From NCBI GenBank assembly GCA_964568285.1, contig CAZMPT010000001.1, positions 1 through 34,968 on the forward strand: a stretch of 34,968 bases of DNA, in the 5' to 3' direction. The notes under the pieces are model-generated. The model saw nothing but the letters and a program-made list of their open reading frames with translations, was not told the origin of the DNA and made no database searches. The position numbers were made by a program, and so were the translations under genes. This stretch comes from an uncultured archaeon. GTDB lineage: Archaea; Thermoplasmatota; Poseidoniia; MGIII; CG-Epi1. Of this stretch, positions 1 to 34,968 are shown piece after piece (within the stretch, counting starts at the first letter, position 1; each line of letters starts with the position of its first letter).

Positions 1-270
1 AGGCTCTGGTTCAGGAAGTGGAGAAGGTTCAGGTTCCGGTTCAGGAGAAGGAACTGGCGAAGGTTCAGGCGAAGGTCAAGGAGAAGGAAGCGGTCAAGGA
101 CAGGGTGAAGGCTCTGGAGAAGGCCAAGGTGAGCCATCAGATTCAGGACAACCAATACCAAATGGGACAGGTCAAGCATCAGGTGGAACTCCTAGTAATG
201 GTGGTGGCCCACCCAGCCCTCCCGGACCTCCCGGCCCACCTAATGGAGAAGAGAATGACCTATTAGAACA
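1..270 (+). repeat. Imperfect tandem coding repeats (GGT TCA GGN GAA GGN type) encoding a Gly-Ser/Glu/Gln low-complexity tract, then PPSPPGPPGPP
   Basis: Frame 2 reads GSGSGSGEGSGSGSGEGTGEGSGEGQGEGSGQGQGEGSGEGQGEPSD...GGGPPSPPGPPGPPNGEEN with no stop. It is the N-terminal part of the CDS below. Confidence 0.8.
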
Positions 271-2407
271 ATTATTGCGAGAACAAGAGTTAAGAGATAA
301 TGAGGCGCAAGAACAAGAAGAGATGGAAGAGGATGACCTCAACCCTCAAGATTTCATGGATGATACAGATGAGAGTAGCCCAGATAATTACGATGATATT
401 TTTGATGAATCTCCAGATATTATTGATAGTGATGAATCTCCAGATGAATTTATGGATGTTGTTCCCACAGATGCTAACTCGCAGGAAGATAGACCATTTC
501 AAGATTTATCTGATGAAGAACTTCAACGAATGATTGATGAATTAATGATGATGAATCCAACACCGGGGCCACAACCCTCCCAAGATAGCCCTTCTGATAC
601 AGGCCAAAATCCACGACAACAACAAACTCAATTTCCACAACCTCCCGTATCTCCTGATTTAAATCTTCCACAGGGGCAAACTTGGTTATGGGTTAATACA
701 GTCTCCGGACTATTAGAAACTGCGGTGGAGAGACCACCCAATGGACCATGGGTTCATGTATTATTTATGACAAATCCTGATGGGACAAATAGCACCTTTA
801 TTATGACTTTTGATGATTTACGCCGAATGCCTCTATCTGATACGCAAATAGAATATTTCCAACCCGTCCCCACTACTTTAGTTATGGATTTTGAAGAAAT
901 GGATGATTTTAACCTTTATGTCGGAAGTTCGCAATTTAATTCATATCAAGATGGTTATTGGGAAATAATTACAGATTCGTTAATGTCATCAATTACTATC
1001 CAATTAATGCCCAATATAGATACTGATGGTCCGGAAAGTCGGTGGGTCAGTATGGGTGGTGGAGAAGATGTATCTTCTGATACCACTCAAGCAATTAATC
1101 AACAGATGCAAGAGATGATAGACCAAATTAACCAAGAAAATCAAATTGCTAATGACCGAGGTATTCCTACGGGATATGGAGAAGGTTCCACATCCCCTTA
1201 TGTTCCTGATGATGAATCCAACGCCGTGGCTCAACAAGAAGCGGCGGAAGCAGGAGCAAGAGCAGGGAAGGGAGATGCATCAGAGGCCAGAGAGGGTGCA
1301 TCAAGAGAAACCAGTGCGGCCAGACAGGAAGCCCAAGGAGCCGCTCGACAAGTAGAGGCGACTGATGATATTGAAAGTGCCATAGAGGGAGTAGAACAGG
1401 CCCTAGAGAATGCTATGAAGGCTAATGCTGTGGCTGACCCTACAATTGAGGCTGATGTATCTAATCGTAATCAAGCCATAACTGCTGCTAATGATGCTAT
1501 CAATAGTTTGGAAGAGATGTTAGTGCCTGATGCTCCAATGGAGGATGAAATTAGAGAAATGTTAAATCAGGCTCGTGAAGACTTAGATAACTTAGAAATT
1601 GGAGAAGGTAGTTCTTTGGCTCAAAGTATGGCGGAAGTTGCACAAGAATCTCGAGATAAGGCTATGGATGCATCCCCTAATAGAACAGAAGAATCACTAT
1701 ATGAAGCCACTAATGCTACTGAAGCGGCTGTGAATGCTAATGCTGCGGCCATTCAAGGCGATAATGATGATAGAGCAGCCGTTCAAGAGGCCCGAAATAT
1801 GGCGCAACAGGCTATTGATGCCGCAAATGAAGCCGGTGCCGATACATCTCCCATTCAACAATTACTAGACCAACAACCTGACATCAATAATTTAGGAGAG
1901 TTAGCAGAAGAAGCCGAAGCCCGTAATAGAGATACATTACCCGGAGAATTTGCTGATGTTAATAATCCTGAAGTATCCGAAGACATGATGGTTGTGGCTC
2001 GTAGGGCAACAGAAATTGCTGAACAAGCCATGGCAGAGGCTAATCCTACTAATATAAATGATATGGAAGCGGCGAGATATATTCAGGGACAGGCCAATAA
2101 TGCTATTGATAATGTTGAAGGAAGGTGGGATGGAGATAGTGAAGAAATCAATGAGTTACGACAGAAAATACAAGAGGCGGCTGCTGAATTGGATGAAAGA
2201 GCCGAATCTATGTGTGCTTTATGGAATACTACTTCACAAACATGGTATCGTGGTATGAGTGGGAAAATCTTAATATTTGGAAATATTCAAGATGCTTTGG
2301 TATATGGAGTCCAAAAGGGCATAATTCCAGAAGATGCATCTCCAGATATGCCTTCAGATTGGCGAGCCATTACGGTTATACCCATAGGAACTGGAGGTGA
2401 ACTTTGA
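2..2407 (+). CDS. Large acidic low-complexity / Ala-rich helical-repeat protein, 5'-partial (continues upstream of the window)
   Basis: Frame 2 is open from nt 2 into the ORF-track ORF 275..2407, whose listed M is a TTG codon. Composition runs from the GS/GE repeat to a poly-Pro tract, a D/E-rich segment, a globular part, and then repeated helical units of the EATNATEAAVNANAAAIQG / EARNMAQQAIDAANEAGAD type. Confidence 0.75.
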   Translation, partial: GSGSGSGEGSGSGSGEGTGEGSGEGQGEGSGQGQGEGSGEGQGEPSDSGQPIPNGTGQASGGTPSNGGGPPSPPGPPGPPNGEENDLLEQLLREQELRDNEAQEQEEMEEDDLNPQDFMDDTDESSPDNYDDIFDESPDIIDSDESPDEFMDVVPTDANSQEDRPFQDLSDEELQRMIDELMMMNPTPGPQPSQDSPSDTGQNPRQQQTQFPQPPVSPDLNLPQGQTWLWVNTVSGLLETAVERPPNGPWVHVLFMTNPDGTNSTFIMTFDDLRRMPLSDTQIEYFQPVPTTLVMDFEEMDDFNLYVGSSQFNSYQDGYWEIITDSLMSSITIQLMPNIDTDGPESRWVSMGGGEDVSSDTTQAINQQMQEMIDQINQENQIANDRGIPTGYGEGSTSPYVPDDESNAVAQQEAAEAGARAGKGDASEAREGASRETSAARQEAQGAARQVEATDDIESAIEGVEQALENAMKANAVADPTIEADVSNRNQAITAANDAINSLEEMLVPDAPMEDEIREMLNQAREDLDNLEIGEGSSLAQSMAEVAQESRDKAMDASPNRTEESLYEATNATEAAVNANAAAIQGDNDDRAAVQEARNMAQQAIDAANEAGADTSPIQQLLDQQPDINNLGELAEEAEARNRDTLPGEFADVNNPEVSEDMMVVARRATEIAEQAMAEANPTNINDMEAARYIQGQANNAIDNVEGRWDGDSEEINELRQKIQEAAAELDERAESMCALWNTTSQTWYRGMSGKILIFGNIQDALVYGVQKGIIPEDASPDMPSDWRAITVIPIGTGGEL

Positions 2408-3747
2408 TGCCTGATACTTATGAAGTTAAATATTACAAACCGGCCCGTGAAGAATCATTTTCTCAAACAGACATAGATAATGACTTTAGAGAGTCTTTTA
2501 ATGATGCGTATGAAGATTCATATCAAGAATTTATTGAAGGAGTAAATGAAGTAACAGCCAGACCTGAACCAGAAGAGGGCGACATTGCTACCGTCATTAA
2601 TTTGAATGGTCGTATTGATTTGATTGCTTGCGGTTTCCCACCTGAAGCCATTAGAAGTCAGCCCAGAGGAGGTTATATTTCTCCTATGGCTATCGCTGAT
2701 TATGTTGAAGTTTATTTTAATACTGCTTATGGCCGACAATTTTTAGAGGTAATTCAAAATCCGGGAGCCTCCGAGCCACAACAAGTGACACCGGTTCGTG
2801 TCGGAGCCAAAGTGACATTAGCCACATGGAATCCCCATCAAGATGAGGAAGGAAACGACATACCATTACCTGATGATGTAGTAGTAGTAACTGCCGCTCC
2901 ACCTGCACAATATATTGAAACTGATGATACTGGGGCGGAAGTTGCCTCAAATTATGCTCCGGAAGCCATAAATCCATGGTATGTGTTTTTACGAAAGGAT
3001 AACTTAGACATTTTTGCTTTGGAAGAATTGCGAGAGGGAGATTATCGTATAACTAACTTTGAGGGTGAATATCCACGCCTTATGAAGAAGGAAGATGGAA
3101 GTATGACTCGAAACATAGAGGATTATGTCAATGATTTGATGACTAATGGCTTTACACCAGCCGGATTCGGAATTGGTAGTATAGGATTTGTCCGATATGA
3201 TAGCAGTATGCCCGGAACCTTACAATTTTACAACCCGTCCACCGCATCCCGCCGATTAAATAGAGATTGGTATGCACCACTTTTACCATCTAATGTGATT
3301 CCTCTGAAGGGTTCTGCCCCATCACAAGATGTAGAACGAGAGGGCGAAAAAGATTGGATTGAGCGGAGAGAACGAGTCAGAGCAGGACAATTAGAAAAAC
3401 GCCGAACTAAAACAGATTCTACTGCAAGGGCCATTGTTTGGGTCAATAATAAGAGTGGAGAAACCAAACAGACGGCTACCGCACCCGGAAATAGTTGGAT
3501 TAGGTGTCCTAAAATCACATTATTCGGCACTGAAATTGCTTCAAACTTAGATGCTATTGCGGATTATGCTGGAGAATCAAATTATGACATTGAGATTATG
3601 GATATTAAAGAAGGCACTAGTGGACAGGCTATTGCTATTAAAATTGGCGGAAATGACCGAGAGAGATTAATAAAAGCCATAAGTGAAACTGCGGCCCCAC
3701 TTAGGGACAAGGCATTTGAAACATTTTACATTTTAAGGTATAGGTGA
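2407..3747 (+). CDS. Hypothetical protein (446 aa)
   Basis: Long ORF. The ATG at 2407 shares one nt with the upstream TGA (TGATG), which suggests translational coupling. The track start at 2404 is a TTG. Confidence 0.7.
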   Translation: MPDTYEVKYYKPAREESFSQTDIDNDFRESFNDAYEDSYQEFIEGVNEVTARPEPEEGDIATVINLNGRIDLIACGFPPEAIRSQPRGGYISPMAIADYVEVYFNTAYGRQFLEVIQNPGASEPQQVTPVRVGAKVTLATWNPHQDEEGNDIPLPDDVVVVTAAPPAQYIETDDTGAEVASNYAPEAINPWYVFLRKDNLDIFALEELREGDYRITNFEGEYPRLMKKEDGSMTRNIEDYVNDLMTNGFTPAGFGIGSIGFVRYDSSMPGTLQFYNPSTASRRLNRDWYAPLLPSNVIPLKGSAPSQDVEREGEKDWIERRERVRAGQLEKRRTKTDSTARAIVWVNNKSGETKQTATAPGNSWIRCPKITLFGTEIASNLDAIADYAGESNYDIEIMDIKEGTSGQAIAIKIGGNDRERLIKAISETAAPLRDKAFETFYILRYR

Positions 3748-3751
3748 TATT

Positions 3752-4603
3752 ATGAATTGGAAAAAAGAATGGAATAAATTTTCTGAAGGTGCAATTAAAG
3801 ATATGAAGAAGCACTCTGATAATACTCATGAAGAGCGTGAGTGGATGTGTTATGTTTATGAAGAAGATGGTATTTATCATTTAGGAAATGTAACTTATGG
3901 AGATGAATCTCGCATTGAGGTGAATCCTACTGCTAAAACTAACGAAGATGCATTAGTTAATGGACTAAGGCATAAAAAATGGACGATTCACGGACATCCA
4001 TTAAAAGATGGTAAGATTTATACAGGCCGACAATACTTTAGTTCTACCGATGTAATTGATGAGTTCATTAAATGTCGAGATAATGATGAATATGTGGTGC
4101 AATTCGTAGTGTATCCTCATCAACAAGTAGATGATAATACAGGACAAAGAGTGTTACATAATCGTGTCAGGGTCTTAGTATTCCCTGATTCGGCTACCGT
4201 AGTAGAAGCCATGAGAAAAGCCTCACCTAATTGTGACCCCTATTCCATTACCAGAGAATCTGGACAAAATCATTCCGTTCCAGACGGTAATGGTGGAACT
4301 ACTTTGGCTAATGATGCTGGGGCGGATTGGTTCGCTTTCCAAGAAGTATTAGGAGATATGGGATGGATGGGTATTGTAGATATTGAAGGGCCGGAATATG
4401 GAGCCGAGTCTTATAGTGCCGAAGATGATATGTTATCTCGCAGAAATATTGTTACGGCTATTGGTATGGCCTCAATTGCCGCCGTTATTTATGGTGTAGC
4501 CCGATATAATAATAAAGTTAGTGATGCTATTTCTAAGTTTGGTGTAGAAACCGTAGAAGGCAGCACTGAAGAATTAGAAGGATTCCATTGGTGGAAGAAA
4601 TAA
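3752..4603 (+). CDS. Possible JAB/MPN (JAMM) metalloprotease-like protein with a C-terminal TM helix
   Basis: Contains EEREW...WTIHGHP-x14-SSTD, which resembles the JAMM motif E...HxH...SxxD but with a longer spacer. The C-terminal hydrophobic helix is IVTAIGMASIAAVIYGV. The SD AGGTGAT lies 3 nt before the ATG and contains the upstream stop. Confidence 0.45.
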   Translation: MNWKKEWNKFSEGAIKDMKKHSDNTHEEREWMCYVYEEDGIYHLGNVTYGDESRIEVNPTAKTNEDALVNGLRHKKWTIHGHPLKDGKIYTGRQYFSSTDVIDEFIKCRDNDEYVVQFVVYPHQQVDDNTGQRVLHNRVRVLVFPDSATVVEAMRKASPNCDPYSITRESGQNHSVPDGNGGTTLANDAGADWFAFQEVLGDMGWMGIVDIEGPEYGAESYSAEDDMLSRRNIVTAIGMASIAAVIYGVARYNNKVSDAISKFGVETVEGSTEELEGFHWWKK

Positions 4604-4887
4604 TGACATCTAATGAAGATATATTAGCGGCCATGGCTGCGGAAAAAGAAAAACAGAAAGCATTTTCTGTGCAACATCCGCAATTAGGCCCACAACTTAC
4701 TGCTAAAGATATTGTAAAATCACATCAGGAACAAGTAAATCCCGGAAGAGGAGGCCAAAAGATTGGTGTAGATTCAAAATTAGGTGCGCCTAGCAGTGGT
4801 GCGAGTATAGAAAAAAGTATGCCCTCTGTCAAAGATTTTTGGAATATTCCCGGCTTAAAACAAGCGTTAAAGTCTGATAGGCGTTAA
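4603..4887 (+). CDS. Hypothetical protein (94 aa)
   Basis: The ATG at 4603 overlaps the upstream TAA (TAATG). The track start at 4588 is a TTG. Confidence 0.55.
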   Translation: MTSNEDILAAMAAEKEKQKAFSVQHPQLGPQLTAKDIVKSHQEQVNPGRGGQKIGVDSKLGAPSSGASIEKSMPSVKDFWNIPGLKQALKSDRR

Positions 4888-5024
4888 ATATGAAATATCA
4901 GATGATATGCTCCAATCATTCCTGCGGTAACTAAAGCAGAAAATACATTTGCCATGAACTGCACATAAATTTCATCGTGTAGGTGTGATTCAACATTTTT
5001 TCCAAAGAAAACCCATTTTTTCAT
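4884..5024 (-). CDS. Small hydrophobic protein (46 aa), not in the ORF track
   Basis: Translates as MKKWVFFGKNVESHLHDEIYVQFMANVFSALVTAGMIGAYHLIFHI. The ATG lies 3 nt after the stop of the 1015-aa gene. The SD AGGAGG is 8 nt upstream. Confidence 0.55.
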   Translation of the reverse strand: MKKWVFFGKNVESHLHDEIYVQFMANVFSALVTAGMIGAYHLIFHI

Positions 5025-5027
5025 GTC

Positions 5028-8000
5028 TTATTCCTCCTGTGGGGTAATTAGCGACAGAATTCTATTATTTAGAATCGCAGCCCAATTAATCAGAGGGATT
5101 TTTCCTCTGCGCCAAGGAGAACTAGTGGGTGCTGAATAATCAATAGTTTTCCCTTCCAAGTTCGTTAATTCTTCCATTTCAAATATATCGTCCGGCAGAC
5201 TTTCTATGACAATACGAGGCACATCGCTATATTCCATAGTATTTTCTGTATTGCCCATAGCACGATTCAGCAGTGGTTCTCTACCGCCCGCCCAAACAAG
5301 ATTATCTCTGATTACTCCGCCGGATTCTCTTATTGCAGCCCATTGTTCATCAGTAAAATTTCTACCATATTCCATATTATTGGGAGTGAAGGCTAAATTA
5401 CCGTTATTATCTTCCATCATCATTGTATTATTGTTTAATCTAAGATAACCTTCCACCGCTGTATTTTGTAATGGCCGAAGTAATTTTCTCCATGTCCAAT
5501 TTCCTCGGCGCAATTGATTAGCATTTTCAGTCGCACTATTCATTCGTGGCATAGTAATTACATATTCATTAGGGTTTTCATATCCACTGCGAAGTGATGT
5601 TTCAGTATCTAATCCTATTAAATTTGACATAATTATTCCTTGAGGGTCTGGCGCATCCGTAGGCTCGTAAAGATTTCTTCGGGGAAGTCTAAATAACTCA
5701 CCTTTGACCTTGGCAGCCGTAGGATATGTCTCATCATGTGGAGTTGCTAATAATTGCCGAATTGAAGTTTCTTCACCCGATTGTGGAGGTATTTTAGGTT
5801 GAAAGTGAACATCTATATTAGTTGTAGGATACACCCTTTGAGAAAAATCTTCTAGGGTAATATCGTTGGCCCATCCTACACCCTCAAGTCTGTTTCTCCA
5901 AATCACATTCTCCATATAACTCCATGACCATCCGATTTCCCATCCATTTCCAAGTTTAATAGGATTTTGAGGGTCTTCTGGGTTAGGTTGTGTTTCCATT
6001 GAGAGAATTCCACTATCTCCTAAAAATTCATTCCACCACTCATCATGAATTGTAGTCATTGGAGTTAGGAAACTTTGTAGCATTCCTATATTTCCTTGAC
6101 CTCGTTGCCGACCATATCCCAGTGGAGCATTATTAGGAGGGTCAATTTTTTGGCGGGGCCAAGAGCATCCTTCATCCCAAAATTTGTAAGTAATTAGAGG
6201 TATTTCCTCTGGAGTTGATATGGCCCCATTCATCAGTGGTTGAGCATTTTCTACCGTAATAACACCAATATCATTCCAGACCCACCCATTATATTTTGGG
6301 TTTAGATATTCAGGGTCGGGGGTCATTGAAATTGCGTGAAATTCGGTTAATTCCGGCGTTGAACTACCCCTTGTTTTTTTAGTAGATGGATGTAGGAAAG
6401 TAGTGGAAATATGCCAGTATTTTAAATCAGTGGTTGTAGGGGCATTTCTTTCGTAATGAAACCACCAATCTGATAGAGATATTTCGTAAGCGTATTGTGG
6501 GTCTCCGCCCAAGTCAAAGACAATTTCTCTTGGAACAGCATATAATCCATTAGGCCAGCCGCCTCCATCACCAGTAGGGCTATAATAGGTAGCCACCGCT
6601 AAGGCGTATTCTACATTTACCCACGATGGTATTGAAAACAGCCATTGAGTCATTACTGAAGATAAGTGTTCATCTGATGTTCTTCGTAATGATGCGATAG
6701 GAGTGTCCCGCTCTGCATTATATCTTGTGAGGATAGCATCAAACATCCCCCTAAAAGAAGTTATGAATGGTTGAAGTGATTCATCTACGATTTGATAAGA
6801 TTCCCAGCAATCTAGGGCATTTACGATGGTGGAAATAGTGGTTCCTTGAGGGGAGTTACTACTAGAATAATGTTTCAATCCGCCCGCAGTTTCCTGATAC
6901 TTTAGAATCTCTCCATTAAGCCTATTACCAAAAGCATCCATTGTAGCGATACCGTTGTTTTGTGGAACTAAAAAATCTGAAGAGTAAGGAAAATTTAGAT
7001 AAAATGTTATTTCACCAACAACAGAGGGATACAAATCTAGTAATCTTTGGAGTTGTAAAATTGCATCAGCAGATAGGGGCAACGCTTCTAATGTTGCAGT
7101 ATAACCTTCAGGCACCGTTGGATGTCCTAATTCATTTAGCCCTACGAAGTCCAAGTTAAGATATTGTAAAATAGTTTCTGCGGTTATCATACTAATTTCA
7201 GGCAATTCTCTTAGTAATATCTCTGTCATCCTTTGTAATGTTTCATGCGCTAATTTATCAGTTACATACAAGTTTTCATCAAAAAGTTTATTTCTTATCA
7301 TAAAATCTTTTCCATTTCCAATTCTTTCATTCAACCATGCTTCTGCCGCATCAATAAGTGGAGTTTCTCCAGTCGTAGCATTCCCAGTTATATCCACTAG
7401 TGGTAATTCATCCCACGATATTGTAGGGCTATACAATGTATGAGAATAGCCGTTAAGCACACCCCAATCAATTTGCATAATATTTCCAATGTCTGCATAA
7501 TCTTGATAGTCTGGATGTTGTGCCGCTATCATTTTGCCCGTAGTATGCCTTCTTGTAGTGGGGTATGTCCGGTTTTGTTTATCTGATAGCCAATCCTTTT
7601 CAGTTAATAGTCGATTTCCCCTAGGGCCTCTAAGTTCATATTTTTGCTTCATAGCATTGATGTAGTATTCAAACCCACGATAGAAATTACTATTAGGTAA
7701 GAAAGTATTTCCATTTGGTTGCACACCCCAGTATCTCAAAGTGTTCTTTTGAGGGTCAGCAAAAGATTCGCCAGATAAGTATGTTAATAATTGAGCAGAC
7801 AATCCAACTTGCGACCCTCGTGGCCTCATTCTTCTAAGTGCTTCGGCATTTAATGGGCCGGAGTTTTCTAATGCACTATTTATTAGAGATTGGGCTGGAT
7901 GTAATACTACGGGCGTTGAAGGCACCCCCTCAATATCTGATGGGAAACCAACAGTTCCGATATTCATTCTGCTACCCATTGGGGATGGATTTTTTTGCCC

Positions 8001-8075
8001 TACTAATGTTGCATTCCACCATTTGAAATAACCTATATCGTTCAACCATTTGAAATAAAATTCTTGCCACTTCAT
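5028..8075 (-). CDS. Large Trp-rich hypothetical protein (1015 aa), possibly structural
   Basis: Uninterrupted 3-kb ORF with the SD GAGGGTGG upstream of the ATG at 8075. I recognised no catalytic motif (no polymerase DTDS, no P-loop). Confidence 0.75.
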   Translation of the reverse strand: MKWQEFYFKWLNDIGYFKWWNATLVGQKNPSPMGSRMNIGTVGFPSDIEGVPSTPVVLHPAQSLINSALENSGPLNAEALRRMRPRGSQVGLSAQLLTYLSGESFADPQKNTLRYWGVQPNGNTFLPNSNFYRGFEYYINAMKQKYELRGPRGNRLLTEKDWLSDKQNRTYPTTRRHTTGKMIAAQHPDYQDYADIGNIMQIDWGVLNGYSHTLYSPTISWDELPLVDITGNATTGETPLIDAAEAWLNERIGNGKDFMIRNKLFDENLYVTDKLAHETLQRMTEILLRELPEISMITAETILQYLNLDFVGLNELGHPTVPEGYTATLEALPLSADAILQLQRLLDLYPSVVGEITFYLNFPYSSDFLVPQNNGIATMDAFGNRLNGEILKYQETAGGLKHYSSSNSPQGTTISTIVNALDCWESYQIVDESLQPFITSFRGMFDAILTRYNAERDTPIASLRRTSDEHLSSVMTQWLFSIPSWVNVEYALAVATYYSPTGDGGGWPNGLYAVPREIVFDLGGDPQYAYEISLSDWWFHYERNAPTTTDLKYWHISTTFLHPSTKKTRGSSTPELTEFHAISMTPDPEYLNPKYNGWVWNDIGVITVENAQPLMNGAISTPEEIPLITYKFWDEGCSWPRQKIDPPNNAPLGYGRQRGQGNIGMLQSFLTPMTTIHDEWWNEFLGDSGILSMETQPNPEDPQNPIKLGNGWEIGWSWSYMENVIWRNRLEGVGWANDITLEDFSQRVYPTTNIDVHFQPKIPPQSGEETSIRQLLATPHDETYPTAAKVKGELFRLPRRNLYEPTDAPDPQGIIMSNLIGLDTETSLRSGYENPNEYVITMPRMNSATENANQLRRGNWTWRKLLRPLQNTAVEGYLRLNNNTMMMEDNNGNLAFTPNNMEYGRNFTDEQWAAIRESGGVIRDNLVWAGGREPLLNRAMGNTENTMEYSDVPRIVIESLPDDIFEMEELTNLEGKTIDYSAPTSSPWRRGKIPLINWAAILNNRILSLITPQEE

Positions 8076-8077
8076 TA

Positions 8078-8890
8078 TTAACCACCCTCTGCCATCATAG
8101 CCCCTACATCATGTCGGTAGTCAAAATAGTTGTTATTAGATAATGCTTGTTGGTATCTGGAAATTTGTGGTTCATCAAATGCCGCAATAAATAAATCATA
8201 TTGTTCTCTTTGACGAATATTAGAAGAGTTTTTCATGTCAGGGGTAATCGGCCATGTAGAAACGATAGGGTCAAACCAAACCGGAGTTCCATCACTTCGG
8301 TATCCAAAATTGGCTACATTGGCTACATCTCTAATAATTACATTAGCGTGGTGGAATAAATCTTCAGTCAAACTACGATAGGCGTGTTGTTCTTCAGGCA
8401 CTTTCTTTTCATAAATGTGAGGATTCCACCCCGACCTATTTGGATACTTCATCATGCCGCCCCAATTATTGTAAATAGTATTTGGAACACGCTCCATGAC
8501 CCACCATGCTAATCTGTTTCCTGAAGAAAATTCTTTTAGGGCTGAAATAAGGTCTGCTTTATTCCACCCATAATCATAATAAGAATCTCTAACTACATCT
8601 CTCATTTCTTCGCTAACTTCTCCATAACCGAAATCATAAATGTGTGGTAAGTGAGGGTTAATTGGATTCCCAACTAAACGAGCCATTAAATTTGCTTGTA
8701 GTTCATTAGTGGCAATTTTTCTGGAACGCATACTTCTCAAATCACCAAAAGTATTTCGGTAAGGTAGCACTTCTCCGACCACTAAAGGTCTAATCTGAAC
8801 TACTTTAACGACCTTTTCAGGGTCATCTTCCAGTTCAAAGACGAACCCAGATTCCCCATATCCGATGAGCGAACCTAGTGATGGTAGCAT
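8078..8890 (-). CDS. Protein-kinase-like fold protein
   Basis: Motifs: Gly-loop IGYGESGFVFE, VVKVV (beta3 Lys), catalytic-loop-like HHANVIIRDVANVANFG, and DFG-like WFDP. The start was moved to the in-frame ATG at 8890 (Met3), exactly 20 nt from the promoter motif at 8910. Confidence 0.5.
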   Translation of the reverse strand: MLPSLGSLIGYGESGFVFELEDDPEKVVKVVQIRPLVVGEVLPYRNTFGDLRSMRSRKIATNELQANLMARLVGNPINPHLPHIYDFGYGEVSEEMRDVVRDSYYDYGWNKADLISALKEFSSGNRLAWWVMERVPNTIYNNWGGMMKYPNRSGWNPHIYEKKVPEEQHAYRSLTEDLFHHANVIIRDVANVANFGYRSDGTPVWFDPIVSTWPITPDMKNSSNIRQREQYDLFIAAFDEPQISRYQQALSNNNYFDYRHDVGAMMAEGG

Positions 8891-8909
8891 ATCCATATTT
8901 TCACTTCGC

Positions 8910-8919
8910 TGTTATTTAA
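8910..8919 (-). promoter_or_regulatory. TATA-like promoter element, variant TTAAATAACA
   Basis: 20 nt to ATG 8890. Contains the TAA stop of gene 8916..9515. Confidence 0.6.
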
Positions 8920-9515
8920 GGTTGTGGTCGCATAATCCACTCGGTTATTGTTTCAATAATTTCACTGGCTGCGTGAGGCACATCTTCCAGTTTAAGATTG
9001 TGGAAAGTTAGATTAAATCCTTCCATGCCATCAAGGTCTGTTTCGGAAATCTCGTTCCTATTTTCCCAATGGGTTGCCCATCCATCTCCATACGCCTTTT
9101 CCAGTCGGCGTTTTTGTTCTTCTTCATCAACGGTTAATCGGATTGTGAACCATCCATCATCTTTTAGAGCCGTTAATTCATTTTGAAATCTCATATCATC
9201 ACAGATAACCATTTCGCAATTGGTGGTATCGTTTAGACCCTGAACTTGGTTGAGTAGTAAATCTACCCATACCGTATTTCTAATTTGACGAAATTGCTGT
9301 CCAATTTTTTGTAGCAACTCTCTATCTTTTTTATCAGAGGGCATCAAGAAGTAATCATAGGCTACTCTTTTAACTGGCGTTGCTAGAGATACTTTGGTTG
9401 CATGACTCTCATTGGGACAGTGTTTCAATACTTGTTTTAGTAATTCATCCGCAAGCGTGGTTTTGCCTACACCCATCTTTCCGCTAATGGCTATTCCAAC
9501 CAAGTAATCACTCAT
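8916..9515 (-). CDS. P-loop deoxynucleoside-monophosphate kinase-like protein (T4 gp1 family)
   Basis: Walker A is GKMGVGKT. RELLQKIGQQFRQIRNTVWV and CDDMRFQNE resemble the RRLMQALGTD...YW and PDTRQDHE/DVRFPNE motifs of phage dNMP kinases. It is leaderless, with the ATG 20 nt from the exact promoter motif. Confidence 0.65.
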   Translation of the reverse strand: MSDYLVGIAISGKMGVGKTTLADELLKQVLKHCPNESHATKVSLATPVKRVAYDYFLMPSDKKDRELLQKIGQQFRQIRNTVWVDLLLNQVQGLNDTTNCEMVICDDMRFQNELTALKDDGWFTIRLTVDEEEQKRRLEKAYGDGWATHWENRNEISETDLDGMEGFNLTFHNLKLEDVPHAASEIIETITEWIMRPQP

Positions 9516-9534
9516 AGTATTTCATAGGGAGATG

Positions 9535-9544
9535 ACCTATTTAA
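9535..9544 (-). promoter_or_regulatory. Promoter element, exact TTAAATAGGT
   Basis: 20 nt to ATG 9515 (leaderless geometry). Confidence 0.75.
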
Positions 9545-9556
9545 GCATTTTAATTT

Positions 9557-10432
9557 TCACACATCGGGAGCAAAATTTGTCCAATTAATAATGTATGCGG
9601 TGCGAGGTCGAGTAATCATATCAGACCAATCAGATAGTCTAGTAAATGGAGTATAATCCCACCAAGGGCTGCTATCTTGTTGATTTTCACGACCATAAGG
9701 GTAAATATCCAATCCAATTAACGGCGTGTTAAGAGTTGATACATCTATGGATTCATCATCCATCCAGCGCAAGTAAGATTCATTAATGGCTGCTAATTTC
9801 CATATATTTTCTGCCAGTTGTTTAGCCGATTTCAGGTTTTTAAGTTCCCCCATATCGTTCCATTCAGTAGGGACCAGTTGAGACCTTCCATTCTCGTTTC
9901 TGATGCTACCACCCTCAATTACTTTAGTATTATTTGCCAAATCGGGCCATTCTAACGCATTAAGGTTGTTGCTATAAATTCCAGAAGGCATTCCTTGGAA
10001 ATTATTCCATTGTTCTCGGAGCATTAAATCAAGGTCTAATGCTCTTTTAATCCGGTTTCTATGTTTGGTAGCAAAATTTGGTTTCATATAGACTCCAATA
10101 TTCCAATTTCCTTTAGTCTTACTATTCCAATTAGGTTTCCACCACACCATTACTTTATTTTTGTAGATATAAAAGGGTTTTAATCTTTCTCTATATCCTG
10201 TCCATGCTCTAAATCTTCCATCCCGATAAAGTAAATTTATTCCTAATCGTTGTCCCTCATCATTTTTGAATTGAGAGATGTTTAATCCGTTATAATTAGC
10301 ACCAACGCCTCCTCTTTGTAATAGATTCTTTTTTGCAGGGTCTAACAGTAATTCTTCCCATTGATAGGTCACCCAGTCTTTCTTATTAATACGCTTGATT
10401 TCTCTTTCGTATCTTTCAAGAAAACTAGCCAT
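9557..10432 (-). CDS. Hypothetical Trp/Asn-rich protein (291 aa)
   Basis: Long ORF with only a degenerate promoter-like element 21 nt upstream. Confidence 0.65.
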   Translation of the reverse strand: MASFLERYEREIKRINKKDWVTYQWEELLLDPAKKNLLQRGGVGANYNGLNISQFKNDEGQRLGINLLYRDGRFRAWTGYRERLKPFYIYKNKVMVWWKPNWNSKTKGNWNIGVYMKPNFATKHRNRIKRALDLDLMLREQWNNFQGMPSGIYSNNLNALEWPDLANNTKVIEGGSIRNENGRSQLVPTEWNDMGELKNLKSAKQLAENIWKLAAINESYLRWMDDESIDVSTLNTPLIGLDIYPYGRENQQDSSPWWDYTPFTRLSDWSDMITRPRTAYIINWTNFAPDV

Positions 10433-10452
10433 GATAATAAGTAGGGGCTTCC

Positions 10453-10462
10453 ACTACTTGAA
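10453..10462 (-). promoter_or_regulatory. Degenerate promoter-like element TTCAAGTAGT
   Basis: 21 nt to ATG 10432. Weak match. Confidence 0.3.
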
Positions 10463-10463
10463 A

Positions 10464-10682
10464 TTATCTTTTTAACCAAGCACCGATTCCGATAGATACA
10501 ATAACTAGGGTTCCAATTCCGATAGCAATTACCGCAGGAGATAACTGCTTTTCTTCTTCGCTTCCTTCAGGTTGTTGAATATACATGATTTGTGGGGTCT
10601 GCTGCGCTAAAGAAGATTGCATTGAACTAATCATACTCCGCATTTTGGCCCAAGGTTTAGGGCCGGGAGGAGGTGGAGGCAT
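10464..10682 (-). CDS. Small membrane protein with a polyproline N-terminus
   Basis: Starts MPPPPPGPKPW and ends with the TM helix AVIAIGIGTLVIVSIGIGAWL. Leaderless spacing of 20 nt from motif 10702. Confidence 0.6.
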   Translation of the reverse strand: MPPPPPGPKPWAKMRSMISSMQSSLAQQTPQIMYIQQPEGSEEEKQLSPAVIAIGIGTLVIVSIGIGAWLKR

Positions 10683-10701
10683 ATAGTTGGTATCTTCGTG
10701 C

Positions 10702-10711
10702 TGTTATTTAA
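10702..10711 (-). promoter_or_regulatory. Promoter element, variant TTAAATAACA
   Basis: 20 nt to ATG 10682. Contains the TAA stop of the helicase gene. Confidence 0.65.
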
Positions 10712-12936
10712 GCATTCTGCCCTAATAAAGAAGATTGTTTGGCCCCATTAGAGCGGTTTCTATTAACCCTAATAGATGATTTAATATATTCAGGGATATA
10801 ATTTTGCAGTGGTTCGTTTCCGATTCCCTTACTATAATGAAACCAAAATTGAGGGTCTATGATATAATTATGTCCTGTGTCTTCGGCAGACCTCACAACT
10901 CTACCTAACATTTGCGTTAATTGATTAGCGGTTTGTAATTTATACCAAGAAGGATTTTCTTTCATTTTAATCGCAGTTCTTACATCTCCCATCGCCGGAA
11001 ATGGAATTTTTACAATGATACAAAAATCTACTGACTTTCCATCGTATCCTTGGTTAGCATAAGTAGAAATCAAAACCTTGTTGCTTTGAGAATTATCAAA
11101 ATTAGTAAATACTTCGTTGCGGGACTTGGCATTTTTATTATGTTGCACTAATCTTTGTTCTGCACTTTTAGAAATATAAGCAATGGCTTCTACTAATTGT
11201 TTCTCTAGTGAGTCAGTATAGGGGAGAATAAGTCCTTTCTTTCGAGGATACAAATTCATAATATCTACGATAGCCTCTGCGGTCTTCATCATTTCTTCGT
11301 TTGATTTAGAAGAATACGACATCTTTCCTCCTACCTTACTACTATAAATGGGTCGGTTACTAAGTGGGAAACTAGAATAGTTAATCTGGAGAAAAGCCGT
11401 ATCTTCTTTGTTTAGTCCTATTTCATCACAGAAAATGTCAATATTTCCGATAGTTCCTGACATAAATACCCTTACCTTACCTGTATTTAGCATTAATTCT
11501 TCTGAATAATCTTTGATGTCTAATGGCTTAAAACTAATATATTCAGGTGCAGTATCATCATTTGCTTGCCAAAGACAGTTTTTCCAATCCGTAGAAAGTA
11601 GTTGTGTTACTGATTTAATTTTACTTATGGTATTATACACATATTTGAGTTCATCTTCTTCGTAATCTTTCTTTCGTATCTTGCGTGATACCATATTACT
11701 AAGTGCTTCAAAATACGCAGCCAAAACAACTGCTCCTTTTCTTCGGAAATCATCAGTAGATTCTACTCGCACAGATGGAACTTTAGGAAATCCCCATCCA
11801 TTGTTAGTTGGTGTCCATGATTCTAATTTTTTACTGCGTTCTTTTTGAAGGATAGGTCTATCTTTTTCAGCAGATTCTAAAACTTGTTGATGAGTCGGAA
11901 GTTGTAGCAGCCTTTCTATTACTTTTACAGAAAAATCTAATGAATAAAAGCCAGTCATAGCCGATGCAAGTTGATGCGCCTCATCTACAATAAGGAAATC
12001 TCGTTGTTTTACCATCTTTGATGATTGATTCATCGCCATTAGATAACTCATATTTGAGATAAAGAATCGAGAATTTTGGGCGTTAGTTAAAGATTCATAA
12101 TATTCACACAAAGATGTTGGGTCCACACCCCAATTGTAGCCATTCTCTGTTTTTGGAACTTTATAGGGACAACTAAATCCTCTGATTAAACTACAAGGAG
12201 CCATACTTGCGGTGCAACCGCCGGTTTGCCAATTAAAACCGCCAATAGTGGCTCTATCAACTGCTTCTTGCGCTCGTTGTTTATTTAAACATCCGGGTTC
12301 TAAGTCTAAACTGCATTCGTAATTTCCTTTTCCCATAACACTTCTCATAAAAGGCATTTCTTTCATATATTGTTCTTGTAGCCCTTTCAAATGAGTTACA
12401 ATATAGGATTCCGCATTAAAAATCTTGGGAAGAACCATAGCCATAGCCGATTTTCCAGAACCAGTAGGACATTCTATGACGATATTTTTGTATCCTTCTT
12501 GGATTAAATCTACTGCATGAGGAATAACTTGCGCTTGTTCTGGTCTCGGAGTTGGAAAACGGGTGCCTTCAAAGTATTCTTGACATTCCCAAAGATTTTC
12601 ATCTTCTTGGTTAATAACTACCTGTTTGAATCCCAATGATTGGGGCTTACCAATGACAGCATTACCTATTTTTCCCAATTGTGAGTCATCAAACTCTACG
12701 GCTTCAATTATTTTATCTTCTTCTTCCTCTATCTCTGAAGTAACTAAGACTCCATCTACCGCCATTTTTAACTCCATGATATTACAAAATTTGGTGAGGT
12801 TTTCTATCTTGAGTCCACCTATTTTCATAGTCCCAGTATAACATTTACGAGATTTATTCCATTTGAGGTCGTAAGTTCCTCCTAATACTTCACGATAAGG
12901 CATGGTATTACCCCGAACATCTACGCTAACGAACAT
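10708..12936 (-). CDS. XPD/Rad3 (DinG)-family superfamily-2 helicase with an Fe-S cluster domain
   Basis: Walker A is ECPTGSGKS, the DEAH box is VDEAHQL, and motif VI is QMLGRVVRS. A Cys cluster lies between them (GNYEC..PGC..GGCTASMAPC..FSCPY..SLCEY). There is a roughly 130-aa N-terminal extension of unknown function. The start was set to Met7 (12936), exactly 20 nt from the exact motif at 12956. The track ATG at 12954 is only 2 nt from the TATA box. Confidence 0.85.
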   Translation of the reverse strand: MFVSVDVRGNTMPYREVLGGTYDLKWNKSRKCYTGTMKIGGLKIENLTKFCNIMELKMAVDGVLVTSEIEEEEDKIIEAVEFDDSQLGKIGNAVIGKPQSLGFKQVVINQEDENLWECQEYFEGTRFPTPRPEQAQVIPHAVDLIQEGYKNIVIECPTGSGKSAMAMVLPKIFNAESYIVTHLKGLQEQYMKEMPFMRSVMGKGNYECSLDLEPGCLNKQRAQEAVDRATIGGFNWQTGGCTASMAPCSLIRGFSCPYKVPKTENGYNWGVDPTSLCEYYESLTNAQNSRFFISNMSYLMAMNQSSKMVKQRDFLIVDEAHQLASAMTGFYSLDFSVKVIERLLQLPTHQQVLESAEKDRPILQKERSKKLESWTPTNNGWGFPKVPSVRVESTDDFRRKGAVVLAAYFEALSNMVSRKIRKKDYEEDELKYVYNTISKIKSVTQLLSTDWKNCLWQANDDTAPEYISFKPLDIKDYSEELMLNTGKVRVFMSGTIGNIDIFCDEIGLNKEDTAFLQINYSSFPLSNRPIYSSKVGGKMSYSSKSNEEMMKTAEAIVDIMNLYPRKKGLILPYTDSLEKQLVEAIAYISKSAEQRLVQHNKNAKSRNEVFTNFDNSQSNKVLISTYANQGYDGKSVDFCIIVKIPFPAMGDVRTAIKMKENPSWYKLQTANQLTQMLGRVVRSAEDTGHNYIIDPQFWFHYSKGIGNEPLQNYIPEYIKSSIRVNRNRSNGAKQSSLLGQNA

Positions 12937-12955
12937 ATATTTACTATCATCCATT

Positions 12956-12965
12956 ACCTATTTAA
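12956..12965 (-). promoter_or_regulatory. Promoter element, exact TTAAATAGGT
   Basis: 20 nt to the in-frame ATG 12936 of the helicase. Confidence 0.7.
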
Positions 12966-12972
12966 CCATAAT

Positions 12973-12982
12973 TTCATATAGC
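12973..12982 (+). promoter_or_regulatory. Promoter element, variant TTCATATAGC
   Basis: 21 nt to ATG 13003 (PP2C). Back to back with 12956-12965. Confidence 0.5.
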
Positions 12983-13002
12983 AGACCACACTTAATAATA
13001 CT

Positions 13003-13779
13003 ATGCAGGTATTTTGGGGAGTTCGTAATATTCCACGATTTGATAAAAAAACGGATGGTGGAGACGATGGATGGTTCAGTAATGATAGCACCAATGCTGC
13101 TGGAGTCGCAGACGGCGTAGGTTCGTGGAGAAAAAAGGGTATTAAAAGTGGTAATTTTTCTCGTTCCATGATGTCTAAGACCAATAATCGTATTGAACAA
13201 GGTATGAATCCTTATGATGCTTTACAAAGTGCATTTTTAGATTGGGAAGATAAAACAGGTTATGGCTCTACTACCTTTTGTGTAGCCCAGATGCTTGAAG
13301 ATATTTTGTATGTAGCCCAATTAGGCGATAGTTGTATTTTAGTTCAAAGAAATGGAAGGGTCGTTTATCAATCAAATGAACAAGAACACTTGTTTAATGT
13401 CCCCTATCAATTAGGTTCAGGTAATGAATCATTAGAGGATTCTTGGAGGTATCAAATTTCCCTTTTGCCCGGAGATACCATCATTATTGCTTCCGATGGA
13501 TTGTTTAATAATTTATATCGTAGTAAAATTCTCTCTATTATCAATAGTTATCCTATGGAATCGGAAAATCCCAATGCTTTATCGCAACAAATTGCAGACC
13601 AATTAGCCGGAGAAGCATACGACCAATCTATGTCTAATAAATATTGGTCACCATTTGCCCAACGCTCTTACGAAATGGGAATTACAGAAGCCTTTGATGT
13701 GGCTCAATTAGGTGGAAAGCCTGATGATATTACAGTGGTGGTAGGGCGTGTTTTATCTAAAGATGTTTGGAGAGATTAA
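13003..13779 (+). CDS. PP2C-family Ser/Thr phosphatase, PTC7/SpoIIE-like
   Basis: Motifs: GVADGVGSW, GSTTFCVA, AQLGDSC, EQEHLFNVPYQLG, IIASDGLFNN, GGKPDDITVVV. Leaderless, 21 nt from the plus-oriented TATA at 12973. Confidence 0.9.
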   Translation: MQVFWGVRNIPRFDKKTDGGDDGWFSNDSTNAAGVADGVGSWRKKGIKSGNFSRSMMSKTNNRIEQGMNPYDALQSAFLDWEDKTGYGSTTFCVAQMLEDILYVAQLGDSCILVQRNGRVVYQSNEQEHLFNVPYQLGSGNESLEDSWRYQISLLPGDTIIIASDGLFNNLYRSKILSIINSYPMESENPNALSQQIADQLAGEAYDQSMSNKYWSPFAQRSYEMGITEAFDVAQLGGKPDDITVVVGRVLSKDVWRD

Positions 13780-13976
13780 ATGTGGATAATATTTTACGAC
13801 AGTCATTATCTAGTTTGAATATAATTAATTGGATAGATTTTAATTCTTGGATGCAAGATTACAATGATGCTAATATATTGGACTTTAAAAAGCAGATAGA
13901 GGAGTATCATCGCAAACTAGATGAAGGAGAAATTCTGGAATGGGCTGGTAAATATGATGCTGCGGATGGCGCATAA
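13767..13976 (+). CDS. Hypothetical small protein (start uncertain)
   Basis: The track start is a TTG. An in-frame GTG at 13782 is preceded by GGAGAG 7 nt upstream. Confidence 0.4.
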   Translation: MERLNVDNILRQSLSSLNIINWIDFNSWMQDYNDANILDFKKQIEEYHRKLDEGEILEWAGKYDAADGA

Positions 13977-13979
13977 GGG

Positions 13980-14525
13980 GTGGGGGAATTGAATAAAAAG
14001 AAACTGCGGATGGACAAGAGGAGGAAATCTCGTAGCCAGACCTATCCTAAAACTTATTCTCTGCGCCAATTTCAGGACCTTGTTCTATCTTTTTTTGACC
14101 GAAGAATCAGGCATTATGCATTAAGCCATATTATAAATTATTGTGGTGTTTTAACATATGAACCCAAGGTAGTTCGTTTAATTCAACAGTATCCCACAGA
14201 ATATAGGAATTTATTTAATGATAGTTGGTGGAGAAGTCAGCACAATCCCGAAGAACTTGAAATGCGTAAGCATCCAACTCGTGGTCGGCAGTGGATAGGT
14301 AGTCGTTTAACGACAGAAAGAAATGACCTGATATTTAATGTGTTCCATCAGGAAGGAAGTATAAAACTATCCTCAAGTCCACAACTTTGTCGGTTGTGCT
14401 ACAATGATGTTCCTGCCTTTTTGACAGAAAAACAAGCGGGCTTCTGTGTAGAATGTTGGCGCAGGTATGCACACCCATATCTGAACGATGTTATAGCCTA
14501 TTCGCTTGATTCAAACCCTAATTGA
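13980..14525 (+). CDS. Basic protein with a C-terminal CxxC...CxxC zinc ribbon
   Basis: The zinc ribbon reads CRLCYNDVPAFLTEKQAGFCVECW and the N-terminus is Lys/Arg-rich. Start candidates are GTG 13980, TTG 13989 (after GGGGTGGGGG) and ATG 14010. Confidence 0.55.
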   Translation: MGELNKKKLRMDKRRKSRSQTYPKTYSLRQFQDLVLSFFDRRIRHYALSHIINYCGVLTYEPKVVRLIQQYPTEYRNLFNDSWWRSQHNPEELEMRKHPTRGRQWIGSRLTTERNDLIFNVFHQEGSIKLSSSPQLCRLCYNDVPAFLTEKQAGFCVECWRRYAHPYLNDVIAYSLDSNPN

Positions 14526-15613
14526 TTCATGGCTTCATCGGCGGTCATATCACCCTTCTCAACCGCTTCAGTTAGGACTCCAAATGGATAACATTCATCA
14601 CGGAAGTCGCAGTAGGCACATTCCCAATTACCGGCCCCATTCACATCTGACGCACCTGCTAATGGATTACGCTGAATCTTCGGCCAATTAGTCTTAGCAA
14701 TTTGGCCTCTTGCCCACATCTGTTCTAATACTTCTTCAGAATGTCTTAGGTTATATCCTCGTGCGGGTGGTTCTTCGGATTCTAATTCCAATTGCATCTC
14801 TACAAAATTACTAATGATGTCCTCCACAGTAAATTCTCCTACGGATGCATAAGGCTCATTGGTAGATGCCTCCTTCTCCATACAGAAAACTTGGTCGGAA
14901 ACAATTGGGTTGTCATCCAAATCAGTAACAATGACACGACCTGAATATCCATCTTCCAATCTAATTTTGAAAACCTTAGTCAATCCTGAATCAACAGCCA
15001 AATAATGTAGTTCGGCGTGGTCTATGGTTACTCCATAATAGTCCTCGTATGGCTTACGAATTGCCAAATAGACCGCCATTTGCATTACATATCCATGCTT
15101 GGGCTTTCCATTTCTAAACTCTTTGTTTCCCATAGCCTCTCTTGCACCATAGCCTCTAATGGTTTTGGTGTCCACAATAACTGCTTCCGTGCGGGAGATA
15201 GAAATAATGTTGCCCTCATCATCCAATTCAGCCTTTCTGATGATTTGGTCCACTTCACCAGAAATATGAACTCGGACATCTCCGCCATATCCTGTTAATT
15301 CAGTAATATCTTCTTTGATTTTGATGTTGCTATCAATTAGTAATCCTTGACGCTCAAAATGATGAGTCAATGACGCTTCCATAGCGTGTCCGGTTTCAAA
15401 GATAACAAATGAACGGTCATCAGGAGGGTTGGTGCGTGGTGCGCCTGTTTTACTATACCAGTTTTGACGATGGCACTTACCAATGTATTCAGGTTCTCCC
15501 CAATGGTTATTGCGAGTAACACCCGCACCTGTTGGGTTCAATCCGCCAAGTGATACTCGGAAGGGTCGCTTTTCCATGCTTCTAATTGCTGCTTTGATAT
15601 AATTAGGATTCAT
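14498..15613 (-). CDS. Cas4/RecB-family PD-(D/E)xK nuclease with a 4Fe-4S Cys motif
   Basis: Motifs: N-terminal GKCHRQNWY, ETGHAME, GEVDQI, IVDTKT (DxK), QMAVYL (QxxxY), and C-terminal CAYCDFRDEC (Cx2Cx5C). An unusually long insert of about 150 aa precedes the C-terminal Cys triad. Confidence 0.75.
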   Translation of the reverse strand: MNPNYIKAAIRSMEKRPFRVSLGGLNPTGAGVTRNNHWGEPEYIGKCHRQNWYSKTGAPRTNPPDDRSFVIFETGHAMEASLTHHFERQGLLIDSNIKIKEDITELTGYGGDVRVHISGEVDQIIRKAELDDEGNIISISRTEAVIVDTKTIRGYGAREAMGNKEFRNGKPKHGYVMQMAVYLAIRKPYEDYYGVTIDHAELHYLAVDSGLTKVFKIRLEDGYSGRVIVTDLDDNPIVSDQVFCMEKEASTNEPYASVGEFTVEDIISNFVEMQLELESEEPPARGYNLRHSEEVLEQMWARGQIAKTNWPKIQRNPLAGASDVNGAGNWECAYCDFRDECYPFGVLTEAVEKGDMTADEAMNQLGFESSE

Positions 15614-15666
15614 TTTCTCATCTCTTTATCTCCCATAAGGGGTTCGTAATAGTTGATTGATGTATT

Positions 15667-15676
15667 ACCTATTTAA
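15667..15676 (-). promoter_or_regulatory. Promoter element, exact TTAAATAGGT
   Basis: 54 nt to ATG 15613. The leader carries GGGAG/GAGATGAG. Confidence 0.65.
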
Positions 15677-15683
15677 GTATGTA

Positions 15684-16079
15684 TCAAAAAAGGTCGTCTT
15701 CAGGACTTTCTGAAGGTGGTTTCATACAAAATCCGATATTCATTGAAGGCTGCACATCCAGTATAGGTAATGTTTGGTTGATTATATCATCTATGTCTTC
15801 TAAGGTGTTTTGCATATGTTTAACCTCTCCATACCAAAACATATCCACCTGATAGTAATGTAAATCTTTCATCACTACATCTCGTTTTGATAATTGAAGC
15901 ATAAAGTTTGTTTTTACCATCTCTAAGAAATTATGGATAGGGTGTTTAGGGTCGCTTGGCTCTCTCTTCCAAAAAATCATACTAACTACGAATCCATCAG
16001 GAGGATTATCACCAAATCCAGCGATTGCTTCTTCCAGACTTACACTTTCAGGTTCTTGTGGCTCTTCCGTTTCAGACAT
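15684..16079 (-). CDS. Acidic hypothetical protein (131 aa)
   Basis: The SD AAGGAG lies 8 nt before the ATG. About 25 D/E versus 9 K/R. Confidence 0.6.
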   Translation of the reverse strand: MSETEEPQEPESVSLEEAIAGFGDNPPDGFVVSMIFWKREPSDPKHPIHNFLEMVKTNFMLQLSKRDVVMKDLHYYQVDMFWYGEVKHMQNTLEDIDDIINQTLPILDVQPSMNIGFCMKPPSESPEDDLF

Positions 16080-16092
16080 TTATTCATCTCCT

Positions 16093-16662
16093 TTATGTAT
16101 TTAATAAGGCATCAACTTCTTCTTGTGATGCTCCATGAGAAAGCAAATAACTTCCCAAATCAAAATTTTCCCAATCTTTAATGATGTCTAACATATTGGT
16201 TAAATCTAATAAAAGTTCAGTGGTAGGAATTTTTTGCACTTTAGGTGTGGTTTCTCCATTTACTTTATAGTCACTGTGTTGCCAATAATATCCTTTATCA
16301 ATCATGGAAGTCACCACCGCTCGTGCCATCATAGCATTTTCTGGAGAGTCTAATGTCACTCTAACCTTTTCTTGTGCGTTTTCAAATATACCCTGTTGGT
16401 CTGCGAATACTCTTTTCATGAATTCTTCAGGGTCATTTTTAAGCCATGATAACACTTGGCTGCGGCTATGTCCCTGTTTTTGCAGAATACTGGAGAAGTC
16501 ACTTACTGTTGCGACAACAAATCGCAAAGGATTATGCAAGATATTAAACATTACAAAATAAATATCATCTGTATCATCTTCTCCGTGCATTTCAATATTT
16601 GCTTGCACTACCACCTCTATTTCTTGATTCAAAGATAATTTAACGGTCTTTATATTCTTCAT
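16093..16662 (-). CDS. Hypothetical protein (189 aa)
   Basis: The SD GGGTGAT precedes the ATG and spans the upstream stop. Confidence 0.6.
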   Translation of the reverse strand: MKNIKTVKLSLNQEIEVVVQANIEMHGEDDTDDIYFVMFNILHNPLRFVVATVSDFSSILQKQGHSRSQVLSWLKNDPEEFMKRVFADQQGIFENAQEKVRVTLDSPENAMMARAVVTSMIDKGYYWQHSDYKVNGETTPKVQKIPTTELLLDLTNMLDIIKDWENFDLGSYLLSHGASQEEVDALLNT

Positions 16663-16887
16663 TTAATCACCCACATATTCTCCACAAGTATAAAATAGCC
16701 CTTCTTTAGTAATATCAAAAATTTTATCAGAAACACGACAGATTCTCCATCGCCACCTTAAGGCTACATAAGGGTTAATTTCTTGAGCCTCGCTAAGAGT
16801 GATGGGGGACTCAACATTTTGTAATAGCCCTTCTACCACAGAAATTTTTCTTGCTGTGGCGATTTTTTCTAAATGACTTTCTATCAC
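16663..16887 (-). CDS. Hypothetical protein (74 aa), GTG start
   Basis: GAGGGAT, then aact, then GTG. The same SD context occurs at 25794. Confidence 0.5.
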   Translation of the reverse strand: MIESHLEKIATARKISVVEGLLQNVESPITLSEAQEINPYVALRWRWRICRVSDKIFDITKEGLFYTCGEYVGD

Positions 16888-16896
16888 AGTTATCCC

Positions 16897-17067
16897 TCAT
16901 AGGCTTTTTGCCACTCGTTTCAAGTCTGCTTTGAGGATGTTTCCTAAAACCACAACTGCCCCACTGGTATCCGTGATGCTTATTTTTAGATATTCACCTT
17001 TGTTTCCAAAATCTTCCATAATGAACACTTTGCCATCCGACATAGTAAGGTGTTGCGTGACAGCCAT
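16897..17067 (-). CDS. Small protein (56 aa), not in the ORF track
   Basis: Translates as MAVTQHLTMSDGKVFIMEDFGNKGEYLKISITDTSGAVVVLGNILKADLKRVAKSL. Its ATG lies 21 nt from the promoter variant TTGAAATACT (17088-17097). Confidence 0.55.
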   Translation of the reverse strand: MAVTQHLTMSDGKVFIMEDFGNKGEYLKISITDTSGAVVVLGNILKADLKRVAKSL

Positions 17068-17087
17068 ACTAATATTGAGTTGGTCTT

Positions 17088-17097
17088 AGTATTTCAA
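17088..17097 (-). promoter_or_regulatory. Promoter element, variant TTGAAATACT
   Basis: 21 nt to ATG 17067 of the 56-aa ORF. Confidence 0.5.
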
Positions 17098-17104
17098 TGT
17101 TCAC

Positions 17105-17338
17105 TCAATACCATAAATTTTCGCCCTTGTAATCAGGGCGAGGAGCCATAACAGGGTAAATACGGTATGTTTCTATCTTAAATTTCCGTTGAAGCCCTGC
17201 TGCTACCTCTTGGGCTTGTTCCGAGGTATGAAATAGTTTATCAAAGACTTCGCTTCTACCAGTTTCATAGATTAGTAGTATCACGAAAAATGTCCTATTA
17301 CGAGGAAACGGTGCTTGATAATCAGGGTTAGGTATCAT
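17105..17338 (-). CDS. Hypothetical protein (77 aa)
   Basis: The ATG at 17338 is 1 nt after the upstream stop. The track start at 17380 would overlap the upstream gene by 41 nt. Confidence 0.5.
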   Translation of the reverse strand: MIPNPDYQAPFPRNRTFFVILLIYETGRSEVFDKLFHTSEQAQEVAAGLQRKFKIETYRIYPVMAPRPDYKGENLWY

Positions 17339-17339
17339 A

Positions 17340-17606
17340 TTAGTCCATCTCACTTGCCTCAAGGAACAAGGCCGAGCCAAGAATAGGTCGTTCCAACATT
17401 CGGCTGGCTACCATATTTGGGTCTAAATCTCGAGGGATACCTTCTTCATTTACTATACAATAGACATACACAGTGTCAGACTTCGTAATCTCACAAGGAA
17501 TGACCTCTATGTAGCCATTTACGGCCTCTTGCATGAATTCTAAGGAACCCTCATCAGGCATTTCCACCGTTTCGGTAGCACCTGAAGCGTGTATTAACCA
17601 CGCCAT
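17340..17606 (-). CDS. DUF3846-like small protein
   Basis: Pattern is ...GATETVEMPDEGSLEFMQEAVNGYIEVI...YCIVNEEGIPRDLDPN...ILGSALF. The ATG at 17606 is preceded by GGAGGAT. The track start is a TTG. Confidence 0.45.
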   Translation of the reverse strand: MAWLIHASGATETVEMPDEGSLEFMQEAVNGYIEVIPCEITKSDTVYVYCIVNEEGIPRDLDPNMVASRMLERPILGSALFLEASEMD

Positions 17607-17611
17607 GTGCC

Positions 17612-18058
17612 TCAATCCTCCAGATGCTCTCGGTATGCCGCAATAAATTCGTCAGCATAGTTCAGAACTGCGTTAATGAAGTCAGATTGTGACAAGTCAT
17701 CACTACGGTTGTTCTGTGAAAGGTAATTGACCGCATGATTACAGCCCATCCCATACACAATACGGGATTGTGTGTCCATGATACCTGCCTTCTGTCCAAT
17801 GTATAGGTTCTTACCATCTGGTGTCGTGAGTGTCACTTTGGCCTTTTCTTCACTTACAAAGCCGAATCCGACTCCACTTGGAAGGTTATCAGCCACCTTG
17901 AACTTACCTGCAAAACGGCCACGCAGGTCAATCATACCGATTTCACCACGAGGGTTGCTTACTTCATTTGGTCCACGCAAGTAGTATCGGAGGGTATCGC
18001 CCTTCTCATATACCTTTGCGTCATATCCTGCTTCACAATTTACTTCTATTTTTACCAT
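17612..18058 (-). CDS. Hypothetical protein (148 aa) with the strongest expression signals in the window
   Basis: An exact promoter motif lies 49 nt upstream, and the SD GGGAGGAG lies 9 nt before the ATG. Confidence 0.65.
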   Translation of the reverse strand: MVKIEVNCEAGYDAKVYEKGDTLRYYLRGPNEVSNPRGEIGMIDLRGRFAGKFKVADNLPSGVGFGFVSEEKAKVTLTTPDGKNLYIGQKAGIMDTQSRIVYGMGCNHAVNYLSQNNRSDDLSQSDFINAVLNYADEFIAAYREHLED

Positions 18059-18106
18059 GTTATCATTCTCCTCCCTATTGGGGTTGTAGTTAGTGATTGT
18101 GAGATG

Positions 18107-18116
18107 ACCTATTTAA
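18107..18116 (-). promoter_or_regulatory. Promoter element, exact TTAAATAGGT
   Basis: 49 nt to ATG 18058. The leader carries GGGAGGAG. Confidence 0.7.
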
Positions 18117-18147
18117 CCATTCACCTTTTTGAGAAAAACCCTTCAAT

Positions 18148-18157
18148 TTAAGTAGTA
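18148..18157 (+). promoter_or_regulatory. Promoter element, variant TTAAGTAGTA
   Basis: 20 nt to ATG 18177. Divergent from 18107-18116. Confidence 0.45.
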
Positions 18158-18176
18158 AAACCACTAATGTATGCGT

Positions 18177-18752
18177 ATGCAAGTGTATCAGATAGGTAGG
18201 CACATTATACAGTTGCATTATCCTACTCAACAAGACTTGTATGATGCGGGCAATAGATTCCATGTATTTTACGAACACCCTTTGCACAAAGGGACATTTC
18301 AAAAAGATGATGGCGATTGGTCCGGATACAATTTCCCACCAAGATTCTTTTATAGCCTTAACGAAGATATGACCGAAGTAGAACAAGAAGTGTATAATTT
18401 AGGTTTGCGTTATCCTAACAGTTATTTTATCATGACTTATCAAAACCCATCAGTAGATAGGACTTTAATACATGAAACCGCTCATGCACTGTATAAGATG
18501 GAACCTTCTTACAAGCAGGAAGTTGATTTAATTCTTAGAGATAAAAATTTAGATAATCTAAAAAGTATTTTACCGAAGTATGATAAATCTGTTATTATGG
18601 ATGAGATACAAGCATATCTCGTAGAATGGAAAAAAATCAGAACTAATTTGTTAAAGGGTGGCATAAATCCCGACTTATATTTACCATTACATATGGACAT
18701 GGAAAGAATTTACAATAAATATGCTGCTAATTTACGAAAAACCCGTATTTAG
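18177..18752 (+). CDS. Putative HExxH zinc metallopeptidase
   Basis: Contains LIHETAHALY. The ATG at 18177 is 20 nt from the TATA-like TTAAGTAGTA. The track ATG at 18171 is the alternative. Confidence 0.45.
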   Translation: MQVYQIGRHIIQLHYPTQQDLYDAGNRFHVFYEHPLHKGTFQKDDGDWSGYNFPPRFFYSLNEDMTEVEQEVYNLGLRYPNSYFIMTYQNPSVDRTLIHETAHALYKMEPSYKQEVDLILRDKNLDNLKSILPKYDKSVIMDEIQAYLVEWKKIRTNLLKGGINPDLYLPLHMDMERIYNKYAANLRKTRI

Positions 18753-18825
18753 GTTCCATATCTAGGTGTATTGTTTTCTCTACTATTTAGGCTTTCAGTC
18801 TATCAAACACCATCTAATATCAAAG

Positions 18826-18835
18826 TTGATATAGT
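18826..18835 (+). promoter_or_regulatory. Promoter element, variant TTGATATAGT
   Basis: 36 nt to ATG 18871, with GGAGGT in the leader. Confidence 0.45.
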
Positions 18836-18870
18836 TAGGAAAACAAAGGAAATATAGCGGAGGTAACCGC

Positions 18871-19101
18871 ATGGAACCACACAACAAAGTATGGAACGAA
18901 ATAAAGCGTAATAACGATGGAAATTGGATTGGAGAAATATGGATTGATAATGGAGAGTGTATAATGTTATTTGATACAGTAGTTGATAATGATAGAGCAA
19001 TGTTTTCTTATTGGCTTAATTTCTATACCGATACCGCACAGAAATGCCTTGAAGAAGCAACTGATATTGATGACATATCAGCCTGTTATTTGAGGTCATG
19101 A
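18871..19101 (+). CDS. Hypothetical protein (76 aa)
   Basis: The SD GGAGGT lies 6 nt before the ATG. The promoter variant lies 36 nt upstream. Confidence 0.55.
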   Translation: MEPHNKVWNEIKRNNDGNWIGEIWIDNGECIMLFDTVVDNDRAMFSYWLNFYTDTAQKCLEEATDIDDISACYLRS

Positions 19102-19102
19102 A

Positions 19103-19492
19103 ATGGCATATAGCAAGTGTCAATGCAAATCTGGTAATTCTGTTGCATCGTGGTCTGAACGCACTATTGATGACTTATTATTTGAGGCAGGATATAAAAC
19201 CATTTACGAGCCGGAAGTTCCGACCCCTAAAGGAGTATTCATAGCAGATTGGTTAGTATTACCACAGCATGGCTTATCAAAACCTGTTATTATTGAGTAT
19301 TGGGGATTATTGCGAACTACGAATCGAGCCAGATGGGTAGAAGATAGATTACCAAAATACAAACAAAGGAAAAAATATAAAGAAAGCGTGTATGGTTTAT
19401 TAGATTCTTATTATTACATCGCTATCTACCCAGAAGATTTGGAAAATAATGGCGAATTTTCTATTTTAGAGAAGTTGGAAGTTCTTAAATAA
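19103..19492 (+). CDS. Possible PD-(D/E)xK (Vsr/DUF559-like) nuclease-fold protein
   Basis: Contains SWSERTIDDLLFEAGY...FIADWLV...VIIEYWG, matching the S..E...L / D / IExxG pattern. The SD GAGGT is upstream. Confidence 0.35.
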   Translation: MAYSKCQCKSGNSVASWSERTIDDLLFEAGYKTIYEPEVPTPKGVFIADWLVLPQHGLSKPVIIEYWGLLRTTNRARWVEDRLPKYKQRKKYKESVYGLLDSYYYIAIYPEDLENNGEFSILEKLEVLK

Positions 19493-19494
19493 CA
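19485..19494 (+). promoter_or_regulatory. Promoter element, variant TTAAATAACA
   Basis: 20 nt to ATG 19514. Contains the TAA stop of 19103..19492. Confidence 0.6.
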
Positions 19495-19513
19495 AAAAGG
19501 TAAAGATTAGTGT

Positions 19514-20014
19514 ATGGTAGGAGGATTGCCCACACCCCTAAATTGGCTGCATCAAGGTGTAGGCGCATCGCAAGGTTTTTATGCAGTAGGCGTAGCAATT
19601 ACAGGTGGAGTGAATTCAGAACCATTTGAAATTGAATCTCATGCGACTCGGATGGATGTAGCGACAGTGATGCCAATTCATCAATTTCGTGGATGGAGAT
19701 TTTTTGCTGATGAGTATTCTGCAAATGAATATGCCAAGAAGGTGGTATGGGGGAGAAATAATGCGTGGAACGAAGAAGGCTCTACTGTAGAAGTAAAGAA
19801 ACTAAAAGTCAAAAATAAAGGTCCTTTAATGTTTAAGAAGGATGGAAGGTCTAAAGCCAAACCTCTTTTTGGACCACTCACCAATTCCTATTATGTGTCA
19901 AAATGGGGGCTTAAGCCAGAAGGACAAGGTAGATATATTAATCAAGTGATGGTGTTGCGAATAGATTTAGGTAGTAAAACTTGGTCTGAAAAAGATTTTG
20001 GCCCTTATTATTAG
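19514..20014 (+). CDS. Hypothetical protein (166 aa)
   Basis: Leaderless, with the ATG 20 nt after TTAAATAACA (19485-19494). Confidence 0.6.
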   Translation: MVGGLPTPLNWLHQGVGASQGFYAVGVAITGGVNSEPFEIESHATRMDVATVMPIHQFRGWRFFADEYSANEYAKKVVWGRNNAWNEEGSTVEVKKLKVKNKGPLMFKKDGRSKAKPLFGPLTNSYYVSKWGLKPEGQGRYINQVMVLRIDLGSKTWSEKDFGPYY

Positions 20015-20023
20015 GGTGATATA

Positions 20024-20461
20024 ATGATAGAAGACCAGTCCTTGTTTGATAAATGGTCTAAGCAACATTTTATGGTTGGGGCTGTGGTTGGAGGATTTGG
20101 ACTCTTTGATGTGTGGCAATACTTTATTTTACATTCTTTGTTTGAAGTATGGGAGAATACAGTAGGTATCGTAGAATGGAGGAAATTAGGTTGGAAAAAA
20201 TATGATGGAGACTCATTAACCAATATTATAGGAGATACCATAAGTGGCACGGCAGGATTTTTTATTGTAGATAAGTTATTGGATGGGGAGATGGCCTCTC
20301 CACCAGTTCTTGCTGGATTACTTACAGTTGGTGCCTTGATGTCTTATTATCATCCGCAACCCGTAGATGAGGAGTTTATGCCCGATAAATATCGTAAGGC
20401 TATTACAACAGTAGGTGTATTAGGCTTGGCTGGATTAGGAAGTTACTTGTTTATTCATTGA
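20024..20461 (+). CDS. Multi-pass membrane protein (about 4 TM)
   Basis: Hydrophobic segments are FMVGAVVGGFGLF, SGTAGFFIV, VLAGLLTVGALM and TTVGVLGLAGLGSYLFI. The SD GGGTGAT lies 4 nt before the ATG. Confidence 0.65.
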   Translation: MIEDQSLFDKWSKQHFMVGAVVGGFGLFDVWQYFILHSLFEVWENTVGIVEWRKLGWKKYDGDSLTNIIGDTISGTAGFFIVDKLLDGEMASPPVLAGLLTVGALMSYYHPQPVDEEFMPDKYRKAITTVGVLGLAGLGSYLFIH

Positions 20462-20485
20462 TTAAATAGAGTTCACATCGTATAA

Positions 20486-21052
20486 CTAATCTAATCTTAT
20501 TTCTCGCCACTCAACCTTTCCAGCCTTTACCAAATCTCTAATTCTTCGTTGCTTGGTGGTGAGATTGGACTTCCCTGATTTAACATCTAACATTACGATA
20601 GTTCCGTTTTCTAAATTTTCTTTGGTATCTTGATACCAGTTGAACACCAAATAATCAATAGGCTGTCCTAAAAAACTCCAATCTTTTGAATCCCATGCCG
20701 GGTCAATTTCATTATGTTGAAGAAAAGGACACCATTTTTCTAATAATAGTCCTCTTTGAGTGTGTGCGGAGGCGGCCCTACCCTTTTGTTTCTTCATTTC
20801 AGTAGTCATAGATTCTACATCTTCGTGTAAAACCTCAATTTGGGTTTCCATTTCACTATTACTATTCCTTAGATTACCTATTTCTACTATGTAATCTGAT
20901 AACATTGCTTCCATAGTATCAGAAGATTGAGCCATCTGAAGTTCTACAATCTTCAGTTCGGCTTCATGCAGAGAACGAAATAATTCTCGTGCCTTGAACC
21001 AAAGATACCCTGCTATGAGAGTCAAACCACTGACTAGGTAATACTCCCACAT
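20486..21052 (-). CDS. Membrane-anchored endonuclease related to archaeal Holliday-junction resolvase (COG4741 / Endonuc_Holl-like)
   Basis: An N-terminal TM helix (YYLVSGLTLIAGYLWF) and a coiled coil are followed by C-terminal GQPIDYLVF...IVMLDVKSGKSNLTTKQRRIRDLVKAGKVEW. Leaderless, 20 nt from motif 21072. Confidence 0.6.
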   Translation of the reverse strand: MWEYYLVSGLTLIAGYLWFKARELFRSLHEAELKIVELQMAQSSDTMEAMLSDYIVEIGNLRNSNSEMETQIEVLHEDVESMTTEMKKQKGRAASAHTQRGLLLEKWCPFLQHNEIDPAWDSKDWSFLGQPIDYLVFNWYQDTKENLENGTIVMLDVKSGKSNLTTKQRRIRDLVKAGKVEWREIRLD

Positions 21053-21071
21053 GGTTTTGTTATGGGTTGCT

Positions 21072-21081
21072 ACCTATTTCA
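21072..21081 (-). promoter_or_regulatory. Promoter element, variant TGAAATAGGT
   Basis: 20 nt to ATG 21052. Contains the TGA stop of 21079..21405. Confidence 0.65.
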
Positions 21082-21405
21082 AATTGCTTGAAGTCTATTA
21101 GGCTCTACATTGAATTGATAAATAGCCCCACCACTTCCATTGTATTTACGGTCATTGTAAAACATTGCTTCTGCGATAGTAATTATGGTTTCTAATTCGT
21201 TAGTAGAGGCTTGATGTAGGCGTTTTCCACTAGTGATTCCCATGTTGTCTAATGTGTCATGTCCATTCTTACCAATATTTTCTTCCAATGTTTGATAATT
21301 ACTCCAATGAAACATATGAAACTGTTCAGTAGTTCCGTATGTAGGCCATGCAGATTCCCCATAATCAACAATGAGGATTGACGCTGTGTTCCTCAAATTA
21401 GTCAC
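21079..21405 (-). CDS. Hypothetical protein (105-108 aa), non-ATG start
   Basis: The track start is GTG 21405. The alternative is TTG 21396, 5 nt after GAGGTGA, the same context as at 34069. Confidence 0.5.
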   Translation of the reverse strand: MTNLRNTASILIVDYGESAWPTYGTTEQFHMFHWSNYQTLEENIGKNGHDTLDNMGITSGKRLHQASTNELETIITIAEAMFYNDRKYNGSGGAIYQFNVEPNRLQAI

Positions 21406-21406
21406 C

Positions 21407-22363
21407 TCAAGGCTCTGTTGGGCTATCGGGGTCCAATCCCAAAGTTTGGCAGATTTCTTTGTATCGGTTTCGGATAGTAACCTCGGTCACACCAGCAGCC
21501 ATGGCTACATCTCTTTGTGTGCGTGTCACGCCCTTAATACGAGTAGCCAAATATACTGCGGCAGCAGCCAAACCAGTTGGCCCTCTTCCCGTTCCCAATG
21601 CTGTAACTGATTCAAAACTCAATATACGAGTGGCTAATGATTCAGTCTGTGCATCCAATTGTAGTTGAGATGCAAAACGAGGCACATATTCTGTGGGTGG
21701 TGTTGGAAGAATACGAATACCCAAATCCTTCATAACACGCTTGTAAGTGCGCCCAATTTCTTTACGGCCTGTGCGAGAATGCTGTCCAATTTCATCAAGG
21801 GTGCGACTCATACGATTCAATCTGCAAGCCGCATGGATGCAAGCCGCAACTACTCCCTCTATGGAACGACCACGAACCAACTTGCGTTCTACGGCTCGCT
21901 TGTAAATTCTTGCGGCATTTTCTCTAACAGAACGAGGCAAAGCCATTTGTGAACCCAAACGGTCAAGTTCATTCAGAGCAGTAACCAAATTACGCTCTTT
22001 AGAATCACGAATACGGGTGCGCTGATGCTGACGGCGCAAACGGTTATACTTCCGCCTTTGAGAAGCAGACAAGGTTCCACCAGCCCCATCTTTGTAAGCA
22101 GGAGCCATATCAGTAGTCAAACCACCGTCATGGTATAAGTCTGACTTGGGCATACCCCATCGTTCTCCTTCCATGCCTGACCCATCAGCAAATACTCTAT
22201 TATCCTTGCCCAAATCTACTGTCCATTCGGGCATCACCAATCCACATTCTTTACAATGTGGTTCATCGGCTTCAAAATCAATACTTGTTGATTGGCATTC
22301 AGGACAAATATAGGCATCATAATGGAAGTCATCTGCGACCTCTTGTTTCTTTTCATCGTTCAT
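21407..22363 (-). CDS. tfb: Transcription initiation factor TFIIB homolog (TFB)
   Basis: An N-terminal zinc ribbon (CPECQS...CKECG), a B-reader/linker, and two cyclin-like repeats (SIEGVVAACIHAACRL... and GPTGLAAAAVYLATRI...). The start was set to ATG 22363, with the SD GAGGGTGA 4 nt upstream and the exact promoter motif 33 nt upstream. The track start at 22396 is a TTG lying inside the TATA box. Confidence 0.92.
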   Translation of the reverse strand: MNDEKKQEVADDFHYDAYICPECQSTSIDFEADEPHCKECGLVMPEWTVDLGKDNRVFADGSGMEGERWGMPKSDLYHDGGLTTDMAPAYKDGAGGTLSASQRRKYNRLRRQHQRTRIRDSKERNLVTALNELDRLGSQMALPRSVRENAARIYKRAVERKLVRGRSIEGVVAACIHAACRLNRMSRTLDEIGQHSRTGRKEIGRTYKRVMKDLGIRILPTPPTEYVPRFASQLQLDAQTESLATRILSFESVTALGTGRGPTGLAAAAVYLATRIKGVTRTQRDVAMAAGVTEVTIRNRYKEICQTLGLDPDSPTEP

Positions 22364-22395
22364 AGTTTCACCCTCTGTGCGTTCATAGTGCGACA

Positions 22396-22405
22396 ACCTA
22401 TTTAA
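22396..22405 (-). promoter_or_regulatory. Promoter element, exact TTAAATAGGT (tfb promoter)
   Basis: 33 nt to ATG 22363, with GAGGGTGA in the leader. Contains the TAG stop of 22398..22733. Confidence 0.7.
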
Positions 22406-22733
22406 GCATTTCGTTATCTTTAAGTAGGTTCTTGTCTAAAGCAGTTAGGAAGCCCCACCCCAAATTCTTTGGTTTCTTGAGCCATCTTAATTTCCATTGT
22501 TCAGATTCAGCCTCCAACAAAATATATCCACTTTCTTTTTCTTCTCTTTTAGTTATTACGAACTTGACATCTCCAATTTTACTTTTGTAGGGGACCTTCT
22601 TCCAATTGTTCTTTTTCTTGTCCCATGCTTTCCATGTCAATTCAGTTTTGTCAAACAACCTGAAAATATCAATTCTTTTTACCTTCTTTCCTACTTCAAA
22701 GGTATCTTCAACTGTTTTCTTTGCTTTAGCCAT
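22398..22733 (-). CDS. Lys-rich basic protein (111 aa), possible nucleic-acid binding
   Basis: Starts MAKAKKTVEDTF... The ATG at 22733 overlaps the upstream stop by 8 nt. The track start at 22790 would overlap by 65 nt. Its TAG stop lies inside the TFB TATA box. Confidence 0.5.
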   Translation of the reverse strand: MAKAKKTVEDTFEVGKKVKRIDIFRLFDKTELTWKAWDKKKNNWKKVPYKSKIGDVKFVITKREEKESGYILLEAESEQWKLRWLKKPKNLGWGFLTALDKNLLKDNEMLK

Positions 22734-23040
22734 TAATATTCGCCTCGATAGTATGTAGTTGTTCTTCTCTAACTTCTTCATAGTTTCCAATTACCGCAAA
22801 CCAATCAGCGTCCTCATAACGGTTTTTCGTGTAGGTTTCTACATAAAATTCCGGCATCAGCAGATGACACCATTTTTCGTTAGCCAAAGAGTTTCTTCTC
22901 TTCACCAAAGCACAAGATTCATTAGGATAATGATTAGCCCAATCTCTAGTGGCTTGTTGTATTTTCACCCTTCGCTCTCCATTTGCGCCGATAACTACAT
23001 AGTGGTCTAAGCACCATAAGAAATATTCTTTAGAATTCAT
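22726..23040 (-). CDS. Hypothetical protein (104 aa)
   Basis: ATGA overlap with the upstream small ORF. Confidence 0.55.
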   Translation of the reverse strand: MNSKEYFLWCLDHYVVIGANGERRVKIQQATRDWANHYPNESCALVKRRNSLANEKWCHLLMPEFYVETYTKNRYEDADWFAVIGNYEEVREEQLHTIEANING

Positions 23041-23156
23041 TGAATGTCCTCCAAATGTCTTGGGTCAATGCTACAATCGCATGGCGATGGTTCCCAATCA
23101 CCATCAGCCCCTCTCTGCGCTACAATTCCAGTTCCTTTACAAGTTTTACATTTCAT
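23037..23156 (-). CDS. Small zinc-finger protein (39 aa), not in the ORF track
   Basis: Translates as MKCKTCKGTGIVAQRGADGDWEPSPCDCSIDPRHLEDIQ, with a DnaJ-type CxxCxGxG plus CxC. The ATG immediately follows the upstream TAG, and its TGA overlaps the next ATG (ATGA). Confidence 0.55.
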   Translation of the reverse strand: MKCKTCKGTGIVAQRGADGDWEPSPCDCSIDPRHLEDIQ

Positions 23157-23696
23157 CTAATTCACCCTTATTTTTTCTGCTACTATCTTTCCAATAGGTA
23201 AATCACTATTGAGTTCATAGGTGCGAGTCGGAATATCGGTGTTTCTTCCACCTTCTTGTTTTACAATCCCTCGTGCCACAAATAATCTCATATGTCTGGC
23301 TACGGAACCTACACCCATCCTGAAGGCGAATCTTTCTGTGAAAGCCCCAATTTGTTTGGCCGATAGTTTCCCACGATGTTTCAGAATGCGAAGTAATGTA
23401 TATTGAATATGGTTTCGCTTTCCTCTTCTTATCTGATGGTAGCACTCTAAAGAGCAAAATTCTCGGTTGGACTCGTGAAGTTCATAGCGGATATGATATT
23501 CATCACCGCAATAATCACAAGAATCTGGAATAGGTGGTTTTCCATAAGGACCTCGTTTGTATCCATTATTTTTGTAAATTCGGCAATAGGTGGAACAGTA
23601 ATTGGTTTCAATACGGTTGTATTTGGCTCCGCTTTGGATGATACCCCTGCCACAATAGCAGTTCGGCAAACTATTCTGTTGATACTTTTCTTCCAT
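23157..23696 (-). CDS. Tandem TRASH/FCS-type zinc-finger plus winged-helix DNA-binding protein (paralog of 28643..29188)
   Basis: Contains CYCG...YCSTYC and CDYCGDEY...FCSLEC, then LRILKHRGKLSAKQI...wHTH. The start was set to ATG 23696, with the SD GGGGTG 5 nt upstream and the motif 32 nt upstream. The track ATG at 23720 is 8 nt from the TATA. Confidence 0.65.
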   Translation of the reverse strand: MEEKYQQNSLPNCYCGRGIIQSGAKYNRIETNYCSTYCRIYKNNGYKRGPYGKPPIPDSCDYCGDEYHIRYELHESNREFCSLECYHQIRRGKRNHIQYTLLRILKHRGKLSAKQIGAFTERFAFRMGVGSVARHMRLFVARGIVKQEGGRNTDIPTRTYELNSDLPIGKIVAEKIRVN

Positions 23697-23727
23697 TCTT
23701 ACACCCCTTGATAAGACCATTGTGCGA

Positions 23728-23737
23728 CCCTATTTAA
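23728..23737 (-). promoter_or_regulatory. Promoter element, variant TTAAATAGGG
   Basis: 32 nt to ATG 23696, with GGGGTG in the leader. Confidence 0.65.
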
Positions 23738-23746
23738 ACCCTGTGA

Positions 23747-24229
23747 TTATCCACAAATTTGTGGTGATTGTGTATGGGCTTGAACATCCATGATGAAGTA
23801 ATCCCCCATATCACTCTCTGGGTGCGTATCTTTTCCTGTTGCCTGAATCTCCAAGACGATTGTATGATTTAGACTGACATTAAGGCTGACATTCCACACT
23901 GTATTTTCAGTGGTTTGATTAGTCCAGAGTAGAGTATCGTTTTCAAAAATGCTAAGGTTAAAATAACCTTGTCCTAACACCAAGTTATCCTCTGAAAAGT
24001 AAGTAATCAAATCTATGGTAATATCTAATCCTCCATCACTTGTATTATTTAATTCCCATACAGTTGTATTCCCATAACTCATCGGTGCGCCGTTCCATTG
24101 GTGCGAATCATACCACTCATACCCTGTTTTGATTCCATCATCACATTGTATTTCTGCTATGCCATCCTTTTCTAAACATCCTGCTAATGCAGACAATAGC
24201 ATCAGGGTAATAATAAGGTTCCGAATCAT
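23747..24229 (-). CDS. Secreted lipoprotein with many N-glycosylation sequons
   Basis: The signal peptide plus lipobox reads MIRNLIITLMLLSALAGC. At least 8 NxS/T sequons are present (NTT, NNT, NLS, NDT, NQT, NVS x2, NHT). ATGA overlap with the upstream gene. Confidence 0.7.
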   Translation of the reverse strand: MIRNLIITLMLLSALAGCLEKDGIAEIQCDDGIKTGYEWYDSHQWNGAPMSYGNTTVWELNNTSDGGLDITIDLITYFSEDNLVLGQGYFNLSIFENDTLLWTNQTTENTVWNVSLNVSLNHTIVLEIQATGKDTHPESDMGDYFIMDVQAHTQSPQICG

Positions 24230-24534
24230 TCTAAATCGTCCTCCGTTCCACGAATTACTCGATATGGAGCGGAATTGTGATAAGTTTTGTCCCTGCGGCC
24301 TATTAATTTAACAGGGTGGCTACGATTTCGGGCAATAGTCCCGACAATTTCTTCTCCCAATTCTTTGAATCGGTTATCGTTGCGTAATACAAATGTAACT
24401 CTGCGAGGGCTTGGTGGATAACGACCACCACGACTCGTTGTTTTTAACAGTTCAGCGATTTCAGTTGAAATCATGGCTCTTTCTGCTAACATCTCAAATA
24501 CGGCTTCAGTCCATAAATTCGCTCTTATTCCCAT
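24226..24534 (-). CDS. Small winged-helix-like DNA-binding protein
   Basis: Contains ISTEIAELLKTTSRGGRYPPSPRRVTFVLRNDNRF. The SD GAGGTGAT lies 3 nt before the ATG. Confidence 0.45.
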   Translation of the reverse strand: MGIRANLWTEAVFEMLAERAMISTEIAELLKTTSRGGRYPPSPRRVTFVLRNDNRFKELGEEIVGTIARNRSHPVKLIGRRDKTYHNSAPYRVIRGTEDDLE

Positions 24535-24543
24535 ATTATCACC

Positions 24544-24786
24544 TCACTCTATCAAATCACCATATTTGTTCTTTAGACGCATATATTCTACTGCCCTAAT
24601 GTGTTTGCAGTTTCTTTGCCTTCCACGGATGCGAAAATCTTGACAGTTGCAGGTGTATCTATCACCCCAATTTACTACTTGATATTGTTTAGTAGCGTCT
24701 TGGCTCTCCACCAGCCAAACATCATCTGTCTTTCTAATCACCCCATTTGCTAACGCAATTGTTCTTGCTCTTTGGTTTCTACTCAT
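24544..24786 (-). CDS. SWIM zinc-finger protein (80 aa)
   Basis: CNCQDFRIRGRQRNCKH matches the CxCx(n)CxH SWIM signature. The ATG at 24786 has AGGTGA 5 nt upstream and the exact motif 31 nt upstream. The track start is a GTG. Confidence 0.75.
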   Translation of the reverse strand: MSRNQRARTIALANGVIRKTDDVWLVESQDATKQYQVVNWGDRYTCNCQDFRIRGRQRNCKHIRAVEYMRLKNKYGDLIE

Positions 24787-24816
24787 GGCTCTCACCTAAC
24801 AAACCATAGGGCGATA

Positions 24817-24826
24817 ACCTATTTAA
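24817..24826 (-). promoter_or_regulatory. Promoter element, exact TTAAATAGGT
   Basis: 31 nt to ATG 24786, with AGGTGA in the leader. Confidence 0.7.
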
Positions 24827-24843
24827 CCATTGTCTTCAAAACC

Positions 24844-25005
24844 CTAACACCACAACCCGCAGCCCGTAGCAGTGGTTTCACCCCATACAATCATTACGAT
24901 AAAAAACAGGGTAAATCCTATGAATAACCTCTTCTTGTTGCGTTTGATGGCTGCCAACTGCTCTTCACGGCTGGGCATATCCGGGTCGTAAGTTCCCCAA
25001 CTCAT
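24844..25005 (-). CDS. Small single-pass membrane protein (53 aa), not in the ORF track
   Basis: Translates as MSWGTYDPDMPSREEQLAAIKRNKKRLFIGFTLFFIVMIVWGETTATGCGLWC. ATGA overlap with the upstream FTR-like gene. Confidence 0.55.
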   Translation of the reverse strand: MSWGTYDPDMPSREEQLAAIKRNKKRLFIGFTLFFIVMIVWGETTATGCGLWC

Positions 25006-25343
25006 GAGTTCTCCTCCACATATTCTTGACTACAAAAGATTCCACAATGACATACACCCTCATTGGGAATTTCTTCTTTCAGTGCTGGTTTGCATGGACA
25101 AACTCTATTATGTTGTGGGTCGGTATATGGTAATTTCGCTGCTGCTTTTTGCTCTTCTTTTGTTTCGCCAACCACGGTGAAGCAAGGACAATACCTTTTT
25201 CCGTGTTTAACTTGCATTTGTGTCAGCCCCATGATAATGTTTTCATTGATTTCATCATCTGGATTAGGTGAATATCCCATTTTATCCCACACCTTTCCCA
25301 CGAACTTGCGGGTTTTATCAATTTCGGCCAGTGGTAAGTTCAT
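25002..25343 (-). CDS. Ferredoxin:thioredoxin reductase catalytic (beta) subunit homolog
   Basis: Contains GYSPNPDDE...IIMGL...HGKRYCPCF...RVCPCKPALKEEIPNEGVCHCGIF, which fits the CPC...CPC...CHC signature of FTR-B. The ATG at 25343 is preceded by AAGGTGGGAT. The track start at 25388 is a TTG. Confidence 0.7.
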   Translation of the reverse strand: MNLPLAEIDKTRKFVGKVWDKMGYSPNPDDEINENIIMGLTQMQVKHGKRYCPCFTVVGETKEEQKAAAKLPYTDPQHNRVCPCKPALKEEIPNEGVCHCGIFCSQEYVEENS

Positions 25344-25377
25344 TGTATCCCACCTTATCTTCTTGGAATATAAATCT

Positions 25378-25794
25378 TCACCAGTCAATGGTGCGTTTCA
25401 CATCCATACCATAATCATACGGAACACCCTCTAATCTGGTATCCTCTAAATCTTCCCCAATTACTATTAATCCATAATGAGGATATTCTTTATTGAAGGG
25501 ACCAACTTCTCCTTCTGCATAGGTGAGTTCAGCAATAAGGGCCTGTTCAATTTCATCAGTTCGGGTAAAACCGTAGCCCCAACGCATTCCCTTCCATTCC
25601 CACATGATTAAGTCCCTTTCTCTTCGGTCATAATAAGGGCCTTCATAGTGAGTATATTCAAATCCTTTAGGGTTTTCAGCCCATTCTAAAATGTTTGCAG
25701 GGTTGCCACTTCCAGCGTATTCCTCAAATATTCCCTCAACTATGTCTTTATTTTCCATCTCTGTGATTAGCATAACATCGGAATAGTAGCCCAT
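25378..25794 (-). CDS. Hypothetical protein (138 aa)
   Basis: The SD GAGGGAT lies 4 nt before the ATG. Confidence 0.6.
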   Translation of the reverse strand: MGYYSDVMLITEMENKDIVEGIFEEYAGSGNPANILEWAENPKGFEYTHYEGPYYDRRERDLIMWEWKGMRWGYGFTRTDEIEQALIAELTYAEGEVGPFNKEYPHYGLIVIGEDLEDTRLEGVPYDYGMDVKRTIDW

Positions 25795-25803
25795 AATTAT
25801 CCC

Positions 25804-25977
25804 TCAAAGGACAGATACACGGCGAATATCATTCCAACGCATAGTTTCGTTTTCAAACCCCGCCTCAATAATCATTAGGTGCGCTTCAGCCCCTTCATAG
25901 GTAGGAAATACGATTTCTGACATTCTGGGGACATTCTCGTTTTCATTTAACCATAGTATTACATATCCTGCCGACAT
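25804..25977 (-). CDS. Small protein (57 aa), not in the ORF track
   Basis: Translates as MSAGYVILWLNENENVPRMSEIVFPTYEGAEAHLMIIEAGFENETMRWNDIRRVSVL. The ATG directly abuts the upstream stop, and its own stop lies within the SD of the next gene. Confidence 0.5.
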   Translation of the reverse strand: MSAGYVILWLNENENVPRMSEIVFPTYEGAEAHLMIIEAGFENETMRWNDIRRVSVL

Positions 25978-26610
25978 TTAACTCCACTCCCTCTGATGTT
26001 CTTCTGAAAATCCACCTTGTTCGCACGGGTCTTTCATAGACACATATACTGACTTTCCAATGCCTAAATTTTCTGACCAATTATCAATCCCTTCGGCTAA
26101 ATCTCCTAAGAACATTGATAGCATATCTTTTAGAGCCTCTCTAATTTGTCCCATTTCAGCGATTTTGGATAATGCACGGCGATTGGTGCTGCGCTTGCGT
26201 AGTAAAATGTCCTCAAAAATTTGATTCCACCCTATTTCTTCCGCAGTTTGAAACTCAAAATCTGTGGCTACCACAGCCATTTGAAAATCTAATAGTAGTT
26301 CGCAGATAGATTCTTGCTCAATGATACCTTCCATCAACATCATATTCTGCGCCCATTCCATGACACCATCGGGCAAATTATCTTCGTGAGGTTCAATACA
26401 AAGCAGTTGGGCCTCTCCTTCCTCATTTTGACCTAGTAAATATGCGCCCGCAATAAAGACACTTTCCGTTGTATCTGGAATAAAACCCATAACAGGAACA
26501 ATAGTTGCATTATCCCAATTAGTAATGTTTCCTTCTTTAGCAGTTTCTCTAATTTGAGATTCCAGCCCACTTTCTAACATCTCATTGAATAATTTCTTCA
26601 TTTTTTCCAT
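25978..26610 (-). CDS. Acidic hypothetical protein (210 aa)
   Basis: The exact promoter motif lies 36 nt upstream. The SD AGGAGG lies 7 nt before the ATG. Confidence 0.65.
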   Translation of the reverse strand: MEKMKKLFNEMLESGLESQIRETAKEGNITNWDNATIVPVMGFIPDTTESVFIAGAYLLGQNEEGEAQLLCIEPHEDNLPDGVMEWAQNMMLMEGIIEQESICELLLDFQMAVVATDFEFQTAEEIGWNQIFEDILLRKRSTNRRALSKIAEMGQIREALKDMLSMFLGDLAEGIDNWSENLGIGKSVYVSMKDPCEQGGFSEEHQREWS

Positions 26611-26645
26611 ATTTCCGCCTCCTGCGTTCTATCTATTATTGTATT

Positions 26646-26655
26646 ACCTATTTAA
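26646..26655 (-). promoter_or_regulatory. Promoter element, exact TTAAATAGGT
   Basis: 36 nt to ATG 26610, with AGGAGG in the leader. Confidence 0.7.
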
Positions 26656-26664
26656 CTATCTTCA

Positions 26665-26835
26665 TTAGGCTAAGAAAGATGCTGCCACCAATGCAGTAGT
26701 TCCGATTACCTTTGCTCCCACTAATTTGTTCGGTGTATCCAATTTATCGGTCAATAGATACAATCCGATAACTATTGCATCAATTGTCAGTATAGTTACG
26801 ATGGCGTTTGGGATACCAAGAGTTTTTCCATGCAT
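26665..26835 (-). CDS. Small two-TM membrane protein (56 aa), not in the ORF track
   Basis: Translates as MHGKTLGIPNAIVTILTIDAIVIGLYLLTDKLDTPNKLVGAKVIGTTALVAASFLA. The SD AAGGTGAT lies 4 nt before the ATG. Confidence 0.55.
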   Translation of the reverse strand: MHGKTLGIPNAIVTILTIDAIVIGLYLLTDKLDTPNKLVGAKVIGTTALVAASFLA

Positions 26836-26844
26836 TTTATCACC

Positions 26845-27651
26845 TTAATTTACTATTTGAATATATCCGCTTCTGGCTGTAGGATTATACGCAGCCGAAC
26901 CTAATGTTAAAAGAAGATAATTATATTGTTCGTATCTTCTGCGTCCAGTCCCTCCTGCTCTCTGACGAGATTTTCTACTGGCTTTTCCATAAAATCTTGC
27001 ACTTATTTGAGTTCCGGGCCTAATTCTTGCTGCAAAATCTTCTGCTGCATCTCCATAAAGATTAACAAATCCCACAGTGCAGTTAGGGTTTTGAGGAAAA
27101 CCTACGGGAAATCGTAGGATAGCATATGTTATATCAAACGGGCCTGTTTCATTAAATCTATCTCGCACCCCACAAGCAGGACATTGATTACCATATCCCG
27201 CCGCAGATTGTCTTACACTCCGAACCCAATTACCGCCGCAGTTCTGACAATTAAGCCTCATTTCTTGCCCTTGTCCTTCTGATTGTTGAGGGCCATTAAC
27301 ATATCTAAAGTCGGAAGCATCTCTACCATCGGTCACTACATAAGTTAATTCAGGTGTTAATCCTCCAAAATGATTACGCCTTCTGTTCCAACCTTCTCTT
27401 TGACTTCTTTTATTGTTCCTAATTTCGGTCACCCATTCCGTTAGCGGTCCCCAATCATTACAAGAAGGATTTTCAAAGTCATATGGCGTTCCTGAATACG
27501 AGGCCAATGCTCTGGAAGGTCTAACAACTTCGGAAGCATCTCCAGTAATCCGATTAATACCTCGTCTCGCACTTTCTTGAATATAATTGATAACTACGGT
27601 GGACTCTAACATATTTTCTACCCTATCGTAGAGATTAGAAGATTCCTGCAT
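26845..27651 (-). CDS. Zn-ribbon protein, possibly an RPA DBD-C-like OB-fold ssDNA-binding protein
   Basis: CQNCGG-x(19)-CPACG is followed by ITYAILRF...TVGFVNLYGDAAEDFAARIRPG, which resembles the Zn-ribbon-in-OB layout of RPA. Leaderless, 20 nt from motif 27671. Confidence 0.4.
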   Translation of the reverse strand: MQESSNLYDRVENMLESTVVINYIQESARRGINRITGDASEVVRPSRALASYSGTPYDFENPSCNDWGPLTEWVTEIRNNKRSQREGWNRRRNHFGGLTPELTYVVTDGRDASDFRYVNGPQQSEGQGQEMRLNCQNCGGNWVRSVRQSAAGYGNQCPACGVRDRFNETGPFDITYAILRFPVGFPQNPNCTVGFVNLYGDAAEDFAARIRPGTQISARFYGKASRKSRQRAGGTGRRRYEQYNYLLLTLGSAAYNPTARSGYIQIVN

Positions 27652-27670
27652 AATAATATTGAACTCTTCC

Positions 27671-27680
27671 TACTATTTAA
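27671..27680 (-). promoter_or_regulatory. Promoter element, variant TTAAATAGTA
   Basis: 20 nt to ATG 27651. Confidence 0.6.
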
Positions 27681-27686
27681 TTTTGA

Positions 27687-28283
27687 TTATAGCATCTTCC
27701 AATGTTGTCGGGCCATTCCAATTGATTTTACACCATCTACTACAATATTTTCATATTCATTTAGAAAATCTTCCCACAAGATATAGTAGGAATTATGCCC
27801 TATTTTAGCACAAGGATTCATTTTTAGGTTGCTACTATATCCAATAACGGCCATTCTCTTGAATTCTTGGATAGACATTGTATAGTATCCATTGTGCGGC
27901 TTGACATTTTTGAGCCATTCCTGATGAAAATCTACGCTGCTTTTGGATTTCTTGGCTTTAGTGGTTTTTTCTCCGTGCATTTCTTTAACTTCTTGTCGTA
28001 AGTCATGTCCACAATTTCGGCAACGCACGAAGACACCCTCTTCATCTTCCGCATACTCTAAGTCAAAACAAAAATCAGAGTATTGTAATGTCCATTTAGG
28101 TTTCGGTTCGCCCCATTTACTATCCCACTCTTCTAAAGTGGAACATTGAGGACAGAATGCTGTTGTAGGGACATAATTCTTATTACGCCCTCTCTGTTGC
28201 TCAAATCCTTGCGCTTCTTTTTCAGGAATATACCTCTCACTTCCGGAGATAGCCTCTCCTTGTTTAATGGTGTATTCCTCCAT
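27687..28283 (-). CDS. Zn-ribbon hypothetical protein (198 aa)
   Basis: Contains CPQCS...CRNCGH. Leaderless, 21 nt from motif 28304. Confidence 0.6.
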   Translation of the reverse strand: MEEYTIKQGEAISGSERYIPEKEAQGFEQQRGRNKNYVPTTAFCPQCSTLEEWDSKWGEPKPKWTLQYSDFCFDLEYAEDEEGVFVRCRNCGHDLRQEVKEMHGEKTTKAKKSKSSVDFHQEWLKNVKPHNGYYTMSIQEFKRMAVIGYSSNLKMNPCAKIGHNSYYILWEDFLNEYENIVVDGVKSIGMARQHWKML

Positions 28284-28303
28284 AAGTAGGATATATCACA
28301 ATC

Positions 28304-28313
28304 ACTTATTTAA
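28304..28313 (-). promoter_or_regulatory. Promoter element, variant TTAAATAAGT
   Basis: 21 nt to ATG 28283. Contains the TAA stop of 28310..28621. Confidence 0.65.
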
Positions 28314-28621
28314 GCACTACTGTTAAAACTTTCGGGGTATTTTTGTTGTAGGTCAGATAATTTTTGTTGTAGGTCGTCATACTTGGCCCTTGCTTTATCT
28401 TGAAGTTCCATAGCCTTTGCTTCTAAAGCGGTGAGTCCTGCACCCGATGGTGTAATCACCACATATCCCTTTTCAAGTTGGTGTAATTGATTAGGGTAAA
28501 TGACTTGCACCAATCTTGCGGGATTAATAACTGCATTTAGTCCATATTCATTGATTATTTCGGTGGCACAGGTCAAGGCCCTGTCTTCATTCTCAAACAC
28601 GGTAGCGTTCATTTGGGTCAT
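28310..28621 (-). CDS. Hypothetical protein (103 aa) with a C-terminal coiled coil
   Basis: Leaderless, 20 nt from the exact motif at 28641. Its TAA stop lies inside the next TATA box. Confidence 0.6.
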   Translation of the reverse strand: MTQMNATVFENEDRALTCATEIINEYGLNAVINPARLVQVIYPNQLHQLEKGYVVITPSGAGLTALEAKAMELQDKARAKYDDLQQKLSDLQQKYPESFNSSA

Positions 28622-28640
28622 AAATAGTGATTATATCACT

Positions 28641-28650
28641 ACCTATTTAA
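28641..28650 (-). promoter_or_regulatory. Promoter element, exact TTAAATAGGT
   Basis: 20 nt to ATG 28621. Contains the TAG stop of 28643..29188. Confidence 0.75.
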
Positions 28651-29188
28651 GATTGGCTTTTTTAACTCGAATCTTATCTCTACGAGCGGTTTTTCTTAGC
28701 GTATCCAACTTTTTGAGAGATTCTTTGAATGGAAGCCCTCTGATTTCAGGATTAAGGTAATAAATTTTGATTATCCCTTTATTGGTAGTTACTTCTTGGT
28801 TATGAATAACATTATAGGGACTCATACTTCTTATCCTCATAGAAACTTTGTTGGAAGATAGAGGACATCCGTGCAATTCACCATATCTCGTGATTTGTTT
28901 AGCAGTTAATCCTTCCGGAAAAACTCTCAAGATATTGATAAGGGCATAGTATTTGCGAATACCTTGTGCTGCGTGAGAGCAATCATGTCCACAAAATGAA
29001 TCTTTTCTTCTTCCATCGTGTCGATATTCATACTCTTTATGACACCAATTACACTTTCTTTGTAGCACGGGCCACTTTTTATTAGATACTTTAATATCTT
29101 TGGTTAAAAAACAGTATTCACTACAAAAAGACTCATACATACTATCTTTGAATAAGTGCCAGCAATTTGGATGCACACATTTCCTCAT
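28643..29188 (-). CDS. Tandem TRASH/FCS-type zinc-finger plus winged-helix DNA-binding protein (paralog of 23157..23696)
   Basis: Contains CVHPNC...FCSEYC and CNWCHKEY...FCGHDC, then LRVFPEGLTAKQI...wHTH and a basic tail. Leaderless, 21 nt from the exact motif at 29209. Confidence 0.65.
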   Translation of the reverse strand: MRKCVHPNCWHLFKDSMYESFCSEYCFLTKDIKVSNKKWPVLQRKCNWCHKEYEYRHDGRRKDSFCGHDCSHAAQGIRKYYALINILRVFPEGLTAKQITRYGELHGCPLSSNKVSMRIRSMSPYNVIHNQEVTTNKGIIKIYYLNPEIRGLPFKESLKKLDTLRKTARRDKIRVKKANLK

Positions 29189-29208
29189 GAGATATGTATA
29201 TCTCTATG

Positions 29209-29218
29209 ACCTATTTAA
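29209..29218 (-). promoter_or_regulatory. Promoter element, exact TTAAATAGGT
   Basis: 21 nt to ATG 29188. Confidence 0.75.
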
Positions 29219-29221
29219 TCA

Positions 29222-29377
29222 TTAATCTTGTTTCGGCCATTTATCTAAAGGACAATCTTGAGTAACCATTTGCGCCTTTATTCGCATATTACATCCGCAC
29301 AGATTACAAAAACTTCCTGTTAATTTACGGGTCAATTCAGGGCAAGCCCTACAAATTGCCATGCGCTCATCATACAT
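29222..29377 (-). CDS. Small Cys-rich protein (51 aa), not in the ORF track
   Basis: Translates as MYDERMAICRACPELTRKLTGSFCNLCGCNMRIKAQMVTQDCPLDKWPKQD. The ATG lies 1 nt after the upstream stop. Confidence 0.5.
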   Translation of the reverse strand: MYDERMAICRACPELTRKLTGSFCNLCGCNMRIKAQMVTQDCPLDKWPKQD

Positions 29378-29378
29378 C

Positions 29379-29939
29379 TTAAGTTTCGTCATCATCTAAC
29401 GCATCCACAATTTTGGTATTTAATTCTTCTTCTGTATTGAAGGAACTGTAATAGAATTCGTGTTCATCTATTGCCAAATACCTGAAATAGTGAGGTGGAG
29501 AATTTAATATATGTTCCTCTATTGCCAAAATGTTGACGATATTGTTCATTATGGTGTCATCAGTATTAGCGATGGTGAAGGTTATACTATATCGGTCATC
29601 AATATCAAAATAGTATCCTTTTTTCTTGAAATATTCACTATATTCAGGTTTTATTGTAATAGTAATCTCAATGGAATATTCTTGGTCATCATCTGGGAGA
29701 GTTCCTTCTATTGGTTTGTCGTCATCATCATGTTCTGCATATCTATTTATCAAAAATTGTCTAAAATCAGTTACCATTTCTCGCCATTTTGAATTTACCT
29801 TCCATAATTCTAAAATTTTATCTGCATTAAGGGATTGGGCTTCCGTATGGTCATCACCATATCCATAATCACATCCACATACATAGTAACCATCAGAATG
29901 CTGCCGACAATAGTTAATTAATGAGATAGGAGTATCCAT
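29379..29939 (-). CDS. Acidic hypothetical protein (186 aa)
   Basis: Leaderless, 21 nt from the variant TTAATATAAC (29960-29969). Confidence 0.6.
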   Translation of the reverse strand: MDTPISLINYCRQHSDGYYVCGCDYGYGDDHTEAQSLNADKILELWKVNSKWREMVTDFRQFLINRYAEHDDDDKPIEGTLPDDDQEYSIEITITIKPEYSEYFKKKGYYFDIDDRYSITFTIANTDDTIMNNIVNILAIEEHILNSPPHYFRYLAIDEHEFYYSSFNTEEELNTKIVDALDDDET

Positions 29940-29959
29940 GTATTATTCTTTGACTTTTA

Positions 29960-29969
29960 GTTATATTAA
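29960..29969 (-). promoter_or_regulatory. Promoter element, variant TTAATATAAC
   Basis: 21 nt to ATG 29939. Confidence 0.45.
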
Positions 29970-29991
29970 CTTATGTAATCCTAAAGATAAA

Positions 29992-30001
29992 TTGAAATAG
30001 T
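29992..30001 (+). promoter_or_regulatory. Promoter element, variant TTGAAATAGT
   Basis: 21 nt to ATG 30022. Divergent partner of 29960-29969. Confidence 0.55.
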
Positions 30002-30021
30002 CGTGGAGAGGAAATTATACT

Positions 30022-30843
30022 ATGGGTATAGAAGATGTCGCCAAGTTCGCCAAGTTTGGAAGGGGTGCTGGCGATGTAGGCACCGCTTTTATGAAAACCC
30101 AAAAAGGATTGGCGATGGTTGATGCTGCGGTTACGGCAGGGAAGGTTGGTGGTGATGCCGCATCTATGGCTAAATATGCATCTGAACAGGCTGCTATCAT
30201 CAATAAGGGTGTTTTAGAACGAATGGGTAGATTTACCAAACAGTTAGATAAGGCTTCATCCAATAAATTGATGGGAATGGGTAAAACCCTTAGCGAACAA
30301 GTTGGCACTTATTCGGCTCAATTGGCAAAAAAATTAGGTGACCCATCGGCGGCGGGTGAATTATCTAAGTTAATCAATCCCAAAGTAACCAGTATTTACA
30401 AGAAATCTATGAAGATGTCTAAGAAAAACTTGATAGGTAAGACTGATGAGGGTGCAGCACTAACTGGTAGAGCAGCAGATGATGTGGCAGAAGCCAATGC
30501 CACTTTTGGCTCTAGAATATTGAATGGTATTTGGCCTCCCGGAAGAGGTTCTGTGATTCTTGCTGGTATGGGTATCTTGATTTGGGCTGGACCTTTGGAT
30601 GCATTAGCAGGTCTAACTACTACCCTTGAACGATTCAATTTCCTCCCTGAAGGGACAACTAATGGTTTAATTGCATTTTGGGGTAAATTAAGAGGATTTA
30701 TTACGGCTGTATTGTGGGCTGCTATTCTCTTAGGGACATTCTGGGTGATGAATATGGTATTTGGTGCTGCAAAAACAGCAAAAGGTGTTGTAGATGCTGT
30801 TACCGACAATATAGTTCCAGATGCAGAGCCATCTGGAGCGTGA
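30022..30843 (+). CDS. Basic membrane protein (273 aa; helical N-domain plus 2-3 C-terminal TM helices)
   Basis: TM segments are SVILAGMGILIWAGPL and FITAVLWAAILLGTFWVMNMVFGAA. Leaderless, 21 nt after TTGAAATAGT (29992-30001). Confidence 0.7.
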   Translation: MGIEDVAKFAKFGRGAGDVGTAFMKTQKGLAMVDAAVTAGKVGGDAASMAKYASEQAAIINKGVLERMGRFTKQLDKASSNKLMGMGKTLSEQVGTYSAQLAKKLGDPSAAGELSKLINPKVTSIYKKSMKMSKKNLIGKTDEGAALTGRAADDVAEANATFGSRILNGIWPPGRGSVILAGMGILIWAGPLDALAGLTTTLERFNFLPEGTTNGLIAFWGKLRGFITAVLWAAILLGTFWVMNMVFGAAKTAKGVVDAVTDNIVPDAEPSGA

Positions 30844-31984
30844 TAACTTGTCAGATAGTTGGGACTTTGTAATTGCTCCAGAGGATTTGGAAACTACTAA
30901 TACTGCCGGTGCATTATTACAAATGCTCCCTGATGGCAGCATTGCCAATAAGTCTGGTCAATGGATTTCAACAAGAGGTTATGAGGTAGAAGATAATTGG
31001 TGCAGAACTGGTTTGGCAGCCAAGTTGGTGCATATTGATGATAAAGGAAAATCAAAGAATGTTGTAGTTACTGGAGATTCTGGAGAATATGATTTAACTG
31101 CTCCCGAAGGCAATAATAAGTTTAGAATATTTGTGAAAACAATTTCTGGGACTGATGAGGGTGATGAACCATGGATTGCTGGGGCTTGGGATTCAGATGC
31201 TTTATGTTCGGCACAAGATTTTACTGATATGGTCTGCCAAGAAAATGTGATTGGAGAATTCAGAGGTCGTTCTGATAGAGTGACTGTGAATATCAGACAA
31301 CTTAACATTCCTTATTTTGCAGCATTGGAAGCAAAAGTTCTTAGTGATTCAGAGAATCCGGAGCGTCTATTACGCAATCCAGAGTTGTTATATCAAAAAA
31401 CTAGGGAGTTAATAGACCCGAATATGGTTATGGCCCTACGAAGAAGTAAAACATGGGTTACAGACGGAAATGGTGATGGCACATGGGATTTTAATATACC
31501 AGACGATTGGCCTCCCGGCCCCATATTTATTACAGTAGAGTATGGATATGACGCAGCCAGTGAAAAAAGCACAGGCGAACTTGGGATGGAGATGTTAGAG
31601 AGGGCTGCAATACTAGTTACTATTGGGTTGGAAATAGCACTCGCAATTCTTTGTTGGCCCTGTGGTGTAGTTTATTTCTTGGCTGTTGATGTGTGGGAAA
31701 TTGCCCAACTGTTTGCTCAAGTTCCAATGGGGGGACAAAACAAATATGGTTGCACATTCCCCCCTATCACCCACGCAACTCCTCTGTTGGCCGCTTATCA
31801 GATAGACTATAAGGGTTCGGAAGCAAAAATCTATGAAGATATGGATGCTGGGGCGAAACAGTTTATGGCACAGTTGGTAAAAGATGAAGAAGTTAGGAAA
31901 CAAAATATGTTGCTATCTTTAGGAGTCGTTGGAGGTGCAACTTTATTAGTTGCAGGTTTTTGGTTAGCATTCGGAGGGGAATAA
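30821..31984 (+). CDS. Membrane protein (large N-terminal domain, C-terminal TM helices)
   Basis: TM segments are AAILVTIGLEIALAILCWPCGVVYFLAV and LLSLGVVGGATLLVAGFWLAF. The ATG at 30821 lacks an SD. The alternative is TTG 30848, 3 nt after GGAGCGTGAT. Confidence 0.65.
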   Translation: MQSHLERDNLSDSWDFVIAPEDLETTNTAGALLQMLPDGSIANKSGQWISTRGYEVEDNWCRTGLAAKLVHIDDKGKSKNVVVTGDSGEYDLTAPEGNNKFRIFVKTISGTDEGDEPWIAGAWDSDALCSAQDFTDMVCQENVIGEFRGRSDRVTVNIRQLNIPYFAALEAKVLSDSENPERLLRNPELLYQKTRELIDPNMVMALRRSKTWVTDGNGDGTWDFNIPDDWPPGPIFITVEYGYDAASEKSTGELGMEMLERAAILVTIGLEIALAILCWPCGVVYFLAVDVWEIAQLFAQVPMGGQNKYGCTFPPITHATPLLAAYQIDYKGSEAKIYEDMDAGAKQFMAQLVKDEEVRKQNMLLSLGVVGGATLLVAGFWLAFGGE

Positions 31985-31986
31985 AG

Positions 31987-32745
31987 ATGCCAGCAGAGAA
32001 TGAAAACTTAGAAGAACAACGACAAGAGAACTTTTTGAAAGCCTATAATGATGGAAAAAGCCATGTCGCTGGTGAAGCATATTGGGATGAACCTGATTTT
32101 ACTATTTTTGATGTATTAGATATGGAGGATGAACATGAATATCCATGGGTTTGTGACACATTTCACCAATATGCGATAGGCACTAGTCAGAAAAATGCAG
32201 ATGAGAATGATTTGAGATTATGGAAGAACGATATTATTTTTGGTTTTCAGGCTAGTGATACCAGTGGATGGTGGAGTGCGGATTTGGGAACATCAATGCA
32301 TTATAGCAGCGACCACAAAGTTCGTATTGATATTTATCACACAGATTCTAAGGGAAGGGTGGATAAAGTAATATCAAATTATGATTTAATGGGTGGGGAT
32401 GCAGATAATGGTATTAGATACCTTCCTTTTTATCCATCTAAAATAGGGAAATATACTGTCTGGATTAATAGAGTCCTATCAGCAGGAAGTTGTGGTGTTC
32501 CCATGGAAGGAACTAACAATTTTTGGAAATACGAGATAGAAATAAAACCTCCCGCAGAAGGTGATGAGATACCTGATGGTATTGATGTGGATTATGATGC
32601 ACTTAGGGAAGAATTTGAACAGTATCAATTAAATATGGCTTTAATGGGTGGGGAAACAGTATCTCCGATTACCCCTCTGGCACTATTAGGAACTGGTATA
32701 GTAGTGTCTTTAATAGCATATGGTATGTTTTCTTTATTCAAATAA
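31987..32745 (+). CDS. C-terminally anchored membrane protein (252 aa)
   Basis: The ATG at 31987 lies 6 nt after GGAGGGG. The track start at 31960 is a TTG/GTG-type extension. The C-terminal TM helix is LALLGTGIVVSLIAYGMFSLF. Confidence 0.65.
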   Translation: MPAENENLEEQRQENFLKAYNDGKSHVAGEAYWDEPDFTIFDVLDMEDEHEYPWVCDTFHQYAIGTSQKNADENDLRLWKNDIIFGFQASDTSGWWSADLGTSMHYSSDHKVRIDIYHTDSKGRVDKVISNYDLMGGDADNGIRYLPFYPSKIGKYTVWINRVLSAGSCGVPMEGTNNFWKYEIEIKPPAEGDEIPDGIDVDYDALREEFEQYQLNMALMGGETVSPITPLALLGTGIVVSLIAYGMFSLFK

Positions 32746-33627
32746 ATGAGTGTGTCGAGACCAAACTTCTTGCATTGAAGAAGTAGGAATAATTTTTCCA
32801 TCCCATCGCTCTGTTTCCCAACTAAACAAAATACTTGCCACTTCATATGGAGAAGAAAAATCGTTTTCATTTAATTTCTTTATATCTTCTTCAGTTAAAG
32901 GCCAAACGGGAAGTCCAGTCTTCCCATTCAAAGAATATGGACATCTAATTATGCCCTGACGATGTGCTGGAGCCAAATCATAACGATATAATGGCATTTT
33001 TGTTGCTAATATGGCTATTTTTTGAATCTGGAAACGATATTCTTTCCCTAAGTTACGCAGAGGGTCCCACTGCTCTACGGTTTTTAAATTAAATCCACAT
33101 AATTTCTCTGCTTCTTCGGCAAATAACCAGACATGGAATCCTTTGTTACCACTAAATACTATTTCGGGTGAGTATCCCAAATTTACAAGATAATTAAAAA
33201 TCTTGTAAGAATTTTCCCATGCCACTCCTAAATCTTGGTCATCTATGTCCCAAACCATATCTTTTCCTTGCCATATGTTATGGTAAGTTTCTATGCCAAT
33301 TATGTTAGGGTCTAAATAAGTTCTCCATAATTCGGCATATTTTTCTCTTTCTTCTTTATTCCAATCACTGGAACTTTGTTCTCGCAGTCTTGGTGGTAAC
33401 TCTACTGCGTCCCAATTAATATGATTCGTTCCAATATAAACAGAAGTTGGTCTTTTATCTGCATCTAAAATATTTAACCACTTTAATGTGTCTTCAGAGT
33501 GATTGATTCTACACTTGCGTATTCCAAATACACCAACTTTTTCATCATCTATGAGCCATTTTACTTCTCGATGGCGAGCCTGATGCCAAATAGCGGTGCC
33601 AATTTCCCGCCGACTATACCATTCCAT
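32734..33627 (-). CDS. Archaeo-eukaryotic primase (PriS-like AEP) catalytic subunit
   Basis: Motif I is MVWDIDDQD, motif II is SGNKGFHVWLF, and motif III is DLAPAHRQGIIRCPYSLNGKTGL. The N-terminal PTSVYIGTN is typical of PriS. The start was set to ATG 33627 (Met8), exactly 20 nt from motif 33647. Confidence 0.8.
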   Translation of the reverse strand: MEWYSRREIGTAIWHQARHREVKWLIDDEKVGVFGIRKCRINHSEDTLKWLNILDADKRPTSVYIGTNHINWDAVELPPRLREQSSSDWNKEEREKYAELWRTYLDPNIIGIETYHNIWQGKDMVWDIDDQDLGVAWENSYKIFNYLVNLGYSPEIVFSGNKGFHVWLFAEEAEKLCGFNLKTVEQWDPLRNLGKEYRFQIQKIAILATKMPLYRYDLAPAHRQGIIRCPYSLNGKTGLPVWPLTEEDIKKLNENDFSSPYEVASILFSWETERWDGKIIPTSSMQEVWSRHTHLFE

Positions 33628-33634
33628 ACTATAT

Positions 33635-34069
33635 TTACAGCCCATCACCTATTTCAATTGGTAGTAGTCTGAAGTTTATGGTCTGAAATTGTTCTGGTGA
33701 ATCTTCATTTAAGTGCCAAAACTCTGGTGAATTCTCAAGTTCTGTTATTGCATATACAGGAAACCCTATCTCGTCCAAATCCTTGTAGGAGTCATCTTCC
33801 AGTTCATCAATGAGGTTAGTTATTGCTTCACGAAGTAGCATCGAGTAGTGAATAAAAATAAATTCACTAGATTCCACACTATAACTATTCATTTCGCCAT
33901 CGCTGCCACGAAAATCATGCGCTATTTCTACGAGAAATTCTGCCAACAATGTGTTTTTGTAGTAAATCCAGAGGTTGGTGTATGCTAAATTTCCAAATTC
34001 ATCCTCATCCTCATCAAGAAAGGTGTGTTCAAACTTATATTTGAAGTTGAATATTTTAAATTCGGGCAA
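33635..34069 (-). CDS. Acidic hypothetical protein (144 aa), TTG start
   Basis: There is no in-frame ATG for about 60 codons. The TTG lies 5 nt after GGGTGAT, which contains the PolX TGA stop. Confidence 0.55.
   Translation of the reverse strand: MPEFKIFNFKYKFEHTFLDEDEDEFGNLAYTNLWIYYKNTLLAEFLVEIAHDFRGSDGEMNSYSVESSEFIFIHYSMLLREAITNLIDELEDDSYKDLDEIGFPVYAITELENSPEFWHLNEDSPEQFQTINFRLLPIEIGDGL
33647..33656 (-). promoter_or_regulatory. Promoter element, variant TGAAATAGGT, embedded in the 3' end of the upstream CDS
   Basis: 20 nt to ATG 33627 of the primase. It lies in the codons for IEIGDGL of 33635..34069. Confidence 0.6.
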
Positions 34070-34075
34070 ATCTAA

Positions 34076-34879
34076 TCACCCATATCGGGTTATTTCCAAA
34101 AACGCCTTCATCGCTTGTGCTTCGCTAATAATTCCTAATTGGATGTTGGCTTCTAATGCAAGTAGGGCTTCTTGTAACCTTATTTCTTTCATCATTACAT
34201 TATTTATGACCGCTTTTTCTAATGGTCCAGCGGTTTTGTAGGTATCAGGAAAGATAACTGCACTGTTAAATTCTTGGAGTTCTTCTGCATCCATTTTTAG
34301 ACCAATTCCAATGTGCATTTGTGCTTTTGTAATCTTTCCATTTTTGTAAAGCCACCTCAATTCATCGTCCGAGATTTCCCCTAAGTGTCTTGTAATTGTT
34401 TCAGCACGGCGTTCTGTGGCTGGTCGGAAATTCTTGCCTAAAATTTCATATATTTCTTCTTCGGTGGCACCGCCGAGATATTCATTAGTTTCTCTATCAA
34501 ATATACCATACTCATTTAATTTCATGCCACGACTTTTTGCTGCTCTTCTGATTCCAATATTGTATCCTGCCGGTCCAGTAAAATAAAGTAATGCTGCACC
34601 CAAGGCCCTTGGGGTAGTGACTCTAATATCTACTTTAACCCCATCTACAATTATCTGTGTCTTTTTTTCACCGACCCAACTTACTGAAGAATATTCGCCA
34701 GATAAACTCTCTACAATATTAGGTAAAGTTTCTCTCGGTTTTAGGATAACAACTATATCTAAGTCTCCGGGGTCTTCCCTTCCTCTTCTGAAACTTCCCG
34801 CAACTTCAATAAATTCGCAAGAAGGTTGTAATAAACCAGTCATTTTTGTCGCTAATGCTTCTGCTTGTGGTCGAGTCAT
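34076..34879 (-). CDS. Family X DNA polymerase (Pol beta-like palm plus thumb) with a C-terminal extension of about 110 aa; the N-terminus may lie beyond the window
   Basis: Motifs: GSFRRGREDPGDLDIVV, VDIRV, LGAALLYFTGPAGYNIGIRRAAKSRGMKLNEYGIF, ATEEEIYEILGKNFRPATERR. The reading frame stays open for all 29 codons from 34880 to the window edge. Confidence 0.85.
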   Translation of the reverse strand: MTRPQAEALATKMTGLLQPSCEFIEVAGSFRRGREDPGDLDIVVILKPRETLPNIVESLSGEYSSVSWVGEKKTQIIVDGVKVDIRVTTPRALGAALLYFTGPAGYNIGIRRAAKSRGMKLNEYGIFDRETNEYLGGATEEEIYEILGKNFRPATERRAETITRHLGEISDDELRWLYKNGKITKAQMHIGIGLKMDAEELQEFNSAVIFPDTYKTAGPLEKAVINNVMMKEIRLQEALLALEANIQLGIISEAQAMKAFLEITRYG

Positions 34880-34968
34880 CCTTTCTTCTTCGGGTCGGTC
34901 TTCGGCGGCGAATGATTCTGCATTTTTCTCTCTTTCTTTTGGAAGGCTAATTTGAATATCCTTTCCAC

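Follow-up and report, generated by a model that had tools for sequence, protein, structure and literature searches.

The locus and its transcription

The window, that is, the whole stretch of 34,968 nucleotides analysed here, had been assigned by a sequence-only reading to an archaeal virus-like element, and the genes that it carries (TFB, an Hjc-like resolvase, PolX, a primase and a Cas4-like nuclease) agree with such a setting. The features discussed below are as follows.

3752..4603, plus strand: putative metalloprotease of the JAB/MPN+ (JAMM) type, 283 aa, with a C-terminal membrane helix
5028..8075, minus strand: ORF of 1015 aa, translationally coupled to the kinase-like gene (TAA-ta-ATG)
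8078..8896, minus strand: kinase-like gene, hereafter KL, 272 aa, start MDMLPS
8916..9515, minus strand: dNMP-kinase-like gene, 199 aa, a P-loop nucleotide kinase of the phage dNMP-kinase type
9557..10682, minus strand: two lineage-specific ORFs (291 and 72 aa) between the helicase and dNMP-kinase genes, missing from all related loci
10708..12954, minus strand: SF2 helicase of the DinG/XPD family, 748 aa, with Helicase_C_2, ResIII and DEAD_2 domains
12955..13002, no strand: AT-rich intergenic region of 48 nt between the starts of the helicase and phosphatase genes
13003..13779, plus strand: PTC7-type PP2C (PPM) metal-dependent protein phosphatase, 258 aa
14498..15613, minus strand: Cas4-like PD-(D/E)XK nuclease, 371 aa (phrog_1990, 1.2e-8; weak match to PDDEXK_1)

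KL is transcribed in one operon with the genes for the DinG-type helicase, which comes first, and the dNMP kinase. RNA contigs cover the KL and dNMP-kinase genes, and a single contig (8752-8979) spans their junction. Another lies over 9819-10088, inside the two-ORF insert, and none was found over the PP2C gene. The kinase-like ORF originally placed at 8078..8890 is a real gene, but its start has to be moved: the longest reading begins at 8896, and 8890 is the second in-frame ATG. Similarly, the dNMP-kinase gene is indeed adjacent to KL but does not follow it, as had been stated; it lies upstream in the direction of transcription, across a 19-nt spacer that holds the Shine-Dalgarno-like sequence GAAGTGA. 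The helicase and PP2C genes are divergent, as previously described, and the 48 nt that separate them would constitute a shared promoter region.

The helicase also matches phrog_2488 (6.8e-80), YoaA/DinG models and the PADLOC typeIV_DinG model (1e-53). The 1015-aa ORF downstream of KL has no family match in Pfam, NCBIfam or PHROG and is fast-evolving, being only 21-23% identical (E 0.01-0.06) to its positional counterparts, whose flanks are 50-79% identical. The putative JAB/MPN+ protease has no Pfam match. Its motif, E28/E30...H80-G-H82-P-x14-S97-S-T-D100, is invariant, with a long spacer of 14 residues, and with Foldseek its AF2 model (pLDDT 76) retrieves NPL4-MPN as well as BRCC36, CSN5 and an archaeal Rpn11 homolog, the last three with E-values between 2e-3 and 4e-2 and a probability of at most 0.99. 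The predicted protein thus combines an MPN fold with the E...HxH...SxxD zinc site of the JAMM/MPN+ group.

The dNMP-kinase-like ORF matches phrog_139, 'deoxynucleoside monophosphate kinase', over residues 8-173 (1.8e-24). This match is what speaks for the label 'T4-gp1-like'; like T4 gp1, the protein is a P-loop enzyme of the NMP-kinase fold. The Pfam DNMK model (PF21448) stays below its cut-off (20.6 bits against 27.1), and a phmmer comparison with the solved dNMP kinases in the PDB gave no match. Among other Pfam models, AAA_18 scores above and P-mevalo_kinase below cut-off. In related elements the gene is conserved beside the helicase gene.

KL and PP2C: catalytic motifs, fold and relatives

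The motifs previously noticed in KL are all present: a Gly-loop (G12xG14xxG17), a VxK motif (V29xK31), a catalytic loop (R189-D190...N196) and a DFG-equivalent metal-binding segment (F208-D209-P210). They are invariant in 12 close homologs (50-93% identity) and thus not due to chance. Conservation of the catalytic Lys and Asp, which the sequence-only reading had proposed as a test, extends much further. In 22 full-length relatives, reaching down to 24% identity, the residues G14, G17, K31, E135, D190, N196, G198, R200 and D209 are invariant, and the Gly-loop, K31, D190, N196 and D209 persist in aligned relatives with as little as 22% identity. The broadest HMM alignment, consisting of 53 matches from 1.84 billion cluster representatives and including multidomain fusions, retains G14, G17, D190, N196 and D209 in every row covering the region. 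K31 is kept except in rows P0041 and P0054, which are misaligned or spurious, and G198 is replaced by Arg in the single row P0047. The position of the alpha-C Glu is more variable: it is E65 in close homologs and Q, R, T, I or Y elsewhere, the conserved residues of this helix being N64 and Q67. In PKA the catalytic Asp and Asn are 5 residues apart and the Asn and metal-binding Asp 13. The motif spacing of KL is that of a eukaryote-type kinase: compared with PKA, it has the same second spacing (N196 to D209, 13) and a first spacing longer by one residue (D190 to N196, 6), and its hinge has the form VMExVP (VME135RVP).

This family is invisible to the profile libraries scanned: KL has no match among Pfam, NCBIfam, PHROG or PADLOC models, and PF00069 (Pkinase) is not retrieved from Pfam even at E <= 0.1. 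A KL profile run against PDB sequences gave as its sole match the Gly-loop/VxK region of NleH, below threshold (E 0.67). Scans of IMG/VR and of GTDB genomes with the KL alignment returned no relatives, nor did tblastn against 50,697 deposited phage and archaeal-virus records.

Structure prediction against kinase folds, another check suggested beforehand, returned a bilobal kinase fold. The AF2 model (pLDDT 76, pTM 0.80) finds only kinases among its best 50 Foldseek matches in the PDB (50/50, probability about 1.0), including PERK, haspin, AceK, OspG, GCN2, PknB and HopBF1. Among the best 50 in BFVD, the named matches are protein kinases of giant viruses and phages, apart from one NAT-domain phage protein. 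TM-scores to kinases are modest (0.3-0.44). The C-lobe is short, with some 63 residues after the DFG-equivalent Asp, and is missing two features of canonical protein kinases, the activation segment and the helices that bind substrate. KL therefore falls outside the canonical Hanks kinases (PF00069), with no model match, no APE activation segment and no alpha-F to alpha-I lobe. On the combined evidence of motifs and model it is a member of the protein kinase-like (PKL) superfamily, forming a new minimal family, and is predicted to be a catalytically competent minimal phosphotransferase.

The closest architectural parallel is provided by OspG, NleH and HopBF1 (PDB 4bvu, 4q5h, 4lrk, 6pwd), structures of this type being among the top Foldseek matches (TMt 0.45-0.50). 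Like KL, these are small PKL domains with a Gly-loop, beta3 Lys, catalytic Asp/Asn and metal-binding Asp, without an activation segment or GHI substrate-binding helices. There is no significant sequence similarity, however, and KL differs in a helical N-lobe insert of about 55 residues, a catalytic loop longer by one residue, the absence of a conserved alpha-C Glu and a C-terminal three-helix tail with a YFxxRH motif. Moreover, OspG, NleH and HopBF1 are effectors secreted by bacteria, whereas KL is carried by an archaeal virus-like element. In this last respect it can be likened to the kinases of the T7 gp0.7 type and the Ser/Thr kinases of giant viruses, which are brought by the virus to rewire host or viral proteins. 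Its BFVD matches include a 'phage protein kinase' of a Xylella phage, kinases of T7-like Klebsiella and Pantoea phages, and kinases of Megaviridae and Marseillevirus. Unlike these, KL has no Pfam Pkinase match and is accompanied, on an archaeal element, by a PP2C phosphatase and a JAB/MPN+ protease.

The phosphatase ORF passes the Pfam PP2C_2 model (PF13672: 41.4 bits, cut-off 24, 1.6e-10) and matches rice PP2C1 (PDB 6ae9, 3.4e-29). Outside the element clade, the named proteins closest to it are PTC7/PPTC7 of eukaryotes and PP2C55 of plants, with 33-37% identity over the full length. The metal-binding residues D22, D37-G38, D109, D165-G166 and D241-D242 are shared without exception with eukaryotic PTC7, and the motifs GxD, ADGVGxW, LGDS, SDGLxxN and GGKxDDIT are common to the element protein and PTC7/PPTC7/PP2C55. 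The earlier identification as a PTC7-type PP2C was thus correct, and the enzyme is, as judged from its sequence, a catalytically intact member of the PTC7 subgroup. It differs from PTC7, PPTC7, PP2C55 and PP2C1 in lacking an organelle targeting extension and in belonging to an archaeal virus-like element.

Conservation across element lineages and in the host

The KL family is restricted to one clade of large virus-like elements, which exceed 100 kb. All of ten diverged element lineages (labelled L011, L012 and so on where they must be told apart) have the genes for KL, the dNMP kinase, the DinG/XPD helicase and PP2C grouped in a stretch of about 10 kb. As a blind test, two of the ten were located by starting from PP2C; KL and PP2C occur together in all ten, and no lineage among them has only one of the two. 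Within this conserved set the PP2C gene is locked to the helicase gene rather than to KL. The two are divergent in nine of the ten lineages, the exception being L028, where a small ORF lies between them and the genes are convergent. The Cas4-like nuclease is a further conserved neighbour of PP2C (37-79% identical across all lineages). KL itself varies in place, strand and domain partners, and its commonest immediate neighbour is the JAB/MPN+ gene, found directly upstream in six other lineages.

KL is also found fused to other domains. Its ortholog is fused to NUDIX in L019, L020 and L021, and L019 carries in addition a paralog in a single ORF of 1326 aa together with PolX and LigD_N (3'-phosphoesterase), parts that are 46% and 53% identical, respectively, to the separate PolX and phosphoesterase genes of the window element. 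The catalytic residues of the KL domain are invariant in all fusion proteins. In L011 KL and the start of a gene for an ATP-dependent DNA ligase share 4 nt, and in L029 KL is convergent with a ligase gene. These fusions and the coupling to ligase point to DNA or nucleotide metabolism. One KL fusion also includes a Cu/Zn superoxide dismutase, and a repeated linker module of roughly 50 aa, restricted to the fusion lineage, is common to the fusions; because of these two features, the fusions may be neighbouring genes strung together in the manner of a polyprotein rather than pathway fusions. A short 'GAE' linker motif was considered as a proteome-wide mark of cleavage sites and rejected, as it is not general. 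A KL-like N-terminus on the PolX of the window element was likewise rejected, the fusion being confined to another lineage. In L025, PolX is 565 aa long and its N-terminal region is of the zinc-ribbon kind.

The element is binned with a genome of Marine Group III, whose members are uncultured. A halophile host was rejected, since the cluster to which the SufB of the bin belongs carries the name Marine Group III CG-Epi2. The remaining 44 genomes of the host order contain neither KL nor PP2C. In 43 of the 45 genomes there is at most one Pkinase match, of Bud32 size, and that of the host itself is Bud32, located beside Kae1. The host order thus has essentially no Hanks-type kinases of its own.

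Possible roles of KL and PP2C

Kinases and phosphatases encoded by viruses are familiar from phages and giant viruses, and a virus-borne kinase/phosphatase pair is plausible here but unproven. Our preferred explanation, which is put forward tentatively, is that KL is a Ser/Thr kinase and PP2C its eraser, the two forming a self-contained phospho-switch of the element. KL would phosphorylate proteins on Ser or Thr, the likeliest targets being the DNA replication and repair machinery of the element or of its host, and PP2C would be the element's own means of removing the marks. Such a switch would have been imported into a lineage that lacks a PP2C of this kind and is almost without signalling kinases.

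Several observations bear on the two halves of this scheme. The JAB/MPN+ neighbour of KL is protein-directed, in favour of a protein kinase; the minimal C-lobe, the unconserved alpha-C Glu and the low TM-scores speak against one, and the fusions to NUDIX and to PolX plus LigD phosphoesterase, like the ligase overlap, agree no less well with a nucleic-acid or nucleotide substrate. The pairing is supported indirectly by the presence of both genes in all ten lineages, their absence from the rest of the host order and the near lack of Hanks-type kinases in that order. On the other side, PP2C is tied to the helicase, KL shifts in position, and finding both genes within a single clade of syntenic elements is poor evidence that they are coupled in function.

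It is possible, if not very probable, that KL and PP2C are both active but functionally independent, travelling together as core genes of a syntenic clade. In that case the partner of PP2C would be the helicase and replication module, or its substrates would be host proteins phosphorylated by RIO or other atypical kinases, and KL would act together with the JAB/MPN+ protease. The fixed PP2C-helicase arrangement, the changing surroundings of KL, the recurrent JAB gene upstream of it and the equal conservation of the Cas4-like nuclease and other genes in the same block are all consistent with independence. Against it, every lineage retains both genes, and the host order is almost devoid of kinases able to write PP2C substrates, so that an element-encoded writer would be an economical source of them. 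An explanation of another kind, of about the same probability, in which PP2C acts on something else, makes KL a nucleic-acid or nucleotide kinase built on the protein-kinase fold: either a 5'-OH polynucleotide kinase completing a set with PolX, the LigD-type 3'-phosphoesterase and DNA ligase, or a nucleotide kinase acting beside the dNMP kinase and NUDIX. The fusions to PolX plus LigD_N and to NUDIX, the overlap or convergence with ligase genes, co-transcription with dNMP-kinase and repair-type helicase genes, and a minimal C-lobe without a platform for protein substrates all argue for it, as does the absence of a P-loop polynucleotide kinase from the element stretches read. With KL domain, PolX and 3'-phosphoesterase in one polypeptide, or KL beside a ligase gene, the KL relatives assemble the domains of a machinery for end healing and sealing, comparable to T4 Pnkp, LigD of bacteria and mammalian PNKP with PolX. 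Nevertheless, KL has a PKL fold and not the P-loop fold of the polynucleotide 5'-kinases Pnk/Clp1, T4 Pnkp and PNKP. To our knowledge, all known polynucleotide kinases are P-loop enzymes, and no literature report of a PKL-fold polynucleotide kinase was found. The structural neighbours of KL are protein kinases rather than aminoglycoside, choline or other small-molecule kinases, its commonest neighbour encodes a protein-directed protease, and the fusions may be no more than polyprotein-like. The most specific version, in which KL is the first 5'-OH DNA/RNA polynucleotide kinase on a protein-kinase fold, supplying the missing end-healing activity alongside PolX, 3'-phosphoesterase, NUDIX and ligase and leaving PP2C and the JAB protease to other roles, is distinctly improbable.

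The dNMP kinase had been taken as a hint of a non-canonical nucleotide pool, since T4 gp1 serves hmdCMP. A modified-nucleotide pathway of this kind, to which KL and NUDIX would also belong, is very unlikely indeed. It would accord with the match to the phage dNMP-kinase PHROG and with scattered genes of nucleotide metabolism: a dCMP deaminase in L012, NUDIX in L015, L019 and L020, an FAD-dependent oxidoreductase beside the dNMP-kinase gene in L020, and a weak match to the PADLOC 'dCTPase' model. However, neither the window nor the roughly 20-kb flanks read in the ten related lineages, whose elements exceed 100 kb, yielded a base-modification gene (thymidylate-synthase/hydroxymethylase-type, glucosyltransferase or other), and there was no trace of the genes of the hmdC pathway, on which the special role of T4 gp1 depends. 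dNMP kinases are, moreover, common in large viruses with ordinary DNA. The hint thus receives no support, and the enzyme would be an ordinary supplier of nucleotides for element DNA synthesis.

If the phospho-switch proposed above exists, the writer and eraser would amount to a complete post-translational control layer supplied by a virus. Because Marine Group III genomes carry almost no Ser/Thr signalling, an element importing both would provide a clear natural example of such a layer being installed by a virus. No description of kinases or phosphatases of archaeal viruses was found in the literature, nor of a set of kinase, PP2C and JAB protease in them; searches for a paper describing Marine Group III viruses returned none, and nothing specific was found on viral PolD. 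Whatever its substrate, the KL family is a new, minimal branch of the protein-kinase-like superfamily, and its fusions to PolX, 3'-phosphoesterase and NUDIX pose the question of whether a kinase-fold enzyme acts on DNA ends or on repair proteins. That an archaeal element should carry a PTC7 phosphatase of eukaryote-like type is of evolutionary interest in itself.

A kinase-like protein of a new family

The kinase-like ORF picked out by the sequence-only reading is real; its end had been placed at 8890, which is a second in-frame ATG, and the longest reading ends at 8896. The dNMP-kinase-type gene said to follow it directly does adjoin it on the same strand, but lies upstream. The PP2C and helicase genes are divergently arranged, as had been proposed.

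Genes around the kinase-like gene
3752..4603, plus strand: JAB/MPN+ protein of 283 aa, assigned by motif and model
5028..8075, minus strand: ORF of 1015 aa, starting 2 nt past the stop codon of the kinase-like gene
8078..8896, minus strand: kinase-like ORF (KL), 272 aa
8916..9515, minus strand: P-loop dNMP-kinase-type gene, 199 aa, 19 nt upstream of KL
10708..12954, minus strand: DinG/XPD-type helicase gene, first gene of an operon with the dNMP-kinase-type gene and KL
13003..13779, plus strand: PP2C gene, divergent from the helicase gene across 48 nt

KL has no match in Pfam, NCBIfam, PHROGs or PADLOC. Marine metagenomes hold 11 full-length homologs (50-93% identity), and a profile run against 1.84 billion cluster representatives returned just 53 proteins; all those whose contig or sequence was inspected belong to the KL family, save a few repeat-like matches (P0049, P0054 and P0055). 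An AlphaFold2 model built on a 12-row alignment (pLDDT 76, pTM 0.80) agrees with the suggested kinase fold: its best 50 PDB matches are all kinases, with E-values down to 1e-4 and probability ~1.0, at TM-scores of only 0.3-0.44. They include PERK, haspin, AceK, OspG, GCN2, CDK4, AAK1/BIKE, PknB and HopBF1, together with a lanthipeptide-synthetase kinase domain. In BFVD, the named top matches are giant-virus and phage protein kinases, with the single exception of a NAT-domain phage protein. Position for position, the sequence lines up with eukaryote-type kinases, here represented by PKA.

Motifs of KL and their counterparts in PKA
Gly-loop: G12xG14xxG17, also in PKA
beta3 lysine: V29xK31, also in PKA
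Hinge: VME135RVP (VMEYVP in PKA)
Catalytic loop: R189-D190...N196, one residue longer than that of PKA
Metal-binding aspartate: F-D209-P, 13 residues past N196, spacing as in PKA

No substitution occurs at G14, G17, K31, E135, D190, N196, G198, R200 or D209 among 22 relatives, the most distant at 24% identity; the catalytic lysine and aspartate equivalents (K31, D190 and D209) are thus conserved, and the catalytic set is retained in every aligned member, multidomain fusions included. The family is atypical in several ways: the glutamate of alpha-C varies, a helical insert is present in the N-lobe, and no more than ~63 residues follow D209, which leaves KL without an activation segment. Like the minimal kinases of the OspG/NleH/HopBF1 type, it is without substrate-binding helices. 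KL is a phosphotransferase of a new family of the protein-kinase-like (PKL) superfamily and is very probably catalytically active; its fold leaves the substrate class unfixed.

A conserved gene set on a virus-like element

The PP2C passes the PF13672 model and aligns over its full length to rice PP2C1 (6ae9, 3.4e-29). Its closest clusters, ~40 in number, come from related elements. Outside this clade, the named proteins closest to it are PTC7/PPTC7 of eukaryotes and PP2C55 of plants (33-37% identity), and all the metal-binding motifs are shared without change by the element clade and eukaryotic PTC7. The original assignment to the PTC7 type therefore holds, and the conserved motifs imply that the protein should be an active phosphatase. 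The named relatives beyond the element clade are from Paramecium, plants (PP2C55) and animals (PTC7), not from archaea or bacteria, which hints at gene exchange between elements and eukaryotes in either direction.

The 199-aa protein matches phrog_139, 'deoxynucleoside monophosphate kinase' (1.8e-24), and Pfam AAA_18; the DNMK score is under the cut-off and no sequence match was found in the PDB. Its sequence marks it as a P-loop enzyme of dNMP-kinase type, for which the label 'T4-gp1-like' is reasonable but not demonstrated. Two PADLOC models match it as well: VakA at 7.7e-7 and, at 1.5e-6, that of a 'dCTPase' defence protein, the latter in its central part.

Seven further lineages were read from KL homologs (L001, L005, L011, L012, L015, L019 and L020), whose KL proteins share 25-54% identity with that of the window. 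A blind test was begun from two divergent PP2Cs, at L028 (a 170-kb contig) and L029; a KL HMM found a KL gene at both loci. PP2C, helicase, dNMP kinase and KL lie within ~10 kb in all ten lineages, window included. The PP2C and helicase genes are divergent in nine of them; in the exception, L028, they converge with a small ORF between. The dNMP-kinase gene is directly downstream of the helicase gene in 8/10 (not in L011 and L028), and the position of KL varies. In a Tara lineage (L020:3613-4836, L021:2797-4020), a gene for a 407-aa FAD-dependent oxidoreductase (FAD_binding_3 / GGR-like) sits between the dNMP-kinase and helicase genes.

The commonest immediate neighbour of KL is a homolog of the JAB/MPN+ gene, directly upstream in six lineages (L011, L012, L015, L019, L028 and L029); in the window, as in the two lineages nearest to it, this gene lies ~3.5 kb away on the opposite strand. 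No other small protein of the block is as well conserved as its product (53-71% identity across lineages), which keeps its E...HGHP-x14-SSTD motif unchanged and has a membrane helix at the C-terminal end. The protein is modelled as an MPN fold matching BRCC36, CSN5, NPL4-MPN and an archaeal Rpn11 homolog, and the model makes a JAMM-type isopeptidase likely.

Other parts of the region are less constant. The 1015-aa ORF, translationally coupled to KL (TAA-ta-ATG), has no family match and shares only 21-23% identity (E 0.01-0.06) with the ORFs in the same position of L001 and L005, as against 50-79% for the flanking genes; it is a large, fast-evolving gene in a fixed position. Between the helicase and dNMP-kinase genes (9557-10682, minus strand) are a 291-aa and a 72-aa ORF found in this lineage only, the latter beginning MPPPPPGPKP. 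Short metatranscriptome contigs (96-100% identity) cover KL, the dNMP-kinase gene, part of the 291-aa ORF and a Cas4-like gene, one of them (8752-8979) spanning the KL/dNMP-kinase junction, and none covers the PP2C gene; sampling is very sparse and carried-over DNA is a possible source of this signal.

Further genes of the window code for a full TFB, an Hjc-type resolvase, a ferredoxin-thioredoxin-reductase beta chain, a primase, a PolX fragment and a Cas4-like nuclease; models of capsid and terminase proteins found no match there. Genes for MCM, the PolD large subunit, DNA ligase, NUDIX and glycosyltransferases occur on contigs of relatives, and close PP2C homologs sit on contigs of 145-170 kb. 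Given this gene content, these replication genes and these contig sizes, 'large archaeal virus-like element' is an honest label for what had been seen as a virus-like setting. The metagenome bin (1.16 Mb, 167 contigs), of which the window is one entire contig (C1, 34,968 bp), includes, on another contig, a SufB whose 90%-identity cluster bears the name Marine Group III euryarchaeote CG-Epi2. The window has the GC content of the bin (39.2% against 40.1%); in tetranucleotide usage it correlates with the rest of the bin at 0.90 (median 0.96), the second lowest value among contigs of at least 8 kb. KL and the PP2C gene are both absent from the 44 remaining genomes of the host order; they belong to the element, not the host. 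The sole Pkinase match of the host is Bud32, adjoining Kae1. Of the 45 Marine Group III genomes, 43 have at most one Bud32-sized match and lack a PP2C like that of the element; in the other two, G028 and G030, there is a further kinase ORF of ~680 aa.

KL and PP2C gave no tblastn match among 50,697 deposited phage and archaeal-virus records, and literature searches turned up neither a kinase/PP2C set in archaeal viruses nor a polynucleotide kinase with a PKL fold. Kinases and phosphatases encoded by viruses are already known; new here are the KL family, the combination of a kinase-like enzyme with a PP2C and a JAB protease, and the host domain.

Domain fusions and the possible role of KL

Distant members of the KL family, among the proteins from the cluster search and at related loci, include multidomain proteins.

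Domain combinations of KL-family proteins
KL and a C-terminal zinc-finger region: 424-609 aa
KL and NUDIX: P0041, P0044 and the second gene of L019
KL, PolX, zinc ribbons, DUF5872 and LigD 3'-phosphoesterase: P0046, 1326 aa
KL, PolX, Cu/Zn SOD and DUF5872: P0051

The PolX and phosphoesterase parts of P0046 are 46% and 53% identical to the element's own proteins, encoded by separate genes just past the window end. In L011 there is a 4-nt overlap between the genes for KL and a DNA ligase. These fusions and the overlap place the KL domain in DNA-end chemistry, which permits two readings: a protein kinase regulating repair or replication proteins, or a nucleic-acid or nucleotide kinase on the PKL fold. 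The latter could draw on the fusions to PolX with LigD 3'-phosphoesterase, or to NUDIX, and on the ligase overlap. A polyprotein-like concatenation is, however, suggested by the fusion that contains SOD and by a ~50-aa linker module that recurs, and this weakens any inference of a shared pathway. The reading as a nucleic-acid or nucleotide kinase is held to be rather unlikely.

A protein kinase with the element's PP2C as its eraser is tentatively favoured as a possible role, because the structural neighbours of KL are solely protein kinases, a protein-directed JAB/MPN+ gene is its standing neighbour, the gene set always has an intact PP2C and the host is almost without kinases otherwise able to write PP2C substrates. 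KL would then phosphorylate proteins and the PP2C would remove the mark. That both enzymes are active yet independent of each other seems doubtful. The non-canonical nucleotide pool at which the dNMP kinase was thought to hint is very improbable: a search for base-modification genes in the window and the element parts read found none.

The polyprotein-like ORFs (L019:3246-7226, P0042, P0046, P0050 and P0051) string together KL, PolX, zinc ribbons, DUF5872 and LigD phosphoesterase, with Cu/Zn superoxide dismutase in one, joined by the repeated module (...DLMYSNAVTGNFLEDQAKFNYGLNAES...), which may serve in linking, docking or cleavage. A KL-like N-terminus on the element's own PolX was considered and rejected, this region being a zinc ribbon. 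Three independent assemblies end at the same point within the PolX gene (window end 34966; L022:3; L023:3), leaving a 296-aa fragment; the break may be due, for example, to a repeat, to strain variation or to the end of a genome. A Logan contig (L025:2614-4311) reads through to a 565-aa PolX, whose gene is preceded by those for a LigD-type phosphoesterase and a 544-aa zinc-ribbon protein.

Follow-up and report, generated by a model that had tools for sequence, protein, structure and literature searches.

A uniform TATA-type promoter motif in an archaeal virus-like element that encodes its own transcription factor B

A ten-nucleotide string recurs upstream of genes in a 34,968-nt stretch of archaeal DNA (the window), which raises the questions of whether it is a promoter and which initiation factors read it. 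The window belongs to a large, as yet uncultured virus-like element of marine archaea; relatives of the element are found on contigs of 83–166 kb. In searches of phage and archaeal-virus records, no structural genes shared with this family were detectable. Judged from its sequence context, the string TTAAATAGGT, which consists of a TATA box and three more bases, almost certainly acts as core promoter for many genes of the element. We assign a probability of about 0.85 to the complete reading, a TBP/TFB-dependent promoter set of a virus-like element with its own transcription factor B (TFB) under the same promoter. An element with these properties provides a testable case of an archaeal virus possibly redirecting host transcription.

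Copy number and composition of the motif

The minus strand of the window contains nine exact copies of TTAAATAGGT, which read ACCTATTTAA on the plus strand; all nine are on the same strand, and the string is the most over-represented 10-mer of the window. The nine coordinates listed in the original prediction are correct. Comparison with shuffled sequence, which it had proposed, gives an expectation of approximately 0.16 copies from dinucleotide shuffles, none of which reached nine, and Markov models of order 1–5 agree (0.15–0.53 copies expected). Four additional copies in the same orientation differ by one mismatch, resulting in 13 strong sites. A genome-wide PWM scan detected 15 sites at ≥12 bits against 1.5 expected; only about 13–15 stand above background, and weak variants are inseparable from it without a positional argument. 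The mismatch counts and the scan show that the earlier figure of at least 24 genes was too high, and it is better divided into 13 strong sites, about six weaker variants backed by spacing, and about five sites without such support.

Ten further copies in the same orientation had been credited with one to four mismatches. This holds for eight of them: 21072, 23728, 28304, and 33647 have one mismatch, 27671 has two, 8910 and 10702 have three, and 10453 has four; 17088 and 29960 have five and six. Of the five plus-strand sites, 18148 and 19485 have three mismatches each, 29992 has four, 18826 has five, and 12973 has six. Coordinates at three sites were one base out of register, and the shift improves the match (17087, TGAAATACTA; 18827, TGATATAGTT; 29993, TGAAATAGTC).

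The motif is composed of the TATA box TTAAATA and the conserved element GGT directly 3' of it, with a weak preference for ATG[C/G] on the BRE side. A recount reproduced the reported flanks of the exact copies, ATG[C/G] in five of nine and ATGN in six of nine, and the BRE-side signal is weak.

Position of the motif relative to start codons

The strong sites are listed with the gene that each is predicted to serve and the number of nucleotides between the motif and the start codon.

9535–9544, minus strand: exact TTAAATAGGT; promoter of an AAA_18 kinase-like gene (8916–9515); 19 nt to a leaderless ATG
12956–12965, minus strand: exact; promoter of an SF2 helicase gene; 19 nt to the ATG at 12936
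15667–15676, minus strand: exact; promoter of gene 14498–15613 (weak match to PD-(D/E)XK nuclease); 53 nt to ATG; degenerate Shine-Dalgarno GAGATGA
18107–18116, minus strand: exact; promoter of gene 17612–18058; 48 nt to ATG; Shine-Dalgarno GGGAGGAG
22396–22405, minus strand: exact; promoter of the TFB gene of the element; 32 nt to the ATG at 22363; Shine-Dalgarno GGGTGA
24817–24826, minus strand: exact; promoter of a SWIM zinc-finger gene (24544–24786; concordant JGI gene call of 80 aa); 30 nt to ATG; Shine-Dalgarno GGTGA
26646–26655, minus strand: exact; promoter of gene 25978–26610; 35 nt to ATG; Shine-Dalgarno GGAGG
28641–28650, minus strand: exact; promoter of gene 28310–28621; 19 nt to a leaderless ATG
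29209–29218, minus strand: exact; promoter of gene 28643–29188; 20 nt to a leaderless ATG
21072–21081, minus strand: TGAAATAGGT, one mismatch; Holliday-junction-resolvase-like endonuclease gene (20486–21052); 19 nt to ATG
23728–23737, minus strand: TTAAATAGGG, one mismatch; gene 23157–23696; 31 nt to an in-frame ATG; Shine-Dalgarno GGGGTG
28304–28313, minus strand: TTAAATAAGT, one mismatch; gene 27687–28283; 20 nt to ATG
33647–33656, minus strand: TGAAATAGGT, one mismatch; gene 32734–33627; 19 nt to the ATG at 33627

As predicted, orientation follows the gene: all 13 sites are oriented like the downstream gene, at most 60 nt upstream of its start codon. Intergenic DNA accounts for 4.1% of the window (96% is coding); eight of the sites are entirely intergenic (P = 8e-9), and the remaining five extend only into the final codons of the preceding gene. 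The spacing is 19–20 nt to a leaderless ATG at seven sites, 30–35 nt at four, and 48–53 nt at two, and at the longer spacings a GGAGG/GGTGA-type sequence is positioned 4–9 nt before the ATG in every case. Re-measurement thus confirms the three classes of spacing and the Shine-Dalgarno-type sequences of the original prediction, whose 20–21 nt correspond to 19–20 intervening nucleotides as counted here. The suggested motif-to-start histogram, built with purely mechanical ORF starts, peaks at 19 nt (seven genes) and 20 nt (two genes), with no more than two genes at any other offset. With the peak at 19–20 nt, 26 nt separate the TATA centre from the A of the start codon. An archaeal TATA-type promoter serving leaderless and Shine-Dalgarno-led mRNAs, as had been proposed, fits the orientation, the placement, this 26-nt geometry, and the conservation of orthologues.

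Internal ATG starts had been invoked at 12956, 33647, 8910, and 18148. At 33647 the internal start is backed by an independent gene call of 297 aa, concordant with ATG 33627, and at 12956 by the related locus L007. The predicted start of the SF2 helicase is ATG 12936, not 12954; the upstream ATG is absent in L007 and out of frame in L001.

At least 13 transcription units in the window use the promoter, and probably about 19. The weaker variants with a 19-nt spacing are:

27671–27680, minus strand: TTAAATAGTA, 5.8 bits; gene 26845–27651, 19 nt to ATG
10702–10711, minus strand: TTAAATAACA; gene 10464–10682, 19 nt to ATG
8910–8919, minus strand: TTAAATAACA; upstream of a probable operon (8890–5028), 19 nt from the second ATG (8890)
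19485–19494, plus strand: TTAAATAACA; gene 19514–20014, 19 nt to ATG
29993–30002, plus strand: TGAAATAGTC; plus-strand cluster 30022–32745, 19 nt to its ATG
18148–18157, plus strand: TTAAGTAGTA; gene 18171–18752, 19 nt to its second ATG (18177)

Transcription is predicted from the geometry to start about 20 nt 3' of the motif. The predicted 5' end then coincides with the A of the ATG, so that the mRNA is leaderless, or lies 11–34 nt before a start codon that has a Shine-Dalgarno sequence in front of it. TBP would bend the TATA box, and TFB would touch the DNA on both sides of it and bring in the host RNA polymerase.

Conservation of the promoter and the TFB of the element

In relatives with TFBs 83% and 75% identical to that of the element, the motif in orthologous promoters is 98% identical, and the flanks are 39–46% identical. 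The site orthologous to 9535 is exact in L007 (20723), that of 15667 is exact in L001 and L007, and that of 21072 is exact in L001, which also keeps the identical variant at 28304. The sequence and 19-nt spacing of site 29993 are kept in L001 and L097, with a close variant in L096. A search of related contigs, likewise suggested at the outset, found the same 10-mer in loci of 12–21 kb, with six to nine exact copies each, all on the gene strand. Distant syntenic relatives (TFB 54–56% identical; contigs of 120–166 kb) keep the succession of TATA variant, GGTG, 19 nt, and ATG, on the gene strand only. The consensus changes in concert in each lineage (TTAAATAGGT, TTAAGTAGGTG, TTATGTAGGTG), and the same promoter precedes the family D DNA polymerase (PolD) DP2 gene in relatives, outside the window.

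21407–22363, minus strand: full-length transcription factor B (TFIIB homologue) with a Zn ribbon, B-reader/linker, and two cyclin repeats

The TFB, of 318 aa according to an independent gene call, matches Pfam TFIIB (1e-41) plus the Zn ribbon and the P. woesei TFBc structure 1D3U (4.8e-53), and its alignment contains four invariant cysteines and a conserved helix-turn-helix. Viral and cellular TFBs do not differ in the helix-turn-helix (VTEVTIRNRYKE) or in the RGRSIEG loop. Clade-specific changes of the viral TFB cluster in the B-reader/B-linker region, which suggests its functional specialisation. The TFBs of this virus group form their own clade on a long branch in a crude NJ tree. A gene for TBP or for an RNA polymerase subunit was not found in the gene calls of related loci.

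The most likely association of the element is with Poseidoniales (Marine Group II); the sole grounds for this assignment are the best cellular TFB matches (48–50% identity), the sharing of the promoter, and the marine origin. Five Poseidoniales loci have a cellular TFB gene with the exact 10-mer about 33 nt before the ATG, and these are its only exact copies in 444 kb of Poseidoniales DNA. Therefore, the motif is not private to the element. The variant TTAAATAACA is also the TFB promoter in some Poseidoniales genomes.

Alternative readings and known systems

Specific recognition of these promoters by the viral TFB is plausible. With TBP and RNA polymerase supplied by the host, this factor may preferentially drive near-consensus promoters, which would create a positive feedback loop steering transcription to the element. 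The one dedicated initiation complex of the original prediction is likewise plausible, and the TFB gene under the same promoter argues for it, whereas the identity of the DNA-contacting motifs of viral and cellular TFBs and the 10-mer at the host-lineage TFB gene argue against it. The latter two observations also favour the strongest rival, to which we give somewhat less than even odds: that these are ordinary strong promoters read wholly by host TBP and TFB, for which the viral TFB is not specific. The viral TFB may then add initiation-factor capacity, resist host shut-off, or have other targets, and the uniformity would arise because a compact viral genome is selected for promoters of maximal strength. 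SIRV2 and SSV viruses indeed have near-identical cores without a viral TFB (PMC11065993). However, the TFB is a long-standing, vertically inherited core gene of the virus group, on a long branch in the crude NJ tree, and its B-reader/B-linker changes speak for specialisation; the lineage-wise concerted shift of the consensus also counts against purely host-read promoters.

It is unlikely that GGT/GGTG and the ATG[C/G] flank mark an operator that overlaps the core promoter and through which a repressor or activator encoded by the virus would time a gene class. Perfect copies on one strand and variants at plus-strand clusters suggest gene classes, the window encodes small zinc-finger (SWIM) and unannotated proteins, and the TFB promoter is flanked by an inverted motif pair:

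22420–22429, plus strand: TTAAGTAGGT, one mismatch, opposite orientation; inverted pair with the TFB promoter, 14 nt away

The inverted copy, similar to an element in L001, L100, and L103, may act as an antisense promoter, a bidirectional one, or a second site for factor binding. However, the conserved block is just 10–11 bp, asymmetric, and TATA-centred, 12 of the 13 sites have no dyad symmetry, core-promoter geometry alone accounts for the fixed 19-nt distance to the ATG, and no regulator was identified. Aca8-type regulators act at early genes of Sulfolobus viruses, and the conserved blocks of Sulfolobales viruses that include their operators span 30–100 bp, in contrast to approximately 10–14 bp without a dyad in the element (PMC11065993). 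A non-transcriptional repeat (replication-origin iterons, packaging signals, or mobile-repeat remnants) would account for the repetition itself and nothing more, and is effectively refuted by the co-orientation of the copies with downstream genes and their quantised distance to start codons, by their scatter over more than 25 kb, one per transcription unit and not clustered, and by the lack of repeats flanking the motif beyond about 35 nt.

The TBP/TFB-dependent promoter set is of a known, archaeal TATA-type kind. Archaeal viruses depend on the host RNA polymerase and have TATA/BRE promoters (PMC5569661), and uniform promoter cores are already known among them (PMC11065993, PMC5569661). Two rudiviruses, SIRV1 and SIRV2, provide the closest precedent with their TATA+GTC promoters: according to PMC5569661, which summarises Kessler et al. 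2004, most of their promoters, like those of the element, combine a TATA box with a conserved trinucleotide immediately 3', proposed as a virus-specific cis element, which is GTC in place of the GGT of the element (GGTG in relatives). The element differs in its marine Euryarchaeota-type (Poseidoniales-like) rather than Sulfolobales host lineage, its leaderless spacing fixed at 19–20 nt, its own TFB, and the use of its motif as the host-lineage TFB promoter. Early genes of SIRV2 and other Sulfolobales viruses similarly share a near-identical TATA/BRE core, which also occurs at a few highly expressed host genes and, like the motif of the element, allows start-codon re-annotation and could serve to define a gene class (PMC11065993).

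TFB homologues are also encoded by magrovirus YSH_150918 (Aoguangviridae, PMC10768690), a Poseidoniales-associated virus, as the element probably is. Further carriers of the TFIIB family are the Sulfolobales viruses YNP1 and YNP2, Halorubrum tailed viruses, and Acidianus rod-shaped virus 3. The GenBank viral TFBs found are only 23–29% identical to that of the element, and in the literature consulted on virus-encoded TFBs we did not find one tied to a promoter consensus. The phage-encoded initiation factor gp55 of T4 acts with the uniform late promoter TATAAATA. If the viral TFB is promoter-selective, the two systems are alike in that the virus supplies an initiation factor and its genes share a short, near-invariant element, whereas gp55 belongs to bacterial sigma-type machinery and the element to the archaeal TBP/TFB system, with putative factor selectivity and a host that uses the same promoter element.

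Promoter motif and its distance from start codons

The 10-mer TTAAATAGGT on the minus strand, which reads ACCTATTTAA on the plus strand, combines a TTAAATA sequence with a GGT trinucleotide. Nine exact copies were confirmed at the positions originally predicted, and ACCTATTTAA is the commonest 10-mer of the window. The number of copies expected from dinucleotide-preserving shuffles is 0.16, none of 100 shuffles contained more than one copy, and Markov models of order 1–5 predict 0.15–0.53 copies. Four additional minus-strand copies contain one mismatch (21072, 23728, 28304, and 33647). A weight matrix built from these 13 strong sites identified 15 sites scoring at least 12 bits, compared to 1.5 expected, and there was little excess over shuffled sequences below approximately 9 bits. 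The original prediction, that a single 10-mer precedes at least 24 genes, is real and mostly accurate as an observation, but its site count is inflated. The further sites, listed with one to four mismatches, have two to six at the positions assigned to them, three are shifted by one base in register, and they are weaker than claimed. AT-richness is the sole support for sites 10453, 12973, 17088, 18826, and 29960.

The positions of the motif were compared with 54 open reading frames laid out across the window. Intergenic sequence accounts for 4.1% of the window, and yet it contains eight of the 13 strong sites in full (binomial P = 8e-9). The overlap of the remaining five is limited to the last codons of the upstream gene. 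All 13 strong sites are co-oriented with, and located immediately upstream of, the downstream gene. The predicted three classes of motif-to-start distance were found when the bases intervening before the start codon were counted.

Strong sites (minus strand) grouped by spacing
9535, 12956, 21072, 28304, 28641, 29209, 33647: 19–20 nt, leaderless ATG
22396, 23728, 24817, 26646: 30–35 nt, GGTGA/GGAGG-type sequence 4–7 nt before the ATG
15667, 18107: 48–53 nt, Shine-Dalgarno-type sequence, degenerate at 15667 (GAGATGA)

The distance histogram calculated from mechanical ORF starts has peaks at 19 nt (seven genes) and 20 nt (two genes), with at most two at any other offset. The A of the ATG is positioned 26–27 nt downstream of the TATA centre in the seven strong leaderless cases, and 26 nt when 19 bases intervene. 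The canonical archaeal distance from the TATA box to the transcription start is approximately 26–27 nt, and therefore we infer from the geometry that transcription starts at the ATG of these genes and that their mRNAs are leaderless. Two of the strong sites (12956 and 33647) require an internal ATG. The upstream ATG of the helicase gene downstream of site 12956 is absent in L007 and out of frame in L001, two related metagenomic loci, and the 297-residue product downstream of site 33647 was also obtained from an independent gene call. In practice, the motif can be used to correct start codons and to define transcription units where almost no protein is annotated.

Weaker variants located 19 nt before an ATG
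10702, 19485, and 8910 (second ATG used at 8910): TTAAATAACA
27671: TTAAATAGTA
29993: TGAAATAGTC
18148 (second ATG used): TTAAGTAGTA

The sequence and spacing of the 29993 site are retained in the related loci L001 and L097, and L096 contains a close variant. The perfect copies of the motif are all on the strand of the transcription factor B (TFB) gene, whereas the plus-strand gene clusters carry variants, which hints at gene classes, possibly temporal. The TTAAATAACA variant also serves as the putative promoter of a 72-residue ORF (10464–10682, minus strand) with the proline-rich N-terminus MPPPPPGPKP, for which no family match was found.

Immediately ahead of several motif copies (15677–15700, 18117–18140, and approximately 16100 in L001), the preceding gene ends in a run of five to six T on the transcribed (minus) strand, which fits archaeal oligo-T termination delimiting the transcription units. 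The two long minus-strand leaders (18059–18106 and 15614–15666) share a block, TAC(A/G)AACCCC-N4-GGGAG, that is retained in L001 and L007. A predicted 3-bp CCC/GGG hairpin in these leaders touches the Shine-Dalgarno sequence. The hairpin is conserved, yet its stability is no higher than that of shuffled sequence, and it was rejected.

Conservation and core-promoter architecture

Homologues of the TFB of the element were found in marine metagenomes with sequence identities of 93–71%, on contigs syntenic with the window. The related loci, 12–21 kb long, each contain six to nine exact 10-mers, all on the gene strand; among L001–L010, this applies to 76 of the 76 exact copies counted. Twelve orthologous promoters were compared among the window, L001, and L007, the TFBs of the latter two having identities of 83% and 75%, respectively. 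The ten motif positions are 98% identical, whereas the 25 bases upstream and 19 bases downstream are 39% and 46% identical, respectively, and this difference clearly points to selection acting on the motif as such.

More distantly related but syntenic are five viral contigs from IMG/VR, 36–166 kb long (L100–L104, four of them 123–166 kb). Their identity to the window is 54–56% for TFB and 25–57% for further genes, among them those of the helicase, nuclease, and phosphatase. The promoter architecture is retained, on the gene strand only, in three of the five contigs, and no clear match to it was found in L104.

Promoter consensus sequences of the distant relatives
L100: TTAAATAGGTG
L101: TTTA[AT]GTA[AG]GTG
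L103: cTTTAAGTAGGTG

In most cases, exactly 19 nt separate the consensus from an ATG, and GGT is replaced by GGTG in all three contigs. The comparison indicates that the TATA part drifts between lineages, whereas the GGT(G) step and the spacing are constant. The 8-mers CAAAGTTT in L101 and GAAAGTTT in L103 are strongly over-represented, but they were rejected as promoter words because they occur mostly within coding sequences and on both strands. An exact 14-mer scan of IMG/VR gave single, chance-level matches only.

TTAAATA is a canonical box-A-type sequence with the AT-richness of a TATA box. GGT or its one-base variant directly follows the TATA box at all 13 strong sites, and the trinucleotide is exact in 11 of them. 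The signal on the BRE side is weak, with A at position −4 (75%), T at −3, and G at −2, at most 0.8 bit per position, and positions −5 to −1 are 65% identical between orthologues. The motif is thus under strong selection, follows the orientation of the genes, and lies as far from start codons as a promoter would. It is associated with at least 13 transcription units in the window and is shared with deeply diverged relatives and with a gene of the host lineage, and its interpretation as a promoter is well supported. Archaeal viruses need the host RNA polymerase, which TBP and TFB bring to TATA/BRE promoters (PMC5569661). At the promoters of the element, TTAAATA would be bound by TBP, and TFB would contact the flanks of the motif, including GGT. 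Transcription would start approximately 20 nt past the motif and produce leaderless or short-leader mRNAs.

The motif is an archaeal viral TATA-type promoter consensus, which is of an already known kind. The closest precedent is the promoter set of rudiviruses SIRV1/2, most members of which carry GTC after the TATA box (PMC5569661); in the element, too, the TATA box is directly followed by a conserved trinucleotide. The second precedent is provided by SIRV2 and other Sulfolobales viruses, the early genes of which have near-identical promoter cores (PMC11065993).

Viral TFB and the promoters of Poseidoniales

The ORF at 21407–22363 on the minus strand encodes a complete TFB, with two TFIIB repeats (Pfam, 1e-41) and a Zn_Ribbon_TF domain. 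Cysteines 20, 23, 37, and 40 are invariant in the alignment, the helix-turn-helix VTEVTIRNRYKE is conserved, and residues 118–309 match the structure of Pyrococcus TFBc (PDB: 1D3U, chain B; 4.8e-53). In a crude neighbour-joining tree, the TFBs of the window and of its close and distant relatives form one long-branched clade outside the tight Poseidoniales cluster. TFB therefore seems to have long been a core gene in this virus group, as opposed to a recent capture. The viral clade differs from cellular TFBs by substitutions concentrated at residues 53–76 and 109–116, which is the B-reader/B-linker region, among them the change of RKWQ to RRQH. The helix-turn-helix and the RGRSIEG loop, which face DNA in TFIIB-family structures (1D3U, human TFIIB), are invariant between viral and cellular TFBs. 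A viral TFB gene has been described in magrovirus YSH_150918 (PMC10768690), and a few archaeal viruses in GenBank carry TFB genes, with 23–29% identity.

The promoter of the viral TFB gene is itself an exact copy of the motif. In the window (22396–22429), the TFB promoter ACCTATTTAA is separated by 14 nt from an opposite one-mismatch copy, TTAAGTAGGT (plus strand, 22420), and the two form an inverted pair. L001, L100, and L103 have a similar reverse copy upstream of their TFB promoters. Possible functions of the pair are those of a bidirectional promoter, an antisense promoter, or an autoregulatory site.

Among species-representative genomes, those of Poseidoniales/Thalassarchaeaceae encode the closest cellular TFBs, with identities of 48–50%. 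The exact 10-mer occurs five times in 26 Poseidoniales/Thalassarchaeaceae TFB loci (444 kb), and in every case the start codon of the cellular TFB gene follows approximately 33 nt downstream. The cellular promoter with the exact 10-mer, aaaaggggTTAAATAGGTtcgcaca..., resembles the viral TFB promoter TTAAATAGGTtgtcgcac, and other Poseidoniales TFB promoters have the sequences TTAAATAAGA, TTTAAATAGGA, TTAAGAGTGT, and TTAAATAACA, the last being the variant present at three sites of the window. The presence of TTAAATAGGT in front of the cellular TFB gene at five loci shows that the motif is native to transcription in Poseidoniales and not exclusive to the element, and that it does not represent a downstream element absent from host promoters, of the SIRV1/2 GTC type. 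For these marine elements, which form an abundant and unclassified group, the motif may help to establish a link with Poseidoniales hosts. Words upstream of ORFs in the Poseidoniales loci were uninformative about a general host promoter, since Shine-Dalgarno-like words and start-codon uncertainty dominate them.

It is plausible, with a probability of roughly 0.3–0.45, that the viral TFB preferentially serves the motif promoters. The location of the factor gene under the same promoter, the clade-specific changes in the B-reader, and the lineage-wise drift of the consensus favour this preferential use, whereas the invariant DNA-facing residues and the use of the same word by the host speak against it. 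The dedicated initiation complex of the original prediction is a reasonable hypothesis that now has a candidate factor in the viral TFB. We are doubtful about the most specific form of the pairing, in which a fast-evolving viral TFB with a remodelled B-reader/B-linker would selectively drive a private, genome-wide promoter class in which TATA and GGT(G) stand at a fixed leaderless distance of 19 nt, and which would have arisen by copying of, or convergence on, the promoter of the host TFB gene. If true, selective use of the viral TFB would be an archaeal counterpart of the takeover by phage sigma factors, with factor and promoter co-evolving lineage by lineage. No viral TFB tied to a promoter consensus was found in the literature examined, and the factor–promoter pairing is a candidate extension of the known systems. 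How archaeal viruses draw the host RNA polymerase off host genes is an acknowledged open question, and characterisation has so far been limited to repressors and a single global inhibitor (PMC5569661). The element is a clean, sequence-defined system with a short near-invariant promoter, a viral general initiation factor under its control, and the same promoter on the TFB gene of the host lineage. Each of these parts is accessible to recombinant production and to tests that need no host culture. The element gives clean access to the way viruses control transcription in archaea, in a marine system that is abundant and uncultured.

Gene content and genome of the element

Annotated genes
13003–13779, plus strand: PP2C-type phosphatase (1.6e-10)
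25002–25388, minus strand: ferredoxin-thioredoxin reductase catalytic beta chain (2.6e-26)
34076–34879, minus strand: PolX fragment (DNA polymerase beta palm/thumb)
Elsewhere in the window: SF2 helicase
Elsewhere in the window: AAA_18 kinase-like protein
Elsewhere in the window: Holliday-junction-resolvase-like nuclease
Elsewhere in the window: SWIM finger
Elsewhere in the window: DUF3846
L125:1–3086 (related locus), minus strand: DP2 gene, exact TTAAATAGGT at L125:3088–3097
L124:3–1160 (related locus): DP2 gene, motif at approximately 1180–1189

Beyond the window, the relatives contain genes for PolX-SAP, LigD_N, and PolD DP2. The PolD large subunit has PolC_DP2 domains and extends over 1161 residues before it is cut by the locus end. 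Its ATG is positioned 19 nt after an exact TTAAATAGGT, and the GC content is uniform across the region (0.38–0.40). To our knowledge, PolD is unusual on a virus-like element. No TBP or RNA polymerase subunit was found among the pre-annotated genes of the related loci.

Searches with PHROG, Pfam, and tblastn within the window gave no match to structural or PolB genes of phages or archaeal viruses. Megablast of 20 kb against a phage collection, PHROGs searches with ten large proteins, tblastn of the 1015- and 447-residue proteins against phages, and single-protein pattern scans with the helicase against genome and IMG/VR collections gave no matches either. There are no Rfam matches and no tRNAs in the window. 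The AlphaFold2 model of a conserved 387-residue protein, a capsid candidate, has a mean pLDDT of 53.5 and is too poor for a fold search. The assignment of the element as a virus and not a plasmid therefore rests on the IMG/VR listing of its distant relatives as viral contigs. Magrovirales have an HK97-type capsid module, a family B DNA polymerase replisome, and genomes of approximately 65–100 kb. In contrast, the element has no structural or PolB match in the window, and its relatives encode PolD DP2 and PolX and have contigs of up to 166 kb; approximately 60 kb of the genome is covered, so that a capsid module may lie elsewhere.

The ORFs at 18–266 and 275–2407 on the plus strand are parts of one larger protein that runs off the start of the window, with homologues of 841–1166 residues. 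The N-terminal part of the protein is Gly/Ser- and Pro-rich, with GSGSG and PGPP repeats, and is reminiscent of fibre or surface proteins.

Contigs of the family, among them ERZ25070185 ctg136413, ERZ23486254 scaffold_12, and WLWH01000022.1, reach 83–166 kb, and the genome is therefore large and extends beyond the window. In a 93%-identical relative (L096:13217–16856), PolX is a 1019-residue PolX-SAP protein followed by a LigD_N phosphoesterase, and the two look like a repair or end-joining module beside an apparent genome end. The TFB gene is located approximately 17–22 kb from one contig end in most of L007–L010, L097, L100, L101, and L103 (contigs of 55–166 kb), and approximately 11 kb from it in L100. 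This recurrent distance suggests a genuine genome terminus, and thus a linear genome, on that side.

Follow-up and report, generated by a model that had tools for sequence, protein, structure and literature searches.

A conserved TFB gene under a shared TATA-type promoter in a virus-like marine archaeal element

The TFB gene and its product

The window analysed here is a stretch of 34,968 nucleotides of DNA from an uncultured archaeon, and its minus strand carries, at 22363..21407, an ATG-initiated ORF of 318 amino acids. Searches of Pfam, PDB and NCBIfam, together with an AlphaFold2 model, identify this CDS (21407..22363) as encoding a full-length TFB/TFIIB homologue, hereafter the element TFB. 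An alternative TTG start, which gives 329 amino acids, was considered and set aside, as the longer ORF would overlap the promoter.

The original prediction of a complete TFIIB architecture at this place, with a zinc ribbon, a linker and two cyclin folds, is borne out, the coding strand being the minus strand for the gene and all its parts. The zinc ribbon (residues 20-41, CPEC...CKEC; 22241..22306) scores 25.9 bits against Pfam Zn_Ribbon_TF, slightly below the 29-bit cut-off, and its cysteines C20, C23, C37 and C40 are invariant in an alignment of 46 relatives. The B-reader and B-linker region, delimited by alignments, spans residues 48-118 (22010..22222), and the TFIIB repeat of Pfam is found twice in the protein (E=9e-42). 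The first cyclin repeat (residues 121-215, Pfam 123-212; 21719..22003) contains the RGR loop with G165 and R166, as placed by alignment with Pyrococcus TFB (PDB 1D3U) and human TFIIB. The second repeat (residues 223-308; 21440..21697), defined by Pfam, PDB and family alignments, contains the helix-turn-helix (HTH) AGVTEVTIRNRYKE with V295 and R298.

The archaeal TFB model of NCBIfam, NF001658, aligns with the element TFB over positions 11-309/312 at 345 bits, below the trusted cut-off of 384. In the PDB search the Pyrococcus TFB core (1D3U) matches with E=5e-53 and about 50% identity, and human TFIIB matches the core of the element TFB with E=1e-39. The AlphaFold2 model, built from the 46-sequence alignment, has a mean pLDDT of 80.8 and the expected helices; values exceed 90 in both cyclin repeats, lie near 80 in the ribbon and drop to their minimum (56-76) in the reader/linker region. 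Its best structural matches in BFVD are giant-virus TFIIB homologues and a rudivirus TFB. Collectively, these matches confirm at the level of sequence that the ORF encodes a real full-length TFB. With cellular TFB/TFIIB (Pyrococcus, PDB 1D3U and 1AIS) it shares the zinc ribbon, the reader/linker, the two cyclin repeats, the HTH helix and the RGR loop, whereas it differs from them in its virus-like carrier, in its reader and linker motifs, in scoring below the NCBIfam cut-off and in its distance from TFBs beyond its own family, none of which exceeds 49% identity to it.

The divergent motifs of the reader/linker are GKDNRVF, ERWGMPK and HDGGLTT, against the canonical GPEWRAF, RTGAP and HDKGLST, so that the canonical B-reader helix GPEWRxF is absent from the window TFB. 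The GKDNRVF helix, in which the arginine and the phenylalanine are kept and the tryptophan is lost, is common to the window and to relatives L001, L003 and L007; L015 reads GKDTNTY and has lost the tryptophan too. A sub-lineage formed by L012 and L014 retains GPDW(R/S), RTGMP and HDKGLTT. The Pyrococcus helix GPEWRAF corresponds to G41-F47, and substitutions at most of the positions of the Pyrococcus B-reader helix, except A46 and A49, strongly reduce transcription (PMC6212726). Given this sensitivity and the lost tryptophan, the element TFB might initiate poorly or differently.

We considered whether the protein could be a decoy that binds TBP-DNA, the polymerase or both and, since its altered B-reader would make it a poor initiator, switches off host transcription instead of driving that of the element. 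This would fit one broad sub-lineage, in which the tryptophan is lost and the flanking motifs are altered, and it would fit the functional sensitivity of the Pyrococcus helix. Yet the arginine and phenylalanine of the helix, the zinc ribbon and the linker are still conserved, and a decoy would block the element's own promoters as it would any TATA promoter. Furthermore, since L012 and L014 of the same family keep a canonical B-reader (GPDWR, RTGMP, HDKGLTT), the ancestral role was probably ordinary initiation, and we regard the decoy as clearly unlikely.

Marine assemblies of Tara, JGI and ENA contain abundant homologues of the element TFB, with identities between 93% and 49%. Ranked by identity among the proteins shared with the compared relatives, the TFB comes first or close to first. 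It is 75% identical in L003, where the other shared proteins range from 29 to 76% and the top three include the Cas4-like nuclease (76%) and a 102-aa protein (75%); it is 56% identical in L007, against 26-43% for the other shared proteins, and 51-55% identical in L012, L014 and L015, against 23-49%. The dN/dS of the TFB relative to relatives is 0.08-0.10, a sign of strong purifying selection, and clustering at 50% identity collapses the whole family to one representative, with the next TFBs at most 49% identical. This conservation, together with the dN/dS and the clustering, argues for an old core gene under strong constraint and against a recent capture.

The GC content of the gene had been taken as a hint of acquisition from a higher-GC cellular genome. 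The higher GC itself is real: at 46.5% the TFB gene has the highest value among genes of at least 150 aa (mean 38.9 +/- 3.0). The excess is, however, confined to codon positions 1 and 2, the GC3 of 34.8% being within the range of the other genes (30.3 +/- 3.3), and it reflects an Arg/Ala/Gly-rich conserved protein. In relatives with loci of 33-42% GC, the TFB is always 4-8 points higher, with a GC3 below the locus average. Because the excess sits in positions 1 and 2 and recurs in all relatives, it is no sign of recent acquisition, and this part of the claim finds no support.

Promoters of the window and how they might be read

An exact TTAAATAGGT, a TATA-type promoter at 22396..22405 on the minus strand, lies 32 nt before the ATG of the TFB gene, and the TAG stop of the upstream 111-aa gene falls inside it (ATG CTT AAA TAG). 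With the transcription start estimated from the TATA spacing, the transcript would have a 5' leader of about 12 nt that contains a Shine-Dalgarno-like (SD) GGGTGA, read from the sequence at 22368..22373 on the same strand. An 8-codon ATG frame that begins 9 nt after the promoter was discarded as a uORF, being upstream of the expected transcription start.

The motif is shared with many neighbouring genes, in line with the original prediction: the window contains nine exact copies, all on the minus strand. Besides the TFB copy, these lie 19 nt before the ATG of a 199-aa AAA_18 kinase-like gene (9535..9544), before the XPD-like helicase gene with its likely leaderless ATG at 12936 (12956..12965), before the Cas4-like nuclease gene (15667..15676), and before three SD-led genes, which encode a 148-aa protein (18107..18116), a SWIM zinc-finger protein (24817..24826) and a 210-aa protein (26646..26655). 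The remaining two precede leaderless ATGs by 19 nt (28641..28650) and 20 nt (29209..29218). Furthermore, a one-mismatch copy, TGAAATAGGT (21072..21081, minus strand), stands 19 nt ahead of the ATG that opens the Holliday-junction-resolvase-like gene, which is the second gene downstream of TFB.

Allowing at most one mismatch, we found 14 copies in the window against 4.9 expected from shuffled sequence. Of these 14 copies, 13 fall within -25..+60 of a same-strand gene start, and so do all nine of the exact ones; the chance expectation is 6.5%. Looser matching places such a site at 18 of the 53 genes of the window, and about 18-20 promoters can be supported, short of the at least 24 genes first proposed. 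In about a dozen cases the gene-opening ATG lies exactly 19-20 nt after the 10-mer; if these transcripts are leaderless, this spacing would put the 8-bp TATA at about -30..-23, the usual archaeal geometry. A second class, TFB included, has about 30-53 nt to the ATG and an SD of the GGAGG/GGTGA type. Both of the leader classes that had been described are therefore present, and they have the same core motif.

Next we considered the information content of these promoters. At 18 sites, the information in the TATA 8-mer amounts to about 12 bits, a value inflated by the picking of sites for motif similarity, and the nine upstream positions, where a BRE would be, carry about 2.1 bits over the same number of sites. 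In mapped promoters of M. jannaschii the corresponding values are 6.09 bits for the TATA and 2.63 bits for the BRE (PMC2699501). By comparison with M. jannaschii, which may not resemble the host, the TATA of the element is unusually uniform and the BRE position ordinary. Of the ultra-uniform TATA with an ATG[C/G] flank that had been predicted, the uniformity of the TATA stands; the flank is present in 6 of the 18 promoters and does not hold as a general feature.

Across the family, a promoter core TTA[A/T][A/G]TAGGT is retained, also upstream of TFB. The TFB gene is preceded by TTAAATAGGT in L001, L003 and L007 and by the variants TTATATAGGT and TTAAGTAGGT in L012-L015. The GGT after the TATA is conserved between lineages whose TFBs are only 51-56% identical, and the TAGGT tail is the sole candidate for a family-specific contact. 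Contacts of TFB downstream of the TATA have been described as non-sequence-specific (PMC2699501).

The residues that would read these promoters are canonical. The BRE-reading helix AGVTEVTIRNRYKE aligns with human AGVADVTIRQSYR, which pairs V295 with V283 and R298 with R286 of the human factor, two residues known to contact the BRE; G165 and R166 of the RGR loop correspond to human G153 and R154. The Pyrococcus TFB has the same residues as the element TFB in the recognition helix and the RGR loop, and V295/R298 and G165/R166 are invariant across the family in the 46-sequence alignment. With Pyrococcus and human factors as references, which may not stand for the host's own, the comparison of these DNA-reading residues thus gives identity at both sites and no sign of a private reading.

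These data bear directly on the proposal that the TFB and its promoters form an orthogonal pair, in which host TFB reads TTAAATAGGT promoters poorly and the element TFB redirects host TBP and polymerase, perhaps switching between the leaderless and SD-led classes. A TATA 8-mer of about 12 bits (18 sites, inflated) against 6.09 in M. jannaschii (PMC2699501), and the conserved GGT in lineages with TFBs 51-56% identical, would be expected of such a pair. So would the finding that the type of B-reader tracks the promoter: the group without the tryptophan (window, L001, L003, L007 and L015) mostly uses TTAAATAGGT, GKDNRVF going with this motif, whereas the L012/L014 group, with GPDWR, uses TTATATAGGT. 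As only two lineages are involved, however, shared descent explains this correlation equally well.

Several observations point the other way: the recognition helix and RGR loop are canonical, the BRE position carries about 2.1 bits with the flank in 6 of 18 promoters, the spacing from TATA to ATG is canonical, and one core motif serves both leader classes. In addition, the promoter of the TFB gene is the same exact TTAAATAGGT as those that its product would control, so that host factors must read it unless the TFB is packaged in a particle. The sequence hence does not support the private pair that the original prediction had put forward, and we consider such a pair rather unlikely.

Two further searches around the promoters were abandoned. 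Inverted repeats of at least 5 bp, as candidate operator palindromes between TATA and start, occur in 5 of 16 promoters and in 21% of random 36-mers, and as a set they do not exceed chance. A 15-mer, AATGSTTAAATAGGT, gave among the IMG/VR matches listed only single, apparently chance occurrences; among the loci taken from this search, L054 alone is marginally similar to the window (27-28% identity to two small proteins).

The element family and its carrier

The window matches a 34.8-kb JGI contig (3300008954, Ga0115650_1003148), and most of its ORFs are without a Pfam or PHROG match. Among the larger ones, those of 1015, 710/1060, 446, 387 and 283 aa gave no Pfam, PHROG or PDB sequence match. 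The genes that can be assigned encode an XPD/DinG-like helicase (PHROG E=7e-80), a Cas4-like nuclease, a Holliday-junction-resolvase-like nuclease, a PriS-like primase, a PolX-type nucleotidyltransferase, an AAA_18 kinase, a PP2C phosphatase, a SWIM finger protein and a ferredoxin-thioredoxin-reductase subunit. An MCM-like helicase lies directly to the left of the window. Tracing of a host through the ferredoxin-thioredoxin-reductase gene (FeThRed_B) was dropped, as it led to a bacterial contig with sigma-54 and GGDEF genes.

A syntenic block of TFB, the Holliday-junction-resolvase-like nuclease, the Cas4-like nuclease, PP2C, the XPD-like helicase and the kinase is present in every relative context inspected, from 93% to 51% identity. 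The contigs of this family group around lengths of 146-191 kb, and three of them, of 150, 160 and 166 kb, are in IMG/VR. The IMG/VR accessions of the family are IMGVR_UViG_3300025132_000021, _3300046163_000066 and _3300027845_000169. The relatives encode an ATP-dependent ligase and two C5 methyltransferases. Furthermore, the 160-kb IMG/VR contig encodes a large subunit DP2 of DNA polymerase D (PolD) of 1188 aa (Pfam catalytic 1e-104, central 3e-86, N-terminal 8e-83) and the 166-kb contig a further DP2 that is 71% identical, both contigs being those of relatives of the window. In a table of polymerase distribution from 2020, PolD is given for archaea only (PMC7281927), and according to a 2024 paper tailed viruses encode PolA, PolB or PolC and archaeal viruses family B polymerases (PMC11348598).

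We then weighed whether the window could be ordinary chromosome of an unbinned small-genome archaeon, the TFB being a cellular one with normal promoters. Contigs of up to 191 kb and the typically cellular replication proteins of the relatives (PolD DP2, MCM-like, PriS-like, ligase) would suit this reading. Against it, neither tRNA nor Rfam RNA was found in the 35-kb window, most ORFs are without a Pfam or PHROG match, and no ribosomal or central-metabolism family was matched in the partial set that was scanned, made up of larger ORFs of the window and flanking genes from relatives. Independent contigs cluster at 146-191 kb and three of the family are classed as viral in IMG/VR. Moreover, scans of 185,579 GTDB species-representative genomes, one with the TFB protein alone and a second with clade-specific peptides, gave no match. 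Given the contig sizes, the IMG/VR members, the missing species-genome match and the missing RNA genes, an ordinary chromosome is very unlikely, and we leave it hardly any weight. The mobile-element setting first proposed for the TFB is consistent with all of this: the window is non-chromosomal and virus-like.

The carrier is a candidate virus in the strict sense, on the basis of the IMG/VR membership and of weak fibre-like matches: two large proteins of relatives match PHROG tail-fibre families (E=1.7e-6 and 2.7e-4), and a strongly conserved 319-aa neighbour in relatives is predicted to fold as a C1q/TNF-like beta-sandwich, of the fibre-tip kind, with weak structural matches. When this 319-aa protein was used for fold searches, PDB gave no match at E<=0.001 and BFVD a single borderline one. 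Inspection of roughly 80 kb revealed no capsid, portal or terminase gene.

Among known viruses, magroviruses (Magrovirales / Aoguangviridae) have genomes of 90-100 kb and a family B DNA polymerase replisome (PMC10768690). That description sets them apart from the present family, whose contigs are 146-191 kb and whose relatives carry PolD DP2; no PolB was seen in the regions that were read. The contig size and the PolD of the relatives argue against an overlap of the two. With the giant eukaryotic viruses (Nucleocytoviricota), for which TFIIB is a marker gene, the virus-like element shares the possession of its own TFIIB-like factor on a large DNA, and they provide the top structural matches in BFVD. 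Nucleocytoviricota, however, encode their own RNA polymerase and their TFIIBs are 13-24% identical to the element TFB, which is clearly of the archaeal type, and the element has archaeal promoters and Shine-Dalgarno sites.

Tentatively, and as something short of the probable case, the contigs could represent an undescribed global family of viruses of marine archaea, about 150-190 kb in size, with a near-complete information-processing set of PolD, MCM-like, PriS-like, ligase and TFB genes, in which the slowest-evolving TFB, with its rewired B-reader, would be a virus-specific factor controlling host RNA polymerase. To our knowledge, the largest archaeal virus genome known is about 144 kb, and such a family would be larger. 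If the carriers were confirmed as viruses, their PolD would also bear on the origins of replication enzymes.

A possible role of the element TFB in transcription

From the domain architecture, the conservation, the promoter layout and the non-chromosomal context, all of which are observed, we infer that the gene most likely encodes a working initiation factor that reinforces the transcription of the element. Because one and the same promoter precedes the TFB gene, its orthologues and the other genes, the first reading of it must fall to host TBP and TFB, unless the protein is delivered by a particle. Positive feedback is therefore the simplest model, the element TFB adding to or replacing host TFB. 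After entry, host TBP, TFB and RNA polymerase would read the strong, canonically spaced TATA promoters, that of the TFB gene included. The element TFB would then accumulate and join host TBP and polymerase on the same promoters, and element transcription would be raised and sustained, possibly with host TFB limiting or being shut off. If the element TFB prefers the promoters of the element, the cause would be affinity or the altered B-reader and not a private promoter code.

To this reading as a whole, a working TFB/TFIIB-family factor encoded by an old, vertically inherited core gene and acting by positive feedback, we give about even chances. Weighing against this reading are the score below the NCBIfam trusted cut-off, the lost tryptophan of the B-reader and the lack of an identified capsid or terminase.

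We also considered that the protein might serve something other than transcription initiation, such as replication or partition. A TFIIB homologue is found in all thaumarchaeal integrative-conjugative elements, usually in an apparent operon with ParB (PMC6563490), an arrangement that has been read as a hint of such a role, and the TFB gene of the present element sits amid replication and repair genes. No ParB-like neighbour was found around the window TFB, however, and all the parts needed for initiation are retained under strong constraint, which makes a role of this kind decidedly improbable.

TFB genes on viruses have been recorded before. One is annotated on the genome map of magrovirus YSH_150918 (Aoguangviridae) (PMC10768690), and TFB/TFIIB homologues are annotated in rudiviruses (bioRxiv 10.1101/2020.01.16.907410). 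The rudiviruses ARV3 and SSRV1, the Sulfolobales viruses YNP1 and YNP2 and Halorubrum tailed viruses also carry a homologue of the initiation factor; in a phage collection the element TFB is 23-29% identical to the TFBs of ARV3, YNP1/2 and the Halorubrum tailed viruses. The cited literature contains no functional tests of these virus and mobile-element TFBs. A 2017 review of archaeal viral transcription factors discusses no viral TFB and assumes the use of host factors (PMC5569661).

The present case differs from these known TFBs in that the element is much larger and has the TFB as its most conserved core gene. An analogy is offered by the sigma factors of phages (T4 gp55, SPO1 gp28) and by the multiple TFB/TBP paralogues of haloarchaea, which serve in the manner of alternative sigma factors, as extra initiation factors that redirect the polymerase. 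The promoters of those systems are distinct from the host default, whereas the element shows no such separate code, and its TFB gene shares the promoter of the other genes.

The element TFB joins the viral and mobile TFB genes already annotated, among which it stands out by how conserved and abundant it is and by the clean promoter set around it. Archaeal viruses have been thought to depend wholly on host TBP, TFB and RNA polymerase, and here an element family that is abundant throughout the ocean has a TFB as its best-conserved gene, amid highly uniform promoters. The sequences of this family provide a clean set for in vitro work on a possible bias of the host polymerase by a viral TFB.

TFB sub-lineages, promoters and gene starts

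We found two sub-lineages among the TFBs of the elements (window 22010-22222, minus strand, and the related marine loci L001, L003, L007, L012, L014 and L015). In sub-lineage 1 the tryptophan of the B-reader is lost and the segment reads GKDNRVF or GKDTNTY, together with ERWG/DRWG and HDGGL; sub-lineage 2 is canonical, with GPDWR, RTGMP and HDKGL. The promoter variants TTAAATAGGT and TTATATAGGT go with this split, with the exception of L015, whose TFB lacks the B-reader tryptophan, yet whose promoters are TTAAGTAGGT and TTATATAGGT.

The promoter of the window TFB gene coincides with the end of the 111-aa gene that lies upstream, whose last codons read ATG CTT AAA TAG (M, L, K, stop; 22396-22407, minus strand): the stop codon falls within the TATA box, and the ‘ATGC’ flank is coding sequence of the 111-aa gene. 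Three genes, those of the helicase, the 272-aa protein and the primase-like protein, have their first in-frame start too near the TATA motif. Each has a downstream ATG exactly 19 nt past the 10-mer promoter motif (window 12936, 8890 and 33627, respectively, minus strand), and because this distance fits the leaderless pattern, these ATGs are probably the true starts. Furthermore, palindromes lie between TATA and start at some window promoters (29199-29214, 28623-28639, 24804-24820 and 9522-9538, minus strand), with 7-bp arms in two and ATAGG-N7-CCTAT in two; as a set they are no more common than expected by chance (5 of 16 promoters versus 21% of random 36-mers).

PolD, fibre-like proteins and genome size in related elements

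Relatives of the element encode DP2, the large subunit of the archaeal family D DNA polymerase, as a 1188-aa protein on 160- and 166-kb contigs of IMG/VR, the two copies sharing 71% identity. This evidence comes from contigs of relatives rather than from the window's own strain. DP2 is located at L143:15909-19475 (plus strand), L145:10001-13567 and L144:9980-13570, and the 1188-aa protein matches the Pfam catalytic (1e-104), central (3e-86) and N-terminal (8e-83) domains of DP2. PolD is not among the virus-encoded polymerases reviewed in PMC7281927 and PMC11348598.

The region adjoining DP2 (L144:14190-16475, L145:15242-19369 and L145:19405-20364, all minus strand) encodes two large proteins and a 319-aa protein. 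Both large proteins match tail-fibre families of PHROG (E=1.7e-6 and 2.7e-4). The 319-aa protein is strongly conserved, with 102 homologues, and its predicted model consists of a C1q/TNF-like beta-sandwich and a disordered basic N-terminus, with weak structural matches to fibre tips, lectins and HHIV-2 capsid proteins.

Family contigs reach 146-191 kb in independent assemblies (those behind L003-L007, L141, L142, P0178, P0353 and P0451), and in at least six of them a contig end lies 10-30 kb away from the TFB. These sizes and positions suggest a family genome of about 160 kb or more and, close to the TFB block, either a terminus or a region that breaks assemblies.

Other genes of the window

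A PP2C phosphatase gene (13003-13779, plus strand; Pfam 1.6e-10) lies about 4 kb from the 272-aa ORF (8078-8896, minus strand), and the two could be a kinase/phosphatase pair targeting the host. The 272-aa ORF has no Pfam or NCBIfam match; protein-kinase-like motifs, GESGFVFE...VVKVV and IIRDVANVANFG, were noted by eye.

Two genes upstream of the TFB, a 187-aa protein (23157-23720, minus strand) may be a specific transcription regulator. Its gene is preceded by a separate TTAAATAGGG promoter and has a start of the SD-led type. The protein, which has no family match, contains several CxxC pairs and, on visual inspection, a winged-helix-like segment at its C-terminus.

A homologue of the ferredoxin-thioredoxin-reductase catalytic subunit (PF02943; 25002-25343, minus strand) has a 98% identical copy on a 165.8-kb contig. 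This gene is uninformative about the host, because the one cellular homologue inspected (52% identity) sits on a bacterial contig.

Further ORFs are located at 248-2407, 3752-4603 and 30022-32745 (plus strand). The ORF that opens the window corresponds to the C-terminal portion of a 1060-aa protein with a PPGPPGPP stretch; this protein and those of 283, 273, 387 and 252 aa have no family match. The latter four carry a hydrophobic C-terminal segment that is probably membrane-spanning, and the 283-aa protein shows 49-58% identity across the element family, with an HGHP...SSTD motif.

What the first reader, a model, noticed from the sequence alone, without database searches (positions are those of the whole stretch)
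32734..34968. PolX, an acidic 144-aa protein and a PriS-like primase form a compact cassette, and the PolX may be a minimal ASFV-like form
A family-X polymerase palm plus thumb (GSFRRG..DLDIVV..VDIRV..YFTG..NEYGIF) is followed by an SD/TTG-coupled 144-aa acidic protein. A PriS-type AEP primase (DxD, SGxGFHVW, RxPYSxNxKTG) follows with its own leaderless promoter. No family-B or family-D replicative polymerase is present in the window.

If the ATG at 34879 is the true start, the PolX lacks the 8-kDa and fingers domains, as does the 174-aa ASFV PolX. It instead carries a novel C-terminal domain of about 110 aa. The frame is, however, open for all 29 codons up to the window edge, so a longer N-terminus cannot be excluded.

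A repair-type PolX paired with a primase in an archaeal mobile element is unusual. It could be a gap-filling or primer-extension module.
Basis: partly seen in the sequence, partly recalled or inferred. Interest (0 to 1): 0.65.

Follow-up and report, generated by a model that had tools for sequence, protein, structure and literature searches.

The report
Repair polymerase beside primase, archaeal virus
The three genes are real, but the "minimal" polymerase is the cut-off end of a 565-residue patchwork repair protein that works with an upstream DNA-end-cleaning enzyme, and the whole region belongs to a large marine archaeal virus-like element whose close relatives encode a family-D replicative polymerase.

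Summary
On the minus strand lie a family-X polymerase (PolX) palm+thumb, a 144-aa acidic ORF and an archaeo-eukaryotic primase (AEP).

The PolX ORF is cut by the window edge. Contigs that read through give 565 aa. ATG 34879 is a conserved internal Met, not the start.

The extra 290 N-terminal residues are not an 8-kDa or fingers domain. They are zinc-ribbon and helical modules. So the catalytic core is ASFV-like in domain content, but it sits inside a shuffled multi-module protein.

A LigD-type 3'-phosphoesterase (PE) lies directly upstream. It is translationally coupled here and fused to PolX in relatives. I read PE+PolX as a module that cleans blocked 3' ends and fills short gaps.

The 144-aa gene is a lineage-specific orphan insertion. 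The AEP has its own conserved promoter-like element. It is also conserved in distant relatives that have no adjacent PolX, so it is probably the element's primase.

The window covers only part of the element, and related contigs are 135-190 kb. Syntenic relatives encode the PolD large subunit about 8 kb beyond window position 1. PolX is therefore an accessory repair enzyme, not the replicase.

Verdict: a new variant of a known kind.

The parts
34076..34968 (-). 3' part (296 codons plus stop) of a 565-aa mosaic PolX gene. The 5' 269 codons lie beyond the window edge.
   Evidence: L004 and L007 read through at 100% identity. The full protein is P0001.
34901..34921 (-). Acidic junction AESFAAE (residues 285-291) just upstream of the core. 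It belongs to the disordered linker, residues 277-292.
   Evidence: pLDDT is below 50 in the AF2 model. Hydrophobic-x-A-E junctions recur at module borders in relatives. The assembly chimera L003 joins at window 34909.
34406..34897 (-). PolX catalytic core, palm+thumb (residues 293-456). Carries GSFRRG, the catalytic Asp residues D337/D339/D382, and YFTG...N405...R409.
   Evidence: Pfam. PDB: T. thermophilus PolX 1.9e-18 and ASFV PolX 4e-13. hhalign aligns 297-455 with palm+thumb only, E 1.1e-27. Foldseek.
34877..34879 (-). It is the internal Met-299 of the conserved ERMTR in the first palm helix.
   Evidence: Present in 112 of 120 relatives, and none of the nine relative N-termini printed begins there.
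34283..34399 (-). Module X (residues 459-497), a helical insert that is optional in relatives.
   Evidence: Module mapping. It is absent in P0017 and P0019.
34079..34282 (-). Module Y (residues 498-565), a two-helix module that travels with the core.
   Evidence: Found in 105 of 120 relatives, on either side of the core, 419 aa downstream to 326 aa upstream. There is a weak hint that it derives from the fingers subdomain.
33635..34069 (-). 144-aa acidic orphan gene with a TTG start, SD-coupled to the PolX stop. It is a lineage-specific insertion.
   Evidence: A search of 1.84 billion representatives found only itself. It is absent between PolX and the AEP in L011, L014 and L114. pI and codon usage.
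33644..33658 (-). Conserved ATTGAAATAGGTGAT. The TATA-like TTGAAATA lies at -30 to -23 from the AEP ATG. Putative promoter for a leaderless or short-leader AEP mRNA.
   Evidence: The same 15-mer lies at the same distance in L011 and L114, where it overlaps the end of PolX. L014 has TTGATATAGG. In the window it lies inside the 3' end of the 144-aa ORF. Promoter function is inferred.
32734..33627 (-). Stand-alone AEP primase/primase-polymerase, 297 aa from ATG 33627.
   Evidence: 14 homologues share the motifs WDIDD, SGxKGFH, D223 and RxPYS. AF2 pLDDT 83. Foldseek: LigD PolDom 5e-7 and PriS 8e-7. Syntenic in IMG/VR contigs of 36 kb and 150-166 kb.

Best explanation
The finding covers the 3' end of a same-strand gene string: Cys-rich 544-aa protein, LigD-type 3'-phosphoesterase (PE), PolX, 144-aa orphan, AEP. 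The string lies in a large marine archaeal virus-like element. At least 67 kb is traceable for this element, and related contigs are 135-190 kb.

PolX is a 565-aa patchwork protein. It has N-terminal zinc-ribbon and helical modules of unknown role, then an acidic disordered linker. Next comes a catalytically intact palm+thumb core of about 165 aa, the same domain content as ASFV PolX. Two helical modules, X and Y, follow.

PE and PolX are one functional unit. The PE stop codon and the PolX start are 1-4 nt apart with an SD in between, and in relatives the two are fused into one polypeptide. The likely mechanism is as follows. PE removes blocking 3'-phosphates or 3'-ribonucleotides. The PolX core then adds dNMPs to fill short gaps. 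Together they repair single-strand breaks, base-excision intermediates or broken ends in the element's DNA. This parallels the PolX-PHP fusion of bacterial and archaeal PolX, with PE taking the place of PHP.

The AEP is a separate transcription unit with its own TATA-like element. It belongs to the family's conserved block (AEP ... TFB ... Hjc-like nuclease). It is most likely the element's primase, working with the MCM-like helicase and PolD encoded elsewhere on the element. The 144-aa acidic gene is a recent insertion of unknown role.

Shown: the gene structures, domain content, catalytic residues, fusions, synteny and conservation. Inferred: the enzymatic activities, the substrates, the promoter, and which proteins work together.
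For: - True gene length: contigs reading through the window edge.
- No 8-kDa, fingers or PHP domain. Pfam finds only palm and thumb in P0001 and in all 120 listed relatives. hhalign against canonical PolX aligns only 297-455 with 158-314. Foldseek alignments span about 160-185 columns.
- Intact active site.
- PE. Pfam LigD_N 1.9e-22. PDB matches to stand-alone PE proteins and LigD PE domains run from 1.1e-21 to 1.5e-14.
- PE-PolX fusions: P0007, P0009, P0011, P0017, P0021.
- SD and start-stop coupling.
- AEP independence. The upstream 15-mer is conserved regardless of coding context. The AEP is syntenic in L017-L020, where no PolX lies within 10 kb (within about 3.4 kb, up to the contig end, for L018). 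In L019 and L020 the upstream slot holds UvdE, C5 methylases or GmrSD.
- Replicase elsewhere. PolD DP2 matches three Pfam DP2 domains at 2.5e-113, 4.7e-95 and 2.5e-78. It is 74-99% identical across 14 related loci. In the five loci checked for flanking synteny it lies next to genes syntenic with the window's left flank. Two contigs, identified by their lengths (134,644 and 139,339 nt), carry both a PolX of this clade and DP2.
- MCM-like helicase.
- Archaeal context: TFIIB 1e-41 and an Hjc-like nuclease.
Against: - No activity has been measured.
- No ligase, Ku, AP endonuclease or glycosylase was found in the sequence available, so the repair pathway is incomplete as seen (crude motif scan).
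- PolX and the AEP are tightly adjacent on one strand in four related lineages (window, L011, L014, L114). That could reflect cooperation rather than chance.
- The AEP fold matches NHEJ LigD polymerases slightly better than PriS.
- PolD was shown in syntenic relatives whose flanking genes are mostly 47-90% identical. It was not shown on a contig identical to the window.
- No capsid or terminase gene was identified, so 'virus' rests on IMG/VR listing and gene content.
Confidence: 0.6

Rival explanations
1. Dispersed LigD-like end-joining kit. PE, PolX and the AEP act together on double-strand breaks or on the ends of a linear genome. This would resemble the separate Pol, PE and Lig proteins of Methanocella NHEJ, with PolX as an added dNTP-using gap filler.
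For: - PE matches PDB entries that I recall, from established knowledge, to be archaeal stand-alone PE proteins (3p4h, 3p43, 5dmp).
- The top Foldseek hit of the AEP is the M. tuberculosis LigD polymerase domain (5e-7, TM 0.46-0.48), and the Methanocella NHEJ polymerase also scores (8e-6).
- Two AEP homologues carry Pfam LigD_Prim-Pol.
- The same-strand order PE-PolX-AEP occurs in four lineages.
- The genes lie 3-16 kb from one end of several 150-166 kb contigs.
- An unrelated IMG/VR contig (L021) fuses ligase-like, AEP and PE modules in one 1992-aa protein.
Against: - No Ku or ATP-dependent ligase was found in the window, in the 3.4 kb upstream (L004), in the 7.9 kb to the contig end in L114, or in the other family loci (Pfam scans).
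- The AEP is conserved where PE and PolX are not adjacent and has its own promoter-like element.
- PriS matches are equally strong.
Confidence: 0.2
2. Polyprotein or toolkit reading. The mosaic proteins are cut at the recurring hydrophobic-x-A-E junctions, or they act as enzymes tethered on flexible linkers. Cutting would release a free ASFV-like PolX of about 165-180 aa, together with PE and other modules.
For: - Modules (CWKC, PE, core, X, Y, DUF5872-like, others) recur in many orders. The borders stay the same and usually read F/M/L-x-A-E.
- The linker in front of the core is predicted to be disordered.
- Neighbouring mosaic proteins in relatives carry Cu/Zn superoxide dismutase and pterin dehydratase domains.
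Against: - No protease was identified.
- Only one other ORF in the window, 3752-4603, carries a clear doubled copy of the motif (YGAESYSAE); the other matches to the looser pattern are single.
- Conserved borders are equally expected from recombination between modules.
- No proteomic data exist.
Confidence: 0.12
3. A minimal PolX plus a primase form a self-contained primer-synthesis and extension module that replicates an element lacking any PolB or PolD.
For: - No PolB or PolD gene lies in the 35-kb window.
- PolX and the AEP are adjacent.
Against: - PolX is 565 aa, not minimal.
- The element extends at least 28.7 kb beyond window position 1.
- Relatives with the same gene order carry PolD DP2 there, plus an MCM-like helicase.
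Confidence: 0.04

Closest known systems
ASFV DNA polymerase X (174 aa; PDB 1jaj, 5hrb)
   Same: The catalytic core has palm+thumb only, with no 8-kDa or fingers domain. Sequence match is 4e-13 over ASFV residues 31-170. It is a virus-encoded repair-type polymerase.
   Different: ASFV PolX is a free-standing 174-aa protein of a eukaryotic virus. Here the core is embedded in a 565-aa multi-module protein, paired with PE, in an archaeal element. The core is closer in sequence to bacterial PolX (1.9e-18). ASFV-specific features such as the 5'-phosphate pocket were not tested.
Bacterial/archaeal PolX with a PHP domain (e.g. Thermus thermophilus PolX, PDB 3au2/3b0x)
   Same: This is the best sequence and fold match for palm+thumb. 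Both join a gap-filling polymerase to a second enzyme. That the PHP domain processes 3' ends is from established knowledge.
   Different: The 8-kDa, fingers and PHP domains are all absent here. The 3'-end enzyme is a LigD-type phosphoesterase, encoded upstream or fused at the N-terminal side. Only distant relatives (43% identity or less) occur among 185,579 species-representative genomes.
LigD / archaeal NHEJ set (Pol-AEP, PE, Lig, Ku; e.g. Methanocella paludicola, M. tuberculosis LigD)
   Same: The PE domain is clearly of this family. A stand-alone AEP of about 300 aa with a LigD-PolDom-like fold lies nearby.
   Different: No ligase or Ku was found. In the fusions a PolX, not the AEP, is joined to PE. 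The AEP cannot be assigned to the LigD clade rather than PriS.
Archaeal/eukaryotic PriS primase small subunit (PDB 1zt2, 4bpu)
   Same: It shares AEP motifs I-III. The profile match to S. solfataricus PriS is 2.3e-5, and Foldseek gives 8e-7. It is conserved next to replication and transcription genes in the family.
   Different: It falls below the Pfam cut-off for DNA_primase_S (17.8 against 26.8 bits). The sequence shows no CxxC zinc motif. No PriL partner was recognised.

Membership tests
Family X DNA polymerase (catalytic core) | Palm with three catalytic aspartates and the GS-x-RRG dNTP-binding motif | tested here: met
   GSFRRG, D337, D339 (GDLDIVV) and D382 (VDIRV) align with T. thermophilus PolX and canonical PolX. 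They are invariant in 31 relatives.
Family X DNA polymerase (catalytic core) | Thumb with YFTG and the N/R minor-groove contacts | tested here: met
   Pfam DNA_pol_B_thumb 7.8e-19 over profile positions 1-62 of 63. LYFTGP, N405 and R409 are invariant.
Canonical full-length PolX (Pol beta-like, or bacterial PolXc-PHP) | N-terminal 8-kDa domain | tested here: not met
   Pfam gives no hit at E up to 0.1. hhalign leaves canonical columns 1-157 unmatched. PDB phmmer with residues 1-291 finds nothing.
Canonical full-length PolX (Pol beta-like, or bacterial PolXc-PHP) | Fingers (helix-hairpin-helix) subdomain directly in front of the palm | tested here: not met
   Residues 277-292 in front of the palm are a disordered acidic linker. 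hhalign finds no match there. Caveat: in relatives with Y directly in front of the core, the alignment extends into fingers columns 111-157. Y alone scores only 0.2% probability.
Canonical full-length PolX (Pol beta-like, or bacterial PolXc-PHP) | C-terminal PHP domain | tested here: not met
   No PHP family appears in P0001 or in the precomputed Pfam lists of the 120 relatives.
ASFV-type minimal PolX | Palm+thumb only, as a free-standing protein of about 174 aa | tested here: not met
   The domain content of the core fits, but the ORF is 565 aa. The relatives listed are 324-988 aa. None of the nine relative N-termini printed begins at the core Met.
ASFV-type minimal PolX | Thumb 5'-phosphate pocket and error-prone dG:dGTP insertion | not testable with these tools
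   This needs structures with DNA, or biochemistry.
LigD-type NHEJ system | 3'-phosphoesterase (PE) domain | tested here: met
   L004:2019-2609, just outside the window. Pfam LigD_N 1.9e-22. PDB 3p4h 1.1e-21 and 5dmp 1.5e-14.
LigD-type NHEJ system | AEP polymerase domain of the LigD/PolDom clade | tested here: inconclusive
   Foldseek gives LigD PolDom 5e-7 against PriS 8e-7. Pfam LigD_Prim-Pol scores 0.074, below its cut-off. The profile search against PDB gives PriS 2.3e-5 and the NHEJ polymerase 0.3.
LigD-type NHEJ system | ATP-dependent DNA ligase and Ku | tested here: not met
   Neither was found by Pfam among the window ORFs, L004, L114 or the L027 flanks. A crude ligase-motif scan was negative. 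Most of the 135-190 kb element was not seen.
PriS-type replicative primase | AEP catalytic motifs I (DxD), II (SGxGxH) and III (hhD) | tested here: met
   WDIDD, SGNKGFHVW and D223 are invariant in 14 homologues.
PriS-type replicative primase | Zinc-binding motif and a PriL partner | tested here: inconclusive
   The sequence has no CxxC motif. No PriL family was hit in the window. Conserved neighbours of 198 and 268 aa carry zinc-ribbon-like hits below cut-off, and their role is unknown.

The most novel reading that the evidence does not exclude
The window belongs to a lineage of abundant 135-190 kb marine archaeal virus-like elements that I could not find described. They carry their own PolD replicase, an MCM-like helicase, an AEP primase and TFB. 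They also carry a fast-shuffling set of patchwork proteins. An ASFV-like palm+thumb PolX is one interchangeable unit in these proteins. Others include a LigD phosphoesterase, a superoxide dismutase and other modules. In this reading PE+PolX, possibly with the AEP, form a 3'-end-healing and gap-filling system without Ku or ligase. Module Y would be the displaced remnant of the fingers subdomain.
Probability: 0.25. Interest if true: 0.8.

Novelty: new variant of a known kind. Interest (0 to 1): 0.55.

Why it matters
PolX enzymes reduced to palm+thumb are best known from ASFV, as far as I know. Here the same reduction defines a clade of more than 1,800 proteins. No member more than 43% identical occurs in 185,579 species-representative genomes. 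In this clade the core behaves as a portable module.

The repeated fusion to a LigD phosphoesterase gives a clear, testable prediction. A 3'-end-cleaning enzyme and a gap filler would act in tandem, much like the PolX-PHP pairing in bacteria.

The context may matter more than the cassette. The elements appear to encode a family-D polymerase. I did not find PolD reported for a virus in the papers I could search. If these elements are viruses, that bears on how archaeal replication genes spread.

Tried and rejected
- Minimal 267-aa PolX starting at ATG 34879: rejected.
- Standard full-length PolX upstream: rejected.
- Circular closure of the window: L004's upstream 3.4 kb and L026/L027's left flank share nothing with each other or with the opposite window end.
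- Homologues of the 144-aa protein: only itself among 1.84 billion representatives. Pfam gives DUF6228 at 0.17, which is noise.
- Known relatives in GenBank phage and archaeal-virus records. PolX matches only bacterial phages at 26-36% identity. The AEP has no match. TFB matches at 29% or less.
- Virus hallmark genes: Pfam and PHROGs on the large window ORFs found no capsid, portal or terminase.
- Host assignment: no tRNA in the window, and source names give no organism.
- Walking in IMG/VR with the left-flank proteins found nothing.
- Module Y or the N- and C-terminal regions against PDB sequences: no meaningful hit.
- Literature: seven full-text searches found no description of this family, of a PolX-PE pairing in archaeal viruses, or of virus-encoded PolD. 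Two papers were read. Subscription journals are not covered.
- The hydrophobic-x-A-E motif as a feature of the whole element: no clear excess. Only one other window ORF, 3752-4603, has a doubled copy.


Full report
WHAT IS IN THE WINDOW

Three co-directional ORFs lie on the minus strand of 32734-34968.

The first ORF (34076-34968, open to the window edge) matches Pfam DNA_pol_B_thumb (3.6e-19) and DNA_pol_B_palm (2.2e-05).

The second ORF (33635-34069, 144 aa) starts at TTG, 6 nt after the PolX stop. GGTGA lies 8 nt upstream. Its pI is 4.08, and its codon usage is gene-like only in this frame.

The third ORF is an archaeo-eukaryotic primase (AEP). WDIDD, SGNKGFHVW, D223 and RCPYS are invariant across its 14 homologues. 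All homologues begin MEWYSRRE, so the start is ATG 33627 (297 aa) rather than GTG 33648.

THE POLX GENE IS TRUNCATED BY THE WINDOW

I looked up the 144-aa protein by exact sequence and found 17 contigs. L004, L007 and L009 read through the window edge at 99.9-100% identity. L004 and L007 give a complete ORF of 565 aa, or 570 aa from an upstream GTG. This protein is P0001.

ATG 34879 encodes Met-299. It lies in the sequence ERMTR (DRMTR in one) at the start of the first palm helix. That Met is present in 112 of the 120 closest relatives, and none of the nine relative N-termini printed begins there. The 267-aa reading is therefore wrong.

THE N-TERMINUS IS NOT AN 8-KDA OR FINGERS REGION

- Pfam finds only palm and thumb in P0001. 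The precomputed Pfam lists of all 120 listed relatives show only palm, thumb and, in five, LigD_N.
- I built a profile of canonical bacterial and archaeal PolX running from the 8-kDa domain through the thumb. It aligns with P0001/P0002 only over residues 297-455 against canonical columns 158-314 (E 1.1e-27). Canonical columns 1-157 stay unmatched.
- The AF2 model (mean pLDDT 64, core 80-90) shows the following, in order:
  - a zinc ribbon (about residues 10-50);
  - a helical bundle (54-114);
  - a second Cys pair;
  - a poorly predicted stretch;
  - a disordered acidic linker (277-292);
  - the palm+thumb core;
  - C-terminal helices.
- Foldseek hits to Pol lambda, Pol beta and T. thermophilus PolX span only about 160-185 columns.
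- Residues 1-291 and the C-terminal 111 residues have no PDB sequence relatives.

The active site is intact: GSFRRG, D337, D339, D382, YFTG, N405 and R409.

A MOSAIC FAMILY

The homologue search returned 1,840 proteins. The core of about 165 aa is 65-89% identical among the closest relatives. The proteins that carry it are 324-988 aa long, with many different architectures.

Recurring modules are:
- an N-terminal MSCWKCGSG unit;
- the LigD phosphoesterase;
- module X;
- module Y;
- a DUF5872-like unit;
- others.

Module borders usually read hydrophobic-x-A-E, for example NAEDRPEEERMTR.

Module Y accompanies the core in 105 of 120 proteins. It lies on either side, from 419 aa downstream to 326 aa upstream. 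Y alone does not match canonical PolX (0.2% probability). In proteins where Y sits 7 aa in front of the core, however, the hhalign alignment extends into fingers columns 111-157. I treat this as a weak hint that Y derives from the fingers subdomain.

Many assemblies end at exactly window position 34968. One chimeric contig (L003) joins at 34909, at the AEDRPEEE border. This fits co-existing strains that differ in their N-terminal modules.

Among 185,579 species-representative genomes, only ordinary PolX genes at 43% identity or less were found. GenBank phage records hold nothing closer than 36%.

THE UPSTREAM PARTNER

Directly upstream in L004 lies a 196-aa protein with a LigD-type 3'-phosphoesterase domain. 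Pfam scores it at 1.9e-22. PDB 3p4h scores 1.1e-21, and 5dmp scores 1.5e-14.

Its stop codon and the PolX start are 1-4 nt apart, with GAGGTGA in between. In P0007, P0009, P0011, P0017 and P0021 the PE domain and the PolX core are fused in one polypeptide. In L114 the PE is instead fused to the upstream Cys-rich protein.

Gene fusion plus translational coupling is the strongest functional link in this locus. The enzymology of LigD PE is established: it has 3'-phosphatase and 3'-ribonuclease activity. So is that of PolX, a short-gap filler. On that basis the likely job is healing blocked 3' ends and then filling the gap.

THE 144-AA GENE AND THE PRIMASE

The 144-aa protein has no relative among 1.84 billion representative proteins.

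In L011 and L114 (AEP 75-77% identical) and in L014 (AEP 51% identical), PolX is followed directly by the AEP, 21-26 nt apart. The sequence ATTGAAATAGGTGAT lies 17-31 nt upstream of the AEP ATG in the window, L011 and L114. L014 has TTGATATAGG in the same place. In L011 and L114 this stretch overlaps the last PolX codons. In the window it lies inside the 3' end of the 144-aa ORF. A sequence conserved regardless of what it encodes, with a TATA-like core at -30 to -23, fits an archaeal promoter for a leaderless or short-leader mRNA. This is an inference.

The AEP model (pLDDT 83) matches the M. tuberculosis LigD polymerase domain (5e-7) and S. solfataricus or human PriS (8e-7 to 2e-6) about equally. 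Sequence profiles slightly favour PriS. Viral structure hits are generic AEPs.

The AEP is conserved at 36-37% identity in four IMG/VR contigs, one of 36 kb and three of 150-166 kb. There it heads the same gene block as in the window: AEP, then the 198-, 268- and 210-aa proteins, TFB, and an Hjc-like nuclease. No PolX lies within 10 kb (about 3.4 kb, up to the contig end, for L018). The upstream slot holds UvdE and GmrSD/HNH genes in L019 and C5 methylases in L020.

I conclude that the AEP belongs to the conserved core of the element. PolX and PE occupy a variable slot for repair and modification genes next to it.

THE ELEMENT

The window encodes:
- an archaeal TFB (1e-41);
- an Hjc-like nuclease;
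- an XPD-like helicase;
- a PP2C phosphatase;
- a PD-(D/E)XK nuclease;
- a P-loop kinase-like protein.

Most other ORFs have no match.

A 43.7-kb contig continues 28.7 kb beyond window position 1. It encodes an MCM-like helicase (Pfam MCM 1e-4, below cut-off; PHROG DNA helicase 1.1e-12).

Relatives share this left-flank gene order, with the flanking proteins mostly 47-90% identical (the MCM-like helicase 58-81%). They encode a 1162-aa PolD large subunit (DP2) 2.5-4 kb past the next gene. It matches three Pfam DP2 domains at 2.5e-113, 4.7e-95 and 2.5e-78, and it is 74-99% identical across 14 related loci. Two contigs, identified by their lengths, carry both a PolX of this clade and DP2. They are WLWE01000022.1 (134.6 kb, with P0004) and Ga0209645_1000002 (139.3 kb, with P0021).

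By synteny, DP2 should begin about 8 kb beyond window position 1. I could not fetch that stretch of this exact element.

Related contigs cluster at 135-190 kb and occur widely in marine datasets, including Tara. I found no capsid gene, no host link and no published description.

VERDICT

The locus is best read in three parts:
1. an accessory PE+PolX repair unit, with an ASFV-like core in a new modular setting;
2. an orphan acidic gene inserted after it;
3. the element's own primase, a separate transcription unit.

The NHEJ-like reading remains open at about 0.2, because the AEP and PE are of the right kinds. It lacks Ku and ligase in everything I could see.

The 'PolX plus primase as replicase' reading is contradicted by PolD on the same element family.

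Noticed in passing
L127:13564-17052 (+). Also L118, L121-L126, L128, L130, L131, L133, L136, L138. By synteny, about 8-11.5 kb beyond window position 1.: The element family encodes a family-D DNA polymerase large subunit (DP2, 1162 aa). It matches three Pfam DP2 domains at 2.5e-113, 4.7e-95 and 2.5e-78. In the five loci checked it lies next to genes syntenic with the window's left flank. No DP1 was seen beside it. I found no report of virus-encoded PolD in the searchable papers.
   Followed up: partly
Related contigs: BERG17-1 scaffold_12 (165,802 nt), UEXM01000032.1 (168,910), IMGVR_UViG_3300046163_000066 (166,176), Ga0181419_1000002 (142,232), and protein clusters seen on contigs up to 190,857 nt: The window is a fragment of a family of 135-190 kb marine elements. 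They are common in Tara and other ocean datasets and some are listed in IMG/VR. No capsid, portal or terminase gene, no tRNA and no host signal was found. PolX and the AEP lie 3-16 kb from one end of several of the large contigs.
   Followed up: partly
P0001-P0120; L127:10001-13051; L162:9998-12760; window 34901-34921: The family has patchwork proteins built from shuffled modules with conserved hydrophobic-x-A-E borders. Besides PolX and PE, the modules include Cu/Zn superoxide dismutase, pterin-4a-carbinolamine dehydratase, DUF5872 and a GmrSD-like domain. Whether the borders are recombination joints, flexible tethers or protease sites is unknown.
   Followed up: partly
window 34909-34968; L001, L002, L005, L008 and L010 all start at 34968; L003:1-98: Independent assemblies break at the same base inside the PolX gene, about 60 nt from the AEDRPEEE module border. 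One contig carries a GC-rich chimeric join exactly at that border. This suggests co-existing strain variants with different N-terminal modules.
   Followed up: partly
L027:2983-4680 (-), about 1.6-3.3 kb beyond window position 1: A divergent MCM-like helicase of 565 aa. Pfam MCM scores 1e-4, below cut-off, and PHROG DNA helicase scores 1.1e-12. It is 58-81% identical in syntenic relatives.
   Followed up: partly
window 21407-22396 (-), 20486-21052 (-), 10708-12954 (-), 13003-13779 (+), 14498-15613 (-), 8916-9515 (-): The window encodes an archaeal TFB (TFIIB repeats, 1e-41), an Hjc-like endonuclease (1.4e-17) and an XPD/Rad3-like helicase. It also encodes a PP2C phosphatase, a weak PD-(D/E)XK nuclease hit and an AAA_18 P-loop protein. 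TFB and the Hjc-like gene are conserved at 42-55% identity in the IMG/VR relatives.
   Followed up: partly
window 1-2407 (+); full gene at L027:5474-8656: A 1060-aa protein whose N-terminal part is a long Gly/Ser/Glu-rich low-complexity tract (GSGSGEGSG...). It has no family match. Assemblies vary here, with gene calls of 233+841, 1024 and 1060 aa.
   Followed up: no
L019:6018-6920, L019:2767-4119, L020:5821-8482: In distant relatives the slot upstream of the AEP holds other DNA repair and modification genes instead of PolX and PE. L019 has a UvdE UV endonuclease (2.1e-50) and a GmrSD-HNH nuclease. L020 has three C5 cytosine methylases.
   Followed up: partly
L021:5789-11767 (IMGVR_UViG_3300009503_000022, 110 kb): An unrelated viral contig encodes a 1992-aa fusion protein. 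By reading the sequence, it has a ligase-like KxDG motif, a GGDEF-like region, an AEP domain (VFSGSKGFHVY) and a sigma-like HTH. By tblastn at 38% identity, it also has a LigD-type PE domain. It looks like a LigD-style kit in a single chain.
   Followed up: no
window 30022-32745 (+): Three ORFs (273, 387 and 261 aa) converge on the AEP. At least two end in a hydrophobic, membrane-anchor-like tail. They are conserved in L014 and L114, and one of them in L018, with no family match. They may be membrane or particle proteins.
   Followed up: no
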